DNA of 64,000 bases, taken from contig CAVSTP010000004.1 of the NCBI GenBank assembly GCA_963730935.1, positions 160,001 through 224,000 on the forward strand. Direction: 5' to 3'. Origin of the DNA: an uncultured Nitrospiraceae bacterium (GTDB taxonomy: Bacteria > Nitrospirota > Nitrospiria > Nitrospirales > Nitrospiraceae). Below the pieces are notes generated by a model, which was given only the letters and a program-made list of their open reading frames with translations, made no database searches and had not been told where the DNA came from. The position numbers were made by a program, and so were the translations under genes. Positions within the stretch are counted from its first letter, which is position 1; each line of letters opens with the position of its first letter. Positions 1-64,000 of this stretch are shown here, in pieces.

Positions 1-1
1 C

Positions 2-3000
2 GGCATCGAGCGGGAGACCCCGGCCAGTCCTAGCAGCGTGGAATTGGGCACCGCACAAGACCCGTGGTCGTTTGACGTGGTTCGGCACACCGGGGCGGCG
101 TTGGAGCGTTCCGATCTGTCTCACACGGTCGGAGTTGTTCGAGCCGGCGCATGGCCGGAGCCGGTCAAGCAGGCCGTGGTCTTGCCGGTCGCCAAACCAG
201 GACAGGCGCGGCCTACGGGTTTTCTTGTCGTCGGAGTCAGCCCGCGTCGTCCATTCGACGAAGCCTATCGAGGCTTCCTCGACATGCTTGCCGTGCAAGT
301 CGCCAGTGCGATCGGCAACGCCAGGGCGTATGAAGAGGAACGCAAGCGCGCCGAAGCGCTTGCCGAACTGGATCGCGCGAAGACCACATTTTTTTCGAAC
401 GTCAGTCACGAATTCCGCACGCCGCTCACGCTGATGCTCGATCCTCTCGTGGAGGCGTTGCACGATCCCGTGTCGGACACCGACCCTGCGCACAAGGAAC
501 GGCTCGAGTTTGCCTACCGAAACAGCCGGCGCCTGCTCAAATTGGTCAACTCGCTGCTGGATTTTTCTCGCATTGAGGGCGGACGGATGGAGGCCAGCTA
601 CGAGCCGACCGATGTCGCGGCGGTCACCGCGGAGTTGGCCGGCGTATTCCGGTCGGCCATGGAGCAGGCTGGGTTGAGCTTGCATGTCGATTGTCCGCCG
701 CTCTCGGAGCCGGTCTATGTGGACCGCGACATGTGGGAAAAGATTGTGCTCAATCTGCTGAGCAACGCGTTTAAATTTACCTTCGAGGGCGGTGTCTCGG
801 TCAGCGTGCACGAAGAGATGCATCCCGCTCACTGCATGGTCTTGCACGTGCGGGACACCGGAACGGGCATTCCGAATGATCAGCTCTCTCGGATTTTTGA
901 ACGATTCCATCGCGTGCAAGGCGCCCGCGGCCGGACGATTGAGGGCACGGGCATCGGGCTGGCCCTCGTGAAGCAGTTGGTCCAACTGCACGGAGGTACG
1001 ATCGACGCCGCCAGCGAACTGAATCGAGGCTCGGCGTTCAGCGTCAAATTCCCATTCGGAACTTCGCATCTTCCGCAGGATCATTTGCGCGGACCACGCC
1101 TCTTGACGTCGACCGCCAGTCGTGCAGATGTCTTTGTCGAGGAAGCACTTCGCTGGCTGCCATCTTCCGACGCCAATGACGAGCGCGGCTTCGAGCCGGG
1201 AGCGGATAGCATCGCGCCCGTTCCACATGCCGCATTGCCCATTTCACAAGCCCGCCCACGCGTGCTCGTTGTGGACGACAATGCGGACATGCGAGGGTAC
1301 CTGGGCCGTCTCCTAAGCCAGCACTATGAGGTGGAAACGGTTACTAACGGCCGAGTCGCGCTTGCTCGTGTGGAGAGCCAGCCACCGGATCTCGTACTGA
1401 CCGACGTCATGATGCCCGAGATAGACGGATTCGGCCTGCTGTGCGAGCTCCGACGGCGCCCGGAGACGAAGACGCTGCCGGTCATTCTTCTGTCGGCTCG
1501 TGCGGGGGAGGAATCGCGGATCGAAGGGCTCGAGCGGGGCGCAGACGACTATCTCATCAAGCCGTTCAGCGCTAAAGAATTGCTGGCCCGAGTGGCCGCC
1601 CATCTCGAGATCGCCCGCGTGCGGCGTGAAGCCGAACGGGCCTTGCGTCATCAGAACGAGCAGTTTGAAACCCTGTTGAAACAAGCGCCACTCGGCGTCT
1701 ACCTCGTCGACGCGGATCTCCGCATCGCGCAGGTCAATCCCGTCGCGCTGCCCGTGTTCGGCGATATTTCCAATCTGATCGGCCGGGACTTTGACGAAGT
1801 CGTGCATGTGCTCTGGGAGAAGCCCTACGCGGACGAAATCATGACACTCTTCCGGCATACGTTTGAAACCGGGGAACCCTATGTGGCTCCCGAACGGATC
1901 GAGCGAAGGTCCGACCGAGACGTCATCGAGTCCTACGAATGGCGGATCGATCGGATTCTCTTGGCCGACGGTCGCTTCGGCGTCGTCTGCTATTTCCGCG
2001 ATGTGTCAGTCCAGGTGCTGGCCCGTGAGGCCTTGCGGAGAAGCGAGGAGCGTCTCCGTGAGTTTGCCTCGCAGCTGGAGCAACTCGTCGGCGAGCGCAC
2101 CCAGGAACTCGTGCAGTCACAGGCCCGGCTCCGAGCCCTCGCGACCGAACTGAACCTGGCCGAGCAGCGTGAGCGCAAACGGCTGGCCGCCGAGCTTCAC
2201 GACCATCTTCAGCAGATGCTGGTGTTGGGCAAGCTCAAATTGGGACAAGGGATGCGGCTGCCGCACGCGCCACCCCGTGCCATTGAAATCATGAAGCAAA
2301 CGGATGACGTGTTGGCCGAGGCGCTTGATTACACTCGAACGATGGTGGCCGAATTGAGCCCGCCCGTACTGCATGAGCATGGGTTGGGTGCAGGCCTCCT
2401 GTGGCTGGCCAATCAGATGAAACGACATGACCTGACGGTGACGGTACGGGTTCCTGAGACCGAGATCTCGCTGCCAGAGGAACAGGCGGTCTTGCTGTTC
2501 CAATCGGTCCGAGAGCTCTTGATCAATGTGGCCAAACATGCGCACTCGCATGAAGCGACCGTCGTCCTCGAACGGGCCGAGGGCAGTCTGCGTATTGAGG
2601 TGAAGGACAACGGGGCGGGCTTTGACGTGGCCAGCAAGGCTCTGGAGCTGGCCGACGGTCCGCAGGGAGCGGTGTCCTCAAAGTTCGGGTTGTTCAGTAT
2701 CCGGGAACGCATGAAAGCGCTCGGCGGCACCTTCGACATCCGTTCTTCTCAGGGACAGGGCACCACGGCGACGTTGTCGTTGCCGGTTGGGACGGACACC
2801 TTCGCCGCATGTGACACGATGAATGGAACATCAGCCATCAGGGGAGAGGGTGCCGTGGCAGTGAAGCGAGCGTCCGGTCAGGGCTCATCTGAAGCCTCAG
2901 AGGCCTCCCTTGAGCACAAACCTCCGAAGGTGCGTGTGCTGTTGGTGGACGATCACGCCATGGTTCGCGAAGGATTGCGCAGCGTCCTTGATTCTTACGA

Positions 3001-3316
3001 TGACGTGGAGATTGTGGGCGAGGCCTCAAACGGCCAGGACGCGGTAGCGCTGGTCGAGCAGCTGCGCCCCGCGCTCGTCGTCATGGATATCAACATGCCG
3101 GGCATGAACGGCATCGAGGCGACGGCCCATATTACGAGAACATATCCTGAGATCCAGGTGATTGGGTTGTCCGTCAATGCGACAGGGAACAATGTCCAGG
3201 CCATGCTGAAGGCTGGCGCCGTCCTTCTTCTCACCAAAGAGGCCGCGGTGAACGAGTTATATCGCACGATGCGGGAAGTGCTGGAGCATGTCGGAAGCGG
3301 GTCGGCTTCCCAGTGA
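2..3316 (+). CDS. Multi-sensor hybrid histidine kinase (GAF-HisKA-HATPase-REC-PAS-HisKA_3-HATPase-REC); 5' end lies before the window
   Basis: H-box SHEFRTPL, N-box NLLSNAFKFT, GTGIGL, REC VVDDN...DVMMP, PAS, second H-box AAELHDHLQQ, N-box ELLINVAKHA, terminal REC LVDDH...DINMP; frame is open from base 2. Confidence 0.9.
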   Translation, partial: GIERETPASPSSVELGTAQDPWSFDVVRHTGAALERSDLSHTVGVVRAGAWPEPVKQAVVLPVAKPGQARPTGFLVVGVSPRRPFDEAYRGFLDMLAVQVASAIGNARAYEEERKRAEALAELDRAKTTFFSNVSHEFRTPLTLMLDPLVEALHDPVSDTDPAHKERLEFAYRNSRRLLKLVNSLLDFSRIEGGRMEASYEPTDVAAVTAELAGVFRSAMEQAGLSLHVDCPPLSEPVYVDRDMWEKIVLNLLSNAFKFTFEGGVSVSVHEEMHPAHCMVLHVRDTGTGIPNDQLSRIFERFHRVQGARGRTIEGTGIGLALVKQLVQLHGGTIDAASELNRGSAFSVKFPFGTSHLPQDHLRGPRLLTSTASRADVFVEEALRWLPSSDANDERGFEPGADSIAPVPHAALPISQARPRVLVVDDNADMRGYLGRLLSQHYEVETVTNGRVALARVESQPPDLVLTDVMMPEIDGFGLLCELRRRPETKTLPVILLSARAGEESRIEGLERGADDYLIKPFSAKELLARVAAHLEIARVRREAERALRHQNEQFETLLKQAPLGVYLVDADLRIAQVNPVALPVFGDISNLIGRDFDEVVHVLWEKPYADEIMTLFRHTFETGEPYVAPERIERRSDRDVIESYEWRIDRILLADGRFGVVCYFRDVSVQVLAREALRRSEERLREFASQLEQLVGERTQELVQSQARLRALATELNLAEQRERKRLAAELHDHLQQMLVLGKLKLGQGMRLPHAPPRAIEIMKQTDDVLAEALDYTRTMVAELSPPVLHEHGLGAGLLWLANQMKRHDLTVTVRVPETEISLPEEQAVLLFQSVRELLINVAKHAHSHEATVVLERAEGSLRIEVKDNGAGFDVASKALELADGPQGAVSSKFGLFSIRERMKALGGTFDIRSSQGQGTTATLSLPVGTDTFAACDTMNGTSAIRGEGAVAVKRASGQGSSEASEASLEHKPPKVRVLLVDDHAMVREGLRSVLDSYDDVEIVGEASNGQDAVALVEQLRPALVVMDINMPGMNGIEATAHITRTYPEIQVIGLSVNATGNNVQAMLKAGAVLLLTKEAAVNELYRTMREVLEHVGSGSASQ

Positions 3317-3421
3317 TCCCTTCGGCAATTGGTGGTGGGCGGCGGGGAATCACAGGCTGACGACGGCCAGTGCGCCAGTAGGATTGTGCAGCGAATTATC
3401 ATTAAGAAGGGGAGGACTTCC

Positions 3422-4279
3422 ATGGGGCAGAACACGCAGATGGCCGAAGAAATTCAAAAACGCCAGGATGCCATTTTAAAAGATTGGATGGGGTATCAAA
3501 TGTCCTCGCTGACGTTGAGACGGGATCTGGTGAAGGAATCAGCGCTGCGGGAGTCCTCGCGGCAGTTTTTGGAACTGTTTGGAGAGGCGCTTGCCACGAG
3601 CGACGACGTCTCGTCGCCCCACTGGAAGCCGGTGAAAGACAATCTTGCGGAGGTCTCCAAGACCCGCGCGGTCCTGGGATTTAGCCCCTCCGAGACGGCG
3701 ACATTTGTGTTTTCGCTCAAGCAGCCGTTGTTCGATCTGGCGCAGCAACGGTTAGGTCAGGACGCCAAGCGCTTGGCCGAATTCCTTTGGAACCTCACCA
3801 TCATCCTGGACAAGCTGGGTCTCTACACGACGGAGGTCTATCAGGAGAGCCGGGAAGGGGTAATTAGCCGGCAGCAGCAGGAACTGATGGAATTGTCCAC
3901 GCCCGTTGTCCAACTGTGGGACGAGGTCCTGGCGCTGCCGCTCATCGGCACACTCGACAGCGCGAGGACGCAGGTCGTCATGGAGAATTTACTGCAGCGG
4001 GTGGTGGAGACCGGCGCCCGGATCGCGATCATCGACATTACCGGAGTGCCGACGGTCGATACGCTGGTGGCACAACATCTCATGAAGACCGTCGCGGCGA
4101 CGCGTCTCATGGGGGCGGACTGCATCATCAGCGGCATCCGTCCGCAGATCGCCCAAACGATCGTCCATCTGGGCGTCAACCTGAACGACATCGTGACCAA
4201 GGCCACGCTGGCGGACGCCTTTCAGGTCGCGTTAACGCGGCTGGGTTCGATGGTTTCGAAGGCGGGGCCGACGGCATAG
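3422..4279 (+). CDS. rsbR: Stressosome protein RsbR (N-terminal RsbRD-like helical domain + STAS)
   Basis: ELSTPVVQLW...LPLIGTLDSARTQ...IIDITGVPTVDTLVAQHL; GGAGG RBS before ATG 3422. Confidence 0.92.
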   Translation: MGQNTQMAEEIQKRQDAILKDWMGYQMSSLTLRRDLVKESALRESSRQFLELFGEALATSDDVSSPHWKPVKDNLAEVSKTRAVLGFSPSETATFVFSLKQPLFDLAQQRLGQDAKRLAEFLWNLTIILDKLGLYTTEVYQESREGVISRQQQELMELSTPVVQLWDEVLALPLIGTLDSARTQVVMENLLQRVVETGARIAIIDITGVPTVDTLVAQHLMKTVAATRLMGADCIISGIRPQIAQTIVHLGVNLNDIVTKATLADAFQVALTRLGSMVSKAGPTA

Positions 4280-4317
4280 GTTCGATAGGCCACACGCTCA
4301 TACAAACGGAGAAACGG

Positions 4318-4701
4318 ATGGAACGCATTCCCATACTCAAGATGGGCCCCTATCTGCTGGTGACGATCCAGGTCGATATGCATGACCGCATCGCGATGAA
4401 CCTGCAGGATGAGTTGACCCAGCGCATCGTCACCGAGCGGGCGCGAGGGGTGCTCCTGGACATTTCCTCCGTAGATGTCGTCGATTCGTTCATCGGCCGC
4501 ATGATCGGCAACATAGCCTCCATGTCGCGGGTGCTGGATGCCGAGACAGTCGTGGTGGGCATGCGCCCGGCTGTGGCCATTACGCTGGTGGAGCTGGGGT
4601 TGGCGTTGCCGAGCATCAGGACCGCCCTCAACGTGGACGCCGGAATGACGCTGCTCAAGTCGGCCAGAAAGATGTCGGGCAATGGCCGTCCTGCGCGATG
4701 A
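4318..4701 (+). CDS. rsbS: Stressosome antagonist RsbS (STAS)
   Basis: MERIPILKMG...LLDISSVDVVDSFIGR...GMRPAVAITLVELGL. Confidence 0.92.
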   Translation: MERIPILKMGPYLLVTIQVDMHDRIAMNLQDELTQRIVTERARGVLLDISSVDVVDSFIGRMIGNIASMSRVLDAETVVVGMRPAVAITLVELGLALPSIRTALNVDAGMTLLKSARKMSGNGRPAR

Positions 4702-5086
4702 GCTGATCGGCCTGCGGTCGACGGACGATATCATCAAGGCCCGCCAGCACGTGCGGGACTGCGCCATCTTCCTCGGCCTGTCGCTGGTCGATCAAACCAA
4801 GATCGTCACTGCCGCCAGCGAGCTGGCGCGAAACACGCTGATTCACGGAGGAGGCGGCGAGATGCACCTGCAAGCGCTGAACGACGGCCCGCGTCGCGGC
4901 GTGAAAGTCATTTTTGTCGATAGCGGTCCGGGCATTCCCGATATCGAGCTGGCGATGAAGGACGGCTATACGACGCGCGGCGGACTGGGATTGGGCCTGA
5001 GCGGGTCCAAACGGCTTGTGAACGAGTTTGCCATCGAAAGCCAACCTGGAAAAGGCACGACGGTCAGCATCGTGAGGTGGAAATGA
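4682..5086 (+). CDS. rsbT: Stressosome Ser/Thr kinase RsbT
   Basis: TAASELARN, DSGPGIPDIELAMKDGYTT, GLGLGL; follows rsbRS. Confidence 0.92.
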   Translation: MAVLRDELIGLRSTDDIIKARQHVRDCAIFLGLSLVDQTKIVTAASELARNTLIHGGGGEMHLQALNDGPRRGVKVIFVDSGPGIPDIELAMKDGYTTRGGLGLGLSGSKRLVNEFAIESQPGKGTTVSIVRWK

Positions 5087-6117
5087 TTGAAACAATTCCC
5101 TTTGATCAGATCTGTGTGCCGGTGACGGAGTCGAGTCAACCAGCGGCTGCGAGACGTGCGGCCGTCTCCTTGGCACAAGACGCAGACTTGGACGAGCCGA
5201 CCGTCGGCCATCTGGCGCTGGTCGTGACCGAGCTGGCCACGAATCTCGTGAAGCATGCGAAAGGCGGAGAGCTGCTGATGCGCCGGCTCGGTGCCGAAGG
5301 ACAGGAAGGCATCGAAGTGCTGTCGCTGGACAAAGGGCCCGGGATTTCCAATGTCGCGCGGTCGCTCGGCGACGGCTATTCGACTGCCGGAAGCTCGGGA
5401 ACGGGATTGGGTGCTGTGCTGCGCAGGGCCGGCGCCTTCGATCTGTACTCCCAGCCGGAGAAGGGCACGGCGGTGGTCGCGCGGGTGTTCGCACAGAGTC
5501 GGACAGGTTCGCCGCATGCCCAATCGGTCGGAGTGGTCCGGCAGGCGAAACACGGTGAAGTCGTCTGCGGCGACAACTGGATTGTCCGTTGGTTCGCGGA
5601 CGGATGGGTGTGCGCAGTGGTGGACGGGCTGGGACATGGTGTGATTGCATCGGACGCCGCGACGGCGGTCATCGACGCGGTGCGCCGCGCCCCGGGCAGG
5701 CTTTCGCCGGTCGAGATCGTGGAAGCGGCCCATCAGGCGGCAAAACCGACGCGGGGAGCGGCATTCGGCGTTGCGGTCCTCGACGAAGCGGCCGGGGTCG
5801 TTCGGTTCGCGGGGGTCGGCAATATTGCGGCGGTGGTCGTGAACGGTGCCGAGCGACGGCATCTCGTCTCCTATAACGGCATCATCGGCCATGAGTACCG
5901 CAAACTCTCGGAGTTCTCGCATCCGTGGCAGGCCCAGTCGGTCTTGATCCTGCATAGCGACGGCATCGCGACCCAGTGGGACCTCGAGCGCTATCCCGGG
6001 CTTCTCGCACGAGACCCCAGCCTCATCGCGGGCGTGCTCTACCGCGATTTCACGCGTGGCCGTGACGATGCCACCTTGGTCGTGCTCAAGACGCGAGGCA
6101 CAGACGGGCTTCAATAG
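5083..6117 (+). CDS. RsbX-like protein: HATPase_c fused to a SpoIIE/PP2C phosphatase
   Basis: TELATNLVKHA, DKGPG, GTGLG, then VCGD, VDGLGHG, SDG, DDAT; ATGA overlap with rsbT. Confidence 0.88.
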   Translation: MIETIPFDQICVPVTESSQPAAARRAAVSLAQDADLDEPTVGHLALVVTELATNLVKHAKGGELLMRRLGAEGQEGIEVLSLDKGPGISNVARSLGDGYSTAGSSGTGLGAVLRRAGAFDLYSQPEKGTAVVARVFAQSRTGSPHAQSVGVVRQAKHGEVVCGDNWIVRWFADGWVCAVVDGLGHGVIASDAATAVIDAVRRAPGRLSPVEIVEAAHQAAKPTRGAAFGVAVLDEAAGVVRFAGVGNIAAVVVNGAERRHLVSYNGIIGHEYRKLSEFSHPWQAQSVLILHSDGIATQWDLERYPGLLARDPSLIAGVLYRDFTRGRDDATLVVLKTRGTDGLQ

Positions 6118-6125
6118 GAGACGTT

Positions 6126-8309
6126 ATGCCCCAGAGCATCAGTGCCGTCGAAATCAACTATGAAGACGATGTGGTGACCGCTCGGCAGCGGGCGCGGCTG
6201 GTGGCGCGGCTGCTCTCGTTCGACGAGCAGGACCAGACCAGGATCTCGACCGCCCTTTCTGAGATTGCGAGATTGTTCGTGCACTCGAACAAGGGTAGTC
6301 GCATCGAGTTCCAGCTCGAAGGAGCCACCGCTCCACAAGTCTTGCTCATCGAGATCAGCTGGACCCGTGGCGCCGGCGCCAGGGCCCGTGCTGGCGCGGC
6401 CGGGAACGGCGGAACGCTTGGTCCTGAGTGGGAGGGACCGCTCATCGCCGCGCGGCGGCTCATGGATCAGTGCGAAGTGGTAGCCGCTTCGTCGGAGGCG
6501 CGCGAGATCCGTCTGGCGAAAATACTTTCCCCGAAAGCGCCGTTCATTACCGGCAAGACCTTGGATCGGGTCGTCAAGCAGCTGGGGAAGCAAGAACCGC
6601 AGAATCCCATCGAAGAGGTCAGACAGCAAAACCAGGAATTACTCAGAGCCTTGGAGGAGTTGCACGAACGGCAGCAGGAGTTGATCCGCCTCAACGGCGA
6701 GCTGGAAGATACCAATCGTGGCGTGGTCGCGCTCTATGCCGAACTGGATGAGAAGGCGGGGCATTTGCGGCGCGCGGACGAAATGAAATCGCGCTTCCTC
6801 TCCAACATGAGCCATGAATTCAGAACGCCGGTGAATGCGATCCTCGCCTTGTCGCACTTGCTGCTCGAGCACACCGACGGGGAGCTCAACAGCGAGCAGA
6901 CCAAGCAGGTCAACTATATCCGCAAGAGCGGAGAGGACCTGCTGGAACTCGTCAATGACTTGCTGGATTTGGCCAAGATTGAAGCGGGCAAAGTCACCGT
7001 CAAGGTTTCCGAGTTCGAGGTGGCGAATCTCTTCAGCGCCTTGCGTGGTATGCTGCGGCCACTCCTGGTCTCGAACGTCGTGAATCTCGTCTTCGACGAG
7101 CCGGTGGGGATTCCGCTCATGCAGACCGATGAAGGCAAGGTGTCTCAAATTCTCAGGAATTTCATTTCCAATGCGATCAAGTTCACCGAGCGGGGCGAGG
7201 TGCGCGTGGCCGCAGCATTGACGGCAGACGGGCGCTCGGTCGCCTTTTCCGTGGCCGATACGGGCATCGGCATTGCGCAGGACGATCAAGGACGCATTTT
7301 CGAAGAATTTTCCCAGCTCGATCATCCGATTCAACAGCAGGTCAAGGGCACGGGCTTGGGACTTCCACTGTGCCGGAAACTGGCTCAGCTGCTTCGCGGA
7401 TCGGTGGAGCTCACCAGCCGGCCGGGCGAGGGGTCAACGTTCATCGCCACGATCCCTGTGAATTACGCCGTCGATGACATCGAACGGGCCGAGCAGCTCG
7501 AGCCGGTACGGGTGTCGGAGGAGGACGACAGGCTTCCTGTGCTGGTCGTAGAAGACGAACCCGAAACGCGCCTGTTGTACGAGAAGTATCTGCGCGGCAC
7601 GCCGTACAGGCCGATTCCGGCCGGCAGCATCAGGCAGGCCCGTGAACAGTTGCGTCGACACCCCATCGCTGCGGTCGTCCTCGACGTGCTTCTACCCGAT
7701 GAGCCCGCTTGGCAATGGCTCGCAGAGCTCAAGCGTGAAGCAGCAACTGCGAAGTTGCCGATTTTCGTTGTGTCGAGCGTAGAGGATCCACGGAAAGCTC
7801 TCGCGCTCGGAGCAGACGACTATTGCCTCAAGCCTCTGCGGCGAGCGTGGCTGCTCGAACGACTGCAACGGGTGACAAAGCTCGTTCCAGATCCGTCAAA
7901 GAGTGTTCCGCTGGTGCTGATCATCGACGATCAGGAAACCGACCGGTATATCATCCGCCATCGCCTCGACGAATCCGGATGTTCGATCATCGAAGCCACC
8001 GGAGGTGAAGAAGGCCTGCAATTGGCTCGTCAATTGAAGCCGGCCCTGATCCTGCTTGATCTCAATATGCCCGGCATGGACGGTTTTGAAGTCCTTGCTC
8101 GGCTGGCTGAAGATCCCGCCACTGCTCCGCTTTCGGTGACGATTGTCACTTCACAAATTCTGACACCGGAGCAGTACCAGGCGCTCACACATGCCCGTGG
8201 GGTGCTCCTCAAACATGAGTTGTTCCCGGCCGTCTTGCAGCGGGTCTTCCGTGAAGCAGGGCTCGGATATCTCGAGCTGACCGCCCCGGAAACGACCAAG
8301 CCTGCGTAA
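6126..8309 (+). CDS. Hybrid histidine kinase (RsbT-like N-terminal domain-coiled coil-HisKA-HATPase-REC-REC)
   Basis: N-terminal DDVVTARQRAR...TALSEIAR resembles the RsbT N-terminus; SHEFRTPV, NFISNAIKFT, GTGLGL; two receiver domains. Confidence 0.9.
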   Translation: MPQSISAVEINYEDDVVTARQRARLVARLLSFDEQDQTRISTALSEIARLFVHSNKGSRIEFQLEGATAPQVLLIEISWTRGAGARARAGAAGNGGTLGPEWEGPLIAARRLMDQCEVVAASSEAREIRLAKILSPKAPFITGKTLDRVVKQLGKQEPQNPIEEVRQQNQELLRALEELHERQQELIRLNGELEDTNRGVVALYAELDEKAGHLRRADEMKSRFLSNMSHEFRTPVNAILALSHLLLEHTDGELNSEQTKQVNYIRKSGEDLLELVNDLLDLAKIEAGKVTVKVSEFEVANLFSALRGMLRPLLVSNVVNLVFDEPVGIPLMQTDEGKVSQILRNFISNAIKFTERGEVRVAAALTADGRSVAFSVADTGIGIAQDDQGRIFEEFSQLDHPIQQQVKGTGLGLPLCRKLAQLLRGSVELTSRPGEGSTFIATIPVNYAVDDIERAEQLEPVRVSEEDDRLPVLVVEDEPETRLLYEKYLRGTPYRPIPAGSIRQAREQLRRHPIAAVVLDVLLPDEPAWQWLAELKREAATAKLPIFVVSSVEDPRKALALGADDYCLKPLRRAWLLERLQRVTKLVPDPSKSVPLVLIIDDQETDRYIIRHRLDESGCSIIEATGGEEGLQLARQLKPALILLDLNMPGMDGFEVLARLAEDPATAPLSVTIVTSQILTPEQYQALTHARGVLLKHELFPAVLQRVFREAGLGYLELTAPETTKPA

Positions 8310-8338
8310 CCCATCACAATTCTGAAAGGCAAGCGTAC

Positions 8339-10828
8339 ATGGAAGCCGTTCGGCAGAGCGAACAACATCTGGAGATGATCAGCAACACCGTGCCGGCTCT
8401 GATTTCTTACGTCGATAGGGATCTCTGTTACCGCACGTGCAATGAGGCCTATCTCAAGTGGTTCGGTGTGTCGCGTGAGGACGTCATTGGAAAGCCGGTT
8501 CGAGAGATTTTGGGTGAAGAGGCCTGGTCGACCGTGCTCCCCTATGTCGAGGCGGGATTTGCCGGCGAGACGGTCGACTATGAAATAGACGTTAACTATC
8601 TGCGGGCTGGAAGGCGCTGGATACACGCCGTCTATACCCCCCATCGGAATGCTCTCGGAGAGGTGATCGGCCTCGTGGTCATGGTGACCGACATTACGGC
8701 GCGCAAGCGGGCCGAGGAGGCGCTTCGCGAAGGCGACGAGCGTTTCCGGGCCGTCGCCAACCAGGCCACCGTCGGTGTGACACGCACGGACCTGACCGGA
8801 CGCTTTACCTTCGCGAACCCCAGGTACTGCGAGATTGTGGGCTATACACAAGCGGAACTTCTCGAGATGCGCACGGAGGACATTACCCACGCGGAGGATC
8901 TGCCAGGCAATCGCGAACAGTTCCATCGACTCGTCGACGGGGGTGCGGATTTCGTCATCGAGGAACGCGATATCCGCAAAGACGGCCGCGTGATCTGGGT
9001 GAACAACAGCGTGAGCGGCGTGCGCGACGCCAATGGGCAGCTCAAGGGCGCATTGGCGGTCACGCTTGACATTACCCAGCGCCGTCGGCAGGAACTTGAG
9101 CTCGCGCATCGAAGCCGCCAGCAAGTGCTCATGTATGAATTGGCGGAGGTAGTGAACCATGCTGATGTGCTTGACGATCTCTATCAAAAGGCGCTGGACG
9201 TCATTACCGCTTCACTGAACGCCCACCGCGGTTCCATTCTCTTGCTCGATCCCGACGGTGTGATGCGGTTCAAGGCCTGGCGAGACCTCTCGGAGCCGTA
9301 CCGCCGCGCGGTAGAAGGGCACAGCCCTTGGACTCGGGAGGAGCGCATCCCTAGGCCGATTCACGTGAGCGATGTGACGGAAGCGGCTCTCGACGCCCCC
9401 CTGGCGGACGTGATCCGGCGGGAGGGGATTCGAGCGTTGAGCTACATCCCCCTGACCTCCGGCGGCCGGTTGATCGGAGAATTCATGGTCTATTTCGACC
9501 TGCCTTACGTCATGAGCGATGAAGACCGCAGCCTGGCGCAGGCCATTGCCGGGACGTTGGCTATCGGCATCGAGCGCAAAACGGCTGAGGCCCAACTTCG
9601 GCAGCAGCAGGGCCAGCTCCAGGCGTTTGCCGATCAATTGGAGCAGCTGGTGAACAAGCGGACGCAGGAATTGGTTCAATCCCGTGATCAGCTGCGTGCG
9701 TTGGCCAAGGAGCTCAATCTGGCCGAGCAGCGTGAACGGAAACGGGTGGCGGCGGAGCTCCACGACTATCTCGCACAATTGCTGGTCCTTGCCAAAATGA
9801 AGCTGGGACAAGGCAAGCGCCTCGCCGACCGGATTCCAGCCTGTGTCGAATTCATCAGGGAAAGCGAAGATGCCTTGGCGGAGGCCCTGACCTACACCAG
9901 GACATTGGTGGCTGATCTGAGCCCGCCCGTGCTTCATGATTTTGGCCTACCGACCGCGCTGGGCTGGCTGGGTCAACAGATGGAGCGTCACCAATTGAAG
10001 GTTGCAGTCCGCGTGGCGCAGGACGTTCATCCCAAGCTGCCGACCGATCGCGCATTGCTGGTCTTTCAATCGGTGCGAGAGCTGCTGATGAATATTGCCA
10101 AGCACAGCGGCACGGGAGAAGCGTTTCTTTCGCTCGCGCAATCCGGCGGCTATCTCCGCATCGAGGTCCGGGACGAGGGAAAGGGTTTTACCGTTGCGCC
10201 TGAATCGGGAGCCTCGACCAAGTTCGGCTTGTTCAGTATCCGCGAACGAATGAGAGCGCTGGGCGGCACCTTCGACATCGATTCGGCTCCCGGGAAGGGA
10301 ACGACAGCGGTGTTGACCTTGCCATTTGACGACGAAAGGGTGACGGAATGTGAGCTTGTCGAAGCAGAAGTGGAAGGTGAGGAGCCTGTCAACGCCTTAC
10401 GCCGGTTCGATCCTGCGTTGTTCCAGGGGCAGCATTCCTCGTCCTCTCAGCACGGCACAGAGCCCATCCGTGTGTTGTTGGTTGACGACCACGCCATGGT
10501 CCGTCAGGGACTCCGCAGCGTGCTGGACGATTATGCGGACATCGAAGTGGTCGGAGAAGCGGCCAACGGTGAGGAGGGGGTCGCCATGACCGACCGGCTT
10601 CGCCCCTCGCTGGTGCTGATGGACATCAACATGCCGAAGATGAGCGGAGTCGACGCGACCGCTCACATCAAAGCCCGCCATCCCGGGATCGTGGTCATCG
10701 GCCTATCGGTACAAGCGGGTCATGAACCACACTTGGCCATGTTGAAGGCTGGAGCGACAAGACTGCTGACGAAGGAAGCGGCGGTCGATCAACTCCATCA
10801 CGCGATTCTACAGGCCCTGAACAGGTAG
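8339..10828 (+). CDS. Hybrid kinase PAS-PAS-GAF-HisKA_3-HATPase-REC
   Basis: Two PAS/PAC (DITARK, DITQRR), GAF, AAELHDYLAQ, ELLMNIAKHS, terminal REC. Confidence 0.9.
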   Translation: MEAVRQSEQHLEMISNTVPALISYVDRDLCYRTCNEAYLKWFGVSREDVIGKPVREILGEEAWSTVLPYVEAGFAGETVDYEIDVNYLRAGRRWIHAVYTPHRNALGEVIGLVVMVTDITARKRAEEALREGDERFRAVANQATVGVTRTDLTGRFTFANPRYCEIVGYTQAELLEMRTEDITHAEDLPGNREQFHRLVDGGADFVIEERDIRKDGRVIWVNNSVSGVRDANGQLKGALAVTLDITQRRRQELELAHRSRQQVLMYELAEVVNHADVLDDLYQKALDVITASLNAHRGSILLLDPDGVMRFKAWRDLSEPYRRAVEGHSPWTREERIPRPIHVSDVTEAALDAPLADVIRREGIRALSYIPLTSGGRLIGEFMVYFDLPYVMSDEDRSLAQAIAGTLAIGIERKTAEAQLRQQQGQLQAFADQLEQLVNKRTQELVQSRDQLRALAKELNLAEQRERKRVAAELHDYLAQLLVLAKMKLGQGKRLADRIPACVEFIRESEDALAEALTYTRTLVADLSPPVLHDFGLPTALGWLGQQMERHQLKVAVRVAQDVHPKLPTDRALLVFQSVRELLMNIAKHSGTGEAFLSLAQSGGYLRIEVRDEGKGFTVAPESGASTKFGLFSIRERMRALGGTFDIDSAPGKGTTAVLTLPFDDERVTECELVEAEVEGEEPVNALRRFDPALFQGQHSSSSQHGTEPIRVLLVDDHAMVRQGLRSVLDDYADIEVVGEAANGEEGVAMTDRLRPSLVLMDINMPKMSGVDATAHIKARHPGIVVIGLSVQAGHEPHLAMLKAGATRLLTKEAAVDQLHHAILQALNR

Positions 10829-10870
10829 CCGAGATGCGACGCTGACGGTGAGACCGCGGTCGCGCTCCGT

Positions 10871-11344
10871 CTACGGGGTATGACCGTAGCCGGCGGCCCA
10901 CGCAATGTCGACGATCTGTCTGGTGGACTCAGCGGCTGGAATTACATCGTCGAACATCGTGCTGTACGAGTCCTGCATCAGGGATTGGAATTCAGGAAAT
11001 TGCGCAGACGGTACGCCAGCCAGGGTCGCCAGCGACACAAGATATTCGCCGTGGCCGCGTGAAATGTCCGAACGGAGATTGTCGTACGACGACGCGGTGA
11101 ACACTTGCAGACGTTTCTTTGCCCGCAAGGGATTCTGAGCGCCTCCCGCACCTGGTGTTGTGCTTGAGGTGAAGTCCGTCACCGCTCTGGTGATATCTGC
11201 AGCGGCAGCGGTTGTCCCATTGGTTATGTCTGTGGTCGCGACGAAGGGTGCCTCCAACAGTTGGGTCGTCGCATTCGTGACGCATCCGTCTGATGCCAAC
11301 AAGACGCCGATGCACAGAACAGCCCGCCAATCTATGGTTCTCAT
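10871..11344 (-). CDS. Exported/lipoprotein, DUF3015-like
   Basis: Signal peptide ending in DGC; NLRSDISRGHGEYLVSLATLAGV motif; GGAGGAG RBS. Confidence 0.65.
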   Translation of the reverse strand: MRTIDWRAVLCIGVLLASDGCVTNATTQLLEAPFVATTDITNGTTAAAADITRAVTDFTSSTTPGAGGAQNPLRAKKRLQVFTASSYDNLRSDISRGHGEYLVSLATLAGVPSAQFPEFQSLMQDSYSTMFDDVIPAAESTRQIVDIAWAAGYGHTP

Positions 11345-11601
11345 TTGCTCCTCCTCATGAACCTCTAAGTATTGACATACCTGGTTGAGCGTCCGGATAC
11401 GCCTGGGAAGACCCCCTAAGTTTGAATCTTGGTGCTGAACGCTAGCGATCAGAAATGATTTGCTCGATGGGACTAGGGTCCTTCCCAGGCTTGCCTCCTG
11501 CACGGGAATGATAAATCTGGAATTTGCAATGAGGAACGAGTCTGTGCTCTATCCTCACACATCTACGTTCCATATCCACACTCCATAATTAGTGAGTTCA
11601 G

Positions 11602-13509
11602 ATGACCATCACGACTTCTTCGATCAATGTTATTGGTGAGCACGCAACATCTTCCACGACCTGGCAGATGACGCTGGGCGCACAGGTGGAACCGGTCGGG
11701 GTCCGGTTTCGTGTCTGGGCCCCGAAACGGGCCCGCGTGGACGTCGTCCTTGAAGACGACGGACGCAGCTTCCCCCTGCTGAAAGACGAAGCAGGCTATT
11801 TCTCGGGCCTCGTGCCCATTGCCACGGCGGGCATGCGGTACCGCTACCGGCTGGATAACGGAGAGGCCTATCCGGATCCCTGTTCACGCTTTCAACCCGA
11901 GGGCCCCCACGGGCCTTCGCTGATCGTCGACCCCTCGGCGTACGAATGGCGCACCCAACAATGGCCCGGCGTGCGGATGCCGGGCCAGGTGATCTATGAG
12001 CTGCATGTCGGCACCTTTACGCCCGAAGGTACGCTCGATGCCTTGATTGGACAGCTGGATGAACTGAAAGAGTGTGGGGTGACGCTGATTGAATTGATGC
12101 CGATGGCCGAGTTTCCCGGTCGGTGGAATTGGGGGTATGACGGAGTCGCCTTGTTCGCGCCGGCGCATGTCTACGGGGACCCAAACGCGCTGAGGCGCTT
12201 TGTCGACGCCGCCCATGCGCGGGGGCTCGGCGTCATACTCGATGTGGTCTATAACCACTTCGGCCCCGACGGAAACTATTTGCCCGTCTACAGCGACCTG
12301 TATCTGACGGATCGACACCCGAACGAGTGGGGACAAGCCATTAACTATGACGGGCCGGGATCACAGGGCGTCAGAGATTTCGTGCTGCAGAACGCCTGCT
12401 ACTGGATCACGGAATTTCGTCTCGATGGGCTGCGCCTCGATGCCGTGCATGCCATCTACGATGACAGTCCCGTGCATGTGCTGGCGGAGCTGTCGCAGAG
12501 GACTCGGGCTTCGGCAGGCGAGCGGTCGATTGTCCTGATCGCAGAATGCGAATCGCAACTGATCAAGACCGTCCGGCCGATCGAAGAAGGCGGCTGGGCC
12601 CTAGACGGCATATGGAGCGACGACTTCCATCACATCTGCCGAGTCGCCGCGACGGGGAGAAGCGAGGCCTACTACGCTGATTACCGCGGGACCGCCCAGG
12701 AACTACTCTCGGTCATCAAGCGGGGATTCGTCTTTCAGGGCCAGAGGCACGACTGGCAAAAGAAACCGCGGGGCACGGTGGTCAAGCACGAACCGGCGTC
12801 CGCCTTCGTCTTCTACCTGCAGAACCACGATCAGGTGGCCAACCACCTGCACGGAGACCGCATTCATGACATGGTTTCTCCCGCCGGCTACCGGGCGCTG
12901 GTTGCGCTGATGCTGCTCGCACCGGAAACGCCCATGCTGTTCATGGGCCAAGAATTCGCGGCGTCCAGTCCCTTTCTCTTTTTTGCGGATCACCATTCCG
13001 ATCTCGCCGCGAAGGTCTACGAAGGACGGAAGAAGTTTCTCTCCGAGTTTCCTGAGTATGCGACACCCGAGGCGCAGGACGCAGTGCCGGATCCGGCTCA
13101 CGAGTCCACATTCGAGCAGTCGCGATTGGATCTGTCCGAACGGAGACGTCACGCTGCGATTTACCTGCTGCACAAAGACTTACTGCGCCTGCGTCGCGAA
13201 GACCGCGTCCTGGCCCGCCAAGACCGTGCAACGCTCGACGGTGCCGTGCTGAGTACTCACGCCCTGGCGCTCCGATATAGCGCTCCCATGGACGATGACC
13301 GGCTGTTGGTCGTGAATCTGGGGCCGGACCTGAATTTTATTCCTGGGCCGGAGCCGCTGCTGGCTCCGGTCGAAGCTGGGGCCTGGGTCCTCCAATGGTC
13401 GAGCGACCATCCCCGCTATGGTGGTCCCGGTATCATCAATCCGCTGACTGAAGATGGATGGCGCATCCTCGCCGCCAGCGCAACCCTGTTTCGAGCAGTG
13501 AAGCACTAG
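11602..13509 (+). CDS. treZ: Malto-oligosyltrehalose trehalohydrolase (GH13)
   Basis: FRVWAP, PDPCSRFQPEGPHGPS, YELHVGTF, WGYDGV, DVVYNHFGPDG, DGLRLDAVH, QNHDQ. Confidence 0.92.
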   Translation: MTITTSSINVIGEHATSSTTWQMTLGAQVEPVGVRFRVWAPKRARVDVVLEDDGRSFPLLKDEAGYFSGLVPIATAGMRYRYRLDNGEAYPDPCSRFQPEGPHGPSLIVDPSAYEWRTQQWPGVRMPGQVIYELHVGTFTPEGTLDALIGQLDELKECGVTLIELMPMAEFPGRWNWGYDGVALFAPAHVYGDPNALRRFVDAAHARGLGVILDVVYNHFGPDGNYLPVYSDLYLTDRHPNEWGQAINYDGPGSQGVRDFVLQNACYWITEFRLDGLRLDAVHAIYDDSPVHVLAELSQRTRASAGERSIVLIAECESQLIKTVRPIEEGGWALDGIWSDDFHHICRVAATGRSEAYYADYRGTAQELLSVIKRGFVFQGQRHDWQKKPRGTVVKHEPASAFVFYLQNHDQVANHLHGDRIHDMVSPAGYRALVALMLLAPETPMLFMGQEFAASSPFLFFADHHSDLAAKVYEGRKKFLSEFPEYATPEAQDAVPDPAHESTFEQSRLDLSERRRHAAIYLLHKDLLRLRREDRVLARQDRATLDGAVLSTHALALRYSAPMDDDRLLVVNLGPDLNFIPGPEPLLAPVEAGAWVLQWSSDHPRYGGPGIINPLTEDGWRILAASATLFRAVKH

Positions 13510-13524
13510 TCTGGAGAGATCGAA

Positions 13525-15543
13525 GTGATGGCGACTATGGCGACTCCCAGCATCATGCCGCCTATGACGGACGATCCCTTGTCTCTCTTGGCGAAGGAAT
13601 GGCTGGTCACCAATGGAACCGGGGGGTATGCCTCGAGCTCGCTGCTCGGCATTGCCACGCGCCGTTATCACGGCCTTTTTGTGCCGGACTTGCCCGGCCG
13701 GGGCCGCACGTTGATCATTCCGCGTCTGGACGAAACCGTCGAACGGGACGGGCAGACGGTGCTGCTAGCCGGCGCGGAATATGCCGGCGGACGGATCGAG
13801 TTCGATGGGGTCCGCTATCTGAAACATATACGGCTCGAATGGCAAACACCGGTGTGGACGTACGATATCGGCGGGTCGGTATTCGAAAAGCGGATCGTGG
13901 CTCCCCACGGGCAGAACACCACGTACATTCAATACCGCTGCCTGAACGGTTCGGTGCGGTTGCACCTGCGGCCGTTCGTCACCTACCGGATGCACGACGC
14001 GAGGCTGGGCGAAGGTCAGGCAGAGGTGTTTTCCCTGACGATCAGCAGCGGACGGTTCGAGATCCCTTTGCCACATGGCGCGCCGAGCCTCAAGCTGTGT
14101 GTGCGGCCGCTCAAAGGCGTCTTCGTCACAGAAGAAGTGACCAGCAAAGATGTGTCGTATCGAGTGGACCACGACCGCGGCTCCGAACACATCCAGGATT
14201 TGTTCAGTCCCGGCTATTTCACGATCGATCTCTCGGACGGTCAACACGTGGCCCTAGTCGCCAGCGTCGAGACGTGGGATATGCTCGACTTCGACTGCGA
14301 CGAGATTGTCCAGGCGGAGCAACGTCGTTTGGAAAGACTCATGTCGCTGGCTCCGGCGCACCAGAAGGATGATTTCGCCAGGCAGCTTCAATTGGCCGCC
14401 GATCAATTCATCGTGCAGCCGGGCGCCCGACCCGAGGACCAGGCACTGGCCCAGGCCTCGGGCGACGAAGCCAGGACCATCATCGCGGGGTATCACTGGT
14501 TCGGCGATTGGGGCCGGGACACGATGATCAGTCTCGAAGGATTGACGCTTTGTACCGGCCGGCCGCAGGAAACGAGAGCGATTCTGCGGACGTTCGCCCG
14601 CTACATTCAGGACGGGCTCCTTCCGAATCTGTTCCCGGAAGGATCTCGACAAGCGCTCTATCACACGGCAGACGCGACGCTCTGGTACTTCCATGCACTC
14701 GATCGCTATCTCACGGCGACCCAGGATTGGGACACGTTGATGCAGCTGTATCCCACCTTGAAAGAAGTGATACGCCATCACCGGCAGGGAACCAGGTTCA
14801 ATATTGGCGTCGATCCCAAGGATGGGCTGTTGCACGCGGGGGCGCCGGGATATCAACTTAGCTGGATGGATGCCAAGGTCGACGACTGGGTCGTCACGCC
14901 ACGCCGGGGAAAACCGGTAGAAATCCAGGGGCTCTGGTACAACGCCCTTCGTTTGATGGGTGAGTGGGCCGGCCAGCTGGGTGAACAGCCGGCTCCCTGG
15001 CTCGAGATGGCCGAGCAGGCCGAAGCCTCATTCCACGGGCGCTACTGGTATCCGAAGGGCGGCTATCTGTACGACGTCGTGGACGGCGAGGACGGGGACG
15101 ATCCGAGTCTTCGTCCCAATCAGATCTTCTCCCTGTCGTTACGCTTTCCAATCCTTCGTGCTGAGCGATGGCGGCCGGTCGTTGATGTCGTGAGCGAAAA
15201 GCTGCTGACGCCCTTTGGGCTGCGGACGCTCTCTCCCGATCATCCCGACTACAAGCGGACATACGCCGGTGATCTACGTGCCAGGGATGCCGCTTACCAT
15301 CAGGGTACGGTCTGGCCCTGGTTGATCGGTCACTACATCGATGCCCGACTCAAGGTGTATGGAGACAAGGTGGAGGCGCGGGGCCTACTGCGCGCGTTCG
15401 CCGACCATCTGCACGACGCCGGTATCGGGACGATCAGTGAAATTTTTGACGCGGAGCCGCCATTCCGCCCCCGTGGATGCATTGCCCAGGCCTGGAGCGT
15501 GGCGGAGGTGCTGAGAGCCTATCTTCTCACTCGTACGGAGTGA
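13525..15543 (+). CDS. Glycogen debranching enzyme-like amylo-alpha-1,6-glucosidase (GDE_N + GDE_C)
   Basis: EWLVTNGTGGYAS, IIAGYHWFGDWGRDTMISL, WMDAK, AYHQGTVWPW, QAWSVAE. Confidence 0.9.
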   Translation: MMATMATPSIMPPMTDDPLSLLAKEWLVTNGTGGYASSSLLGIATRRYHGLFVPDLPGRGRTLIIPRLDETVERDGQTVLLAGAEYAGGRIEFDGVRYLKHIRLEWQTPVWTYDIGGSVFEKRIVAPHGQNTTYIQYRCLNGSVRLHLRPFVTYRMHDARLGEGQAEVFSLTISSGRFEIPLPHGAPSLKLCVRPLKGVFVTEEVTSKDVSYRVDHDRGSEHIQDLFSPGYFTIDLSDGQHVALVASVETWDMLDFDCDEIVQAEQRRLERLMSLAPAHQKDDFARQLQLAADQFIVQPGARPEDQALAQASGDEARTIIAGYHWFGDWGRDTMISLEGLTLCTGRPQETRAILRTFARYIQDGLLPNLFPEGSRQALYHTADATLWYFHALDRYLTATQDWDTLMQLYPTLKEVIRHHRQGTRFNIGVDPKDGLLHAGAPGYQLSWMDAKVDDWVVTPRRGKPVEIQGLWYNALRLMGEWAGQLGEQPAPWLEMAEQAEASFHGRYWYPKGGYLYDVVDGEDGDDPSLRPNQIFSLSLRFPILRAERWRPVVDVVSEKLLTPFGLRTLSPDHPDYKRTYAGDLRARDAAYHQGTVWPWLIGHYIDARLKVYGDKVEARGLLRAFADHLHDAGIGTISEIFDAEPPFRPRGCIAQAWSVAEVLRAYLLTRTE

Positions 15544-15552
15544 AGACGGGGG

Positions 15553-16314
15553 ATGTGGTCGGATGCAAGACGCATGAAGGGGAGCGAGCAGCGCAGCGCG
15601 GTGCACATCGGAACGTCCGGCTGGCACTACAAGCACTGGCTGGGACCGTTTTATCCAGCGAACCTTCGGCCCAAAGAGATGTTGTCCTGGTATATGGAAC
15701 GGTTCGACACCGTGGAACTCAACAACAGCTTTTACCATCTGCCGGCTCGAGAGACCTTCGAAGGCTGGCGGCGGGCAACGCCCGCGTGCTTCTGCTTTGC
15801 CGTGAAAGGGAGCCGGTACATTACGCATCGCAAAAAATTGAATGATCCCGCTCCGGCTCTCGCTCGCTTCATGGAACCGGTCGAATCACTAGGCGACAAG
15901 CTCGGGCCGATCCTCTTTCAGCTGCCGCCGCGGTGGGCGTGCAATGTGCCGCGTTTGAACGCCTTCCTGGACGCGCTGCCGCCGAGTCACCGATATACGT
16001 TCGAATTTCGCGATCCGAGTTGGCATGATCCCGCCGTCTATCGGGTGTTGGGACGGCACAATGCCGCCTTCTGTTTGTACGAGCTCGACGGCTTCGAGGC
16101 GCCCTGCCAGCTCACGGCTGATTTCGTGTATGTCCGGCTCCACGGGCCAGGGCGCAAATATCAGGGGGATTATTCCCCACAACAGCTGCGAGCCTGGGCT
16201 CGCCGGATTGCGGGGTGGCGGCAAAGAGTCAAGGCCGTCTATGTGTATTTCGACAACGATCAGGCGGGATATGCCGCGAAGAATGCGGCCGAGCTTAAAT
16301 CACTGCTCAATTAA
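15553..16314 (+). CDS. DUF72 family protein
   Basis: IGTSGWHY, VELNNSFY, LFQLPP, EFRDPSW, YVRLHG, YFDND. Confidence 0.9.
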   Translation: MWSDARRMKGSEQRSAVHIGTSGWHYKHWLGPFYPANLRPKEMLSWYMERFDTVELNNSFYHLPARETFEGWRRATPACFCFAVKGSRYITHRKKLNDPAPALARFMEPVESLGDKLGPILFQLPPRWACNVPRLNAFLDALPPSHRYTFEFRDPSWHDPAVYRVLGRHNAAFCLYELDGFEAPCQLTADFVYVRLHGPGRKYQGDYSPQQLRAWARRIAGWRQRVKAVYVYFDNDQAGYAAKNAAELKSLLN

Positions 16315-16352
16315 TACGTTCCCGAATGCTGAGGCCTAAGGTCCACCGTTTA

Positions 16353-16373
16353 AGATTTGAAATCTGGAATTTG
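16353..16373 (+). repeat. Short heptamer array (RRATYTG x3)
   Basis: AGATTTG AAATCTG GAATTTG. Confidence 0.55.
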
Positions 16374-16424
16374 AAAAGCAGGTGTGAAGGGGAAGCTCCG
16401 TTCGCACCTGCCAGGAGGTGAGAT

Positions 16425-16892
16425 ATGGAAACGCGCGCCACAGTGGCCAAGCACCCCGTTCATCCGATGCTGATTCCGTTCCCGATCGCGCTCTGGATTT
16501 TTTCCCTGGCGAGTGACCTGATCTCCCTCTTTGGATTCGGCGGTCCGGTCTGGAAGGACATCGCCTTGTACACGATGGTGGGGGGGATCGTCGGCGGGCT
16601 GGCGGCGGCGGTTCCAGGGTACATCGATTACCGTTCGCTGAGCGATCCGGTGATTGTGCGCGTCGCGCAGATGCACATGATCATCAATGTCGGGCTCATT
16701 GTATTGTTCACGATCAATGCCAGCCTGCGCATCATGTATGGGACCGAGGCGCTGCTGCCCGTGTTCCTCTCTGTGCTGGGAGTCGCGGCGCTCGGCGTCT
16801 CTGGCTGGCTGGGAGGCAAACTGGTTTACGTGCAGGGGGTGGCTGTACAACCGGAGCGGGAATCCACAGGACCGAAACGGCGGGCCGCGTAA
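16425..16892 (+). CDS. DUF2231 membrane protein
   Basis: HPVHPMLIPFPI, GWLGGKLVY, 4 TM segments; AGGAGG RBS. Confidence 0.85.
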   Translation: METRATVAKHPVHPMLIPFPIALWIFSLASDLISLFGFGGPVWKDIALYTMVGGIVGGLAAAVPGYIDYRSLSDPVIVRVAQMHMIINVGLIVLFTINASLRIMYGTEALLPVFLSVLGVAALGVSGWLGGKLVYVQGVAVQPERESTGPKRRAA

Positions 16893-16941
16893 ACGCACGT
16901 GCTGACTGTGCAGGCTTCACTCAGGTTCTCTTGGAGCACTT

Positions 16942-18693
16942 ATGGCTGACACTGTTGCAGATTTATTGGTGGATCGGTTGATTGAGTGGGAAGTCGATAC
17001 GGTCTTCAGTCTTCCCGGTGACGGGATCAACGGCATTTTTGAATCCCTGCGCCGGCGGCAGGACCATATTAAGTTGATCCAGGTGCGGCACGAAGAGGCA
17101 GCCGCCTTCGCGGCCTGCGGCTATGCCAAGTTTACCCGGCGTCTCGGTGTCTGTCTGGCGACATCCGGACCCGGCGGGCTGCATCTGCTGAACGGCCTGT
17201 ATGACGCCAAGTGCGACGGCCAGCCCGTCCTCGCCATCACGGGCCATACCTTCCACGATCTCATCGGCACCCACTACCAGCAGGATGTCGACCTCGTGAA
17301 GGTCTTCAGCGACGTCGCCGCTTACAATGAGCGGGTCATGGGACCCGCGCATGTCTGCAACGTCGTGGATGAGGCGGTGAAGACCGCGATCGCCCGGCGG
17401 ACCGTGGCGCATATTACGATACCCAAAGACATTCAGGACTGGTCTGCCGACGGCCATCGGTCGAAGGCCAACATTCCGATGCACAGCGGGGATCTCTACA
17501 GCGAGGCGCTGCCGCTTCCGCCCACTGCGACGCTGCGTCATGCAGCCGACATGCTCAATGCCGGCTCCAAAGTTGCCATCCTGGCCGGACGGGGCTGTCT
17601 CACAGCCCGTAAGGAAATTCTTGCGATTGCGGAAACGCTCGCTGCGCCGATCGTCAAACCGCTGCTCGGCAAAGCAGTCGTGCCGGACGATCATCCCTAC
17701 ACCACCGGCGGCATCGGTCTGCTCGGCACGGCGCCGTCGCAGGAGGTGTTGGAAGAGTGTGATACGTTGCTCATTGCCGGCAGCAGCTTCCCATATCTCG
17801 AATTCTATCCCAAGCCCGGGCAGGCGAAAGCCGTCCAGATCGATCTGGATCCGTCCCGCATCGGACTGCGCTATCCGGCGGATGTCGGATTGGTCGGACA
17901 CTGCTGGGACGTGCTCAGGGCGCTCATGCCGTTGCTCAAACAGAAAACCGACCGGACCTTCCTCTCGAAGGCACAGGAGCGGATGCGTCACTGGAACGAA
18001 CTGATGGAGATCCGCGGGACGCGCAGCGATCTCCCGTTGAAGCCCCAAGTGGTCGCGCGGGCGCTGAATGAGTATCTGGACCGCGACGCGATCATCTGCA
18101 GCGACACGGGCACCGTCACGACGTGGGCCGCGCGCCATATTCAGATCCGCGGGGATATGGAGTTTTCCGTGTCGGGGACGTTGGCCACCATGGCCAATGG
18201 ATTGGCCTACAGTATCGGGGCTGCGGTGGCGTTTCCCGGGCGGCAGGTCGTCTGCTTCACGGGTGACGGCGGTCTCACGATGTTGATGGGTGAGCTGGCC
18301 ACGATCGCCAAGTACCGTTTGCCCGTGAAGGTGATCGTGATCAAGAACAACGTCTTGGGCATGATCAAGTGGGAGCAGTTGGCCTTCGAGGGCAATCCGC
18401 AATACGGGGTGCAATTACAGCCCATCGACTTTGTTGCGGTCGCGCGGGCCTGTGGAATAGCCGGCTTCAGCGTTGAGGATCCCGCCCTCGTCCGGGCCGT
18501 GTTGGGCGAAGCCTTCCATCATGCAGGACCGGCGCTTGTCGAGGCCTCAGTCGATCCCAACGAGCCGCCGCTCCCGGGCAAGATTACGACCGATCAGGCC
18601 TGGCAGTTCGCGAAAGCCCTGGCGAAAGGGCAAAAAGATAGATGGGACATCATCAAAACGGTCGTCGAGAACAAGATCAGAGAAGTGGTGTAA
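16942..18693 (+). CDS. TPP-dependent pyruvate oxidase/dehydrogenase (PoxB-like)
   Basis: PGDGIN, VRHEEAAAF, TSGPGG, GDGG...NN TPP motif, IKWEQ. Confidence 0.85.
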   Translation: MADTVADLLVDRLIEWEVDTVFSLPGDGINGIFESLRRRQDHIKLIQVRHEEAAAFAACGYAKFTRRLGVCLATSGPGGLHLLNGLYDAKCDGQPVLAITGHTFHDLIGTHYQQDVDLVKVFSDVAAYNERVMGPAHVCNVVDEAVKTAIARRTVAHITIPKDIQDWSADGHRSKANIPMHSGDLYSEALPLPPTATLRHAADMLNAGSKVAILAGRGCLTARKEILAIAETLAAPIVKPLLGKAVVPDDHPYTTGGIGLLGTAPSQEVLEECDTLLIAGSSFPYLEFYPKPGQAKAVQIDLDPSRIGLRYPADVGLVGHCWDVLRALMPLLKQKTDRTFLSKAQERMRHWNELMEIRGTRSDLPLKPQVVARALNEYLDRDAIICSDTGTVTTWAARHIQIRGDMEFSVSGTLATMANGLAYSIGAAVAFPGRQVVCFTGDGGLTMLMGELATIAKYRLPVKVIVIKNNVLGMIKWEQLAFEGNPQYGVQLQPIDFVAVARACGIAGFSVEDPALVRAVLGEAFHHAGPALVEASVDPNEPPLPGKITTDQAWQFAKALAKGQKDRWDIIKTVVENKIREVV

Positions 18694-18783
18694 GCCGTCG
18701 TCCGCACAGAGTTGAACCATTCCTATTCGCCGAAGGAGAAGAAGAGGCGATAGGAACACATTCTGCCGAAGGGAGTCCAGTCT

Positions 18784-20931
18784 GTGGCCCACAGTATCGC
18801 CAATGCTGTCGTCATCAAGCATGGAAACCTATTTTTTCTCGCGCCTCCCGACGGAGTAGTGCCGATGGTGCGCGGCCATGGGTTCGGTCTCTATTACCAC
18901 GATTGCCGGTATCTGAACGGCTATGAGTTGTTGGTCGGCGGCGAGCATCCAGAGCCGTTGGCAGCACGTTCGTGGGAGGGAGGCCGCGCAGTCTTTCAAT
19001 TGACCACGCCGGATTTTCAGGCGCCGAACGGCCGGACTATTCATCGTGAGACGGTCGGCCTGAAGTGGGACCGCGTGATCGACGCCGAGCAGTGCGTGCT
19101 GCATGAACAGCTGGATATCCAGTGCTTCGGCTACGAGGCGATCGACTTTCCGCTGACCATGCGCTTCCGTGCAGGCTTTGAAGATGTGTTTGAGATCCGC
19201 GGGCTGCTCCGCGAGGTCAAAGGCAAGCTCTTCAAGCCCGTCTGGAAGGACAAATGCCTCGTGTTCTCCTATGAGGGAGGAGACAAGATCCGGCGGAGCT
19301 TGGCCGTGCATTTCTATCCGTTGCCGGCAGAGATCAAGGGCGACACCGTCCAGTTTCACATTTCGCTCAAGCCGAACGAGACCAGGCAGATCCGTATTTC
19401 GCTGGCCATCGCCGAGTCGGAGGAGCAGCCAAACCGGCTGTTCGCGCAAACGAGCGTGTACCGAGATCTGCAGGCCGTTTCCCACGGCATCAAGGCGTCC
19501 GCCGAGCATTGGCTGAAACGAGAGACGGAATTCCGCAGCGACAGCCTGCTGCTCAACCGCGTGATGCGCCGTTCGCTGATGGATCTGCACATGTTGAAAT
19601 CGTCCATTGGAGGGGACGAATTCTTCGCGGCCGGCGTGCCTTGGTTCGTCTCCCTCTTCGGACGGGACAGTCTGACCACCTCCCTGCAGACGATGGCGTT
19701 CTGGTCCGACACGCCGGCGCCGACGCTCCGATTGCTCGCCCGCCACCAGGGCACGCAGGTGAGCGACTGGCGCGACGAGCAGCCGGGCAAGATCCTGCAT
19801 GAGCTGCGGGTCGGCGAGCTGGCCCGGATGAACAAGATCCCCCACACGCCGTACTACGGCACCATCGATGCCACGCCGCTCTTCCTGATCTTGATGAGCA
19901 GGCAAGCCCGGTGGACCGGCAACCTGGACCTCTTCCGGGAGTTACGCGTCCCCGTCGAGCGGGCGCTGCACTGGATCGACAAGTATGGAGATGTCGCTGG
20001 CGACGGCTATGTCAGCTATTTGAGCAACACCAACAAAGGCCTGATCAATCAAGGCTGGAAGGATTCCGGAGATGCGCTGGTGACAGAAGACGGCCGGTTT
20101 GCCGAGCCGCCCATTGCACTGGCCGAAGTGCAGGGCTATGTGTACATGGCAAAGAGGGAAATCGCCGATCTCTATGAGCGGATCGGAGAGCGAGAGCATG
20201 CGACGCGTCTGCGCGCCGAAGCACGGGCGTTGCGTGCGCGCTTCAACCACGACTTCTGGATGGAGGAAGAAGGTTGCTATGCGATGGCGCTCGAAGCGGG
20301 GCATCGTCCCTGCCGCGTCATGTCCTCGAACGCCGGCCAGGCCCTGTGGACGGGCATCGTGGACGAGGACAAGGCCGGTCGGATGGTGCAACGCCTGATG
20401 AAGCCCGACCTGTTCAACGGGTGGGGCATCAGAACGCTGTCCTACAAGGAGCGGCGCTACAATCCGATGGGTTATCACCTGGGCACCGTCTGGCCCCACG
20501 ACAATTCGCTCATTGCGGCCGGGTTTCGGCGCTACGGATACGACGAAGAAGCGACCAGGATTTTTGTCGGCTTGCTCGAAGCCGCCATGGAGTTCGAGGA
20601 CTATCGCCTTCCGGAACTGTTCACCGGCTTCGGCCGCGAGGAATACGGTCAGCCGGTCCGCTATCCGGTGGCTTGCCATCCGCAGGCCTGGGCGGCAGGA
20701 TCCATTCCGTTCCTGGTCGAGACCTTCCTCGGCCTCGCCCCGGATGCCTTCAATAATCGGTTGAAAATTATCAAGCCGTCTCTGCCCGAATTCATCAATC
20801 AGGTGGAACTCCGCCACCTGCGCATCGGCCAGTCATCGGTAAATTTGCGGTTTGAGCGAAAGCGAGACAGGTCGTTAGAGGTGCAGGTTGGAGAGGTAAC
20901 CGGTGACCTGAAGGTGGAGGTCGAGACCTAG
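18784..20931 (+). CDS. Amylo-alpha-1,6-glucosidase (second debranching-enzyme subfamily)
   Basis: AAGVPWFVSLFGRDS, PGKILHELR, YYGTIDATPLF, NQGWKDSGD, YHLGTVWPHDN, PQAWAA. Confidence 0.88.
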   Translation: MAHSIANAVVIKHGNLFFLAPPDGVVPMVRGHGFGLYYHDCRYLNGYELLVGGEHPEPLAARSWEGGRAVFQLTTPDFQAPNGRTIHRETVGLKWDRVIDAEQCVLHEQLDIQCFGYEAIDFPLTMRFRAGFEDVFEIRGLLREVKGKLFKPVWKDKCLVFSYEGGDKIRRSLAVHFYPLPAEIKGDTVQFHISLKPNETRQIRISLAIAESEEQPNRLFAQTSVYRDLQAVSHGIKASAEHWLKRETEFRSDSLLLNRVMRRSLMDLHMLKSSIGGDEFFAAGVPWFVSLFGRDSLTTSLQTMAFWSDTPAPTLRLLARHQGTQVSDWRDEQPGKILHELRVGELARMNKIPHTPYYGTIDATPLFLILMSRQARWTGNLDLFRELRVPVERALHWIDKYGDVAGDGYVSYLSNTNKGLINQGWKDSGDALVTEDGRFAEPPIALAEVQGYVYMAKREIADLYERIGEREHATRLRAEARALRARFNHDFWMEEEGCYAMALEAGHRPCRVMSSNAGQALWTGIVDEDKAGRMVQRLMKPDLFNGWGIRTLSYKERRYNPMGYHLGTVWPHDNSLIAAGFRRYGYDEEATRIFVGLLEAAMEFEDYRLPELFTGFGREEYGQPVRYPVACHPQAWAAGSIPFLVETFLGLAPDAFNNRLKIIKPSLPEFINQVELRHLRIGQSSVNLRFERKRDRSLEVQVGEVTGDLKVEVET

Positions 20932-20971
20932 TTGAGGCGGGCACGACGGACATTCAGCCCGGGAGTTCACC

Positions 20972-22330
20972 ATGTTCTCACACATTAACCCACTGCCGGA
21001 CGAGGATACGGCCGTCGATATGAGGGATTCATTCTCCATTCGATCGGCCATCGGCTTTTTCGAAGAGCTGTTCCGCGGCTGCGACACCCCCAATATCGCG
21101 GTGCGCTTCTGGGACGGGTCCGTCTGGAGACTGCGGTCGGATGAGCGGACCGACGCAACCCTGGTTCTCCGGCATCCGGAATCGCTCAGCCGGCTGCTTC
21201 GCTGGCCCGTCCAGCTGGCTATCGGAGAAGCCTACATCTATGACGACATCGATGTCCTTGGTTCGCTCGACACCCTGGTGCCCCTGGCCGACCATCTGAT
21301 GCAACGGCGCTGGTCGCTGATGGACTGGCTGCGCTGTGGAGCGGCCACCTTGAGGCAGCGCAGACTGGATCGTCTGCCTGAGGAAACGAGAAGTCTCGTT
21401 CTGCACGGACGGCGCCACGAGAAACTGCGGGACAAGGAGGCCGTGCGATTCCACTACGACGTGCCGGTCGAGTTCTACCGGCTGTGGCTGGACAGCCGTC
21501 TGATGTACTCGTGTGGTTATTATCAGAATGACGACGACGGGCTCGAGCAGGCGCAAACACAGAAGCTGGAATATCTGTGCCGAAAATTGAGCCTGAAGCC
21601 GGGCGACCGTGTGTTGGAGATCGGCTGCGGGTGGGGCGGCTTTGCGTTGTACGCCGCACAGGCCCATGGCGCACTGGTCCATGGAATCACGCTGAGCCGG
21701 CGGCAGGCCGAGGTGGCGAATCAACGCATCAGCGCGGCCGGCTTGTCCCGACGCTGTCGCATCGAGGTGCGCGATTTCCGCGATGTACACGGCGAACAGA
21801 TGTACGACAAGATCATCAGCATCGGCATGGTGGAACACATCGGCAAACATCGGCTGGCAGCCTATTATGGGCAGGCCATGGAGCTGCTGGGACCGGGCGG
21901 AGCCTTTCTCACCCAGGGCATCGGGACCAGGGACGGAGAGCCGACCTTGGGTCCATTCGCGAATCGCTATGTCTTTCCCGACGCTGAAGTTCTTCCGATT
22001 CAGGATATCGTCCGGGCGGCGGAACGTTCGGGCTTCGAAGTGCGCGACGTGGAAAGCCTGCGCGAGCACTATGCGCTGACGTTGAACGCTTGGAGCCAGC
22101 GGCTTGAACAGCATCATCAAGAAGCCGTGCGCGTGGTCGGCGAGGTGACGTACCGCGTGTGGCGCGCATACATGGCGATGGCCGGCTATCTGTTCCGTGT
22201 TGGGCGGCTCAGCCTGTATCACACGCTCTGCGTGAGAGCCGAAGATGGATGCGCCGGTCTTCCCCTGACCAGGGAGGACTGGTATGAGCCGCTACCGTCG
22301 ACTCTCAGCATTCGCAAAGATGCAGCCTAA
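20972..22330 (+). CDS. cfa: Cyclopropane-fatty-acyl-phospholipid synthase family methyltransferase
   Basis: FHYDVPVEFY, MYSCGY, EIGCGWG, SIGMVEH, REHYALTL. Confidence 0.88.
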   Translation: MFSHINPLPDEDTAVDMRDSFSIRSAIGFFEELFRGCDTPNIAVRFWDGSVWRLRSDERTDATLVLRHPESLSRLLRWPVQLAIGEAYIYDDIDVLGSLDTLVPLADHLMQRRWSLMDWLRCGAATLRQRRLDRLPEETRSLVLHGRRHEKLRDKEAVRFHYDVPVEFYRLWLDSRLMYSCGYYQNDDDGLEQAQTQKLEYLCRKLSLKPGDRVLEIGCGWGGFALYAAQAHGALVHGITLSRRQAEVANQRISAAGLSRRCRIEVRDFRDVHGEQMYDKIISIGMVEHIGKHRLAAYYGQAMELLGPGGAFLTQGIGTRDGEPTLGPFANRYVFPDAEVLPIQDIVRAAERSGFEVRDVESLREHYALTLNAWSQRLEQHHQEAVRVVGEVTYRVWRAYMAMAGYLFRVGRLSLYHTLCVRAEDGCAGLPLTREDWYEPLPSTLSIRKDAA

Positions 22331-22372
22331 CGGCACGTTTTGGGGTAGGAAGGCAGGGCTCACAATTCGGTA

Positions 22373-23677
22373 ATGTCCAAATCCGCAACTCATCGAGGAG
22401 CGTCGACCGGATGGCGACAACTCCTGCAAGATCGGAACGTACGATGGCTCTTTGCAGGTCAGACCGTCTCTCAAGTGGGAGACGGCGTGAGCAAGGTCGC
22501 TCTCCTCTGGTTCGTCTATGCGATGACCGAATCGGCGCTGAAAATGTCGCTGATCGGCGTCTTGCAGACCATACCGCCGCTCGTCTTCGGACCCTTCGCG
22601 GGCGTCCTGCTCGACCGGCTCGACAAGCGACGGGCCATGATCGTGATCGATCTGGTGAGAACCGGACTGCTCGCCTCCATTCCCATCCTGTATGCCGTCG
22701 GACTGCTGACTCTGCCATTGTTGTATGTGCTGGTTTTCGTCATCGCGATGTTTTCGATGGCGTTCGGGCCGGCCCTCAACGCAACACTGCCCCTCATCGT
22801 GAAAAAGGAGCAGTTGACCGGGGTCAACGCGCTGATGCAAAGCGCCATGACAATCGGTCAGCTTCTCGGACCGGCGCTGAGCGGGATCCTGATTGCCGCC
22901 ATCGGCGCGCAGAATGCGCTGTATGTGAATGCCGCAGCGTTTTTTCTCTCGGCGCTCTGTAAGATCCCGCTGCGCCTGCCGCATGTCCGCGCTCACCGAT
23001 CGAGTGACAACGTCTGGACGCAAGCCATCAAGGATCTGCAGGACGGCATCCGTTTCGTGTTCGTCAAGCAACGCCTGCTGTTCCTCCTCATGATCGTCGC
23101 TTCAATTTTTGCCCTGGGATCGACGGCCTTCGTCTATCTCTTGCCGGTCATCGGCGACCGCCTCCTGCACGTCGGATCCGTCGCGTTGGGATGGTTGTGG
23201 TCGTCGTTGAGCCTGGGAATTCTTGCCACCACGGTGTGGCTGATTTGGAAGCCGCAGCAAACAGTCTGCACGCGCATTTGGATGATTGCCGTCGCGGCGG
23301 CGATCGCCTCCGTCGCAGTCCCCGGGTTGTTGATGAGCGACTCGATGCTGTGGGCCGTGGGGCTGATCGTGGCCATCGGCGCCACCTCCGGGCTGATCAC
23401 ACCGCTCGTCGCCACCTCATTGCAGGAGCGGACCCCAAAAGATTTGATGGCTCGCGTCTTCGGTCTGTTCAACACCGGCACGATGGTCTTCTCGATGATC
23501 GGGATGACGCTGTTCGGCTGGGTCGCCGACCGTTTTGGGCCTGGAGTGAGCCTCGCCGCGATCGGCGTCGTCAACGGAGCCACGGCAATCGTCTCGATGG
23601 CGTTGCTTCCCTGGTGTTACCGCCTTGTCAAAGCGAACGCCTCTCGCCCGCCGCAGTCTCTGCGCCGGGCGTCCTAG
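22373..23677 (+). CDS. MFS transporter (MFS_3/DHA3-like)
   Basis: About 12 TM segments; GVLLDRLDKRR loop motif. Confidence 0.85.
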   Translation: MSKSATHRGASTGWRQLLQDRNVRWLFAGQTVSQVGDGVSKVALLWFVYAMTESALKMSLIGVLQTIPPLVFGPFAGVLLDRLDKRRAMIVIDLVRTGLLASIPILYAVGLLTLPLLYVLVFVIAMFSMAFGPALNATLPLIVKKEQLTGVNALMQSAMTIGQLLGPALSGILIAAIGAQNALYVNAAAFFLSALCKIPLRLPHVRAHRSSDNVWTQAIKDLQDGIRFVFVKQRLLFLLMIVASIFALGSTAFVYLLPVIGDRLLHVGSVALGWLWSSLSLGILATTVWLIWKPQQTVCTRIWMIAVAAAIASVAVPGLLMSDSMLWAVGLIVAIGATSGLITPLVATSLQERTPKDLMARVFGLFNTGTMVFSMIGMTLFGWVADRFGPGVSLAAIGVVNGATAIVSMALLPWCYRLVKANASRPPQSLRRAS

Positions 23678-23681
23678 CACA

Positions 23682-23715
23682 GGACAGGTTGTTCGCCATC
23701 TGAGACCGCTTGCCC
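23682..23715. promoter_or_regulatory. Tandem enhancer-like palindromes (degenerate)
   Basis: GGACAGGTTGTTC and AGACCGCTTGCCC, centres 21 bp apart. Confidence 0.5.
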
Positions 23716-23768
23716 GCCAGAAGGGTCTGAGACCCCTCAGAGCGTCGGCTCTCAACAGGGAACTGAGA

Positions 23769-23784
23769 TGGTCTTGGAATTGCA
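23769..23784 (+). promoter_or_regulatory. sigma54 -24/-12 promoter (OMP-slp-slp-ligD)
   Basis: TGGTCTTGGAATTGCA (GG-N10-GC with TTGCA). Confidence 0.7.
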
Positions 23785-23795
23785 AAGTTATCACC

Positions 23796-24419
23796 ATGAC
23801 CAAATCAAGGGCTTGGTGTGCGTTGTCGCTCGCCATCGCCTGTCTTTCTCCAACAGCTGCGCAGGCCGAATACTATGTTGCAGGACAAGTCGGCGTGAAC
23901 TTTGCCGACAGACTGACAGGAATCCAAGGGACCGGCAATTTTGTGACACAACGGGGCCCTGATCTCGACCTCAAGAATGCTGTTCTGTATGGAGGAAAAT
24001 TAGGTTTTTTCCCAGGCAATGGAGCGATGGGTCTGGAGTTGGATGTGTTCAACAGTCAACCCAACATCAAGAATCTGGACAACATCCCGGGTATTCATCT
24101 CGGCGTGACCAATGTCGGCATCAACCTCCTGCTGCGGTACCCCGGCCAGACGTTTCAGCCGTACATAGGCTTCGGAGGCGCCGCGCTGATCGCCCGCATT
24201 TCGGAGACGGTAGACGTGCAGAGCGACACCGATGTCGGATTCGGGATCAATCTGCTGGGCGGGCTGCGCACCTTCATTACCCCCTACGTGGCCATTTTTG
24301 CTGAATACAAATATACGCGTGGAACGCTCTCCTTCAACGAAGCCTTTGGATCAGCTGGAGGCTTCTCAGGGGACTATCACGCGCAACAGGTGGTTTTTGG
24401 CGTGTCGTACCATTTCTAA
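23796..24419 (+). CDS. Outer-membrane beta-barrel protein (OmpA-like TM domain)
   Basis: Signal peptide AQA-E, YVAGQVG, PYIGFG, C-terminal GVSYHF. Confidence 0.8.
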   Translation: MTKSRAWCALSLAIACLSPTAAQAEYYVAGQVGVNFADRLTGIQGTGNFVTQRGPDLDLKNAVLYGGKLGFFPGNGAMGLELDVFNSQPNIKNLDNIPGIHLGVTNVGINLLLRYPGQTFQPYIGFGGAALIARISETVDVQSDTDVGFGINLLGGLRTFITPYVAIFAEYKYTRGTLSFNEAFGSAGGFSGDYHAQQVVFGVSYHF

Positions 24420-24430
24420 GGAAACACATC

Positions 24431-25033
24431 ATGAACGCTCCACATTTTGCTCGGCCGATGCATCATTCTAGAGTACTGCTTCCGCTTGTCGCGGTTGCAT
24501 TCGCGCTGCTTGCCTCCGCCTGCTCTGGATCGAAGGTGATTCCGCCTGAGTGGGAAAAACAAATCGACTCGTCGGTATCGTTTCGCGACATACAGGCCTC
24601 TCCCCAGGCGCTACAGGGACGGACGGTACTGCTGGGTGGTGAGGTGCTCGGAGCAAGGCGGGTACAGGACGGAGTGGAATTGGAGGTGTTGCAATTGCCC
24701 GTCAAGGACGATGATCCACCGTCCGAGCGGAGAACGGAATCGGAGGGCCGGTTTTTCGCGATCGACCGCTCAGCCGGAGATCCCGCGTCCTTTCCTCCTG
24801 GGACAAAGGTCACCCTCGTCGGGGTGGTTGCCGGCGAGGAAACACGCCGCCTTGACGAATCCACCTACCGATATCCTATCGTCGAGGTCAAGCACCTGTA
24901 CGTCTGGAGTGAAGACGCCTACCGCGAGCGCTCGGGCAACTCCGTCGGCCTGTTCGGTGGAGTGGGATTTGGATTCGGCAGCGGCGGAAGGGGCGGCAGT
25001 TTTGGTGGTGTCGGTGTCGGCATGGGATACTAG
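24431..25033 (+). CDS. Slp family lipoprotein (Gly-rich tail)
   Basis: Lipobox ASAC; GRTVLLGGEV, EVLQLP, SEGRF, YRYPIV. Confidence 0.85.
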   Translation: MNAPHFARPMHHSRVLLPLVAVAFALLASACSGSKVIPPEWEKQIDSSVSFRDIQASPQALQGRTVLLGGEVLGARRVQDGVELEVLQLPVKDDDPPSERRTESEGRFFAIDRSAGDPASFPPGTKVTLVGVVAGEETRRLDESTYRYPIVEVKHLYVWSEDAYRERSGNSVGLFGGVGFGFGSGGRGGSFGGVGVGMGY

Positions 25034-25111
25034 GCGTTCAGCCGGGGTCTTTGGTAAGTTCAAAAGGCTGTGTTTAAATAGTTGAAATCGCAGAAGCGTG
25101 CGAGGGCGTGC

Positions 25112-25837
25112 ATGACTCTGATCCGGCTATCCCTGCTTATAATGGTGATTGCCTGCGCCGGCTTTTTCGCCACCAGTTGCGCGAAATCGGCTCATCAGAC
25201 TGGGCAAGATCAATTAGAGCGCTTGGTCCCTGCTGACGTCCTCTCTCAGGTGGACGATACCGTGTCCTTCAGCCAACTCCACGCCGATCCTCGCCAATAT
25301 GTGGGCCGGACGGTGATGGTGAGCGGAGTGGCCCTGAAGGCTCGGCGCATCAACGAGGGAACCGAAATTGAAATCCTGCAGGTGCCGACCGAGCGCGGCC
25401 TATCGCCGTCTGATCGGAAGGCAAAGTCCGAGGGACGTTTTCTCGCGGTCCAATCCGCTGGCTTTCTCGACCCTGTCGTGGTCGAGAAGGATTCCCCCTT
25501 GACGGTTGTGGGGGAGGTGAAAGGCGCGACTACCAAACCGCTTGATGAAGGCGAGTATCAATATCCGATCCTCGACGTTAAACATCTGATTGATTGGAAC
25601 GAAGTGAAGGGCAGCGGCCGCGACGGATACGACTCGGCGTACTATGGCCAGTACGGCGGATATTATGGTGGCTGGTCCCACTGGTACTACGGGTTCGGCA
25701 GCCCCTTTGCGGGACCGTACGGCCTCTATCCCTATTCCTATTATGGACCGTATTATTCGTTCCCACGCGGGTATTCCGTGCCGGCACCGTCTCCGCCGCC
25801 TCCCGCATCGATACCCCGCCTCTTCCAAAAAGACTGA
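25112..25837 (+). CDS. Slp family lipoprotein (Tyr/Gly/Pro-rich tail)
   Basis: Lipobox ATSC; GRTVMVSG, EILQVP, SEGRFLA, YQYPIL. Confidence 0.85.
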   Translation: MTLIRLSLLIMVIACAGFFATSCAKSAHQTGQDQLERLVPADVLSQVDDTVSFSQLHADPRQYVGRTVMVSGVALKARRINEGTEIEILQVPTERGLSPSDRKAKSEGRFLAVQSAGFLDPVVVEKDSPLTVVGEVKGATTKPLDEGEYQYPILDVKHLIDWNEVKGSGRDGYDSAYYGQYGGYYGGWSHWYYGFGSPFAGPYGLYPYSYYGPYYSFPRGYSVPAPSPPPPASIPRLFQKD

Positions 25838-25843
25838 CGAACG

Positions 25844-28486
25844 ATGAAACGCGCCACGGTGACCAAGCAGCTGCAACGGTATCGCGGGAAGCGCAACTTT
25901 GTGAAAAGCCCCGAGCCGGCCGGTCATCCGGGACATCATCAGCCGGCCGAAGGACCGATCTATGTCGTTCAGAAACATGCCGCGACGCGCCTCCACTATG
26001 ATTTCCGGCTCGAGCTCGACGGGACATTGAAGAGCTGGGCCGTGCCGAAGGGGCCAAGTCTCGATCCTGGCCAAAAGCGCTTGGCCGTGCATGTCGAAGA
26101 CCATCCGCTGGAATACGCGCAATTCGAAGGCGTCATTCCCCCCAAGCAATACGGCGCGGGGACGGTGTTGATCTGGGACCGCGGCGTCTGGCGGCCGCAG
26201 GGCGATCCGCACGACGGCTATCGTCATGGCGTGCTGAAGTTCCGGCTGGATGGGCAAAAGCTGCAGGGCGCCTGGACCCTCGTTCGTATGCAGTCGCGGC
26301 GCAACGAAGCGCGGGACAACGGCAAGGAAAATTGGCTATTGATCAAGGAAAAAGATGCGGAGGCACGAAGGGGCAAGGCGGGCGAGATCGTGGAGTCCTT
26401 GACGGAGAGCGTGGAGAGCGGTCGCGGTCTCACTGATATTGCGACCGCCGGTGCGCGGGTGTGGCATTCGAACCGGACTTCGTTGAATTCCGAATCACGC
26501 GCCGCGAGCCCTGAGGTCACGACGCCAAAGGGCAAACGTCGGTCTTCGGTGAAACCCTCGGGCCTCACCGACGTGGAAGCCTCGAAATTGCCCGGCGCCG
26601 TCAAAGCGCGTCAGCCGGACTGGATTGCCCCGCAGCTGGCTATGCTGGTCGACCGGATGCCCACGGATGATAACTGGCTGCATGAGATCAAATTCGACGG
26701 GTATCGCCTTTTGTGCCGTGTGAAAAACGGCGATGCCAGGTTCTTCACGCGCAATGGCAACGATTGGACTCCGAAGCTTTCCGCTCAGGCGGAAGCGGTA
26801 GGTCGGCTTGGCCTGAAGGATGCCTGGCTCGACGGGGAGGCGGTCGTGCTGACGGAGCAAGGACGATCGAGCTTTCAGGCCTTGCAGAATGCCTTCGATT
26901 CGCGGTTTACGGGGACGATTGTCTACTGCGTCTTCGATCTGTTGTATCTCAACGGCTATGACCTCCGTGCGACTCCTCTCATCGAGCGGAAGCGTCTGCT
27001 CGCATCTCTCTTGAACCAGTTCAAAGATCCTCAGCTGCGCTATAGCGATCACATCATCGGGGACAATCAAGCCTCCTTCGAGGAAGCCTGCCGGCAGGGA
27101 CTCGAAGGGTTGATCGTCAAACGGATGGACGCCGGCTACCGGTCCGGACGGGGGCGCAGTTGGCTCAAAGTGAAATGCGAGCAACGGCAGGAATTCGTCA
27201 TCGGCGGATTCACGGAGCCGGCCGGCTCAAGGCAAGGGTTCGGGGCTCTGCTGGTGGGTTTGTACGAAGACGGAGCCTTGCGGTATGCGGGAAAAGTCGG
27301 CACAGGATTCTCCGACAGCCTGTTGAAGAAACTCCATCGGACGCTGCGCTCCCTCGAGCAGGCGAAATCGCCGTTCGTGAATCCGCCCTCAGGATACGAC
27401 GCGAAGGGCGCGCATTGGGTGAAGCCGAAACTCGTGGCGGAAATACGGTTTGCCGAATGGACGCAGGAGGGCATCCTGCGGCAACCGAGCTTCCAAGGCC
27501 TCCGGACCGATAAGCCGGCCACGGCGATCGGTCGGGAGCGTGCACAGCATCTCAGCGAAGATCGCAAGGATGAACGTTCTCCCAAGTCCCGGCGGAAGCC
27601 CGTGATGGATGCGGGACGGCTCACCAATCCGGACCGGGTCTTGTATCCGGACATTGGGCTGACCAAGGCCGCGCTTGCTGACTACTATGAACAAGTCGCT
27701 GAGTGGATGTTGCCGCATCTGCGGGGGCGCCCCCTGACGCTTCTCCGATGTCCGGAAGGGTACCAAAAATGTTTCTACCAGAAGCACGTCAACGAAAAGG
27801 TGCCTCCGGCCATCGGCCGGATTGAGATCGAGGAAGCAGATAAAAGGGATACGTATATGTTGGCCGAATCGCCCGAGGCATTGCGAGGTTTGGTCCAGAT
27901 GGGAGTGTTGGAAGTGCACACCTGGGGAGCGACGAAAGACCGCCTGGAGCGCCCTGACCGTTTGACCTTCGATCTCGACCCCGATCCGTCGGTTCCCTGG
28001 GAGCAGGTGATCGAAGCGGCTCAACTGACCAAGACGTTGCTCGATGAACTCGGCCTCGTGTGCTTTCTCAAGACCACCGGTGGCAAAGGGCTGCACGTCG
28101 TCACGCCGATTCAGCGCACGCTAGGCTGGGAGGAGGCCAAGCTCTTCGCAAAAATGGTCGCCGATCATCTCGTGACGGCAATCCCTCAGCGCTTCACCTC
28201 GAATATGGCCAAGCGCGCTCGGAAAGGAAAAATTTTCATCGATTATCTTCGGAACGCGCGCGGCGCGACGGCCATTGCCGCCTACTCGACAAGGGCCAAG
28301 CCCGGCGCTCCGGTCTCGGTGCCGATCGCGTGGGACGAGTTGTCGAAAGAGCTGCATTCGGACCACTTCACGGTCATGAACGTGCCGGCACGGCTCAAGC
28401 GTTTCCGGCACGATCCCTGGGAAGCCTACCGCCGGTCCGCCCGTCGAGTGACTGCGGAGATGGGACAGCGGCTAAAGTCCCGCTAA
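25844..28486 (+). CDS. ligD: DNA ligase D (phosphoesterase-ligase-polymerase)
   Basis: QKHAATRLHYDFRLE, EIKFDGYR, EGLIVKR, WLKVK, FDLDPD, KTTGGKGLH, DYLRN. Confidence 0.95.
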   Translation: MKRATVTKQLQRYRGKRNFVKSPEPAGHPGHHQPAEGPIYVVQKHAATRLHYDFRLELDGTLKSWAVPKGPSLDPGQKRLAVHVEDHPLEYAQFEGVIPPKQYGAGTVLIWDRGVWRPQGDPHDGYRHGVLKFRLDGQKLQGAWTLVRMQSRRNEARDNGKENWLLIKEKDAEARRGKAGEIVESLTESVESGRGLTDIATAGARVWHSNRTSLNSESRAASPEVTTPKGKRRSSVKPSGLTDVEASKLPGAVKARQPDWIAPQLAMLVDRMPTDDNWLHEIKFDGYRLLCRVKNGDARFFTRNGNDWTPKLSAQAEAVGRLGLKDAWLDGEAVVLTEQGRSSFQALQNAFDSRFTGTIVYCVFDLLYLNGYDLRATPLIERKRLLASLLNQFKDPQLRYSDHIIGDNQASFEEACRQGLEGLIVKRMDAGYRSGRGRSWLKVKCEQRQEFVIGGFTEPAGSRQGFGALLVGLYEDGALRYAGKVGTGFSDSLLKKLHRTLRSLEQAKSPFVNPPSGYDAKGAHWVKPKLVAEIRFAEWTQEGILRQPSFQGLRTDKPATAIGRERAQHLSEDRKDERSPKSRRKPVMDAGRLTNPDRVLYPDIGLTKAALADYYEQVAEWMLPHLRGRPLTLLRCPEGYQKCFYQKHVNEKVPPAIGRIEIEEADKRDTYMLAESPEALRGLVQMGVLEVHTWGATKDRLERPDRLTFDLDPDPSVPWEQVIEAAQLTKTLLDELGLVCFLKTTGGKGLHVVTPIQRTLGWEEAKLFAKMVADHLVTAIPQRFTSNMAKRARKGKIFIDYLRNARGATAIAAYSTRAKPGAPVSVPIAWDELSKELHSDHFTVMNVPARLKRFRHDPWEAYRRSARRVTAEMGQRLKSR

Positions 28487-28572
28487 AAATTTGAGATCTG
28501 CAATTCCAGAGGCAGCTAGGGAGCCTCTACTCATCGGCCGGCACTTCGGGATTCGGAAGGCGATAATGAATA

Positions 28573-28845
28573 CCGGAGCGGTCGACATCGGTCGAAGAGG
28601 TCAACAAGATTCCTCATTACGAGGGTGTGGTCGGCGTGACGGCGGATCCCGTCGTCTCCTCGGACATCATTCAAGATCCTCGCGCTTCGATCATCGACCG
28701 TGAGATGACACAGGTGGTGGATGGAGACCTCTTGAAGGTGATGAGTTGGTACGACAATGAGTGGGGCTACGCGAGTCAAATGGTTCGACAGGCGGTCAGC
28801 ATGGCCCAGATCCTTCCCGTGGAACCGGCACTGTCTTCTCTGTAG
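28573..28845 (+). pseudogene. gap: 3' remnant of a glyceraldehyde-3-phosphate dehydrogenase gene
   Basis: TSVEEVNKI...VVSSDII...KVMSWYDNEWGY; TAA TGA in frame just upstream, N-terminal part absent. Confidence 0.85.
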
Positions 28846-28924
28846 TCGCGTTCTGGGTGCTGGCCATGCAGAGGCCAGCACCCAGATATCGTGCGACGCT
28901 TGATGCTCGCTAATTCCGAAGCCA

Positions 28925-30049
28925 TTACGCGACGTCGGTCTGTGGCGTCAGACTGAGCACCGTGCCGGCCCGTACGTGCCCCGAGGTTCGCGTATGGGTG
29001 ACCAGCTGTGGACGGTGCGAGGTGGCTGCCATGCTCTCGTAAATTGCAAGATAGTCCTTCACCATGCGCTCGACCGTGAATCGTTTTTCGAAGATTTCAC
29101 GGCAACGGGAGCGGTCGATCAACGACAGACCGGCGACGGCTTGCGCCATCTCGCCGATGTTGTCGCAGATGTACCCCGTCACGCCATGGTCAATGATTTC
29201 GGGGATCGACCCTTGACGATAGGCCAGAACCGGCGTGCCGCATGCCATGGCTTCGATCAACACGAGTCCGAACGGCTCGGGCCAATCGTAGGGACAGAGG
29301 AGTGCGGTCGCTTCGCCCAGAAAATCGTTTTTTTCGGCGTCGTTGATTTCGCCGACGTACTCGATCAACGGGTGATCCAGGAGATGCTCGATCTTCTGCT
29401 TGAAATAGGCCTCGTCTGCAGGATCGACCTTCGCGGCGATGCGTAGCGGCATGCCGACGCGCTTTGCGACTTCGATGGCGTGATCGGGACATTTCTCGGG
29501 CGAGATGCGCCCGAGAAACGCCAAATAGGATCCCGGCCGGTCGTGCACCGAGTACAAGTTCTTCGGAATACCGTGATACACGGTGCCCGCCCAATTCGCT
29601 TGCGGCAAGGGCTTTCGTTGGGCGTCGGAAATGGACACCACGGGCATTTCGGCATACTCGTTGAAGATGGGCTGCAATTCCGGCAAGTCCAGACGCCCGT
29701 GCAGCGTGGTGACGACCGGCGCGTGAGCGCGGCGGCTCATGGGAAAGCTCAGAAAATCCAGATGGGAGTGGATGATGTCGTATTGTGCGGAGGCGGCGCC
29801 CAGCGCCTGCTCCTGCATTAGGAGCAAGGGAGCATCACGATTGATCAGACTGGTGTCGTGGAGACGAAGCGCCCGTGGACAGCCGGCCTTGAGCTGCGCG
29901 GCTGTCTTGGAGTCTCCGCTTGCGAACAGGGTGACCTCATGGCCTTGACGTACGAGTTCCTCGGTCAGGTAGGACACAATCCGTTCGGTCCCGCCGTACA
30001 GCTGCGGGGGCACACTTTCCCAGAGCGGAGACAACTGAGCGATCTTCAT
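28925..30049 (-). CDS. Glycosyltransferase family 4
   Basis: VPPQLYGGTER, LGRISPEK, EPFGLVLIEAMACGTPV. Confidence 0.92.
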   Translation of the reverse strand: MKIAQLSPLWESVPPQLYGGTERIVSYLTEELVRQGHEVTLFASGDSKTAAQLKAGCPRALRLHDTSLINRDAPLLLMQEQALGAASAQYDIIHSHLDFLSFPMSRRAHAPVVTTLHGRLDLPELQPIFNEYAEMPVVSISDAQRKPLPQANWAGTVYHGIPKNLYSVHDRPGSYLAFLGRISPEKCPDHAIEVAKRVGMPLRIAAKVDPADEAYFKQKIEHLLDHPLIEYVGEINDAEKNDFLGEATALLCPYDWPEPFGLVLIEAMACGTPVLAYRQGSIPEIIDHGVTGYICDNIGEMAQAVAGLSLIDRSRCREIFEKRFTVERMVKDYLAIYESMAATSHRPQLVTHTRTSGHVRAGTVLSLTPQTDVA

Positions 30050-30360
30050 GTGGGTGATCCTTTCTATAAAAGAACATGCGCGAGGTGAGATGCTTTACTA
30101 TGGCGAACTGCAGTCCTGACTCGAACTAGGGGAACTTCTAGCCCGTCCAGGTTGTCCTACCCTGGCCCCTGCTCGCTTTGGCCCTTGATGCCCGCTCAGC
30201 AGTTCTCCCGATGTGCCCTCCACGATTCTCCCCCGGCAGTTTCAGTGACATCACGGATAGTCGCATCGGGATGCATTCGATACTGTGGCGACAATAGGGA
30301 TGAAAGACCGGCCGGCTAGGTACTTGCCGAGCCGATCGACAAAGGCGCAGGTCACGATTT

Positions 30361-30378
30361 GTACAAGAATTCTTGTAC
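30361..30378. promoter_or_regulatory. Perfect 18-bp palindrome upstream of the nusG paralogue
   Basis: GTACAAGAATTCTTGTAC. Confidence 0.5.
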
Positions 30379-30421
30379 GAGGGATTGGCGGCTTGCGGAT
30401 CAAAGGTAATGGAGGTTCGGG

Positions 30422-31018
30422 ATGGGGAACCATGGCCAAACCGAAAGGGGCGGAGCCCTTTCGCTTCTTGCGACGGCCGACAGAGCGCACGTAAAAGTAT
30501 CCGACGTCGGCGCACATCAGCCGCAGTGGTACGCTCTGTGGACCCACAGTCATTGCGAGCAACTGGTGAGGGGACAGCTCGACTCCAGAGGGTTCGAAGT
30601 CTTCCTCCCGACGATCGGTGTGTGGTCCTGGCGTGCCGGTGTGAAGCACCGGATTCGCCGCCCGTTGTTTCCGGGCTATCTGTTTGTGCGCGACGTGTTG
30701 AGCGCCTCTCGCTATGTCGAACTGCTCAAGGCGAGGGGGTTGGTCGGCGTGCTGGGAGGACAAGACGGCGGTCCAGGAGAGATCCCGGAAGTCGAGATCG
30801 ATGCCATCCGTTCCCTCGTGAACTCCGAATTGCCGGCTTCCCCCTATCCATATCTACAGACCGGCCAGCGAGCGCGCATCAGCGAGGGACCGCTCGCGGG
30901 CGTGAAAGGCATTCTCGTAGACCGGCGCGCCGGCAAAAGGCTTCTGGTGTTGTCGGTGCATCTCTTTCGCCGCAGCGTCGCCGTCGAAGTGGACTGTCCC
31001 TTGGCCGTTGCCGCATGA
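30422..31018 (+). CDS. NusG paralogue (RfaH/UpxY-type antiterminator)
   Basis: WYALWT, PLFPGYLFV NGN domain; KOW GQRARISEGPLAGVKG. Confidence 0.88.
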   Translation: MGNHGQTERGGALSLLATADRAHVKVSDVGAHQPQWYALWTHSHCEQLVRGQLDSRGFEVFLPTIGVWSWRAGVKHRIRRPLFPGYLFVRDVLSASRYVELLKARGLVGVLGGQDGGPGEIPEVEIDAIRSLVNSELPASPYPYLQTGQRARISEGPLAGVKGILVDRRAGKRLLVLSVHLFRRSVAVEVDCPLAVAA

Positions 31019-31059
31019 CGTGGCCCATGCGGTGCACGGGCAGGTGCGTTGCGATGCGG

Positions 31060-31167
31060 AATCTCCGGCTCCTTGTCAACCTTGTGTTGTGGATACGGAT
31101 GGCGATCGACGGTGAGGAACCGCAGGCCCTGGCACGGCCGATGGAGCGAGTGGCGGTATCAGTCTGA
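31060..31167 (+). pseudogene. Probable 3' remnant of an asparagine synthase-like (AsnB) gene
   Basis: LRLLVNLVLWIRMAIDGEEP resembles AsnB C-termini; stop lies 2 nt before the next gene. Confidence 0.45.
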
Positions 31168-31169
31168 CG

Positions 31170-33344
31170 GTGACACACACGGCGATGACACCAATTTCTG
31201 CGAGGCTGAGAAAACTCGCCGGCATGGAACCGGTCGAGTGGCGCGAACGGGGGCGGCAGCTTCTGCTGAAGTCCGGCGAGCGATACTTCGGCATGAGGCA
31301 GGGCGAGATGAACGACCGAACTTTCCGGCGCCGGTTAGTGCCTCCCTTCGATCAGGCGCCTGTTGAGACAGTGGCCGAAGATGTGCTGGAGGTGATGCGA
31401 GGCCTGGATTTCAGCCGTCGTCCCTTCATGCCGCTGTTCGGCGCGCGCGAGCTGACGGCCTCGCTGTTCCGCCGCCGGTTTCCTGCCGAATGTGAGCGGT
31501 TGCTGCACCGCGCCGATCGGGCGATTGCCGGACGGTTCGACCTCCTTGGCCTCACCGACGTGTCGTTCGGGCATCCGATCGATTGGCATCTCGAGCCGAC
31601 ATCGGGAAAGCGGACCGGAAATCCCCATTGGAGTGTGATTTCTTACCTGAATCCGTCCGTCGCAGGCGATAAGAAGATCACCTGGGAGCTCAATCGGCAC
31701 GGGCATTTCGTCACGTTGGGCCAAGCCTATCTCCTAACCAAGGATGACCGGTATGCCGAGGCCTTCATCTGCCAACTGACGGCGTGGCTGGACGCGAATC
31801 CCCCGCGCCGGGGGATCAATTGGGCCAGCTCCCTCGAGCTGTCGATTAGATGCATCGCCTGGCTGTGGGCCATGCCCTGTTTTGCCTGGTCCGGCCGGCT
31901 GACCCCTATCATTATATGGAGGATCCTGAAGAGCCTGTTCCAGCAAGGGTCGTACATCGAATCGTACCTATCGCATTACGTTGCGCCGAATACGCACTTG
32001 ACCGGAGAAGCCCTGGGACTCTTGTATCTCGGCACCGCCCTTCCCTGGTTCAACGACGCCTCCCGCTGGCGTGAATTGGGTCTGCGGATCTTGCTCGAGC
32101 AATTGCCACGGCAGGTGCAGCACGACGGCGTGTATTTCGAACATGCCTCCTACTTTCACCGTTACACGACCGACTTTTATGTTCACGCGGTTCTGCTGGC
32201 TCGCGCTGGAGGTCTTGCGCTACCGCCATCCGTTCTCGAGACGCTCGCACGGTTGCTCGATCATCTGCTTTGGATCACGAGACCGGACGGAAAGAGCACG
32301 CTGTACGGAGACGATGACGGCGGCCGGCTCTTGACCTTGCATCAGCGCGAGTCGGGCGACTTCCGCGATACGTTGCAGACCGGAGCGGCACTGTGTGGCA
32401 CCGGCACATGGAAATGGGCAGCCAGGCCGGCCTGCCCGGAGGTCTTGTGGCTGCTTGGGCCGGAGGGGCTTGAAGCGTATGAGCGCCTGGCACCGGTCGA
32501 ACCGGACAGCGTGGTCAAGCGGTTTCCGACGAGCGGGTTCGTCGTGCTTCGGGACGGATGGAACGAACGATCGAGCTATGTCTTCGTGGATACCGGTGCG
32601 CACGGCGCAATGAACTATGTCCATGCGCATGCCGACGCCTTGTCGTTCGAATATGCGTCCAATGGTGTCACCTGGTTGGTCGATCCGGGCACCTACACCT
32701 ATACGAAGGATCCGGCGCTGCGCGATCAGTTCCGATCCTCTTCCGCGCACAACACGGTGATCGTGGAAGGACAGTCTCAATCTCAGACCAGCGGACCGTT
32801 TTCATGGGCTCACGTCGCCGAGACCACCTTGCAAGAATTGACGGCAACCGATGAGGCCGCAACATGCCGGGGGGTACACAACGGCTATGAACGGCTTGAT
32901 CCTCCAGTACGACATCAGCGGTCTATTCAGCTCGTCAAAAGATCGGATCGCCCGGCGGGCTCGTATCTATTGATAGAAGACCGGATCACCACTGTCGGCT
33001 CGTATCGTTATCAGCTCAGATTTCATCTCGCGCCGGACTGCAAGCCCTCGCAGGGCAACGCCCAGTTCGTCGTCCACCATCCCAACGGCCCTCAACTTGC
33101 GGTGGGCATCTGGCTGGTCGATCCACAGCGTGCCGCCACGGCGGTTCCGATCGGCGTCGAAGAGGGGTGGGTCTCTCCCAACTACGCGCGAAAGTTTCCG
33201 GCTTCAATCCTTGTCGCCAATGCCGAAGGGGCGGGGGATCAAACGTTTGTGACGGTCCTCGCGCCCCTCGATGGGGAGGTGGCCGTTGACTTGGAGTGCC
33301 TCGCACGTCTGGCCACCGACCGGGATGTGGAGTGCGCGGCCTGA
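31170..33344 (+). CDS. Heparinase II/III family protein
   Basis: WELNRH, GINWASSLE, NTHL, DGVYFE, HAHADALSF, DPGTYTY, AHNTV. Confidence 0.88.
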   Translation: MTHTAMTPISARLRKLAGMEPVEWRERGRQLLLKSGERYFGMRQGEMNDRTFRRRLVPPFDQAPVETVAEDVLEVMRGLDFSRRPFMPLFGARELTASLFRRRFPAECERLLHRADRAIAGRFDLLGLTDVSFGHPIDWHLEPTSGKRTGNPHWSVISYLNPSVAGDKKITWELNRHGHFVTLGQAYLLTKDDRYAEAFICQLTAWLDANPPRRGINWASSLELSIRCIAWLWAMPCFAWSGRLTPIIIWRILKSLFQQGSYIESYLSHYVAPNTHLTGEALGLLYLGTALPWFNDASRWRELGLRILLEQLPRQVQHDGVYFEHASYFHRYTTDFYVHAVLLARAGGLALPPSVLETLARLLDHLLWITRPDGKSTLYGDDDGGRLLTLHQRESGDFRDTLQTGAALCGTGTWKWAARPACPEVLWLLGPEGLEAYERLAPVEPDSVVKRFPTSGFVVLRDGWNERSSYVFVDTGAHGAMNYVHAHADALSFEYASNGVTWLVDPGTYTYTKDPALRDQFRSSSAHNTVIVEGQSQSQTSGPFSWAHVAETTLQELTATDEAATCRGVHNGYERLDPPVRHQRSIQLVKRSDRPAGSYLLIEDRITTVGSYRYQLRFHLAPDCKPSQGNAQFVVHHPNGPQLAVGIWLVDPQRAATAVPIGVEEGWVSPNYARKFPASILVANAEGAGDQTFVTVLAPLDGEVAVDLECLARLATDRDVECAA

Positions 33345-33388
33345 ACCCGATCTCAGATCGATCTCAATTTTCACACTACAGTCCTCAG

Positions 33389-33510
33389 ATGAGACTGCTC
33401 TGGCTCAAGACCAACTTGCTGCATCATCCTGTCGCTACCGGCGGGGAGATCCGCACATAGTACATGTTGCACGAACTCAAGCAGCGGCATCATGTGACCT
33501 ATCTTGTTCT
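33389..33510 (+). pseudogene. 5' remnant of a GT4 glycosyltransferase
   Basis: MRLLWLKTNLLHHPVATGGEIRT*YMLHELKQRHHVTYL with in-frame TAG at 33458-33460; similarity ends shortly after. Confidence 0.6.
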
Positions 33511-33606
33511 CAGAGCGAGGGCGAAGATCGTTTGGGGGATGTGCAGGAGATGGTTCAGCGTCGGGGATGAAACGATCGGGGATTCGCTCGGCGATGGGAG
33601 CAGAGT

Positions 33607-34302
33607 CTACGACTCGGGAAGAGCAGGATCAAGCCGATATCCGACATTGCGCACAGTAAAGATGCGGCGGCCTTCGCCGCCCAGCTTGTTTCGCAGGCTT
33701 CGTATATGCACGTCGATGGTCCGCGACTGCAGATCTGCGTCCTTGCTGGCTCCCCACACTGATTCGAACAACGCATCTCGGCTCAGGACCCGCCCGTTGG
33801 TCATCAGCAATGCGCGGAGCAAGCTGAACTCCTTGGAGGTCAAGTGAATCGGCCTCCCGCGGAGCGTCACCTGGTAGCGGTCGAGTTCCATCTCCAATGA
33901 GCCGACTTTCAGCACCCGCGCGGGATCGGTGGGGGCTGATCGCCGGAGCCGGCCCTTGACCCTGGCAATCAGCTCATTGGCTTGAAACGGCTTCGTCATA
34001 TAGTCGTCGGCGCCGATCTCAAGACCGATCACCTTGTCGCGTTCTTCATCCTTTCCGCTGAGCACGATGATGGGTAGGTGAGCAGTGATCGGATCCTGGC
34101 GGACACGCCGCAGCACCTCCAGGCCGTCGAGTCGGGGCAGAATCAGATCGAGCAGCATCAGGTCCGGCTTCTCGCGGCGCACAGCCTCGAGCGCATCCGG
34201 CCCATCCCGAGCCACGGCCACCTCAAACCCCTCACGCTGCAGCAGGGTGCGGAGGAGGTCAACGACGCTGTCCATGTCTTCGACGACGAGGATTTTTGCC
34301 AT
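33607..34302 (-). CDS. OmpR/PhoB family response regulator
   Basis: REC (LDLILP, GADDYMTKPF) + winged HTH (SRTIDVHIRSLR, TVRNVGY). Confidence 0.92.
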   Translation of the reverse strand: MAKILVVEDMDSVVDLLRTLLQREGFEVAVARDGPDALEAVRREKPDLMLLDLILPRLDGLEVLRRVRQDPITAHLPIIVLSGKDEERDKVIGLEIGADDYMTKPFQANELIARVKGRLRRSAPTDPARVLKVGSLEMELDRYQVTLRGRPIHLTSKEFSLLRALLMTNGRVLSRDALFESVWGASKDADLQSRTIDVHIRSLRNKLGGEGRRIFTVRNVGYRLDPALPES

Positions 34303-34326
34303 GGGTGGCCTGAAGCGTTGAAGGTG

Positions 34327-35019
34327 TTAAGGTTCGATCAAGCGACGGCGAATGGAATATCGCACGAGACTGGCGGTGTCATGAAGATCCAGCTTGTCCA
34401 TGATTCGATGTCGATGCGATTCCGCCGTCTTCACGCTCACCCCCAGCAGTCCCGCGACTTTTTTCGTCGTCATGCCCTGGGCGACCAGCTGTAACACTTC
34501 CCGTTCCCTGATCGTCAAGGGATCAGCCGGAACGTCGCTCTTGGCTAGAAAGGCCTGAATCACCGTCTGGGAAATGCCCGGGCTGAGATAGAACGATCCT
34601 TTCGAAACGTCGCGAATGGCATGCACGACCTCCGTCACCGGTTGGGATTTGAGCAAATATCCTTTGACGCCGACCTTCATCGCCTCGAGCACGAACTCGT
34701 CATCCGTATGCATGGTGAGCAGCAGCGATTTTGTACCGGGGGAGACTCGTCGAATTTCGCGGACGACGTCCATGCCATTCAACAACGGCATCATGACGTC
34801 GATGACCGCCACATCGGGTTGCGTGTCCTCGGCCAGGCGGACCGCTTCCCGGCCGTCGCCCGCCTCGCCGACCACGGTGACCCCATATGTTTCGATCAGC
34901 GCCTTGACCCCTTGTCGCAACAGCGTGTGATCGTCGGCCAGCAGCAAGCGGCAGGAGACAAGCGATGGGACTGGCTCAGTATTTCGAGCCTCGAGGCGGC
35001 CCGGTCGCGGAGGCGGCAT
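34327..35019 (-). CDS. NarL/FixJ family response regulator (start uncertain, up to 35094)
   Basis: LADDHTLLRQG, DVMMP, LTIREREVLQLVAQG, KTAESHRHRIMDKL. Confidence 0.9.
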   Translation of the reverse strand: MPPPRPGRLEARNTEPVPSLVSCRLLLADDHTLLRQGVKALIETYGVTVVGEAGDGREAVRLAEDTQPDVAVIDVMMPLLNGMDVVREIRRVSPGTKSLLLTMHTDDEFVLEAMKVGVKGYLLKSQPVTEVVHAIRDVSKGSFYLSPGISQTVIQAFLAKSDVPADPLTIREREVLQLVAQGMTTKKVAGLLGVSVKTAESHRHRIMDKLDLHDTASLVRYSIRRRLIEP

Positions 35020-35244
35020 GACCGATGCCGAAGTGCGAGCGATCACACAGATCTCCTTTGGTTCCGGTTCTGCATAGAGACTTATCCGCTTCAATCGTTC
35101 GTTGTCAGCAGCGACTGGTGAGGCTCTTCTCTTTGCTACGCGTCACATTGTCACAGGATCTGCATCATTGGCACCTAGTGAAGCTCCTAGTTGGAGGCCA
35201 TTGAACAGACCTCAAGAGTGCGCGTGCTTTGAAGAGTTGTTCTC

Positions 35245-35476
35245 ATGGCGGCACTTCCAACGTTGACTGTATGCTGTGTTTGTAAACATGTCGCGCCGAC
35301 CGCCTCGGCCCTCCCAATGGATGCCGATGTCGACCTTTCTCGAGCAACACCATCTCCGGACGGTTGACGTCCGCTTCAGCCACACCTATTGTCCGGTCTG
35401 CTACGAACAACAAGCCGAAGCTTGGTTGATCCCGGTAAAGAACAGTCCGGGACAGACCACGCGTCGCGCGGTGTAG
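35245..35476 (+). pseudogene. Frameshifted small Zn-binding protein (CxxC...SHTYCPxC)
   Basis: MAALPTLTVCCVCKH in one frame, QWMPMSTFLEQHH...FSHTYCPVC in the +1 frame. Confidence 0.5.
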
Positions 35477-35658
35477 TGCAGACTTGACGCCGTTCCCACT
35501 CCTCATCTTCTCCTAAGCGCACTCGCATCGTCCTTGTTCATGGGACATAGGCCGTCGCTCCGGCCCGTGTCAGCGTTCTTCGCGATTTGTGCGACCGCGG
35601 CTCTGTGCGCAAGCGTTGGTTGAAAAAAATCGTGCCTGTCGCAAATACGACCAAACGG

Positions 35659-38600
35659 TCAACGGCTGGGAGCCGGATGGTCGGCGCCTGGCTGGTCGGT
35701 CCGAATGGCGAGTCTCTGGCGCGAAGATGTCCGAACGTCGTCCTCGGCAGGCGCCGGCTGCTTTGCTTCTGCGAAGACTCCATACAGCGTCGGGAGCACG
35801 ATCAACGTCAACAAGGTCGAGCTGACGAGTCCGCCGATGACGACCACGGCGAGAGGACGTTGAACTTCCGATCCGATGCCGTGAGAAAATGCCAACGGAA
35901 TCAAACCCAGCATCGCGACCAGCGCCGTCATCAGGACGGGACGCAGGCGAAGGAGGCAGCCGCGCTCGATCGCCTGGTCATCCGCCAGGCCTTCAGCCCG
36001 AAGTTGATTGATGTAGGACACGAGCACGATGCCGTTGAGCACCGCCACCCCGAACAAGTTGATGAATCCCACTGAGGCAGGCACGCTCAGATATTCTCCC
36101 GTGGCCCAGAGCGACACGATCCCGCCGATGAGGGCGAAGGGAAGATTCAAAATGATCAGGGCGGCATGACGAACGGAATTAAAGGAGGCGAACAACAGCA
36201 AGAAGATCAGCCCGATCGTGATCGGCAGGATGATTTTCAGGCGTGACATGGCACGCTGCATATTTTCGAACGACCCGCCCCAGATCAGATGATAGCCCGT
36301 CGGCAGCTGCACCTGCTTGGCGATTTTGGCCTGGGCTTCCACGACGATACTTTCGATGTCGCGGCCTAGGGTATTGAAGCCGACGTAGATCCTTCGCTGG
36401 AGACCTTCCCGGCTGATCAGCGCCGGCCCTTCGCGCAGCTCGATCTTGGCCAGCTCGCCGAGGGGGATCAGGGCCCCGGTGGCCGTCGTCAATAGGATGT
36501 TGCTGATCGTCTCCACGCTGTCACGGTAGGTTTTCGGATAGCGGAGAATCAGGTCAAAGCGTTTCTGCCCCTCGTAGACCCGGGTGGCCGCCTCGGCGCC
36601 AATCGCCGTCGAGATGATTTCCCGGATGTGCGCCACATTGATGCCATACCGCGCAATCTTTCCCCGGTCGATATCGATCGTGAGGTAGGCCTGGCCGAAG
36701 AGTTGTTCTACGCGCACGTCTTTGACGCCGGCGATGCCGGTCATGATCGTCTGCACCTGCTCCGCCGTTTTGCGCAACTGATCCAGGTCCTCTCCGATGA
36801 TTTTCACGGTGGCTTCCGAGCGCACCCCCGACAGCAGTTCATCGACGCGTTGTTGAATCGGCTGGCTCAGCAGAAAATTTGCGCCCGGCACGCGCTCGAT
36901 GCGCCGGCGGATCGCATCATCCAGTTCAGGCTTCGTTTTGGCCGTCTTCCATTCCTCCATCGGCTTCAGTGAAACGACCGGATCGCTGGCGTTGGGCTCC
37001 TGGGGATCATTGCCGAGCTCCGACCGTCCGATTTTCGAGACCACCATCCGCACTTCCGGAAACTCCATGACGGCGCGCTGCATCTCCATCTCAATCTCGA
37101 TGGATTTATCGAGCGAGATGCTGGGAAGCCGGATCGTTTGCGGCGTGATCGCCGCCTCGTTGAGAATGGGAATGAATTCGCCGCCGAGAAACGGAAAGAG
37201 CGCAAGGCTGGCGCCCAACATCGCCACCGCCGCGGACAATACGACCCGCCGGTGGGTCAGCGCCCAGGACAGAGACGGGGCGTACAATTGCTTGGCCTTC
37301 CGCAGCAGCCAGGGATCTTTTTCGGTGCCCCTGGTCAGGGCCATTGAACACAGCGCAGGCGACAGCGTGAGCGATAGCAGCAACGAGACCAGCAGGGCGA
37401 TCATGATGGTGTAAGCGAGCGGCTTGAACATCTTCCCTTCCATGCCTTGCAGCGTCAGGATGGGGAGAAAGACCAATATGATGATCAGAATGCCGAACAG
37501 GACCGGTTGGGCGACTTCTTTTGCAGCCTTGAGCACGATGGAAGTTCGGCTGACGGACACACCCGGCGGATGTTCGCTCAGATGGCGATATACGTTTTCC
37601 ACGACCACGACGGATCCGTCCACCATCATGCCAATCGCAATCACCAAGCCGCCTAAGGACATGAGATTGGCCGTCAAGCCGACCTGATCCATGACGATGA
37701 ACGTGGCCAACGGGGCGACCACCAGAGTAGCCGTGACGATCAGCGCGCTCCTCACATTGCCCAGGAACAGGAACAACACGACAATGACGAGGACGATGCC
37801 CTCGAGCAGGGCTTTGTAGACCGTGTGAAGGGCCGCGACGATCAGTTCTAGGCGGTCGTAGAACGGCATGATGCGGAGACCGGCGGGCAGGAGTTTCTGC
37901 TCATGAATGTCCTCGATCTTATCCTTCACGGCCTGCACGACTTCTCGGGCGTTGCCCCCCCGCAGCATCAGGACGATGCCGGCGACCACTTCGCGCTGGC
38001 CGTTCAAGACCGCCGCGCCGTGCCGCACCGCGTGGCCGATCTGCACCTCGGCCACGTCCCTGACAAAGACCGGGGTGCCGCGCGCCTCCTTGACGACGAT
38101 GTTCTCGATGTCGTGCAATGTCTTGATCAGGCCGATGCCTCTGACGATGTATTTTTCAGGTCCTTTTTCGAGGATGTTGCCGCCGGCATTGGAGTTGTTG
38201 TTCGCCACGGCGGTGAATACGTCGTGAAGGGCGAGGTCGTATTTGCGGAGCAGCCCCGGGTCCACCATCACCTGGTATTGTTTGACGAACCCGCCGATCG
38301 AGTTGACATCCACCACGTCCGGTAGGCCCTTGAGGAGGGGACGGATCACCCAATCTTCCAGCGTCCGGCGCTCCATCAACTCCGTCTCCGTGAGCTGGTA
38401 GTCGGGGTCGTTGTCGTGCGGACCTTCCAGATAGAACTGAAATACCTCGCCGAGACCCGGCGAATTGGGCACGAGTTCCGACCGGGCGCCGGGCGGCAAG
38501 CTGTCCTGCACTTCCAAGACACGCTCGAGGACGAGCTGACGCGCCAGATAGATGTCGACGTCGTCGCGGAACACCACGGTAATCATCGACAAGCCGACTT

Positions 38601-38856
38601 TCGACAGGGACCGGATGTCGGTCAATCCGGGGGCGCCGGTCAACTGGAGCTCCAGCGGAAAGGTCACGAAGCGCTCGATTTCGGCAGGGGACAGTCCTTG
38701 CACCTCCGTCACGACCTGGACAAGGACGGTCGTGACGTCTGGAAAGGCATCGATCGCAATCGTGCGGAACGAATAGATGCCCGCAAGCGCGATGAGGCAG
38801 GCCAAGGCGATAACCAACACACGCTGGCGCAGCGCTAGTTCGAGAAAAGAGGACAT
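35659..38856 (-). CDS. czcA: Heavy-metal efflux RND transporter, CzcA/CusA family
   Basis: IDAFPDVT, ANLMSLGG, GMMVDGSVVVVEN, RLRPVLMTA, QRPLAVVVIGG. Confidence 0.92.
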   Translation of the reverse strand: MSSFLELALRQRVLVIALACLIALAGIYSFRTIAIDAFPDVTTVLVQVVTEVQGLSPAEIERFVTFPLELQLTGAPGLTDIRSLSKVGLSMITVVFRDDVDIYLARQLVLERVLEVQDSLPPGARSELVPNSPGLGEVFQFYLEGPHDNDPDYQLTETELMERRTLEDWVIRPLLKGLPDVVDVNSIGGFVKQYQVMVDPGLLRKYDLALHDVFTAVANNNSNAGGNILEKGPEKYIVRGIGLIKTLHDIENIVVKEARGTPVFVRDVAEVQIGHAVRHGAAVLNGQREVVAGIVLMLRGGNAREVVQAVKDKIEDIHEQKLLPAGLRIMPFYDRLELIVAALHTVYKALLEGIVLVIVVLFLFLGNVRSALIVTATLVVAPLATFIVMDQVGLTANLMSLGGLVIAIGMMVDGSVVVVENVYRHLSEHPPGVSVSRTSIVLKAAKEVAQPVLFGILIIILVFLPILTLQGMEGKMFKPLAYTIMIALLVSLLLSLTLSPALCSMALTRGTEKDPWLLRKAKQLYAPSLSWALTHRRVVLSAAVAMLGASLALFPFLGGEFIPILNEAAITPQTIRLPSISLDKSIEIEMEMQRAVMEFPEVRMVVSKIGRSELGNDPQEPNASDPVVSLKPMEEWKTAKTKPELDDAIRRRIERVPGANFLLSQPIQQRVDELLSGVRSEATVKIIGEDLDQLRKTAEQVQTIMTGIAGVKDVRVEQLFGQAYLTIDIDRGKIARYGINVAHIREIISTAIGAEAATRVYEGQKRFDLILRYPKTYRDSVETISNILLTTATGALIPLGELAKIELREGPALISREGLQRRIYVGFNTLGRDIESIVVEAQAKIAKQVQLPTGYHLIWGGSFENMQRAMSRLKIILPITIGLIFLLLFASFNSVRHAALIILNLPFALIGGIVSLWATGEYLSVPASVGFINLFGVAVLNGIVLVSYINQLRAEGLADDQAIERGCLLRLRPVLMTALVAMLGLIPLAFSHGIGSEVQRPLAVVVIGGLVSSTLLTLIVLPTLYGVFAEAKQPAPAEDDVRTSSRQRLAIRTDQPGADHPAPSR

Positions 38857-38859
38857 GAG

Positions 38860-40050
38860 CTAGATTTGGTCGGAAAGCAGTTCGGACTTCAGCACATACG
38901 CGCCCTTCACGACGACCGGTTCTCCTTCCTGAAGTCCGTCGAGGATCTTGATCATCTCCCCGTTGTCTTCGCCCAGCGTGACGTCGCGTGCCTCGAACGT
39001 GTGGGCATCCCGTTGCACAAAGACGAACCGGCGGTCGCGCTCCCGTTGCACTGCGCCCTCCGGTACCATCAGGACGCCGTGCTCAGGGAGCGAATGCACC
39101 CTGATTGTCGCGTACATCTCGGGTTTGAGTTTCCGGTGCGGGTTAGGCAGCTCCAAGCGCAAGTTCATCGTCCGTGTGGCCACGTCCAGCACGTCGCCGA
39201 CGTACGTGATCTTCCCATGGAAGACTTCGCCGGGATACGCCGTCACCAGTACCTCCACGAGCTGATCTACTGCAGACTTATCGGTGCCCGCATCGGCCCG
39301 TATGAAGGTGATGTCTTTCTCCGGGATGTTGGCCAGCACCCACACTTCTGAGAGATCAGCGACCGTAAAGAGCTTCTCCGTGACCTCTACGACCTCTCCC
39401 TTGGTCAGATTTCGTGCGATCACCCGGCCGTCGAAGGGAGCGGTAATGGGCACAAAGGAAACAATCTTCTGCTCACGGTTGAGTTTGGCGATGTGTTCGT
39501 CGCTCATGCCCAGCAGTCGCAAGCGGTCTTCGGCTTCGCGTTTCTCCGCGCGCAAGCTGAGCATGTCACCCTGGCGCCGCTGAGCTTCGGCAAGCCCGAT
39601 CACCTTTTCCCTGAGCAGCATCGTCGCACGCTCGTACGCCCGTTCCGCGACGTAGAGCTTTGCGACGGCTTTGAGATACGACGACTGCGCCATGCCCAGC
39701 TCGCTGCTGTTCAGCATGGCCAGAAGATCGCCGCTCTTCACCTGTTGCCCGAGATCGGCGTAGACGTCGAGGACGCGGCCTCGCACGAGCGCCGTAATGT
39801 CGGCGGTCGCACGCTGGTCCGGTACCACTGTGGCGGGAAAATCCCGATGCAACTTGAACTCGCCGCGCACGGCAGGCTCGACCACGATGGCACCGCTTCG
39901 TATCTCTTCGGCGGTCAGCGTCACGATACCGGTCTCGTGCGGCTTTCCGGTCGGCTTCGCGGCCGGTGATTCCTGCGCGGCGCTGTTACATCCCGACGTG
40001 AACAGGACCGCGGCGAGGAGGAGAGGAGGGATGGATCCAAACGACGTCAT
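38860..40050 (-). CDS. czcB: RND periplasmic adaptor (CzcB-like)
   Basis: Lipobox TSGC, ITAPFDG, ADLSEVWV, KLKPEMYA; lies between the OM factor and czcA. Confidence 0.88.
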   Translation of the reverse strand: MTSFGSIPPLLLAAVLFTSGCNSAAQESPAAKPTGKPHETGIVTLTAEEIRSGAIVVEPAVRGEFKLHRDFPATVVPDQRATADITALVRGRVLDVYADLGQQVKSGDLLAMLNSSELGMAQSSYLKAVAKLYVAERAYERATMLLREKVIGLAEAQRRQGDMLSLRAEKREAEDRLRLLGMSDEHIAKLNREQKIVSFVPITAPFDGRVIARNLTKGEVVEVTEKLFTVADLSEVWVLANIPEKDITFIRADAGTDKSAVDQLVEVLVTAYPGEVFHGKITYVGDVLDVATRTMNLRLELPNPHRKLKPEMYATIRVHSLPEHGVLMVPEGAVQRERDRRFVFVQRDAHTFEARDVTLGEDNGEMIKILDGLQEGEPVVVKGAYVLKSELLSDQI

Positions 40051-40116
40051 ACGGGTCCTTCCATTCAGGCACGTACAATGCGAACGGCTGATCTCATGCA
40101 TGGCCTGGTCAATGCC

Positions 40117-41376
40117 TCACAGCACGCCGCCGACCGCCCGCTCGAGTCGTGACAGCGCCACGGACAGCTCAAAGCGTGCCTGTGCATAGTCAAAGAGCAC
40201 TTGCCGCTGCACGCGCTGGGCATCCAGGACTTCCAACAGGCTCGCGGCGCCCTGCTGGAAGCTGAACTTGGCGATCCTCAACGCTTCCTCCGCCTGCTTC
40301 AACAGGCCCTTCTCCAGCACTTCGATGAGTTTTGCGGTGGTTTGCGCATCCTGATAGTACTGATTGATCTGTCTCAACAGCTCATTGCGTGTGCGGAGGA
40401 ATTCAGCTTCCTCCTTGCGCTTGGCACCCAATGAGCCGGCGATTTCACCCTGCTGCTGGTACCACAATGGTGTCGGGACGCTCAAGCCCATATCGAAGCC
40501 TTCACGGCCATATTCGCGGGCGTAGCTGGTGTTCAGGCTGACGTTCGGCACGCGGTTCTGCCTCTCAAATTCAATGGTACGGTCGGCTTGATCGATCGAC
40601 TTGGTCAAACGCTGAAGAGAAGGATGCTCTTGCATCGAGCGCGTCGTCAGACGGGTGAGGTCCAAACTGGACGGGAAGACCAGAAAATCGCCGTTCACCG
40701 CGTAACTCGGGCCGAGGGCACCGGCGGTCAACGTATCGAGAATGACCCGGTTGACGCGCACCGTATTTTCGCTCCGGGTGACGGCTTGATTGGCTTTCAA
40801 CACTTCCACTTCGGCTTTGATCAGATCGAATTGAGGAGCTTCACCGAGGCGGACCCTGTGACTGACGACGCGGCGCACGTCTTCGACGATGCTCAAGTTA
40901 TTTTTCGCCAGCTCCAGGTCGCGCTGCGCAAGGAGTAGGTCATAGAAGGCGACCTTGACGTCCGATGTCAGGTTCAAGCGGGTTTCGATCAATCCGATCG
41001 AGGCGCCGGCCAGCCCGGCGTCTGCCGCGCGTTGACGGGCGGCCCGTTTGGCAGGCCATTCGAGCGGCTGGCTAAAGCCGGCCATGTATTCGGTGGCCGA
41101 TGTCGGGATCTCAGTGACCAACGGACCCCCATCCCTTAAATACCCTTTGCCGCTGTCTCCATGAATGATCGGATTGGGATAGGCCCCGGCCGCGGTGCGC
41201 TTGCCGGTGCTTTGATCGATTGCCGCCATCGCGCCTGCGATCATGGGATTGCGCTCAATGGCCAAGCCGATGATGTCGTGAAGCGCATAGGTGGGCGATG
41301 CGGTATCCGCCTGGACGCGTTCACCGAACGGGACAACGAGAACAGTGAATATGACAGCAGTAAACCATGGTTTCAT
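40117..41376 (-). CDS. czcC: TolC-family outer membrane factor (CzcC-like)
   Basis: Signal peptide, AYPNP, GAASLLEVLDAQR, LERAVG. Confidence 0.88.
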   Translation of the reverse strand: MKPWFTAVIFTVLVVPFGERVQADTASPTYALHDIIGLAIERNPMIAGAMAAIDQSTGKRTAAGAYPNPIIHGDSGKGYLRDGGPLVTEIPTSATEYMAGFSQPLEWPAKRAARQRAADAGLAGASIGLIETRLNLTSDVKVAFYDLLLAQRDLELAKNNLSIVEDVRRVVSHRVRLGEAPQFDLIKAEVEVLKANQAVTRSENTVRVNRVILDTLTAGALGPSYAVNGDFLVFPSSLDLTRLTTRSMQEHPSLQRLTKSIDQADRTIEFERQNRVPNVSLNTSYAREYGREGFDMGLSVPTPLWYQQQGEIAGSLGAKRKEEAEFLRTRNELLRQINQYYQDAQTTAKLIEVLEKGLLKQAEEALRIAKFSFQQGAASLLEVLDAQRVQRQVLFDYAQARFELSVALSRLERAVGGVL

Positions 41377-41445
41377 AGCAAACCTCGCGCATGCTCCTGA
41401 GGGAGCAGTGATGTCTGTGAAGATCCGAAGAGCCGTCGGTGTGTG

Positions 41446-41763
41446 TTAGGGAAGAGCCGGGGGACGGAACCAATCCGAGGCGAAGTCTGTCCGCGGACAG
41501 GAGGTGTTATCCAGGACACGGGCCCGTGCGAGATGAATGATGCGAAATGCTTCTCCCTGGGCGAGCGCCAATTCCCCGAGCTCGCCTTCTCCCGGATCGG
41601 TTTCCGTCTGGCCATCCGGCGAGCCTGGCAGCTGGTCGTGCGCATGCACCGGGCTGGTGGACCATTGGCGCAAGCAATCATCGCCGCACGCCGTGCCCAT
41701 GAGCTGCACCGCGAAAACCGTGAGGAGTAGAAGAAAAAAACTGTGCCCGCAGGTACGGAACAT
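41446..41763 (-). CDS. CzcI/DUF2946-like leader ORF upstream of czcC
   Basis: Hydrophobic N-terminus, CGDDC, HAH, C-terminal WFRPPALP; 69 nt upstream of czcC. Confidence 0.6.
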   Translation of the reverse strand: MFRTCGHSFFLLLLTVFAVQLMGTACGDDCLRQWSTSPVHAHDQLPGSPDGQTETDPGEGELGELALAQGEAFRIIHLARARVLDNTSCPRTDFASDWFRPPALP

Positions 41764-42044
41764 GATGCCTTGCCCCTAAGAAAATCGGGACACCGTACCA
41801 TGAGAGACACCCCATCCGCAATTCCATTTCTCTCCCGGGCAGGCACAGAGCAGAAGTGGCTGACAGAGCATGGATATTTAAAAGATCCCATGCCGCATGG
41901 CCCTTCCATACTGGGGGTATCCCGAGTCGTGCGGCGTCGAAGCCGTCGCTAGAGTAGGTTTTTGTGTATGTGAAGGCAACGGTTCGTTCCAGAGACCTTC
42001 TTGCGAAATCCGGGAACGAGATTCACTGAATTTGGGGGGTAAGG

Positions 42045-42380
42045 ATGACTGAACCAGACAGCGCAATGCAGATACGAGCAGGGTCGGAGGCGACCCGAAG
42101 CAAAGGTGGAAAAGGAAAAGCGGTTATTAAGAGAAGTAAGGCTGACACCTCGTCTCAAGAACAGCCAGAAGAGGGGGGGGGCCGGCGTGAACCCAACCGG
42201 CAGCCGGACAAGCGAGGATTCCGTGCAACGCCATCACGAGACCCGCATCTGATCGACAGAATCCAGCAGCGGGCCTATGTGCTGTTCAAGGCCTGCGGCT
42301 GTGAGCATGGCCATGATCTGGAACATTGGCTGGAGGCTGAACAACAGATCACTGGCTCGCCCGATCACTCGGATCGGTAG
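42045..42380 (+). CDS. DUF2934 domain protein
   Basis: RIQQRAYVLF...GHDLEHWLEAEQQI. Confidence 0.8.
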   Translation: MTEPDSAMQIRAGSEATRSKGGKGKAVIKRSKADTSSQEQPEEGGGRREPNRQPDKRGFRATPSRDPHLIDRIQQRAYVLFKACGCEHGHDLEHWLEAEQQITGSPDHSDR

Positions 42381-42435
42381 TAATGGAACCAGCGAAGGAG
42401 CGGCGCTCAGCGGAGCACCAACTCGTCGGAACGTT

Positions 42436-43048
42436 CGCCTCGACTTGGCCGTCCGTGGCCTGTAGGTTCCCGTACCGGATGTTTTCGGCGATGCTCGTCG
42501 GGAACAGCTGCGGATCCTGAGGGACGATCGCGAACTGGTCGCGCAGGTCGGTCAGTCGGTAGTCACGCATCTCCCTTCCATCAGGTAGCACGACGCACGC
42601 ACTGGGGTCGTGAAACCTCGTCAGCAGATTGACGATCGTCGATTTCCCCGCACCGCTCGGGCCGAAAGGAGACGTCGCGCAGCACTGCCGGCGACGAAGG
42701 ATAGGCGAAGGTGACTCCCCGGAACGCGACGTGGCCTTTCGATTGACGAGCCGGTACGAGACGGGCCGGTCCGTGACAAGAGGCGGCGTATCGAGAATGG
42801 CCAGCGCTCTCCGGAAGCCTACCAGATGGGTCTCCAATTCCGTCAGTTTTTTTGCCACAGTATCCAGAGGACCGGCCAGACCGCCAGCGTCGAGGGCAAC
42901 GGCGTGATGAGGTTCAGCGGAATCGAGAACAGGACGACGACGGACAGACAGGCCAGCTGGGCACGAAAAGGGGCCAGAAATGGCCACACCCGGCGGAGGA
43001 GCTGCAGCGCGAGCGTTTCTGGTCTTGTGTGAGTGGTTGCTCGGACAT
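42436..43048 (-). pseudogene. Collapsed ABC exporter (TMD+NBD) pseudogene
   Basis: TM start in one frame, then the TMD end and GPSGAGKST / IVPQDPQLF / IAENIRYG in another; no signature motif or Walker B. Confidence 0.8.
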
Positions 43049-43148
43049 GGATGCAATGGGTCGTCGAACGACGCGTGTATAGTAATAAGCGGTTCGATCG
43101 CGCGCAATCCGAGGAGGAAAGTCCGAGGTAAAAATGATGTAACGACTC

Positions 43149-43182
43149 GGACATTCTGTCCTGGGCGGGGGACATGCTGTCG
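43149..43182. promoter_or_regulatory. Tandem enhancer-like palindromes
   Basis: GGACATTCTGTCC and GGACATGCTGTCG, centres 21 bp apart. Confidence 0.65.
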
Positions 43183-43265
43183 TTATCCAGGCTTTGCGGG
43201 TCGGCTGCCGTGTGTGAACACCATGCAAACATCTTGAAATTAGGCGCTCCGTATGAACGCTCATA

Positions 43266-43281
43266 CGGTCCGCAGCTTGCA
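43266..43281 (+). promoter_or_regulatory. sigma54 promoter (ytxH operon)
   Basis: CGGTCCGCAGCTTGCA. Confidence 0.7.
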
Positions 43282-43375
43282 CGCACTTCTCACGGGACAG
43301 GAATGTGCAGAATCAGCAGATGCAATAGAGGCATCGCGCGAGAACAACCCTTTACAATCCTTAAGGAGGCAAACT

Positions 43376-43711
43376 ATGCGGAATGGAGACTACGAGTACT
43401 ACGAAGATGATGCCATGGGGTGGTCCGCCTTTGTGGCTGGCGCCTTCATCGGAGCCGGTCTGGCTTTGCTGTTTGCCCCACAAACAGGAACGGAATTGAG
43501 GGGCATGCTGAGGAACTACGCCGCGCGAGCGAAAGATGAAGCTTGGGAGCGCGGACGGACCGCGTGGGATAGCGCCGTCGAGCGCGGTAAAGAATATTAT
43601 GACAAGGGTCAAGAGGCCGTCCAGGAAGCCGGCCGTTCTGCGAAAGAGTATGCGCAAAGCGGCAAGGAAGCCTTGCGAGAAGCCACCAGAGAGAGCTCGC
43701 ATCGGGGGTGA
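43376..43711 (+). CDS. YtxH domain protein
   Basis: FVAGAFIGAGLALLFAPQTGTELR; AAGGAGG RBS. Confidence 0.88.
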   Translation: MRNGDYEYYEDDAMGWSAFVAGAFIGAGLALLFAPQTGTELRGMLRNYAARAKDEAWERGRTAWDSAVERGKEYYDKGQEAVQEAGRSAKEYAQSGKEALREATRESSHRG

Positions 43712-43994
43712 ATGCCCAAGGTGGGTACCGGCGTCGCTGGGACGACACTCGAAGGATGTCTTACCAGGTGGTGCCGGGCCTACCACTTCGTTGAGAACTA
43801 TCTCGGCCTTCCTGAAGGTCTGAGCGGGCAGAAGCAGGCTGCGTCACCGGCTTTCTGTCAAATGATCATCGCCGTTGGGCAGCCTGCCACCGCAGCACAA
43901 GCCATCGATCACGATCTCCTCGATGAGAGTTTGCGCAGCCGCAGCCTGCCGCGCATTGGAAGGACGGGCGAGGTGCAAGGAGCAATGAACTGAT

Positions 43995-44768
43995 ATGGAA
44001 GCTGTCGCGGTGGGGGAATCGGGAAGCCTGCGGATTGCCGCTATCGGAGACTTACATTGCCCCCGTACGTCCTCCGAGGGGCTCCGGGACCTATTTCATG
44101 ATCTCGCCACCGAGGCCGATGTTCTTCTGCTCTGCGGCGACCTGACCGATTACGGAAAACCGGACGAAGCGCGATTGTTGGTGGATCAGTTGGGTCACGC
44201 GAGGCCGGTTCCGATGCTCGCCGTGCTGGGCAACCATGAATTTGAGTGCGGTAAGCAGGACGAGATCGTGCGGATCCTTTCCGATGGAGGAGTCACTGTG
44301 CTCGACGGCACCGCGGTGGAGATTCTCGGGGTGGGATTTGCCGGGGTCAAGGGATTCTGCGGGGGCTTTGGCGCCCGCGCCTTGCAGCCGTGGGGTGAAG
44401 CGGCGCTCAAGCAGTTTGCACGCGAGTCTGTGGAGGAAACCGTGAAGTTGGAGTCGGCATTGGCCAAGCTGCGGACGCCCTCGAAGGTGGTCCTCATGCA
44501 TTACGCACCGATTCTCGACACCGTTCGCGGAGAACCCGCAGAAATTTTCGCCTTCCTCGGTTCCAGCCGATTGGAAGAGCCGGTCAATCGCTATGAGGTG
44601 ACAGCGCTCTTCCACGGCCACGCCCACAACGGCAGTCCTGAAGGCAGAACGTTGGGCGGGACGCCTGTCTACAACGTCGCGCTGCCGCTTTTATACAAGC
44701 AGTTTCCCGGTCGTCGCGCCATGCGGTTCATTGAAATTCCGTCGGCGGCTGCGCCGGTCGCCTCCTGA
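43995..44768 (+). CDS. Calcineurin-like metallophosphoesterase
   Basis: GDLH, CGDLTD, GNHE, HGHAH. Confidence 0.88.
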   Translation: MEAVAVGESGSLRIAAIGDLHCPRTSSEGLRDLFHDLATEADVLLLCGDLTDYGKPDEARLLVDQLGHARPVPMLAVLGNHEFECGKQDEIVRILSDGGVTVLDGTAVEILGVGFAGVKGFCGGFGARALQPWGEAALKQFARESVEETVKLESALAKLRTPSKVVLMHYAPILDTVRGEPAEIFAFLGSSRLEEPVNRYEVTALFHGHAHNGSPEGRTLGGTPVYNVALPLLYKQFPGRRAMRFIEIPSAAAPVAS

Positions 44769-44789
44769 GGGCCGGAGAAGGGACAGTTG

Positions 44790-45650
44790 ATGAGTTCAAA
44801 TGCTCAAGGCCTAGATCAACAATTCAACGGAACTCTGCAATCAGCTGGTCATCCAGCGGATCCAGCCATTGACGTCTACCGTGAGGCCCTGTCCAGTCTC
44901 GTGAAGGCCAAAGTTCCGTTTCTGGTCGGGGGAACCTTCGCTCTGGAAAGCTACACCGGACGGGTTCGGCGGACAAAAGATCTTGATCTATTCGTCAATC
45001 CTACCGACCGGCTCCGGCTGATGCAACGGTTGTTGGACGCCGGCTTTCGCACTGAATGGCGGTTTCCTCATTGGCTCGGCAAAGCCTACAAAGACGGTCA
45101 CAGCATCGACATCATCTACAGTTCCGGCAATGGTATCTGCACCGTGGATGAGGCGTGGTTCCGTTACGCCCTTCCAGCGGAGATTTTCGGCATCCCGGTC
45201 CGAGTGGTTCCGGCCGAAGAGATGCTCTGGTCCAAAGCGTTTGTCATGGAGCGTAATCGGTACGACGGGGGCGATATCGCGCATTTGCTGAGGGCTCGGG
45301 CTCACACCATGGATTGGGCGCGGCTCCTGTTTCGCTTCGGCACCCACTGGCGCGTGCTGTTCAGTCACGTGATTCTCTTTGGGTTCATCTATCCGGAGCA
45401 GCGGCTTCGCATACCCGACTGGTTCATGCATGAGATGATGCGGCGAATCAAACTGGACATGCAGTGTCTGCCGGCAGACCGTGAGGTGTGCCAGGGGACG
45501 TTGTTGTCGTGGTCTCAGTACCTCGCCGACCTGGAATGCGGCGACTACCAGGATGCACGTCACGCGCCGCGCGGGAAATTGACGTCGGGCGACACGCAGC
45601 ACATGACGGACGTCCTCCAACGGGAAGAACGGCGAGAACAACAACACTAA
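44790..45650 (+). CDS. Pol-beta superfamily nucleotidyltransferase, function unknown
   Basis: FLVGGTFA...RTKDLDLFV, IDII, WSKAFVMERNRYDGGD. Confidence 0.8.
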   Translation: MSSNAQGLDQQFNGTLQSAGHPADPAIDVYREALSSLVKAKVPFLVGGTFALESYTGRVRRTKDLDLFVNPTDRLRLMQRLLDAGFRTEWRFPHWLGKAYKDGHSIDIIYSSGNGICTVDEAWFRYALPAEIFGIPVRVVPAEEMLWSKAFVMERNRYDGGDIAHLLRARAHTMDWARLLFRFGTHWRVLFSHVILFGFIYPEQRLRIPDWFMHEMMRRIKLDMQCLPADREVCQGTLLSWSQYLADLECGDYQDARHAPRGKLTSGDTQHMTDVLQREERREQQH

Positions 45651-45684
45651 GGATCATCTCGCGTGAGCGAAGGAGGCTGCCGGT

Positions 45685-46125
45685 ATGCTGGACTCCCCTT
45701 ATCTCACTCTCATCGGCCGGGTGCTCCTCGGCCTCATGTTCCTCATTTCCGGCGTCCACAAGATCGCCGATCCTCACGGGACACAGCAGTACATGATCAT
45801 GATGGGGATGACGTGGATGACTACGCTGTTCTACATTGGGGCGGTGGTCGTGGAAGTGGCCGGCTCCTTGTCCCTGCTGCTGGGATATCGTGCACGCGCG
45901 GCCGCCTGGTTGTTGTTTCTGTTCATGATTCCCACGACGCTCATCTTCCACACCAATTTTGGCGACCCGAACCAGATGATCCACTTTCTGAAAAACGTGT
46001 CGATCATGGGGGGGTTGCTGTACGTCGCCCGCTATGGCGCCGGCCGCTACAGCATAGATGCGGGACTGGAACGAACGGCGGCTGGTGCAGCTCCGCAGCC
46101 GTTGAGAAAAGTCGTGCATCAATAG
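45685..46125 (+). CDS. DoxX family membrane protein
   Basis: GRVLLGLMFLISG.HK, FLKNVSIMGGLL, GAGRYSID. Confidence 0.88.
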   Translation: MLDSPYLTLIGRVLLGLMFLISGVHKIADPHGTQQYMIMMGMTWMTTLFYIGAVVVEVAGSLSLLLGYRARAAAWLLFLFMIPTTLIFHTNFGDPNQMIHFLKNVSIMGGLLYVARYGAGRYSIDAGLERTAAGAAPQPLRKVVHQ

Positions 46126-46144
46126 GCAACGGAAGGATGCTCAC

Positions 46145-47275
46145 GTGCAACCGTTAATCAGGGTCGGACGGATCGCCGGCATCGAGATCGGTATCCATTA
46201 CACGTGGCTGCTCATCGCCGTGCTGATCACGGGATCGTTTATCGGCTACTTGTCCGACACTCATCGGCTGTGGCCGGCGAGAACCATTTGGTCGGCTGCG
46301 ATCGTCATCAGCGCCTTGTTTTTCCTCTCAGTCATGCTGCACGAGATGGCGCACGCCCTGGTGGCGCGAGCCTACGGCATGCACGTCCGGACCATTACGC
46401 TGTTTGCGTTAGGCGGAGTGACGAGGATCGAAAAACAGGCGGCCAATCCCGCCGCCGAATTTTGGATGGGCCTGGCAGGACCACTGATGAGCGCGGCCCT
46501 GGGCATATTGTGCGGAGGGCTGGCGTCTTGGTGGGCGCGCGGCTCGAACATCGTCACCATTTCGCCTGCGGCGACGGTTCTGCTGTCCTTGAGCTCGTTG
46601 AACCTCATGTTGGCCATGTTCAACTTGATCCCAGGCTTCCCGTTGGACGGTGGGAGAATTCTTCGAGCGATACTGTGGTGGATCGGCGGAGACGAGATTC
46701 GCGCGACCCGGATCGCATCGCGGGTGGGACAAGGGGTGGCCTTGGTCATGTTCGGTCTGGGCTTATGGGAATTTCTCTCAGCGGCAAGTCTCAGCGGCAT
46801 TTGGCTCGGTCTGTTGGGATGGTTCCTGCTGGACGCCGCCACCGCCAGCTATGTGCAAGCAGAAGTTCTGACAGGTCTGTCGAATATCCGCGTCGGGGAT
46901 CTCATGTCCCACGAGTGCGTATCAGTGCCCGCCGATCTGTCGGTGCAACGGTTTGCGGAGGAGCACGTGCTCCAGACCGGACGGCGCTGTTACGCCGTCG
47001 AGGATCGCGGCGAGATCGTGGGAATGATCACTCCCGCCGATTTGGCCAAGGTGGAACGCATCCGCTGGTGCCATACGCCGGTGATCCAGGTGGCTCATCG
47101 GCTGCATGAACTCCGATCGGTTTCTCCCGACACCCCGGTGGTCGAGGCTCTTCAGACGATGGGACGGGAGGACCTCAATCAACTCCCGGTCATCACGGCA
47201 GGACGGATGGAAGGAATGCTCTCGCGGAGTCATATCCTTCGGGCGCTCGAAACGCATGGGGAACTCAGCATGTAA
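46145..47275 (+). CDS. Site-2 protease (M50) with CBS pair
   Basis: LHEMAH, AGP, FNLIPGFPLDGG, two CBS domains. Confidence 0.9.
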   Translation: MQPLIRVGRIAGIEIGIHYTWLLIAVLITGSFIGYLSDTHRLWPARTIWSAAIVISALFFLSVMLHEMAHALVARAYGMHVRTITLFALGGVTRIEKQAANPAAEFWMGLAGPLMSAALGILCGGLASWWARGSNIVTISPAATVLLSLSSLNLMLAMFNLIPGFPLDGGRILRAILWWIGGDEIRATRIASRVGQGVALVMFGLGLWEFLSAASLSGIWLGLLGWFLLDAATASYVQAEVLTGLSNIRVGDLMSHECVSVPADLSVQRFAEEHVLQTGRRCYAVEDRGEIVGMITPADLAKVERIRWCHTPVIQVAHRLHELRSVSPDTPVVEALQTMGREDLNQLPVITAGRMEGMLSRSHILRALETHGELSM

Positions 47276-47298
47276 TCGGAGTGCGCAGCGACAATACA

Positions 47299-47643
47299 AT
47301 GACGAGGTTCATCATGGATAGACGAACATCGCTGATTCTGGGCATTCTCCTGACTAGCGCCGGCTGTGCCGGTGGACAAGGCTCAGCAGATTATGGAACG
47401 GCCTCTCCTCAGCAAGAGGCCGCAGAGCAGACGGCCGATTATCGCACGCAGGCCAACTCGCTGCGCGAGATGGCCGACCGTCGGCAGTTGGAGGCGGATC
47501 TCTTGGCGCGTGAGGTGGGGCCCAGCGATCCCGCTGTCGAAAAAAAGCGGCGGTTGGCGGAGGAACTTCGTGCGGCGGCAGTAGAGGCCGACAATAATGC
47601 GCATGAGACCGGTCGTCAGGTGCCCCATGGAATGGTGCAATAG
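47299..47643 (+). CDS. Hypothetical helical lipoprotein
   Basis: Lipobox SAGC followed by a coiled-coil-like segment. Confidence 0.6.
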   Translation: MTRFIMDRRTSLILGILLTSAGCAGGQGSADYGTASPQQEAAEQTADYRTQANSLREMADRRQLEADLLAREVGPSDPAVEKKRRLAEELRAAAVEADNNAHETGRQVPHGMVQ

Positions 47644-47651
47644 GCCAACTC

Positions 47652-47720
47652 AGATTTGAAATTGAAGGCGAGAGCTTGAGATCTGAAGTTTAAAACTTGA
47701 GATTTGAAAGCCGAGATCTG
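47652..47720 (+). repeat. Degenerate tandem heptamer array (consensus RRATYTG)
   Basis: GAGCTTG AGATCTG AAGTTTA AAACTTG AGATTTG AAAGCCG AGATCTG at 47672-47720 plus AGATTTG at 47652. Confidence 0.7.
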
Positions 47721-47765
47721 CGCGCACACGCGGGAATCTGCGGCGCGCGGAAAAGGGAGGAGATC

Positions 47766-48134
47766 ATGCCGACGACGATGGTGCAAGATCCCGCCAAAGC
47801 CAAAGAGTATTTCGAGGCCAAAATGGCGTTTACCACCGGCCCGGTGGAATTGGAACGCATGATGAAGGAGGGCAACGTCAACATCGTGGACGTTCGCGCC
47901 GCCGAGGACTACGCCAAAGGCCATATCCCGGGAGCCGTCAATCTGCCGAAGGAGCGCTGGTCAAGCCTCCAAGGTTTGCGCAAGGACCGGACGAATGTGG
48001 TGTACTGCTATTCCCAAGTGTGTCATCTCGCGGCGTCTGCCGCCGTGCACTTCACCGGGCAGGGATTTCCTGTCATGGAATTGGACGGAGGGTGGCGCTG
48101 GTGGAAGGATGACGGGTTTGACATCGAAACCTGA
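47766..48134 (+). CDS. Rhodanese-like protein
   Basis: VDVR, GHIPGA, YCYSQVC, LDGG; GGAGG RBS. Confidence 0.88.
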   Translation: MPTTMVQDPAKAKEYFEAKMAFTTGPVELERMMKEGNVNIVDVRAAEDYAKGHIPGAVNLPKERWSSLQGLRKDRTNVVYCYSQVCHLAASAAVHFTGQGFPVMELDGGWRWWKDDGFDIET

Positions 48135-49950
48135 AAGAGATCAGCGCGCGTGCCTGCCATTCACTGGGTATCCCCCCATTCACGATTATGCGCTGGTCGG
48201 CGACTGCCGGACCGGCGCCCTCGTGTCCAGTCGTGGGTCGATTGACTGGCTGTGTCTTCCGCGCTTCGACAGTCCGTCGTGCTTCAACCGTTTGCTCGAC
48301 TGGGAGCACGGCGGGTACTGCGAAGTGAATCCGACGTCCTTCTTCCGGACGAAACGCGCCTACCAAGACCATACAGCGGTCCTCACCACAGAATTTGAAA
48401 CCACCGATGGTAGAGCGCAACTGACGGACCTGATGCCTGTCGCCGCGGACGGAGGGCAAGCCCCGCTGCGATTCCCCCTGCGTCAAGTCCTGCGTCGCAT
48501 CGAGGGACTGGACGGTCGGGTGGAGTTCTCATTAACGATCAAACTGCGTCCGGACGACGGCCGGACGGTCCCGTCCTTTGTACAACGAGGACGGGCCGGG
48601 TATTGCGCCGATTTCGGAGGACGGATGATCTGTGTCGCCGTCGATAGCCCGATGGAGATCAGTCCCGGTCTCCTGAGTGGCCGTGCGGTGGTTTCGCGAG
48701 GCGACAGGCTGACGTTGTGGTTGGTCTATACCGAGGAAGCTCCTGGCGAGTACCCGCAGTTGTTCGCAGCAGAGGAGGCGATTGCGGAAACGCAGACCTA
48801 TTGGACCGGTTGGTCGCGTAGTTGCCGGTACGAGGGAGCATGGCGGGACCAGGCCATCCGAAGCGCGATTACGCTGAAGCTGCTCAGCTATGCGCCATCA
48901 GGCGCCATTGTCGCCGCGCCGACGACCTCTTTGCCGGAACGGTTGGGCGGCGACCTCAATTGGGACTATCGCTATTGCTGGCTCCGCGACGCCTCCTTTA
49001 CGGCCCATGCCTTTTTCCGTCTTGGCTTCGATGCGGAAGCCCTGGCATTCACACAGTGGATGACGCATGCCACGACGTTGACCTATCCAGAATTGCAAGT
49101 CCTGTACACCCTGCATGGAGAGGCGTCGATCCCGGAACGGTCATGGCCTTTTCTCGAAGGATATCGGCGCTCACAACCAGTTCGGATTGGCAATGCCGCG
49201 TCTGCGCAGGAGCAACTCGACGTCTATGGAGAAGTGCTCGATACGATCGCACTGTCTGTGGAGGCGGGCTATGCGGTCGACCGTGACACCAAACGCTGGA
49301 TCGTCGAGGTCGGGAATATTCTCTCCATGTCCTGGCCTTATCCAGATCACGGAATTTGGGAGATCCGCGGTGAACCGCGACACTATGTTCATTCGAAAGT
49401 CATGTGTTGGACGGCGTTGGATCGCGTCGAACGCCTGGCGCGCAAGCTGGGCGTAAGGCCTTCAACGACAGCGTGGAGTCAGGCGCGGGAGGCGTTGGTG
49501 CGCGCAATCTTGAAGTCCGGGTATTCCAAGACCCGCCGCAGCTTCGTTCAGGTTCTTGGAGGCACCAGGCTGGATGCTGCCGCGCTCACGTTCGGCCTCA
49601 CCGGCTTCATCGACGGCCGCGATCCCCTCATGATCTCGACGATTTCGACGATACAGCGGTGGCTGACGCGCGGTCCGTTGGTGTACCGCTATATCGCGGA
49701 GCAGGGGACTGGCCGCGAGGAAGGGGCCTTCCTGCCATGTAGCTTTTGGTTGGTGCAAGCACTGGCCGCTGCCGGGCGACCGGAGGAGGCCCAAGAACTC
49801 CTCGCTCGACTGGTGCCCCACGCCAATGATCTGGGATTATTTCCCGAAGAAATCCGCCATCAGGACGGCGAGTTTCTTGGAAACTTTCCTCTCGCCTTGA
49901 CCCATGTGGCGCACCTCGGCGCCCTGTTGAGCGTTGCGGAGAAAGCATAG
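48109..49950 (+). CDS. Glycoside hydrolase family 15 (trehalase/glucoamylase-like); start uncertain
   Basis: IHDYALVGD, DWLCLPRFDS, AAPTTSLPE, NWDYRYCWLRD, GNFPLALTH. Confidence 0.88.
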   Translation: MTGLTSKPERDQRACLPFTGYPPIHDYALVGDCRTGALVSSRGSIDWLCLPRFDSPSCFNRLLDWEHGGYCEVNPTSFFRTKRAYQDHTAVLTTEFETTDGRAQLTDLMPVAADGGQAPLRFPLRQVLRRIEGLDGRVEFSLTIKLRPDDGRTVPSFVQRGRAGYCADFGGRMICVAVDSPMEISPGLLSGRAVVSRGDRLTLWLVYTEEAPGEYPQLFAAEEAIAETQTYWTGWSRSCRYEGAWRDQAIRSAITLKLLSYAPSGAIVAAPTTSLPERLGGDLNWDYRYCWLRDASFTAHAFFRLGFDAEALAFTQWMTHATTLTYPELQVLYTLHGEASIPERSWPFLEGYRRSQPVRIGNAASAQEQLDVYGEVLDTIALSVEAGYAVDRDTKRWIVEVGNILSMSWPYPDHGIWEIRGEPRHYVHSKVMCWTALDRVERLARKLGVRPSTTAWSQAREALVRAILKSGYSKTRRSFVQVLGGTRLDAAALTFGLTGFIDGRDPLMISTISTIQRWLTRGPLVYRYIAEQGTGREEGAFLPCSFWLVQALAAAGRPEEAQELLARLVPHANDLGLFPEEIRHQDGEFLGNFPLALTHVAHLGALLSVAEKA

Positions 49951-49971
49951 GCCGGATCAATTGAGGCGGCA

Positions 49972-50445
49972 CTAAATCCGATAGAAGCCACCGAGCACAG
50001 TGCCGTAGGCAATGTGGGCGATCAACACCGCTAACGGAGTCCGATAACCGTAGTTCAACGCCAGAAAGCCCGGCGGCTCGAGCATTCTCGTCGGCCGCGG
50101 GCCGGTGCTGTCGGAGGCCATTCGGGGATGAAGGCCGGGGAGGGACGGAAGCACGGCAACCAGGATAAACGCCGTGTGTGCGATCCCCATTAACGCTCCC
50201 AGCCACCAGGTTGCCATGCCAAAGGCATGGAAGAACAGCACATAGATGAGTGCAATCCACCAGCCGTTGATAAAGTGTATGACAAAGCCGATGACCTTTG
50301 CCCGGTCTCGATCGGGGGTGACCATCGTGCCCAGCAGGAGGGTTGTGTCCATCCGGGTGAGGTGCAGCGCCTGGCCTGCCCGCAGGAGTGTCGTCAAGAG
50401 ACCGGTGGCCAGCAGTCCCCAGATCAACGTGTCGCCCACGTGCAT
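49972..50445 (-). CDS. Hypothetical membrane protein
   Basis: About 4 TM segments; HPRMAS...LEPPGF motif. Confidence 0.7.
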   Translation of the reverse strand: MHVGDTLIWGLLATGLLTTLLRAGQALHLTRMDTTLLLGTMVTPDRDRAKVIGFVIHFINGWWIALIYVLFFHAFGMATWWLGALMGIAHTAFILVAVLPSLPGLHPRMASDSTGPRPTRMLEPPGFLALNYGYRTPLAVLIAHIAYGTVLGGFYRI

Positions 50446-50575
50446 GGCCGTCTTTCTCGGCGGTCCGACGGCTGACTGCATTGCTGCCGAAGGCGCCTGC
50501 CCGGTCGCGCCAGCCTTGCGGGTCGAGTCCAAGGAAGGAACTCAAGGCGCCCGCAGGCGGCGACCGGGTTTCGCT

Positions 50576-51118
50576 CTAGGCGGCCTTTTTCCGTCGTGCC
50601 CCCGACGACTTCTTGCCGCCTTCGTATTTCTGCATTAATCTGACTTTGCGTTTGGAGACTTCATCCGAGATGCTGTGGGGCTCAAAGCCGCCTTCCTGGG
50701 CTTGAGGGAACAGTTCTCCCTCTTCTTCTTCGATATGATGGCCAACCAACTCGCCCAAGACCTTGAACTTGGTGGAAAATCCCTCGTCTTCTGCATCCAT
50801 CTTGCGCAGCTCTTTGATCAAGAACTTGGCCACGTGATGTTCTTCCCTGGCCTCATTGACCAAATCTTCGTCGTCTATCACTTCGGCAATGGCGGGGTAG
50901 ACCAACTCCTCCTCCAGCGTCGCATGGACTTCCAAAGCCGTCAGGGTCTCGTCGGCAATCGACGCGCGAGCCCGTTTATCGGCGTCCTCAAACTTCGTAA
51001 AAAGGTCCTGCACGTGGCGATGGTCGGTCTTCAACATTTCGAAGACATCCTCGCCCCCTTCTCCCTTCTCCGTCTCGCGTTGTTCCATGTCGTCGTTCTG
51101 TGATCGGCCTTCACGCAT
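50576..51118 (-). CDS. Hemerythrin-like (HHE) domain protein
   Basis: DHRHV, HATLEEELVYP, EEHH, HHIEEEE; AAGGAGG RBS. Confidence 0.88.
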   Translation of the reverse strand: MREGRSQNDDMEQRETEKGEGGEDVFEMLKTDHRHVQDLFTKFEDADKRARASIADETLTALEVHATLEEELVYPAIAEVIDDEDLVNEAREEHHVAKFLIKELRKMDAEDEGFSTKFKVLGELVGHHIEEEEGELFPQAQEGGFEPHSISDEVSKRKVRLMQKYEGGKKSSGARRKKAA

Positions 51119-51127
51119 GATTCCTCC

Positions 51128-51535
51128 TTAGATCTCTTCGCGGTCTTCGCGGCGCATGATGTTCTCGAACAGCTCGTATTGCTCCTGGCAGGCCACGCAT
51201 CGCCGTGCAAAGGGGAGCGCCCGAAGCCTGGCCGGTGAAATTGTCGCTTCACAATCCTCGCAGATACCGTAGGTGCCTTCATCTAGCCGGCGAAGTGCTT
51301 CGTCCAGTTGGATCCGTTCTTGTGTGCGGGCTTCGAGGAGTGCAATTTGCTGGGCGCCGGTGGCGTCGCGCAGCGACATGTCCTCGACATCGAGTACGGA
51401 GTTGTCGCGGAAGTGGGTATGGTTGTCCCGGTGTTGCGCAATGAGATGATCGATTTCACGTTGGAGCGTCGACCGCCGTCCGATCAGCACGGTGCGCAGC
51501 ACTTCCGGCCGCCTCTCATTTATCTGATTTTCCAT
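51128..51535 (-). CDS. TraR/DksA C4 zinc-finger protein
   Basis: ALRRLDEGTYGICEDC...RLRALPFARRCVAC. Confidence 0.88.
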   Translation of the reverse strand: MENQINERRPEVLRTVLIGRRSTLQREIDHLIAQHRDNHTHFRDNSVLDVEDMSLRDATGAQQIALLEARTQERIQLDEALRRLDEGTYGICEDCEATISPARLRALPFARRCVACQEQYELFENIMRREDREEI

Positions 51536-51582
51536 TGAATGACTCCTCGTCTATTGGTGATGAGCGACTCGGTATGGGTTTG

Positions 51583-51598
51583 TGCAAAAGAAGGGCCA
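51583..51598 (-). promoter_or_regulatory. sigma54 promoter (dksA-like/hemerythrin)
   Basis: TGGCCCTTCTTTTGCA on the minus strand. Confidence 0.75.
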
Positions 51599-51673
51599 GT
51601 CGTTTCGGCCTCTATGGTCATTAGGATTGGCTGAGAGTGGATTGATTCTGGTGCGATGGGAGGCTCTGCCGTT

Positions 51674-51706
51674 GCGCGAGTTGTCTTTCCCGGGGACAAG
51701 CTGTCG
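51674..51706. promoter_or_regulatory. Tandem enhancer-like palindromes
   Basis: GCGCGAGTTGTCT (half site) and GGACAAGCTGTCG, centres 20 bp apart. Confidence 0.6.
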
Positions 51707-51743
51707 GCGGTTCCAGTGGAATTGCACACACCTGCTTGAGGTA

Positions 51744-51770
51744 AGGCAGAGGAGCATCGCTCCTCTGCCT
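51744..51770 (-). terminator. Perfect 12-bp stem hairpin, probable terminator of the SDR-hemerythrin transcript
   Basis: AGGCAGAGGAGC-ATC-GCTCCTCTGCCT; U-tract weak. Confidence 0.5.
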
Positions 51771-51953
51771 GTGCCGTCTTCCGCCGAACGTTTTTCCGCG
51801 CGGTGGGGCAGTCATGACGTTGAGAGTGGGCGACTCTCAGGTTCAATGACGAGCGATCCGAAACGGGGGCGCGCCCGGATCGTTCATGTTCCATCGCGCT
51901 GCGTAATCGGCGCAAGACAACGCCATTACTCATTCCTCATGCCATCGGGCACG

Positions 51954-52550
51954 TTATGCGGCGAGCGATGATTGCGACGTCAGATCGTCCTTACGCCGCT
52001 GCATCGTCATCCCGAGCGTCTGCACGTCGAGCTGGGCCGCCGCGAGCGGAAGAATCGCATCTTCTTCCTCCGTGACATGCTCGATGACGGCATCCTCAAA
52101 CTCCGTAAACAGGTCCCGATAATCACTGCTTTTCGGGTCCAGGGTCCGAAGCTGTTGAATCAAGTCCTTGACCATACTGTGACTGTCGTAGGCGGCCGTG
52201 ATGATTTCCGACTCCGCTTCCTCCTCTTCCTCGTCATCGAGTTCCTCGAGGGCGCTTTCGCTTTCCGGGTCGATCTCGCCGTCGTCCGTGACATCGAGCC
52301 CGTTGCCCTCCGTTTCATATCCCAGCGATTCGAGCTTGGACTGCACGGCCGGGTAGAACAGTTCCTCTTCCACTTTCGAATGAATATCCAACTCGGTGAA
52401 CAGCCGCGACGCGATGGATCCCTTCTCGTCATCCGACGCGCCATGGAATTGTTCGAACAGCTTGCGCACCTCTTTGTGATCGGCTTTCAACAACTGGACT
52501 GCATCTTGGGGTTGTGAGCTTTTAGGCTTCTTCGGCGTCCGCTTGGCCAT
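51954..52550 (-). CDS. Hemerythrin-like domain protein with acidic insertion
   Basis: DHKEV, HSKVEEELFYP, HVTEEE; GGAGG RBS. Confidence 0.85.
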   Translation of the reverse strand: MAKRTPKKPKSSQPQDAVQLLKADHKEVRKLFEQFHGASDDEKGSIASRLFTELDIHSKVEEELFYPAVQSKLESLGYETEGNGLDVTDDGEIDPESESALEELDDEEEEEAESEIITAAYDSHSMVKDLIQQLRTLDPKSSDYRDLFTEFEDAVIEHVTEEEDAILPLAAAQLDVQTLGMTMQRRKDDLTSQSSLAA

Positions 52551-52594
52551 GGTGTCCTCCTTGCCATTCATGAAAAACGCCCTGCGCCTCTGGC

Positions 52595-53455
52595 TCATCC
52601 ATTGACGATCGTGCCTCCGTTGGGATGCAGCACTTGGCCGGTCGTATAGGATGAGTCCTGCGACGCAAGGAAGACATAACTCGGGGCGACTTCCTCGGGC
52701 TGCCCAGCGCGTTTGAGCGGGACGTCGAAACCGAACGTGGCGACTTTATCCGCGGGAAAGGTGGAGGGGATCAGGGGCGTCCAGATGGGACCTGGCGCCA
52801 CGGCATTGACTCGGATCTGCTTGTCGGCGAGCGCCTGAGACAGAGACCGCGTGAAGGCGACGATTGCGCCCTTGGTCGACGAATAATCGATCAACTGGGC
52901 GCTGCCTTTATAGGCCGTCACCGAAGTCGTGTTGATAATGGTGCTTCCCTCCTTCAAGTGGGGCAATGCGGCTTTCCCCATAAAAAAATACGAAAAAATG
53001 TTCGTCCGGAACGTGCGCTCGAGTTGGTCCTCTGTAATCTCTTCCAGGCTCTCCTGCGGATGCTGCTCGGCGGCATTGTTCACGAGAATATCCAGCCCGC
53101 CCAATTCGCGGACGGTGCGCTCCACCGCCTCGTGGCAGAACTGTTCCTTCCCTACGTCGCCTGCGATGAGGATGCACCTACGACCCTGCTGTTCGACCAG
53201 GCGCTGGGTTTCTTTCGCATCTTCATGCTCGTTGTAATAGACGATGGCCGTATCAGCCCCTTCTTTGGCGTACGCGATGGCGACGGCTCGACCAATGCCA
53301 CTATCTCCGCCCGTGATCAACGCCACCTTGTTCAGGAGTTTGCCGCATCCACCTTGCGCAGGGCCTTCGCTTTTCGGACGAGGCGTCATGTCCTTTTCCA
53401 GTCCTGGCTGTCGTGACTGTTGCTGAGGCGGACGCTGCTGTTTCGATGGGGACAT
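52595..53455 (-). CDS. SDR oxidoreductase (YdaD/YghA-like general stress protein)
   Basis: TGGDSGIG, NNAAEQ, YSSTK, PGPIWTPL, AGQPEE. Confidence 0.9.
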   Translation of the reverse strand: MSPSKQQRPPQQQSRQPGLEKDMTPRPKSEGPAQGGCGKLLNKVALITGGDSGIGRAVAIAYAKEGADTAIVYYNEHEDAKETQRLVEQQGRRCILIAGDVGKEQFCHEAVERTVRELGGLDILVNNAAEQHPQESLEEITEDQLERTFRTNIFSYFFMGKAALPHLKEGSTIINTTSVTAYKGSAQLIDYSSTKGAIVAFTRSLSQALADKQIRVNAVAPGPIWTPLIPSTFPADKVATFGFDVPLKRAGQPEEVAPSYVFLASQDSSYTTGQVLHPNGGTIVNG

Positions 53456-53598
53456 TCACACCTCGTGATCGGTGATGCCGGATCCGCTGCCCACTCCGAG
53501 TTCCACACCGCCGGCGGTACCTAGCGTGCGCCCCAGGGTGCAGAAAACCAAGGCCAAGCTCCTATTTTCTTAGTGCGTGAAGACAGTGGAGAAGACGG

Positions 53599-53614
53599 TG
53601 CAAGAGACAGACCC
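53599..53614 (-). promoter_or_regulatory. sigma54 promoter (SDR-hemerythrin)
   Basis: GGGTCTGTCTCTTGCA on the minus strand. Confidence 0.65.
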
Positions 53615-53689
53615 CGGTCGACCACGTGGAGCTTCGCGGGCAACACTGTTGGGTGTAGGCCGATGACCTGAGACGCGGTTGAATAATGT

Positions 53690-53721
53690 GGACAAAATGT
53701 CTGACACAGGACACCTGGTCC
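53690..53721. promoter_or_regulatory. Tandem enhancer-like palindromes
   Basis: GGACAAAATGTCT and GGACACCTGGTCC, centres 19 bp apart. Confidence 0.65.
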
Positions 53722-53789
53722 GCTCCCTGTGTCCAGCCGGCAGACCGTTTCCCTGAAGGACGTATCGGTTACGTTGTTCACTCCGGCAA

Positions 53790-53805
53790 GGGCACTCGAT
53801 TTGCA
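53790..53805 (+). promoter_or_regulatory. sigma54 promoter (PLD-VTT/EEP)
   Basis: GGGCACTCGATTTGCA. Confidence 0.75.
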
Positions 53806-53824
53806 CTTCTCCCCTGACCGCAAG

Positions 53825-56026
53825 ATGAACGCCGCGAGAAAATTACAAAAGCAGTCGGAATTGCAGCAGCAATCGCCCGGTGCGGCCTCCCGGTCCTCCG
53901 CTGCACGGTCGTCGTTACTCGTGCCCGGCCGCAATTGTTGGCGGGTGGAGCGCGCCGAGCACGCGTCGTTCCTGATCGACGGAGATTCCTACTTCCGGGC
54001 GTTTCGTGCCGCGGCCATCAATGCCCGCCACAGCATTATTATCCTCGGCTGGGATTTCGACAGCCGGATCCGAATGCTGATCGACCGGGAACCCGACGGG
54101 TTTCCCGACCGGTTAGGCGAATTCCTCCATGCGCTGCTGATCCGGAGACGACAGCTCCATATCTACGTCCTCACGTGGGACTTCCACATGATCTACTGGA
54201 AGGAGCGGGAATGGTGGCTCCCGTCGAAGCTCGCCGCGCATCGACGGCTGCATTTCCACAAGGACGGCGCGCATCCGGTCGGGGCCTCCCATCATCAGAA
54301 AGTGGTCATCGTCGACGATGTCGTGGCCTTTGTCGGGGGGTTGGATTTTGCCCAATGCCGCTGGGATACGAGCCAGCATCGTGACAGCCACCCGGACCGT
54401 GTGCTGCTCACAGATGAGACCCCGTGCCGGCCGTTTCATGACGTGCAGCTGATGGTGAGCGGTCCGGTGGCTGAAGCGCTGGGGGAGTTGGCCCGCAACC
54501 GCTGGCGTGCCGCGACTGGGCGGGCCATGCGTCCCGTCGTGCAGGGCCGTCCGGAAGAACTGTGGCCCGAGGCTGTGAAGCCGGAGATGTCGGATGTCCC
54601 GGTCGCCATTGCCAGAACAGCGCCCGCCTTCGGGGAGCGTGCGTCCGTCAACGAAGTGGAGGCCTTATTTCTGGACAGTCTGAACAACGCGCGCCGTCAC
54701 ATTTACATTGAGACGCAGTACCTGACCTCCCGAACGATCGCAGACTGCCTTGCCGCACGGCTGCAGGATCCAAAAGGACCAGAAATCGTCATGGTGCTGC
54801 ATCCCAACAGCGACGGTTGGCTCGAGCAGCATACGATGGACGTGCTGAGAGGACGCGTGCTCGAGCAGCTCCGTGCCGCGGACCGGTTCCACCGCTTGAG
54901 TCTCAATTATCCCAAGGTGCCAGACCTTCGCGGGCAATGCATCAGCATGCACAGCAAAGTCTGCGTCGTAGACGATGACTTCGTGCGGATAGGATCGGCC
55001 AACCTGAGCAATCGGTCGATGGGGTTCGATACGGAGTGCGACTTGGCGATCGAAGCGTCAGGGAACCCGGCCATACGTGGATCGATCGGCGCATTCCGCC
55101 ATTCATTGCTCGCAGAACATCTTGGAGTCAGTCCGGATGCGGTCGCACGTGAGCTCGAAAAGGATGGGTCGCTGATCGGCACGGTGGAGCGGTTGCGCGG
55201 GGGAGCCCGGACGCTGGGGTATTTCGACGGCACCGTTTCGGCTGATGTGAACGAGGTCGTGCCCGATGAAGCCTTTATCGACCCGAGCGGACCGTATGAC
55301 ATGCAATTCATTCCGGCTGAACGTCGGAAGCCCGCACTTCGGCTAATCATTACCGGTTCTGTCGGTCTGCTGGCGTTGATCCTGCTTGCCGGCCTCTGGC
55401 AGTGGTCGCCGTTACGCGAACTGATGGATGTGACCTCACTGGTGGCTTCGTTGGAGGAAGTGGCCAATGGGCCTATGGCCTTGCTCATGACTGTCGCCGG
55501 GTTCTTGATCGGAGGTGTGCTGGTCATGCCGGTGATGATATTGATCGCGGTGACCATTCTCGCCTTCGGGCCGTGGTGGGGATTCTGGTATGCCCTGATC
55601 GGCATGACGGCGAGTGCGTTGCTCACCTTCGGCGTCGGCCGTCTGTTGGGCCGTCGGTTGATGGACCATCTCTCGGGCTCATGGGTGCATCGGATCAGTC
55701 GCACCCTGGCCAAAAAAGGCCTGCTGACCGTCGTGACGCTCCGAATCCTTCCCGTTGCGCCGTTTTCCATCCTCAATGCCGTCGCTGGGGCTTCGCACAT
55801 CCGGGCGAGGGACTTTTTCCTCGGTACGGTGTTGGGGGAGCTTCCGGGACTTGTGGGTCTCGCGTTGTTTCTGGACCAGGTGACCGAAACCATCCGGCAT
55901 CCCGAACTCGGCAGTATTCTGCTCCTCGTCGTGATTGCTGCCGGAATCGTGCTGATCGCCTGGGCGTTGGGACGGTGGCTGTCCAACAAACCAGATGATA
56001 TGTCGAGCACAGAGCGGACGGACTGA
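53825..56026 (+). CDS. Phospholipase D family protein fused to a VTT/DedA domain
   Basis: HQKVVIVD and HSKVCVVD HKD motifs; C-terminal TM region with LRILPVAPF. Confidence 0.88.
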   Translation: MNAARKLQKQSELQQQSPGAASRSSAARSSLLVPGRNCWRVERAEHASFLIDGDSYFRAFRAAAINARHSIIILGWDFDSRIRMLIDREPDGFPDRLGEFLHALLIRRRQLHIYVLTWDFHMIYWKEREWWLPSKLAAHRRLHFHKDGAHPVGASHHQKVVIVDDVVAFVGGLDFAQCRWDTSQHRDSHPDRVLLTDETPCRPFHDVQLMVSGPVAEALGELARNRWRAATGRAMRPVVQGRPEELWPEAVKPEMSDVPVAIARTAPAFGERASVNEVEALFLDSLNNARRHIYIETQYLTSRTIADCLAARLQDPKGPEIVMVLHPNSDGWLEQHTMDVLRGRVLEQLRAADRFHRLSLNYPKVPDLRGQCISMHSKVCVVDDDFVRIGSANLSNRSMGFDTECDLAIEASGNPAIRGSIGAFRHSLLAEHLGVSPDAVARELEKDGSLIGTVERLRGGARTLGYFDGTVSADVNEVVPDEAFIDPSGPYDMQFIPAERRKPALRLIITGSVGLLALILLAGLWQWSPLRELMDVTSLVASLEEVANGPMALLMTVAGFLIGGVLVMPVMILIAVTILAFGPWWGFWYALIGMTASALLTFGVGRLLGRRLMDHLSGSWVHRISRTLAKKGLLTVVTLRILPVAPFSILNAVAGASHIRARDFFLGTVLGELPGLVGLALFLDQVTETIRHPELGSILLLVVIAAGIVLIAWALGRWLSNKPDDMSSTERTD

Positions 56027-56027
56027 C

Positions 56028-56726
56028 ATGCAGCTGACGTTCGCCACCTACAATATCCATCGATGTGTCGGGCGCGACGGTCGGTACGATCCTTCCCGCA
56101 TCCGCGATGTCATTCGTGAATTGGACGCGGACGTGATCGCGGTGCAGGAAATCGACACTCCGGATCGGCACGGTTTGGAACTCGCGCATTGGCTGGGAGA
56201 GGAATCCAAGTATCAGGTCATCGCCGGGCCCACCTTGTTGGAGCGCAAGGGCCATCACGGCAACGCGGTCTTCACCCGCTGCCAGCGAGGAGAGATTCGG
56301 TTGGTGGATTTCAGTCTACCTGCGTATGAGCCCCGCGGGGCGATCGACCTGGATGTGACCTGTGGCGGGGTGACCGTGCAAGTCATCGCCACGCATTTGG
56401 GGCTACGTCCATGGGAGCGACGCTTCCAAGTCGAGCGGCTTCTCAAATGCGTCAGACCGAATTGCGTCCTCATGGGCGACTTCAACGAATGGTGGCTTTG
56501 GGGCCATCCGCTGCGGGCGATCAAAGCTATTTTCGGTCACACTCCCGCGTTGCCCACCTTTCCCTCCTTCCGACCGGCCCTGGCACTGGATCGTATCTGG
56601 ATCCGACCCACCGGTCGTCTCAAGTCCATCGCGGTGCACCGAACGCGCCTCTCGGCACGAGCATCGGATCACCTGCCGCTCAAGGCGGTTGTCGAATGGG
56701 ATTCGGAGGAAAACACGGACGGGTAA
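56028..56726 (+). CDS. Endonuclease/exonuclease/phosphatase family protein (YbhP-like)
   Basis: TYNIH, QE, GDFNEW, LDRI, SDHLPL. Confidence 0.9.
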   Translation: MQLTFATYNIHRCVGRDGRYDPSRIRDVIRELDADVIAVQEIDTPDRHGLELAHWLGEESKYQVIAGPTLLERKGHHGNAVFTRCQRGEIRLVDFSLPAYEPRGAIDLDVTCGGVTVQVIATHLGLRPWERRFQVERLLKCVRPNCVLMGDFNEWWLWGHPLRAIKAIFGHTPALPTFPSFRPALALDRIWIRPTGRLKSIAVHRTRLSARASDHLPLKAVVEWDSEENTDG

Positions 56727-56770
56727 GTTCGCACTTACCCGTCAGAAGGTGGGCGCTGCCATGACCATCA

Positions 56771-57142
56771 TCACTGCTCCGCAGAGTCCGGCGCGCTTGC
56801 CGCAACCGACTGGTCCGGCTCGGCCACCAGATCGGGGACAGAGGTGTCCATCACTCTTAGCGCGCGTCCCTGGTCGTCCAGCCGGAGCGCGATGCGCGCG
56901 CCGACGATCACGTTCTCAAACAGATAGGCCTTGGGTACGTCGAAATAGATGGGGCGTCCCAAATCCGTTCTTAAGAGGCCCCGCCCGGTGGCCAAATCCA
57001 GCTTGAGCAAGGTGCCGGACACCAGGTGCAGCGGCCCGTCCGTGCCCTCGGCCGCAACGGGAGTGGGCTGGCTCAGGAACGCCGCGAGCACAACGCCCAG
57101 GAGAGTGATCGTGAACGTTGAGGGTGTGGTGCGATTAATCAT
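56771..57142 (-). CDS. Hypothetical exported small beta-barrel protein
   Basis: Signal peptide VAA-E; AGGAG RBS. Confidence 0.6.
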   Translation of the reverse strand: MINRTTPSTFTITLLGVVLAAFLSQPTPVAAEGTDGPLHLVSGTLLKLDLATGRGLLRTDLGRPIYFDVPKAYLFENVIVGARIALRLDDQGRALRVMDTSVPDLVAEPDQSVAASAPDSAEQ

Positions 57143-57309
57143 AGCGTCTCCTTCCATTGCCTTGCCTACAGGGTGAAACGGCAAGGCTCATCGCGCTTGA
57201 CGAGCAGCCGGAAGGTCCCAAAGAATTTTCCAGCCCACAGCAACCATTGCCTAGTGGCTCAGCCTCCTACTCGACTTCACGTATCGCTTTAACTTGACTG
57301 TCCCTTCAC

Positions 57310-57555
57310 TCACGGCGGAGGTGGCGGTGATGGGGAAGGAGGCTGCGTCGGACCCGGACCAGGGAATGGCGTTGTCGGAGGAATCGGCGCCGGGGGCGGC
57401 GGACCCGGCTGCGGATTCGGAAACGTCGGGCCGGGGCTCGGGTTCGGCGGATCGTTAGCAACAACCGGTACCACCCAGGCCACTGCCAGGCTTCCCCCCA
57501 AAATGCCTGCGATCAACAGCACCGAAGCGCGCACCATAAGGGTCTTCTCGTTCAC
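57310..57555 (-). CDS. Small exported proline-rich peptide
   Basis: Signal-like N-terminus, 26 Pro in the last 47 residues; GTGA overlap with the CBS gene stop. Confidence 0.55.
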   Translation of the reverse strand: MNEKTLMVRASVLLIAGILGGSLAVAWVVPVVANDPPNPSPGPTFPNPQPGPPPPAPIPPTTPFPGPGPTQPPSPSPPPPP

Positions 57556-58028
57556 GCCGCCCGACCGAACCCGTCTCCGTGATCCGTTGTGTCTCCTCGC
57601 CTCGGGCGCGAGGGCTGCGAGACGTTCTCGAGCACCTTTCCGGTCATTTGGTGGTCCTGGGTGTTGACCGCAATGTCTCCCACGGACACGATACCGACCA
57701 ATTTGCGGTTCTTGTCCAAGACCGGCAACCGTCGGATCTGCTGGCCTGCCATCACGGCAGCCGCATGCTCCACGTCGTCATCGTCGAAGCAGTAGACGAC
57801 CGACGGCGTCATGGCCTCTCCGACGAGCATCGCCTTCGGGTCGCGCGTGACAGCCAAAACCCGCACGACCAAGTCCCTATCAGTCAATACTCCCACCAGG
57901 CCCTCTTCATCGCACACTGGGAGGACCCCTATGTCGAGCGTTTTCATGAGTGCGGCGGCATCTTCGGTCGTTGCATCCGGTGAGATGACTTCAGCCTGCG
58001 GGGTCATCACGTCCTTGATTCGAAGCAT
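57552..58028 (-). CDS. CBS domain pair protein
   Basis: KDVMT, GVLTDRDLVVR, QIRRLPV, GIVSVGDIA; AAGGAGG RBS. Confidence 0.9.
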   Translation of the reverse strand: MLRIKDVMTPQAEVISPDATTEDAAALMKTLDIGVLPVCDEEGLVGVLTDRDLVVRVLAVTRDPKAMLVGEAMTPSVVYCFDDDDVEHAAAVMAGQQIRRLPVLDKNRKLVGIVSVGDIAVNTQDHQMTGKVLENVSQPSRPRRGDTTDHGDGFGRAA

Positions 58029-58050
58029 TGTAGCTCCCTCCTTGTTCAGG

Positions 58051-58389
58051 TCAGGCCATCGCTGCCGCCATGTCCCGGCAGGCAGCGGCACAACGCCGGC
58101 ATTCGACGGCACAGTCGCCGCAAAGCGGGTGGTGCGGCGAGTGCTGCTCGCAGACGCTGGCGCACCGGTCGCAGATCTCTGCACAGGTGCGGCAGAGCAG
58201 CTCCGTGGAAGGAGACAGCCGGTTCATCCAGCGGGTCGAGAGCGCGCAGAGATCGGCGCAATCAACACAGAGTCTGATACAGAGGTCTTGAAGCCCCTTA
58301 TGGCTGCCCCCTTCCATGCCGATCATGTCGTCGGCGCAGCGGTCGCAAATTTGCGCGCATGCAGCACAAGCCTCAAGACAATGCTGCAT
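58051..58389 (-). CDS. Cys-rich four-helix-bundle Cu-binding protein (DUF326/Csp3-like)
   Basis: Repeated CxxxCxxC motifs; start ambiguous (see findings). Confidence 0.82.
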   Translation of the reverse strand: MQHCLEACAACAQICDRCADDMIGMEGGSHKGLQDLCIRLCVDCADLCALSTRWMNRLSPSTELLCRTCAEICDRCASVCEQHSPHHPLCGDCAVECRRCAAACRDMAAAMA

Positions 58390-58473
58390 GTGCGGGGTTA
58401 GGTATTTGATCGTGGTGATGCATAACGCTCCCTTTGCGGTGATCCCCTGAAGTAAGGAGAATAGTTAACAGCA

Positions 58474-58489
58474 CGCAAAAGGTAGACCA
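58474..58489 (-). promoter_or_regulatory. sigma54 promoter (Cu-binding/CBS)
   Basis: TGGTCTACCTTTTGCG on the minus strand. Confidence 0.7.
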
Positions 58490-58571
58490 CGAAACCCTCG
58501 ACTCTCGAACGCGCTCACAAAGAAAACGATGGAATCGTGTGGGCCTATTCCCCCGAGGAGCTCGACGGTGC

Positions 58572-58603
58572 CCGCAAGTTGTCTTGGGAAAGACAAGCTG
58601 TCC
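58572..58603. promoter_or_regulatory. Tandem enhancer-like palindromes
   Basis: CCGCAAGTTGTCT (half site) and AGACAAGCTGTCC, centres 19 bp apart. Confidence 0.6.
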
Positions 58604-58630
58604 CGTACAGACACTCTGTGTGTTCGAAAG

Positions 58631-58885
58631 CTATTTCTTGAACACCATTCGCGGCGCCGTTAGATCGCCCATGCTGAACACGATGAGTTCCCACCCTGCG
58701 GCGCCGTATTCATTGAGCGTCGTCTGCATCGCGGTGTTGTCGGTCGGCACGTCGACAACCTTATAGACGTATCTCTTCGCCTCTTGGCCCTCTGCGACGG
58801 GCTGGCGCCAGACGGATATGGATGACAGCACAAGCGCCAAGACGAAGATGGCACCACTCAAGAAGCGGATTGCCATCGCATCCAT
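58631..58885 (-). CDS. Small DUF4177-like protein
   Basis: N-terminal TM, YVYKVV...LNEYGAAGWELI...FKK; AAGGAGG RBS. Confidence 0.7.
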   Translation of the reverse strand: MDAMAIRFLSGAIFVLALVLSSISVWRQPVAEGQEAKRYVYKVVDVPTDNTAMQTTLNEYGAAGWELIVFSMGDLTAPRMVFKK

Positions 58886-58929
58886 AGGACACCTCCTTAA
58901 TTTGATGGACTGTCAGCAGACCAGCGGAA

Positions 58930-59958
58930 TCATCCGCCGGGAAGGACCCGGCCTTTGAAGATCCGATAGAGATAGTAGAGCAGCGGGAACAACACGAGGG
59001 ATCCGATTACGAGGCTGACGAGCAATAGGCGCAATGTCGGCGGGGGGGCTGCATGGGCAATGGTCAGATGAGGTTCCACGAGAAACGGATACTGGGACAA
59101 CGCCCAGCCCCAGAACATGACCACCGCACCTCCGATCGCGCATCCTCTGGCCGCCCGGCCACGCAAGTGCCACAGGGCGGGCAGCGCGGCGAGATGAAAG
59201 GCGATGGCGAGTAAGATCGCCATGAGACCGGGGGTTGTGTGACGAAGTCCCGCGTAAATTTCCGGTGCTCCGTCTCGGGCTTGCCACAGGACCACGCCTC
59301 CGGCCAACAGGACCGCCACGCATGACGCGACGGCCCGGCGTGCAAACCGCTTGCGGAGGTCGAGTTCCCGCGCTTCGACGAGTAGGTAGGTGGCGGCCAA
59401 GTATGCGACCAGCACGACGGTCAGGAATCCCACGCTCAACGGAAAGGGCGCCAGCCAGGGAGCAACGAACCGTTGCATGAAGGAGCCCGGCGAGGAGACC
59501 GCCGTCAGTCGGCCGGACGCCACCGCGCCCAAGCTTATGCCCAACAATGCCGGGGTGATCATGCTGGACCCCGCAAACAGATAGCGCCATATGTCGAGAG
59601 TTCCACTGCTTCCATCGGCCTGAGACGTAATGTCATGGGTCCGCACGGCGAAGGCGGTGCCGCGAAGCACGATACCGAGGAGCATGAGCGTGAGCGGAAT
59701 GTGCAGGGCGGTTGTGATCAAGGCGAATGCGGTAGGGAATGCAGTAAACAGGATAGTGACCGCGATGATCAGCCACACATGATTGGCTTCCCAGATCGGA
59801 CCGATCGCTTGATCGATCAATGCCCTTTGCTTCTGGCCGCTCTTGCCGAGCGCGAAGAGACTCCAGATCCCGGCACCGAAATCAGCTCCGCCGGTCAACA
59901 GGTAACAGGTCAGCGCCCCGACCAGCGAGGCGCCCAGCACTAACTCGAGTGCGCCCAT
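58930..59958 (-). CDS. cydB: Cytochrome bd oxidase subunit II
   Basis: GGADFGAG, GPIWEANHVWL, multiple TM segments. Confidence 0.9.
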   Translation of the reverse strand: MGALELVLGASLVGALTCYLLTGGADFGAGIWSLFALGKSGQKQRALIDQAIGPIWEANHVWLIIAVTILFTAFPTAFALITTALHIPLTLMLLGIVLRGTAFAVRTHDITSQADGSSGTLDIWRYLFAGSSMITPALLGISLGAVASGRLTAVSSPGSFMQRFVAPWLAPFPLSVGFLTVVLVAYLAATYLLVEARELDLRKRFARRAVASCVAVLLAGGVVLWQARDGAPEIYAGLRHTTPGLMAILLAIAFHLAALPALWHLRGRAARGCAIGGAVVMFWGWALSQYPFLVEPHLTIAHAAPPPTLRLLLVSLVIGSLVLFPLLYYLYRIFKGRVLPGG

Positions 59959-60022
59959 GAGGACTCGATTCTACCGGCTTGGATTGCCCCTCCGGAGTCT
60001 GGCAAGCTGGCCGGCCCGATCG

Positions 60023-61351
60023 TCATGCTTCCGTGAGCACGGTCCGCACGACCGTGTTCGATGAGACCGCGGCAATGTGCCGCCACATGGCCCAGCACAC
60101 CACACCGGCAAGCACGAGATACAGAAACGTGAACGTTGCCATCGGAATCCACAAGCCGGGCATCGGAGTGACGGCTTCCGATGTGCGCATGAGGTGGTCA
60201 ATGATCCATGGTTGCCGGCCGACTTCCGTGACGACCCAGCCAGCTTCGATCGCAATGAAGCCCAAGGGCGCCGTCGCGATCAAGGCATAAAGGAGCTTCC
60301 GGTCCTGTTCGATCTGTCCGGTCCAAAACGCTCGCCATCCGCTCCACAGCGCCATCGCCGCCATCAGCATTCCGCAGGCTACCATCAACTGAAACGCGAT
60401 ATGCACCACAGCCACCGGCGGCCAGTCTTCGGGCGGATAGCGGTCCAAACCGGTGACTGCTGCGTGTGTGTTCCCATGCAACAGTAGGCCGAGGCCGTAA
60501 GGGATCCGTATCGCATAGGAGACTCTGCCGGTCGCGACGTCCGCAAGGCCACCGAGGACAAAATCGGGTCCTGCCTCCGTGGTAAACAGCGCTTCCATGG
60601 CAGCGAGCTTGGCCGGCTGGTGGACGGCCACCGCCCGGGCGATCAGGTCCCCGCTCAACGGCTGCAAGAGCGCCGCAATTCCGCCGACTGTTAACGCGAT
60701 AGTCAAGGCGAGCCGATGAAATCGGCTGTGCGGATCTTGCAGGAGCAGCCAGGCATGAATTCCTGCGACAAGAAACCCGGTGGCGGCGAAGGCGGCCAAT
60801 AGCATATGGACGGTTTCGTGCCAAGCTGGCGGATGCCACATCGGTGCCAAAATATCGATCTGAGAGGATGGTGCCCCTTCAGGTGCCAAGCCGGTCGGTC
60901 CGTTCATCCAAGCATTGACGGTGATCACGAAGAACGCCGACGCCACGCCGCTCGCCGCGACGACCAGTCCCGATACGAAATGCGCCCGAGCGGAAATCCG
61001 CGACCAGCCATACAGATAGATGCCCAGGAAAATGGCTTCCGTAAAAAATGCAAAACCTTCGAGCGCAAACAGCGGGCCGATGTGGGGACCGGCCCGTTCC
61101 ATGAACTTGGGCCAGAGGAGGCCCAATTCGAACGACAGCACCGTGCCCGAGACGGCGCCTACCGCAAACAGGATGGCCGTTCCCTTAGACCAACGTTGAG
61201 CCAAATTGAGGGCTTCACGGTCTCCCTTCGTCAGCCAGCGCCATTCTGCGGCGGCCATGAGTAACGGCATCGCGATACCGATGGCCGCGAAGACAATGTG
61301 AAAGCCCAGGGACATCGCCATCTGGGTTCGCGCCGCGAGCAGATCGGTCAT
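60023..61351 (-). CDS. cydA: Cytochrome bd oxidase subunit I (short Q-loop)
   Basis: GFHIVF, EGFAFFTE, HMLLA, QPAKLAAME, FQLMV, TEVGRQPW. Confidence 0.92.
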   Translation of the reverse strand: MTDLLAARTQMAMSLGFHIVFAAIGIAMPLLMAAAEWRWLTKGDREALNLAQRWSKGTAILFAVGAVSGTVLSFELGLLWPKFMERAGPHIGPLFALEGFAFFTEAIFLGIYLYGWSRISARAHFVSGLVVAASGVASAFFVITVNAWMNGPTGLAPEGAPSSQIDILAPMWHPPAWHETVHMLLAAFAATGFLVAGIHAWLLLQDPHSRFHRLALTIALTVGGIAALLQPLSGDLIARAVAVHQPAKLAAMEALFTTEAGPDFVLGGLADVATGRVSYAIRIPYGLGLLLHGNTHAAVTGLDRYPPEDWPPVAVVHIAFQLMVACGMLMAAMALWSGWRAFWTGQIEQDRKLLYALIATAPLGFIAIEAGWVVTEVGRQPWIIDHLMRTSEAVTPMPGLWIPMATFTFLYLVLAGVVCWAMWRHIAAVSSNTVVRTVLTEA

Positions 61352-62430
61352 CGGGTCACAGGCACGTCAAATGATCCCGCCGACAGGGCGGAAGCGGATC
61401 GGGGCCTGAACCGTGGAGCGCCATTGGACCTCGAACGAGCCTGCCACCACCAGGCCGCCAGTCCCATCCCGGCCAACGCCAGCCACCCGCGATGCTGATT
61501 CATCCAGGCTTGCACGCTGTGGTCGAGCGCTCCATTGCTGAATTCGCCGCGGGCGCCGTAATCACCGGGCAAGGGGGAATAGAGATTGTCCGGGCGCCCC
61601 GGTTGCACCGGTTCCTGTGTTTGTTGCGATTCGTACCCGATATAGGCGAGGTAATAGTCGAGCCAACCGGGGATGAATTTGTCTCCGATGATGGCCTGGA
61701 CGGTCGGGTAGCCGACAGCCAAATCCCGGCGACGGTGATGTGCCGCCCAATAGACGGCCCGCGCAATAACCTCAGGCTGGTAAATGGGAGGAACCGGCTG
61801 CGGGTGTCGCGGCATACGCGTCCTGATCCAGGAGAACTGCGGGGTGTTCACCGCCGGCAACTGCACGCTCGTGAGGTGAACGCGGCTGCCGTCGTGGATG
61901 AGTTCGGACCGAAGCGATTCCGTAAAGCCTTGCACCGCGTGCTTGGCGGCGCAGTAGGCCGACTGCAACGGAATCGAGCGGTAGGAAAGTGCCGAGCCGA
62001 TCTGGACCACGACACCACGATCACGCGGGACCATGCGCCGAAGCGCTGCCAGCGTGCCATATACATAGCCGAGATAGGTGACGTCTGTCACGCGGCGATA
62101 TTCGTCGGCGGTCATGTGAAGGGCAGGCGAGAGGACCGAGACCATCGCATTGTTGATCCAGATATCGATGGGCCCCAATTCCTGTTCAATGCGTTCTGCC
62201 GCTTGTTCCATTTCCCGGTCATTGGAAACGTCCATTTGGATGGCAAGTGCGCGGCCGCCCAGGCGTTCCGAATCGTGCCGGGCGCCTGCCAATCCGTCAC
62301 GACTCCTCGCGAGCAGACCCAAGGAGGCTCCGTGTCTGGCGAACTCGCGCACGATAGCCCGTCCGACGCCGGCGGACGCGCCGGTTACGACGACGACTTC
62401 CGAATGTCTTGCTCGTGATCCTCTCATCAT
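61348..62430 (-). CDS. SDR oxidoreductase with C-terminal TM
   Basis: TGASAGVG, WINNAM, YCAAKH, PAVNTPQF; ATGA overlap with cydA. Confidence 0.88.
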   Translation of the reverse strand: MMRGSRARHSEVVVVTGASAGVGRAIVREFARHGASLGLLARSRDGLAGARHDSERLGGRALAIQMDVSNDREMEQAAERIEQELGPIDIWINNAMVSVLSPALHMTADEYRRVTDVTYLGYVYGTLAALRRMVPRDRGVVVQIGSALSYRSIPLQSAYCAAKHAVQGFTESLRSELIHDGSRVHLTSVQLPAVNTPQFSWIRTRMPRHPQPVPPIYQPEVIARAVYWAAHHRRRDLAVGYPTVQAIIGDKFIPGWLDYYLAYIGYESQQTQEPVQPGRPDNLYSPLPGDYGARGEFSNGALDHSVQAWMNQHRGWLALAGMGLAAWWWQARSRSNGAPRFRPRSASALSAGSFDVPVTR

Positions 62431-62648
62431 TTTGCCGCTCCCAAGCTGGTGTATGGCTGGTGACTGACGCTGACCCATTTGGAAAGAGTCAGCAGGCAGG
62501 CAAAAAGCCACCCGCAAGGCATGTAGTTACGGCGGGTTGAAAGACGCCAAACGCCTCGAAGGAGGAATGGTGGCCCAGCGTTTTCTTCCAATGGCTTCCA
62601 GGCACCCTTCCGCGTGTTACACGTCAGCCTGTCAGCCATAAAGGAGGG

Positions 62649-62664
62649 TGCAAGCAGGGTGCCG
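62649..62664 (-). promoter_or_regulatory. sigma54 promoter (SDR-cydAB)
   Basis: CGGCACCCTGCTTGCA on the minus strand. Confidence 0.75.
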
Positions 62665-62724
62665 ACAGGATGCGACCCGCGCCATCTCTCCTCATCATTC
62701 GTCAGATGAGCTCACTCATGGGTT

Positions 62725-62757
62725 GGACCTTCTGTCCACCGCCCAGACAAATTGTCT
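62725..62757. promoter_or_regulatory. Tandem enhancer-like palindromes
   Basis: GGACCTTCTGTCC and AGACAAATTGTCT, centres 20 bp apart. Confidence 0.7.
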
Positions 62758-62811
62758 GGCCATTGTGTAATCGAATCGCCCAAAGGCTGGGGAAACCCCG
62801 CATCTTCGAAA

Positions 62812-62827
62812 CGGCCCACGATTTGCA
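62812..62827 (+). promoter_or_regulatory. sigma54 promoter (divergent from the cyd operon)
   Basis: CGGCCCACGATTTGCA. Confidence 0.7.
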
Positions 62828-62898
62828 CCACGGTCCAGATGAGACCGACAACCCTATTGAGGTGGCCCTCACCTAGCAGCACGTTCCGAGGCGCGGTG

Positions 62899-63093
62899 AT
62901 GAGCCAGTTGCTGCGTCAAATTGGCGTCGTGGTCGGGCTAACGGTCATTCTGACGTTTCCGGTGACCGTGGTATCCGGAGCCGGGTCCCAGAAACAACCC
63001 GATCATATAGCCCGTGTAGTGGTAGTGACCGGCGGGAAGGGGCAGGTGCATGGAGCGGTGGTCATGGCCAGAGCCGGCACCGAGAAGTTTTAG
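62899..63093 (+). CDS. Small hypothetical exported protein
   Basis: Hydrophobic N-terminus; lies downstream of the sigma54 site at 62812. Confidence 0.4.
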   Translation: MSQLLRQIGVVVGLTVILTFPVTVVSGAGSQKQPDHIARVVVVTGGKGQVHGAVVMARAGTEKF

Positions 63094-63310
63094 CCGGCAT
63101 GAGTCCCGCCAATGAGGACGAGTAGTCTAGACGAGAGGGTGACGTATGCAACCCAGTATTGAGAAGCCATCACACGACGGAACGGCAGAGTCGGGATTAT
63201 CTTCTGCTCGGCACCTTGCCGGCTCACCGCCGTCGTTGAAGGAGTGCATGAGCCAGATGGCAAGTGAATGGATCCAACGGCGGTTTTCTACTAATAACAG
63301 GAGGGCTTTC

Positions 63311-64000
63311 ATGAAGACTACAATGTTGACGATGATGATTTTGGCCTTGTTGACCTGTTTCTTGACGACCGGTCCGGTTCCTGTCATGGCAGAGCCGACG
63401 GAATCCACCACCATGGGTGCAGGGGGCGGAGGCGGGATGCCGTCGCCCGAGAAAATTCCGCACGACAAACAAACCGATCTCACCCCCGGGCAGGCCGGCG
63501 TTCCTGAGGAATATGCGACGACGCCGGTTCGTCAAGGCAAGCTCAAGGAAGTCACAGACAGCAAATGGTTGAATCAGCCGGTGGCGAACCCGCAAGGCGA
63601 AAAGCTCGGAAAGATCACGAAGGTGCTGAAGGACGAAAAGACACAGAGCATCGAGTATGTGATGTTCCAGTTGAATGATGCTCAAGCGGCCCGTCCTCTG
63701 CCCTGGAGCAAGTTCCAGGAGAAGGGCGACAAGCTGGTGCTGAATGCGACCAAGGAAGAGCTGGCTACCAGTGTGAGTTCAAAGGATTCGAAAGACATGT
63801 CTCCAGATCTGGCGATGTTCATGGATGAGATCGAGCAGAAGCGAAATGAGCCGAAGGCTGCAGGGGGCGGTAATGAGGCGAAGGCAGGTGATCCTGGCTC
63901 GCTGTCGGGCGCCGCTACCATGGGTGAAGACGCGACTGGGACGCATCGGTCGGCCCCTGCGACACCGGCACCCAGCTTTAAGCACGAAGGCGAAAAAGCC
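63311..64000 (+). CDS. Exported PRC-barrel domain protein (runs off the window end; absent from the ORF track)
   Basis: AGGAGG RBS; MKTTMLTMMILALL signal; WLNQPVANPQGEKLGKITKVL...PLPWSKF...LVLNATKEEL; no stop to 64000. Confidence 0.8.
   Translation, partial: MKTTMLTMMILALLTCFLTTGPVPVMAEPTESTTMGAGGGGGMPSPEKIPHDKQTDLTPGQAGVPEEYATTPVRQGKLKEVTDSKWLNQPVANPQGEKLGKITKVLKDEKTQSIEYVMFQLNDAQAARPLPWSKFQEKGDKLVLNATKEELATSVSSKDSKDMSPDLAMFMDEIEQKRNEPKAAGGGNEAKAGDPGSLSGAATMGEDATGTHRSAPATPAPSFKHEGEKA

Follow-up and report, generated by a model that had tools for sequence, protein, structure and literature searches.

Sigma54 requires an AAA+ activator, which acts through DNA looping, and this mechanism of an enhancer-binding activator is itself textbook knowledge. 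In the closest described systems, NtrC, ZraR, AtoC, GlrR and NorR, a protein with receiver (REC), AAA+ and helix-turn-helix (HTH) domains is encoded beside a histidine kinase, and two to three dyad sites lie upstream of a -24/-12 promoter. ZraR, as presented in PMC4987338, also serves divergent sigma54 promoters with one activator, as here. The protection against general stress is a job that model bacteria assign to a dedicated stress sigma factor.

The window analyzed here, i.e. the whole stretch of 64,000 nucleotides, belongs to a genome (the source genome, G000) of Nitrospira, a key group of nitrifiers. Judged from its sequence, it is probably part of a stress-gene island in which a subset of operons depends on sigma54, a tandem enhancer and an NtrC-type activator encoded at C4:229315-230670. 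More generally, part of the stress-protection genes appear to be under sigma54 and one activator in many Nitrospira; about 25 target promoters are predicted for this activator, with the DNA site and the regulator named as candidates. The literature search found no description of this motif or wiring (a similar site may be listed in the supplements of PMC4641369 and PMC12316311), nor did it find sigma54 promoters or a stress regulon described for Nitrospira.

Promoters and tandem sites in the window

The relevant features are the following, with the enhancer sites given as unstranded and their scores in bits.

3422..6117, +, stressosome genes rsbR, rsbS, rsbT and RsbX-like phosphatase, among hybrid kinases (38-3316 and 6126-10828)
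23682..23715, unstranded, tandem enhancer pair, 12.6 + 7.8 bits, spacing 21; pair recognisable in 3 of 5 relatives
23770..23783, +, sigma54 box, kept in 5 of 5 relatives with an ATG shortly downstream in each
23796..28486, +, predicted target unit (Pfam; putative single transcript): outer-membrane beta-barrel, two Slp lipoproteins, LigD
43149..43182, unstranded, tandem enhancer pair, 16.9 + 14.3 bits, spacing 21; identity 0.98 in boxes, 0.45 outside (3 relatives)
43267..43280, +, sigma54 box
43376..49950, +, predicted target unit (putative single transcript): YtxH, small ORF, metallophosphoesterase, nucleotidyltransferase, DoxX, M50-CBS protease, small ORF, rhodanese, GH15 hydrolase
49972..51535, -, predicted target unit: DksA/TraR-type zinc finger, hemerythrin (HHE), unassigned protein
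51584..51597, -, sigma54 box
51674..51706, unstranded, half-site + full site, 1.9 + 15.9 bits, spacing 20; identity 0.92 in boxes, 0.47 outside (4 relatives)
51954..53455, -, predicted target unit: short-chain dehydrogenase, hemerythrin (HHE)
53600..53613, -, sigma54 box, the weakest (score 7.7), sharing the 53690 pair
53690..53721, unstranded, tandem enhancer pair for two divergent boxes, 17.3 + 10.2 bits, spacing 19; identity 0.88 in boxes, 0.49 outside (8 relatives)
53791..53804, +, sigma54 box
53825..56726, +, predicted target unit: phospholipase D-VTT protein, EEP phosphoesterase
56771..58389, -, predicted target unit: DUF326 (Csp-like) protein, CBS protein, unassigned 123-aa protein
58475..58488, -, sigma54 box
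58572..58621, unstranded, three-site array, 6.6, 17.4 and 9.7 bits, spacing 19 and 18
58631..62517, -, predicted target unit: short-chain dehydrogenase, cytochrome bd subunits I and II, 84-aa protein
62650..62663, -, sigma54 box
62725..62757, unstranded, tandem enhancer pair for two divergent boxes, 11.5 + 18.6 bits, spacing 20; identity 1.00 in boxes, 0.57 outside (3 relatives)
62813..62826, +, sigma54 box
62899..64000, +, predicted target unit: 64-aa ORF, PRC-barrel protein (extending 9 bases beyond the window)
G000:C4:229315-232241, -, candidate activator and its kinase, outside the window, 5.3-8.2 kb further on

All eight -24/-12 boxes (GG-N8-TTGC) of the original prediction are present, with their GG at 23770, 43267, 53791 and 62813 on the forward strand, where the earlier coordinates lay one base too early, and at 51597, 53613, 58488 and 62663 on the reverse strand. 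The 13 palindromes listed with them are likewise in place, only 7 of which fit the strict RGAC-N5-GTCY, and RGACA-N3-TGTCY is the better consensus. Their centre spacing, given as 19-21 bp, runs over 17-22 bp in 106 pairs, with the mode at 19 (50 pairs) followed by 18 (25 pairs), and not at about 21 (14 pairs). The 51674 member is a half-site yet conserved, and an additional third site lies at 58609. A lone site at 63116, proposed to lie upstream of the PRC-barrel gene, was discarded, with 5.3 bits and an identity of 0.58 inside vs 0.51 around it in 3 relatives; the gene more likely belongs to the unit of the 62813 forward box, and in relatives the equivalent of the 62725 pair and box points at the PRC gene. 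Transcription is predicted to start at about 23795, 43292, 53816 and 62838 on the forward strand and at about 51572, 53588, 58463 and 62638 on the reverse strand. The first of these adjoins the ATG at 23796, and this transcript is probably leaderless. Rfam gave no match within the window.

The strict tandem pattern TGTCY-N5-9-RGACANNNTGTC has 7 matches in the window vs 0.01 expected, and none of 100 shuffles reaches 7, so that the pairs do stand above a shuffled background; since the pattern was built from the window sites themselves, the weight rests on the tests in other genomes. Single sites with at most one mismatch number 14, vs 6.0 +/- 2.3. Orthologous promoters keep sites and boxes while the spacers diverge: for five window promoters identity is 0.70-1.00 in the boxes vs 0.39-0.57 outside. 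Identities in this alignment are lowered by non-orthologous stretches, which make up 3 of 7 matches for 58465-58625 and the sole match for 23675-23795; conservation of the sixth promoter, in the 23682 region, was taken from a separate realignment of 5 relatives.

The co-occurrence of site and box extends genome-wide. Among strong intergenic sites of the source genome beyond the window, 15 of 26 have a box 25-165 bp away; the figure is 1 of 44 for sites in coding DNA and 7.5% for intergenic positions picked at random. In 516 kb held out from 10 genomes that did not enter the matrix, a box stands 20-140 bp from 38 of 41 called pairs, vs a background of about 6%. The 103 boxes beside pairs yield GG-Y-N-Y-N4-Y-TTGC-W, a consensus partly imposed by the scoring matrix, which was itself written from the general sigma54 consensus. 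An 11-bp period fits the 103 distances best (Rayleigh p 0.0013, with six periods tried and non-independent kin), which is no more than suggestive of a helical phasing between sites and boxes. Concerning RNA, only 5-16% of the sequence words occur in 13 runs; in 4 of these, contigs from relatives cover most bins, but such contigs reveal neither the start nor the strand of a transcript and count neither way.

The candidate activator and its distribution

The source genome encodes a single, intact rpoN with its RpoN box retained, as the sigma54 reading needs, and 19 sigma54 activators. The original prediction of one activator encoded outside the window is matched by the protein at C4:229315-230670, 5.3 kb beyond it, and by none of the other 18. 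It carries PF00072 (REC), PF00158 (sigma54-activator AAA+) and PF02954 (Fis-type HTH). Among the aligned orthologs (overall identity 69-89%) the recognition helix ILGIHRKTL is identical in 18 of 18; D55, Walker A (GESGTGKE) and Walker B (DE) are invariant, and G[AS]FTGA is kept, the loop-1 motif of the source genome being GSFTGA and not GAFTGA, with both variants found among orthologs. The NCBIfam scores (cut-offs) are 502 (714) for AtoC, 431 (559) for NtrC, 429 (760) for ZraR and 368 (763) for GlrR; being under every equivalog cut-off, the protein bears the database label AtoC as a nearest-neighbour name. The named N. japonica protein P0003 is 89% identical to it, so the model can be tested with a named protein.

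Sites precede the kinase gene and directly follow the activator gene, the latter with at least 12 bits in 35 of 39 orthologs, and strong sites are found at 34 of 40 ortholog loci vs 4 of 74 loci of other activators. In the source genome the kinase-activator operon has a site but lacks an inward-facing box. The idea of an sRNA transcribed divergently from the kinase was dropped: the box there faces a 77-aa Cys-rich ORF in the source genome, and in several relatives it faces a receiver-like one. Only 3 of the 19 activators combine a close ortholog in the motif-rich genome G009 with the lack of one in the motif-free genomes G002 and G024; apart from the candidate, these are found in 12 and 2 of the 161 genomes.

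Across the 161 sampled family genomes, 67 of which have the activator ortholog, the strict pattern has 509 matches vs 74 for the reversed control. At least four matches are found in 45 of the 67 ortholog-positive vs 2 of the 94 ortholog-negative genomes, a difference that persists within three other genera. These two motif-rich genomes without ortholog are G013, with a contig break at the locus, and G043, in 460 contigs; conversely, 7 of the 67 have 0-1 strict matches, although one of them, G005, has sites at the activator locus when checked by matrix. Ku shows a similar distribution by a hand tally (48 of 67 vs 6 of 94). Since activator, motif and stress genes travel together and kin are non-independent, this co-occurrence partly reflects inheritance of the island. 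In a search of other genomes, the listed activator matches are generic NtrC-family loci at 40-55% identity, which serve as an out-group. In 50 of the at least 80 genomes so retrieved, the strict pattern has 13 matches in the one named Nitrospira sp., compared with 0-2 in each of the remaining 49.

In the proposed mechanism, sigma54 promoters would precede a subset of island operons and about a dozen more elsewhere in the genome, each with RGACA-N3-TGTCY twice, 17-22 bp apart and centred about 40-155 bp from the GG. A single NtrC-type activator would read this enhancer: upon phosphorylation of Asp55, dimers on neighbouring sites would oligomerise and loop to the sigma54 holoenzyme, opening the promoter, and a single pair could serve two divergent promoters. 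The locus would be self-wired, the sites after the activator gene presumably driving a single-domain receiver protein (C4:228710), likely as feedback or phosphate sink. What the analysis shows is the sequence anatomy, its conservation and the co-occurrence; binding, start sites and feedback are predictions. The targets would be general-stress, starvation and desiccation-type genes, a label that we infer from gene names and gene content.

Extent of the regulon and alternative readings

That the gene set as a whole is run by sigma54 and one activator, as originally put, would hold for the subset with the module and is otherwise overstated, since in the 180-kb island only 13 of 88 operon-leading genes carry site and box within 450 bp and the genome keeps an RpoS-like sigma factor. 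The 75 leaders without module include those for CsbD, ferritin-like proteins, glgB, glgC-treY and the stressosome genes, and outside the island the large catalase and a Ku unit have none. Such numbers would suit a sigma54 arm that is real but a sub-branch, with a sigma70-family factor as master over most of the island's genes, possibly also driving the kinase-activator operon, whose site has no inward box. The RpoS-like factor C4:1613322 (top NCBIfam match RpoS, 333 bits, below the curated cut-off of 394) and the group-2 factor C2:359149 are the candidates, and we consider this reading unlikely: the former is found in 5 of 5 genomes tested, 2 of them motif-free, and the latter in 158 of 161, so neither tracks the island, whereas the activator does, and the module sits directly on catalase in G009 and on Ku in G001 and G016. 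A cascade through the RpoS-like gene is unsupported, with neither site nor box upstream of it in 6 of 6 genomes, and one through the group-2 gene, a core gene whose upstream element reads AG where GG is expected, is likewise unsupported. ECF sigma factors are present; for a SigB-type factor, none of 12 sigma70-region-2 matches reaches the TIGR02980 (SigB/F/G) cut-off, one of them scanned as an 80-aa piece.

The same wiring could instead serve a specific low-oxygen or dormancy regulon like that of Myxococcus NmpR, which in PMC11841059 runs an oxygen-utilisation regulon including hemerythrin; here cytochrome bd, two hemerythrin-domain proteins and CBS proteins are among the targets and the kinase has a PAS domain. 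We give this little credence, since most targets are non-respiratory (LigD, YtxH, Slp, PRC-barrel, DUF4142, phospholipase D, GH15, SDRs), the NmpR site is unlike RGACA-N3-TGTCY, and the kinase PAS matched no solved structure; furthermore, the sensor varies across lineages and four genomes show no adjacent kinase at the activator locus, which argues against one fixed signal. That a different protein reads the palindrome (another activator, a NarL/LuxR-type regulator or a repressor), the neighbouring activator being merely co-inherited with the island, is highly unlikely, even though activator and island genes strongly co-occur, the island has several NarL-type regulators, and contigs that are not Nitrospira-like show the same tandem geometry with a strong box, one of them upstream of a FliA gene, so that other proteins read similar sites. 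The distances between sites and sigma54 boxes are those of enhancers, and such boxes depend on an AAA+ activator; the sites flank the activator gene in most orthologs, and the other 18 activators do not fit. A LexA/SOS box was rejected, as no LexA was found in the source genome and its recA has no strong site. Finally, at spacing 21 the junction between palindromes reads exactly TGTC-N10-GACA, the GlrR site of PMC3045617, and could be the bound unit as for GlrR/QseF; this is hardly credible, given that the inner spacer is 3 whereas the junction varies over 6-11 bases, that spacing 21 is infrequent, that solitary perfect palindromes are also accompanied by a box (C4:153623, 640102, 940240), and that the activator remains far below the GlrR cut-off.

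With sigma54 and the NtrC-type activator kept as the preferred wiring, the stressosome is a possible input to the activator and not a direct target, a link drawn from co-occurrence. RsbR is found in 18 of 67 activator-positive vs 1 of 94 activator-negative genomes, the one having a contig break at the activator locus. We tentatively entertain, as a doubtful extension, that the stressosome and several hybrid kinases feed phosphate into the activator, sigma54 taking the place of SigB in Bacillus; the nested distribution, the lack of SigB and the four loci without visible adjacent kinase favour it, whereas 49 of 67 activator-positive genomes lack such an RsbR and co-inheritance on one island explains the nesting equally.

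Relation to known systems

The site is unlike those tabulated for NtrC, PrpR, FhlA and GlrR in PMC4987338. Myxococcus xanthus NmpRSTU, as described in PMC11841059, shares the NtrC-like regulator, paired dyads, sigma54, its own operon as target and a hemerythrin target, and differs in its site (GCGCA-N5-TGCGC), 14-15 bp gaps and oxygen-utilisation targets. The GlrR enhancer has a fixed 10-base spacer, in contrast with the variable junction here, and the activator is below the AtoC, NtrC, ZraR and GlrR equivalog cut-offs. NtrC-type systems govern a few promoters, compared with the roughly 25 predicted here.

LigD/Ku, YtxH, CsbD, BON, Slp, glycogen and trehalose enzymes, catalase and ferritin-like proteins belong to the SigB, RpoS and EcfG general stress regulons, and the families overlap with those described here. 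EcfG is reportedly linked with ligD in PMC7083833. In Borrelia, the Rrp2-RpoN-RpoS pathway of PMC4014564 likewise uses sigma54 and a response-regulator activator to control adaptation; there sigma54 acts through rpoS, whereas here the effectors, and not the RpoS-like gene, carry the module. Stressosomes of SigB-less Gram-negative bacteria have rsbRST(X) among hybrid kinases, as here; 10.1101/138586 notes that of N. moscoviensis and leaves its output open, suggesting a CheY-like protein or a diguanylate cyclase, and a sigma54 activator in that role is suggested here by the nested distribution. If true, this would name the missing output of the SigB-less Gram-negative stressosome and add a further general-stress architecture beside SigB, RpoS and EcfG. 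Should the activator prove the main stress switch, general stress genes could be wired to sigma54 and not to a stress sigma factor, and the output of such stressosomes would become testable. The motif can also be used to mark lineages carrying the programme. The difference from the SigB, RpoS and EcfG regulons is that a subset of these genes appears wired to sigma54 and an ATP-dependent activator.

Tandem sites and their predicted sigma54 promoters

The original prediction described a sigma54 stress regulon with eight -24/-12 boxes and 13 palindromic 13-bp sites, and all of these are found where it placed them in the window. The strict tandem pattern TGTCY-N5-9-RGACANNNTGTC gives 7 matches in the window vs 0.01 expected, well above chance; the pattern was, however, designed from the source Nitrospira genome (G000) itself, and therefore the real tests lie in DNA elsewhere. 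A matrix of 57 distinct sites, taken from relatives only and selected via the strict pattern, has the consensus RGACA-N3-TGTCY. With it, 5 of the 6 pairs in the window are found again. The site at 51674 is only a half-site, although a conserved one, and a third site (58609) lies beyond the pair predicted there. The lone site proposed at 63116 was rejected, being weak and not conserved in relatives. Regarding spacing, the predicted 19-21 bp includes the mode (19), but the full range over 106 pair calls is 17-22. In G000 it is 18-21 inside the genomic island described below vs 22 bp at four pairs outside it (C2:307657, 410983, 630181 and 792019), all four with a box. Two strong pairs are spaced 30 bp, L027:8615-8657 (G000:C4:252615/252645) and L386 (C6:19867/19897), one upstream of a NarL-type regulator and the other of an AhpC/TSA gene, and no good sigma54 box was found near either.

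Coupling of sites to boxes was scored with a box matrix written from a consensus sequence. Outside the window, a box lies within 25-165 bp at 15 of 26 intergenic G000 sites (at least 13 bits); the figure is 1/44 for sites in coding sequence and 7.5% for intergenic positions drawn at random. Pair calls have a box in 22 of 26 cases in genome G009 and 8/8 in G001. In 516 kb of held-out DNA from 10 genomes absent from the matrix, a box accompanies 38 of 41 pair calls, the regions being picked around the activator or pattern matches and three calls repeating a promoter. Orthologous promoters, a check proposed originally, keep sites and boxes while spacers diverge (identity 0.70-1.00 vs 0.39-0.57; by window promoter 1.00/0.57, 0.88/0.49, 0.92/0.47, 0.98/0.45 and 0.70/0.39); at 23770 the box is conserved in 5/5 relatives and the pair in 3/5. 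The box consensus is GG-Y-N-Y-N4-Y-TTGC-W, often GGTC or GGCC and not TGGCAC, and two window pairs serve divergent promoters.

At window 23770-23798, the predicted start (~23795) adjoins the ATG (23796) of an outer-membrane beta-barrel gene, and in 5 relatives an ATG follows the box at a similar short distance, which suggests a leaderless transcript; gene starts are approximate, since a custom hexamer script called them. G009 carries duplicated promoter modules (site plus box; C1:3251554/3273056 and 3254578/3270495; L186), one copy lacking its GG.

A candidate activator

The sigma54 reading requires rpoN, and G000, whose proteins are 91-97% identical to Nitrospira sp. record L047, has a single intact copy and 19 full sigma54 activators. 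The single activator predicted outside the window has a candidate on contig C4, supported by co-occurrence and flanking sites:

C4:229315-230670, candidate activator (REC-AAA+-HTH), 5.3 kb beyond the window
C4:230670-232241, PAS histidine kinase, the candidate activator standing behind its gene
C4:229279/229299 and 232301, sites flanking the activator-kinase locus, one set each side

Across 161 family genomes (each at least 90% complete) the strict pattern matches 509 times vs 74 for a reversed control. Genomes that carry an ortholog of the candidate (at least 61% identity) reach four or more matches in 45 of 67 cases, those without one in 2/94. The association holds within genera g14, g21 and g30 (p <0.0002) and g1 (p 0.05), values overstated by the non-independence of kin. 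G013, motif-rich with no ortholog found, has a contig stopping just short of the locus; G043 is the other motif-rich genome without the ortholog and counts against the association. In G020, tallied as negative, a contig edge cuts the gene, and 7 ortholog-positive genomes have only 0-1 matches. Ku likewise tracks the activator (48/67 vs 6/94 genomes), which fits a stress role and also means that island inheritance confounds the co-occurrence. As for the locus itself, 35 of 39 orthologs have a site within 250 bp past their stop codon, and strong sites accompany 34/40 ortholog loci vs 4/74 loci of other activators. These counts include the unpublished G046 and G084, on which no conclusion depends (motif 44/65, Ku 47/65 and site after the gene 34/38 without them).

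Of G000's 19 activators only three, the candidate among them, are matched by a close ortholog in G009 but by none in the motif-free genomes G002 and G024; the remaining two of the three occur in 12/161 and 2/161 genomes. All 18 of 18 aligned orthologs have the same recognition helix, ILGIHRKTL, and the nearest paralog has a different one. D55 and the ATPase motifs are preserved, no named equivalog cut-off was passed, and named homologs are Nitrospira and Nitrospiraceae. G009 has a second paralog (66%) without flanking sites. Judged from sequence, the conserved sigma54 regulon appears real and the candidate activator well supported.

Reach within the stress island and possible inputs

The window, G000:C4:160001-224000, sits inside an island of ~180 kb:

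C4:108-290 kb, LigD, Ku, glycogen and trehalose enzymes, YtxH, CsbD, BON, PRC-barrel, hemerythrin, CBS, ferritin-like, Slp, cytochrome bd, many kinases and a stressosome

Modules stand upstream of 13/88 island operon leaders and 13/2020 leaders elsewhere in G000, a tally whose 450-bp limit missed at least 2 and which counts one case without GG. The claim that sigma54 runs the gene set is overstated, 75 island leaders having no module by this tally; among the G000 leaders that lack one are those of the stressosome genes, glgC-treY, glgB, ferritin-like proteins, CsbD and catalase. A module is present at catalase in G009 and at Ku in G001 and G016. G000 also encodes an RpoS-like sigma, which occurs in motif-free genomes too and has no module upstream of its gene. 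LexA has no match in the whole genome, and no FliA-type sigma is among its 12 sigma70 hits.

Also without a module are stress-type genes at window 11602-23677 (glycogen/trehalose-type hydrolases, DUF72, DUF2231, TPP enzyme, cyclopropane fatty-acid synthase, MFS) and an RND heavy-metal-type efflux set (AcrB/CusA, CusB, outer-membrane factor; 35659-41376). At 30422-33344 a NusG-family paralog precedes a heparinase II/III-like gene, an arrangement we take to be typical of polysaccharide loci. Apparent gene remnants lie at 42349-43107 and 28627-28845, one with ABC transporter-like pieces by eye and no Pfam match, another a GAPDH C-terminal fragment. Upstream of a core group-2 sigma70 gene (L452-L481; G000:C2, ~135 bp before 359149), CCAGCA-N6-TTGCT, with AG replacing the GG of the box, is conserved at 28/30 loci, and close relatives of G000 carry a site-like 13-mer 147 bp further upstream.

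The phosphorylated candidate would oligomerise on neighbouring sites and loop to the sigma54 holoenzyme, as the available text of PMC4987338 describes for such activators. The site that follows the activator gene is predicted, in many genomes, to drive a single-domain receiver gene, which may provide feedback. The input seems not to be fixed, because kinase sensors differ (membrane segment plus PAS in G000, another sensor region with the same kinase core in G005) and no adjacent kinase was seen in G164, G176, G160 and G130. Divergent from the kinase, a 77-aa Cys-rich ORF lies behind a site and box (L026:8502-8735; G000:C4:232502), replaced in several relatives by a receiver-like ORF.

The stressosome (rsbR, rsbS, rsbT and an RsbX-like phosphatase, window 3422-6117) is surrounded by hybrid kinases (38-3316, 6126-10828), and no G000 sigma factor reaches the SigB cut-off. 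RsbR orthologs occur in 19/161 genomes, of which 18 have the activator and one is G013 (hand tally); from this nested distribution we would guess that the stressosome feeds the candidate. A preprint, in the part available, mentions the stressosome of N. moscoviensis without settling on an output for it (10.1101/138586).

Occurrence elsewhere and known systems

For 50 of 80 genomes chosen via NtrC-family loci, a named Nitrospira sp. genome has 13 matches and the other 49 have 0-2. A metagenome scan gave at least 80 tandem loci; among the matches listed, 14 of 59 analysed have a box, 5 being clearly Nitrospira-like, 2 ambiguous and 7 not, the last including a CBS/Usp pair, bestrophin and FliA with named Bryobacteraceae homologs. 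Given these seven, a similar site is probably read by other activators in other phyla. Loci L523, L533, L538, L539, L548 and L554 combine a tandem site and a strong box on contigs unlike Nitrospira, the genes downstream being CBS/Usp, subtilase, MFS, bestrophin and FliA. Two of these modules sit directly 3' of a histidine kinase gene.

The original prediction knew of no description of the motif, and none was found of it or of Nitrospira sigma54 promoters in a literature that largely excludes subscription papers. Within the main text available, a cross-phylum sigma54 survey does not mention Nitrospira (PMC12316311), the accessible portion of PMC3162934 mentions it only for tree order, and the Desulfovibrio regulome text at hand (PMC4641369) assigns one activator to 'general stress response' and contains no GACA or TGTC. 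The mechanism is textbook; within that same coverage, no publication was found that describes this site, this regulator or their coupling to Nitrospira stress genes. The junction of a spacing-21 pair equals the GlrR target TGTC-N10-GACA, as given in the available part of PMC3045617, but unlike GlrR the junction here varies in length. NmpR, as far as the accessible text goes (PMC11841059), shares the regulatory logic, whereas it has another site and oxygen targets.
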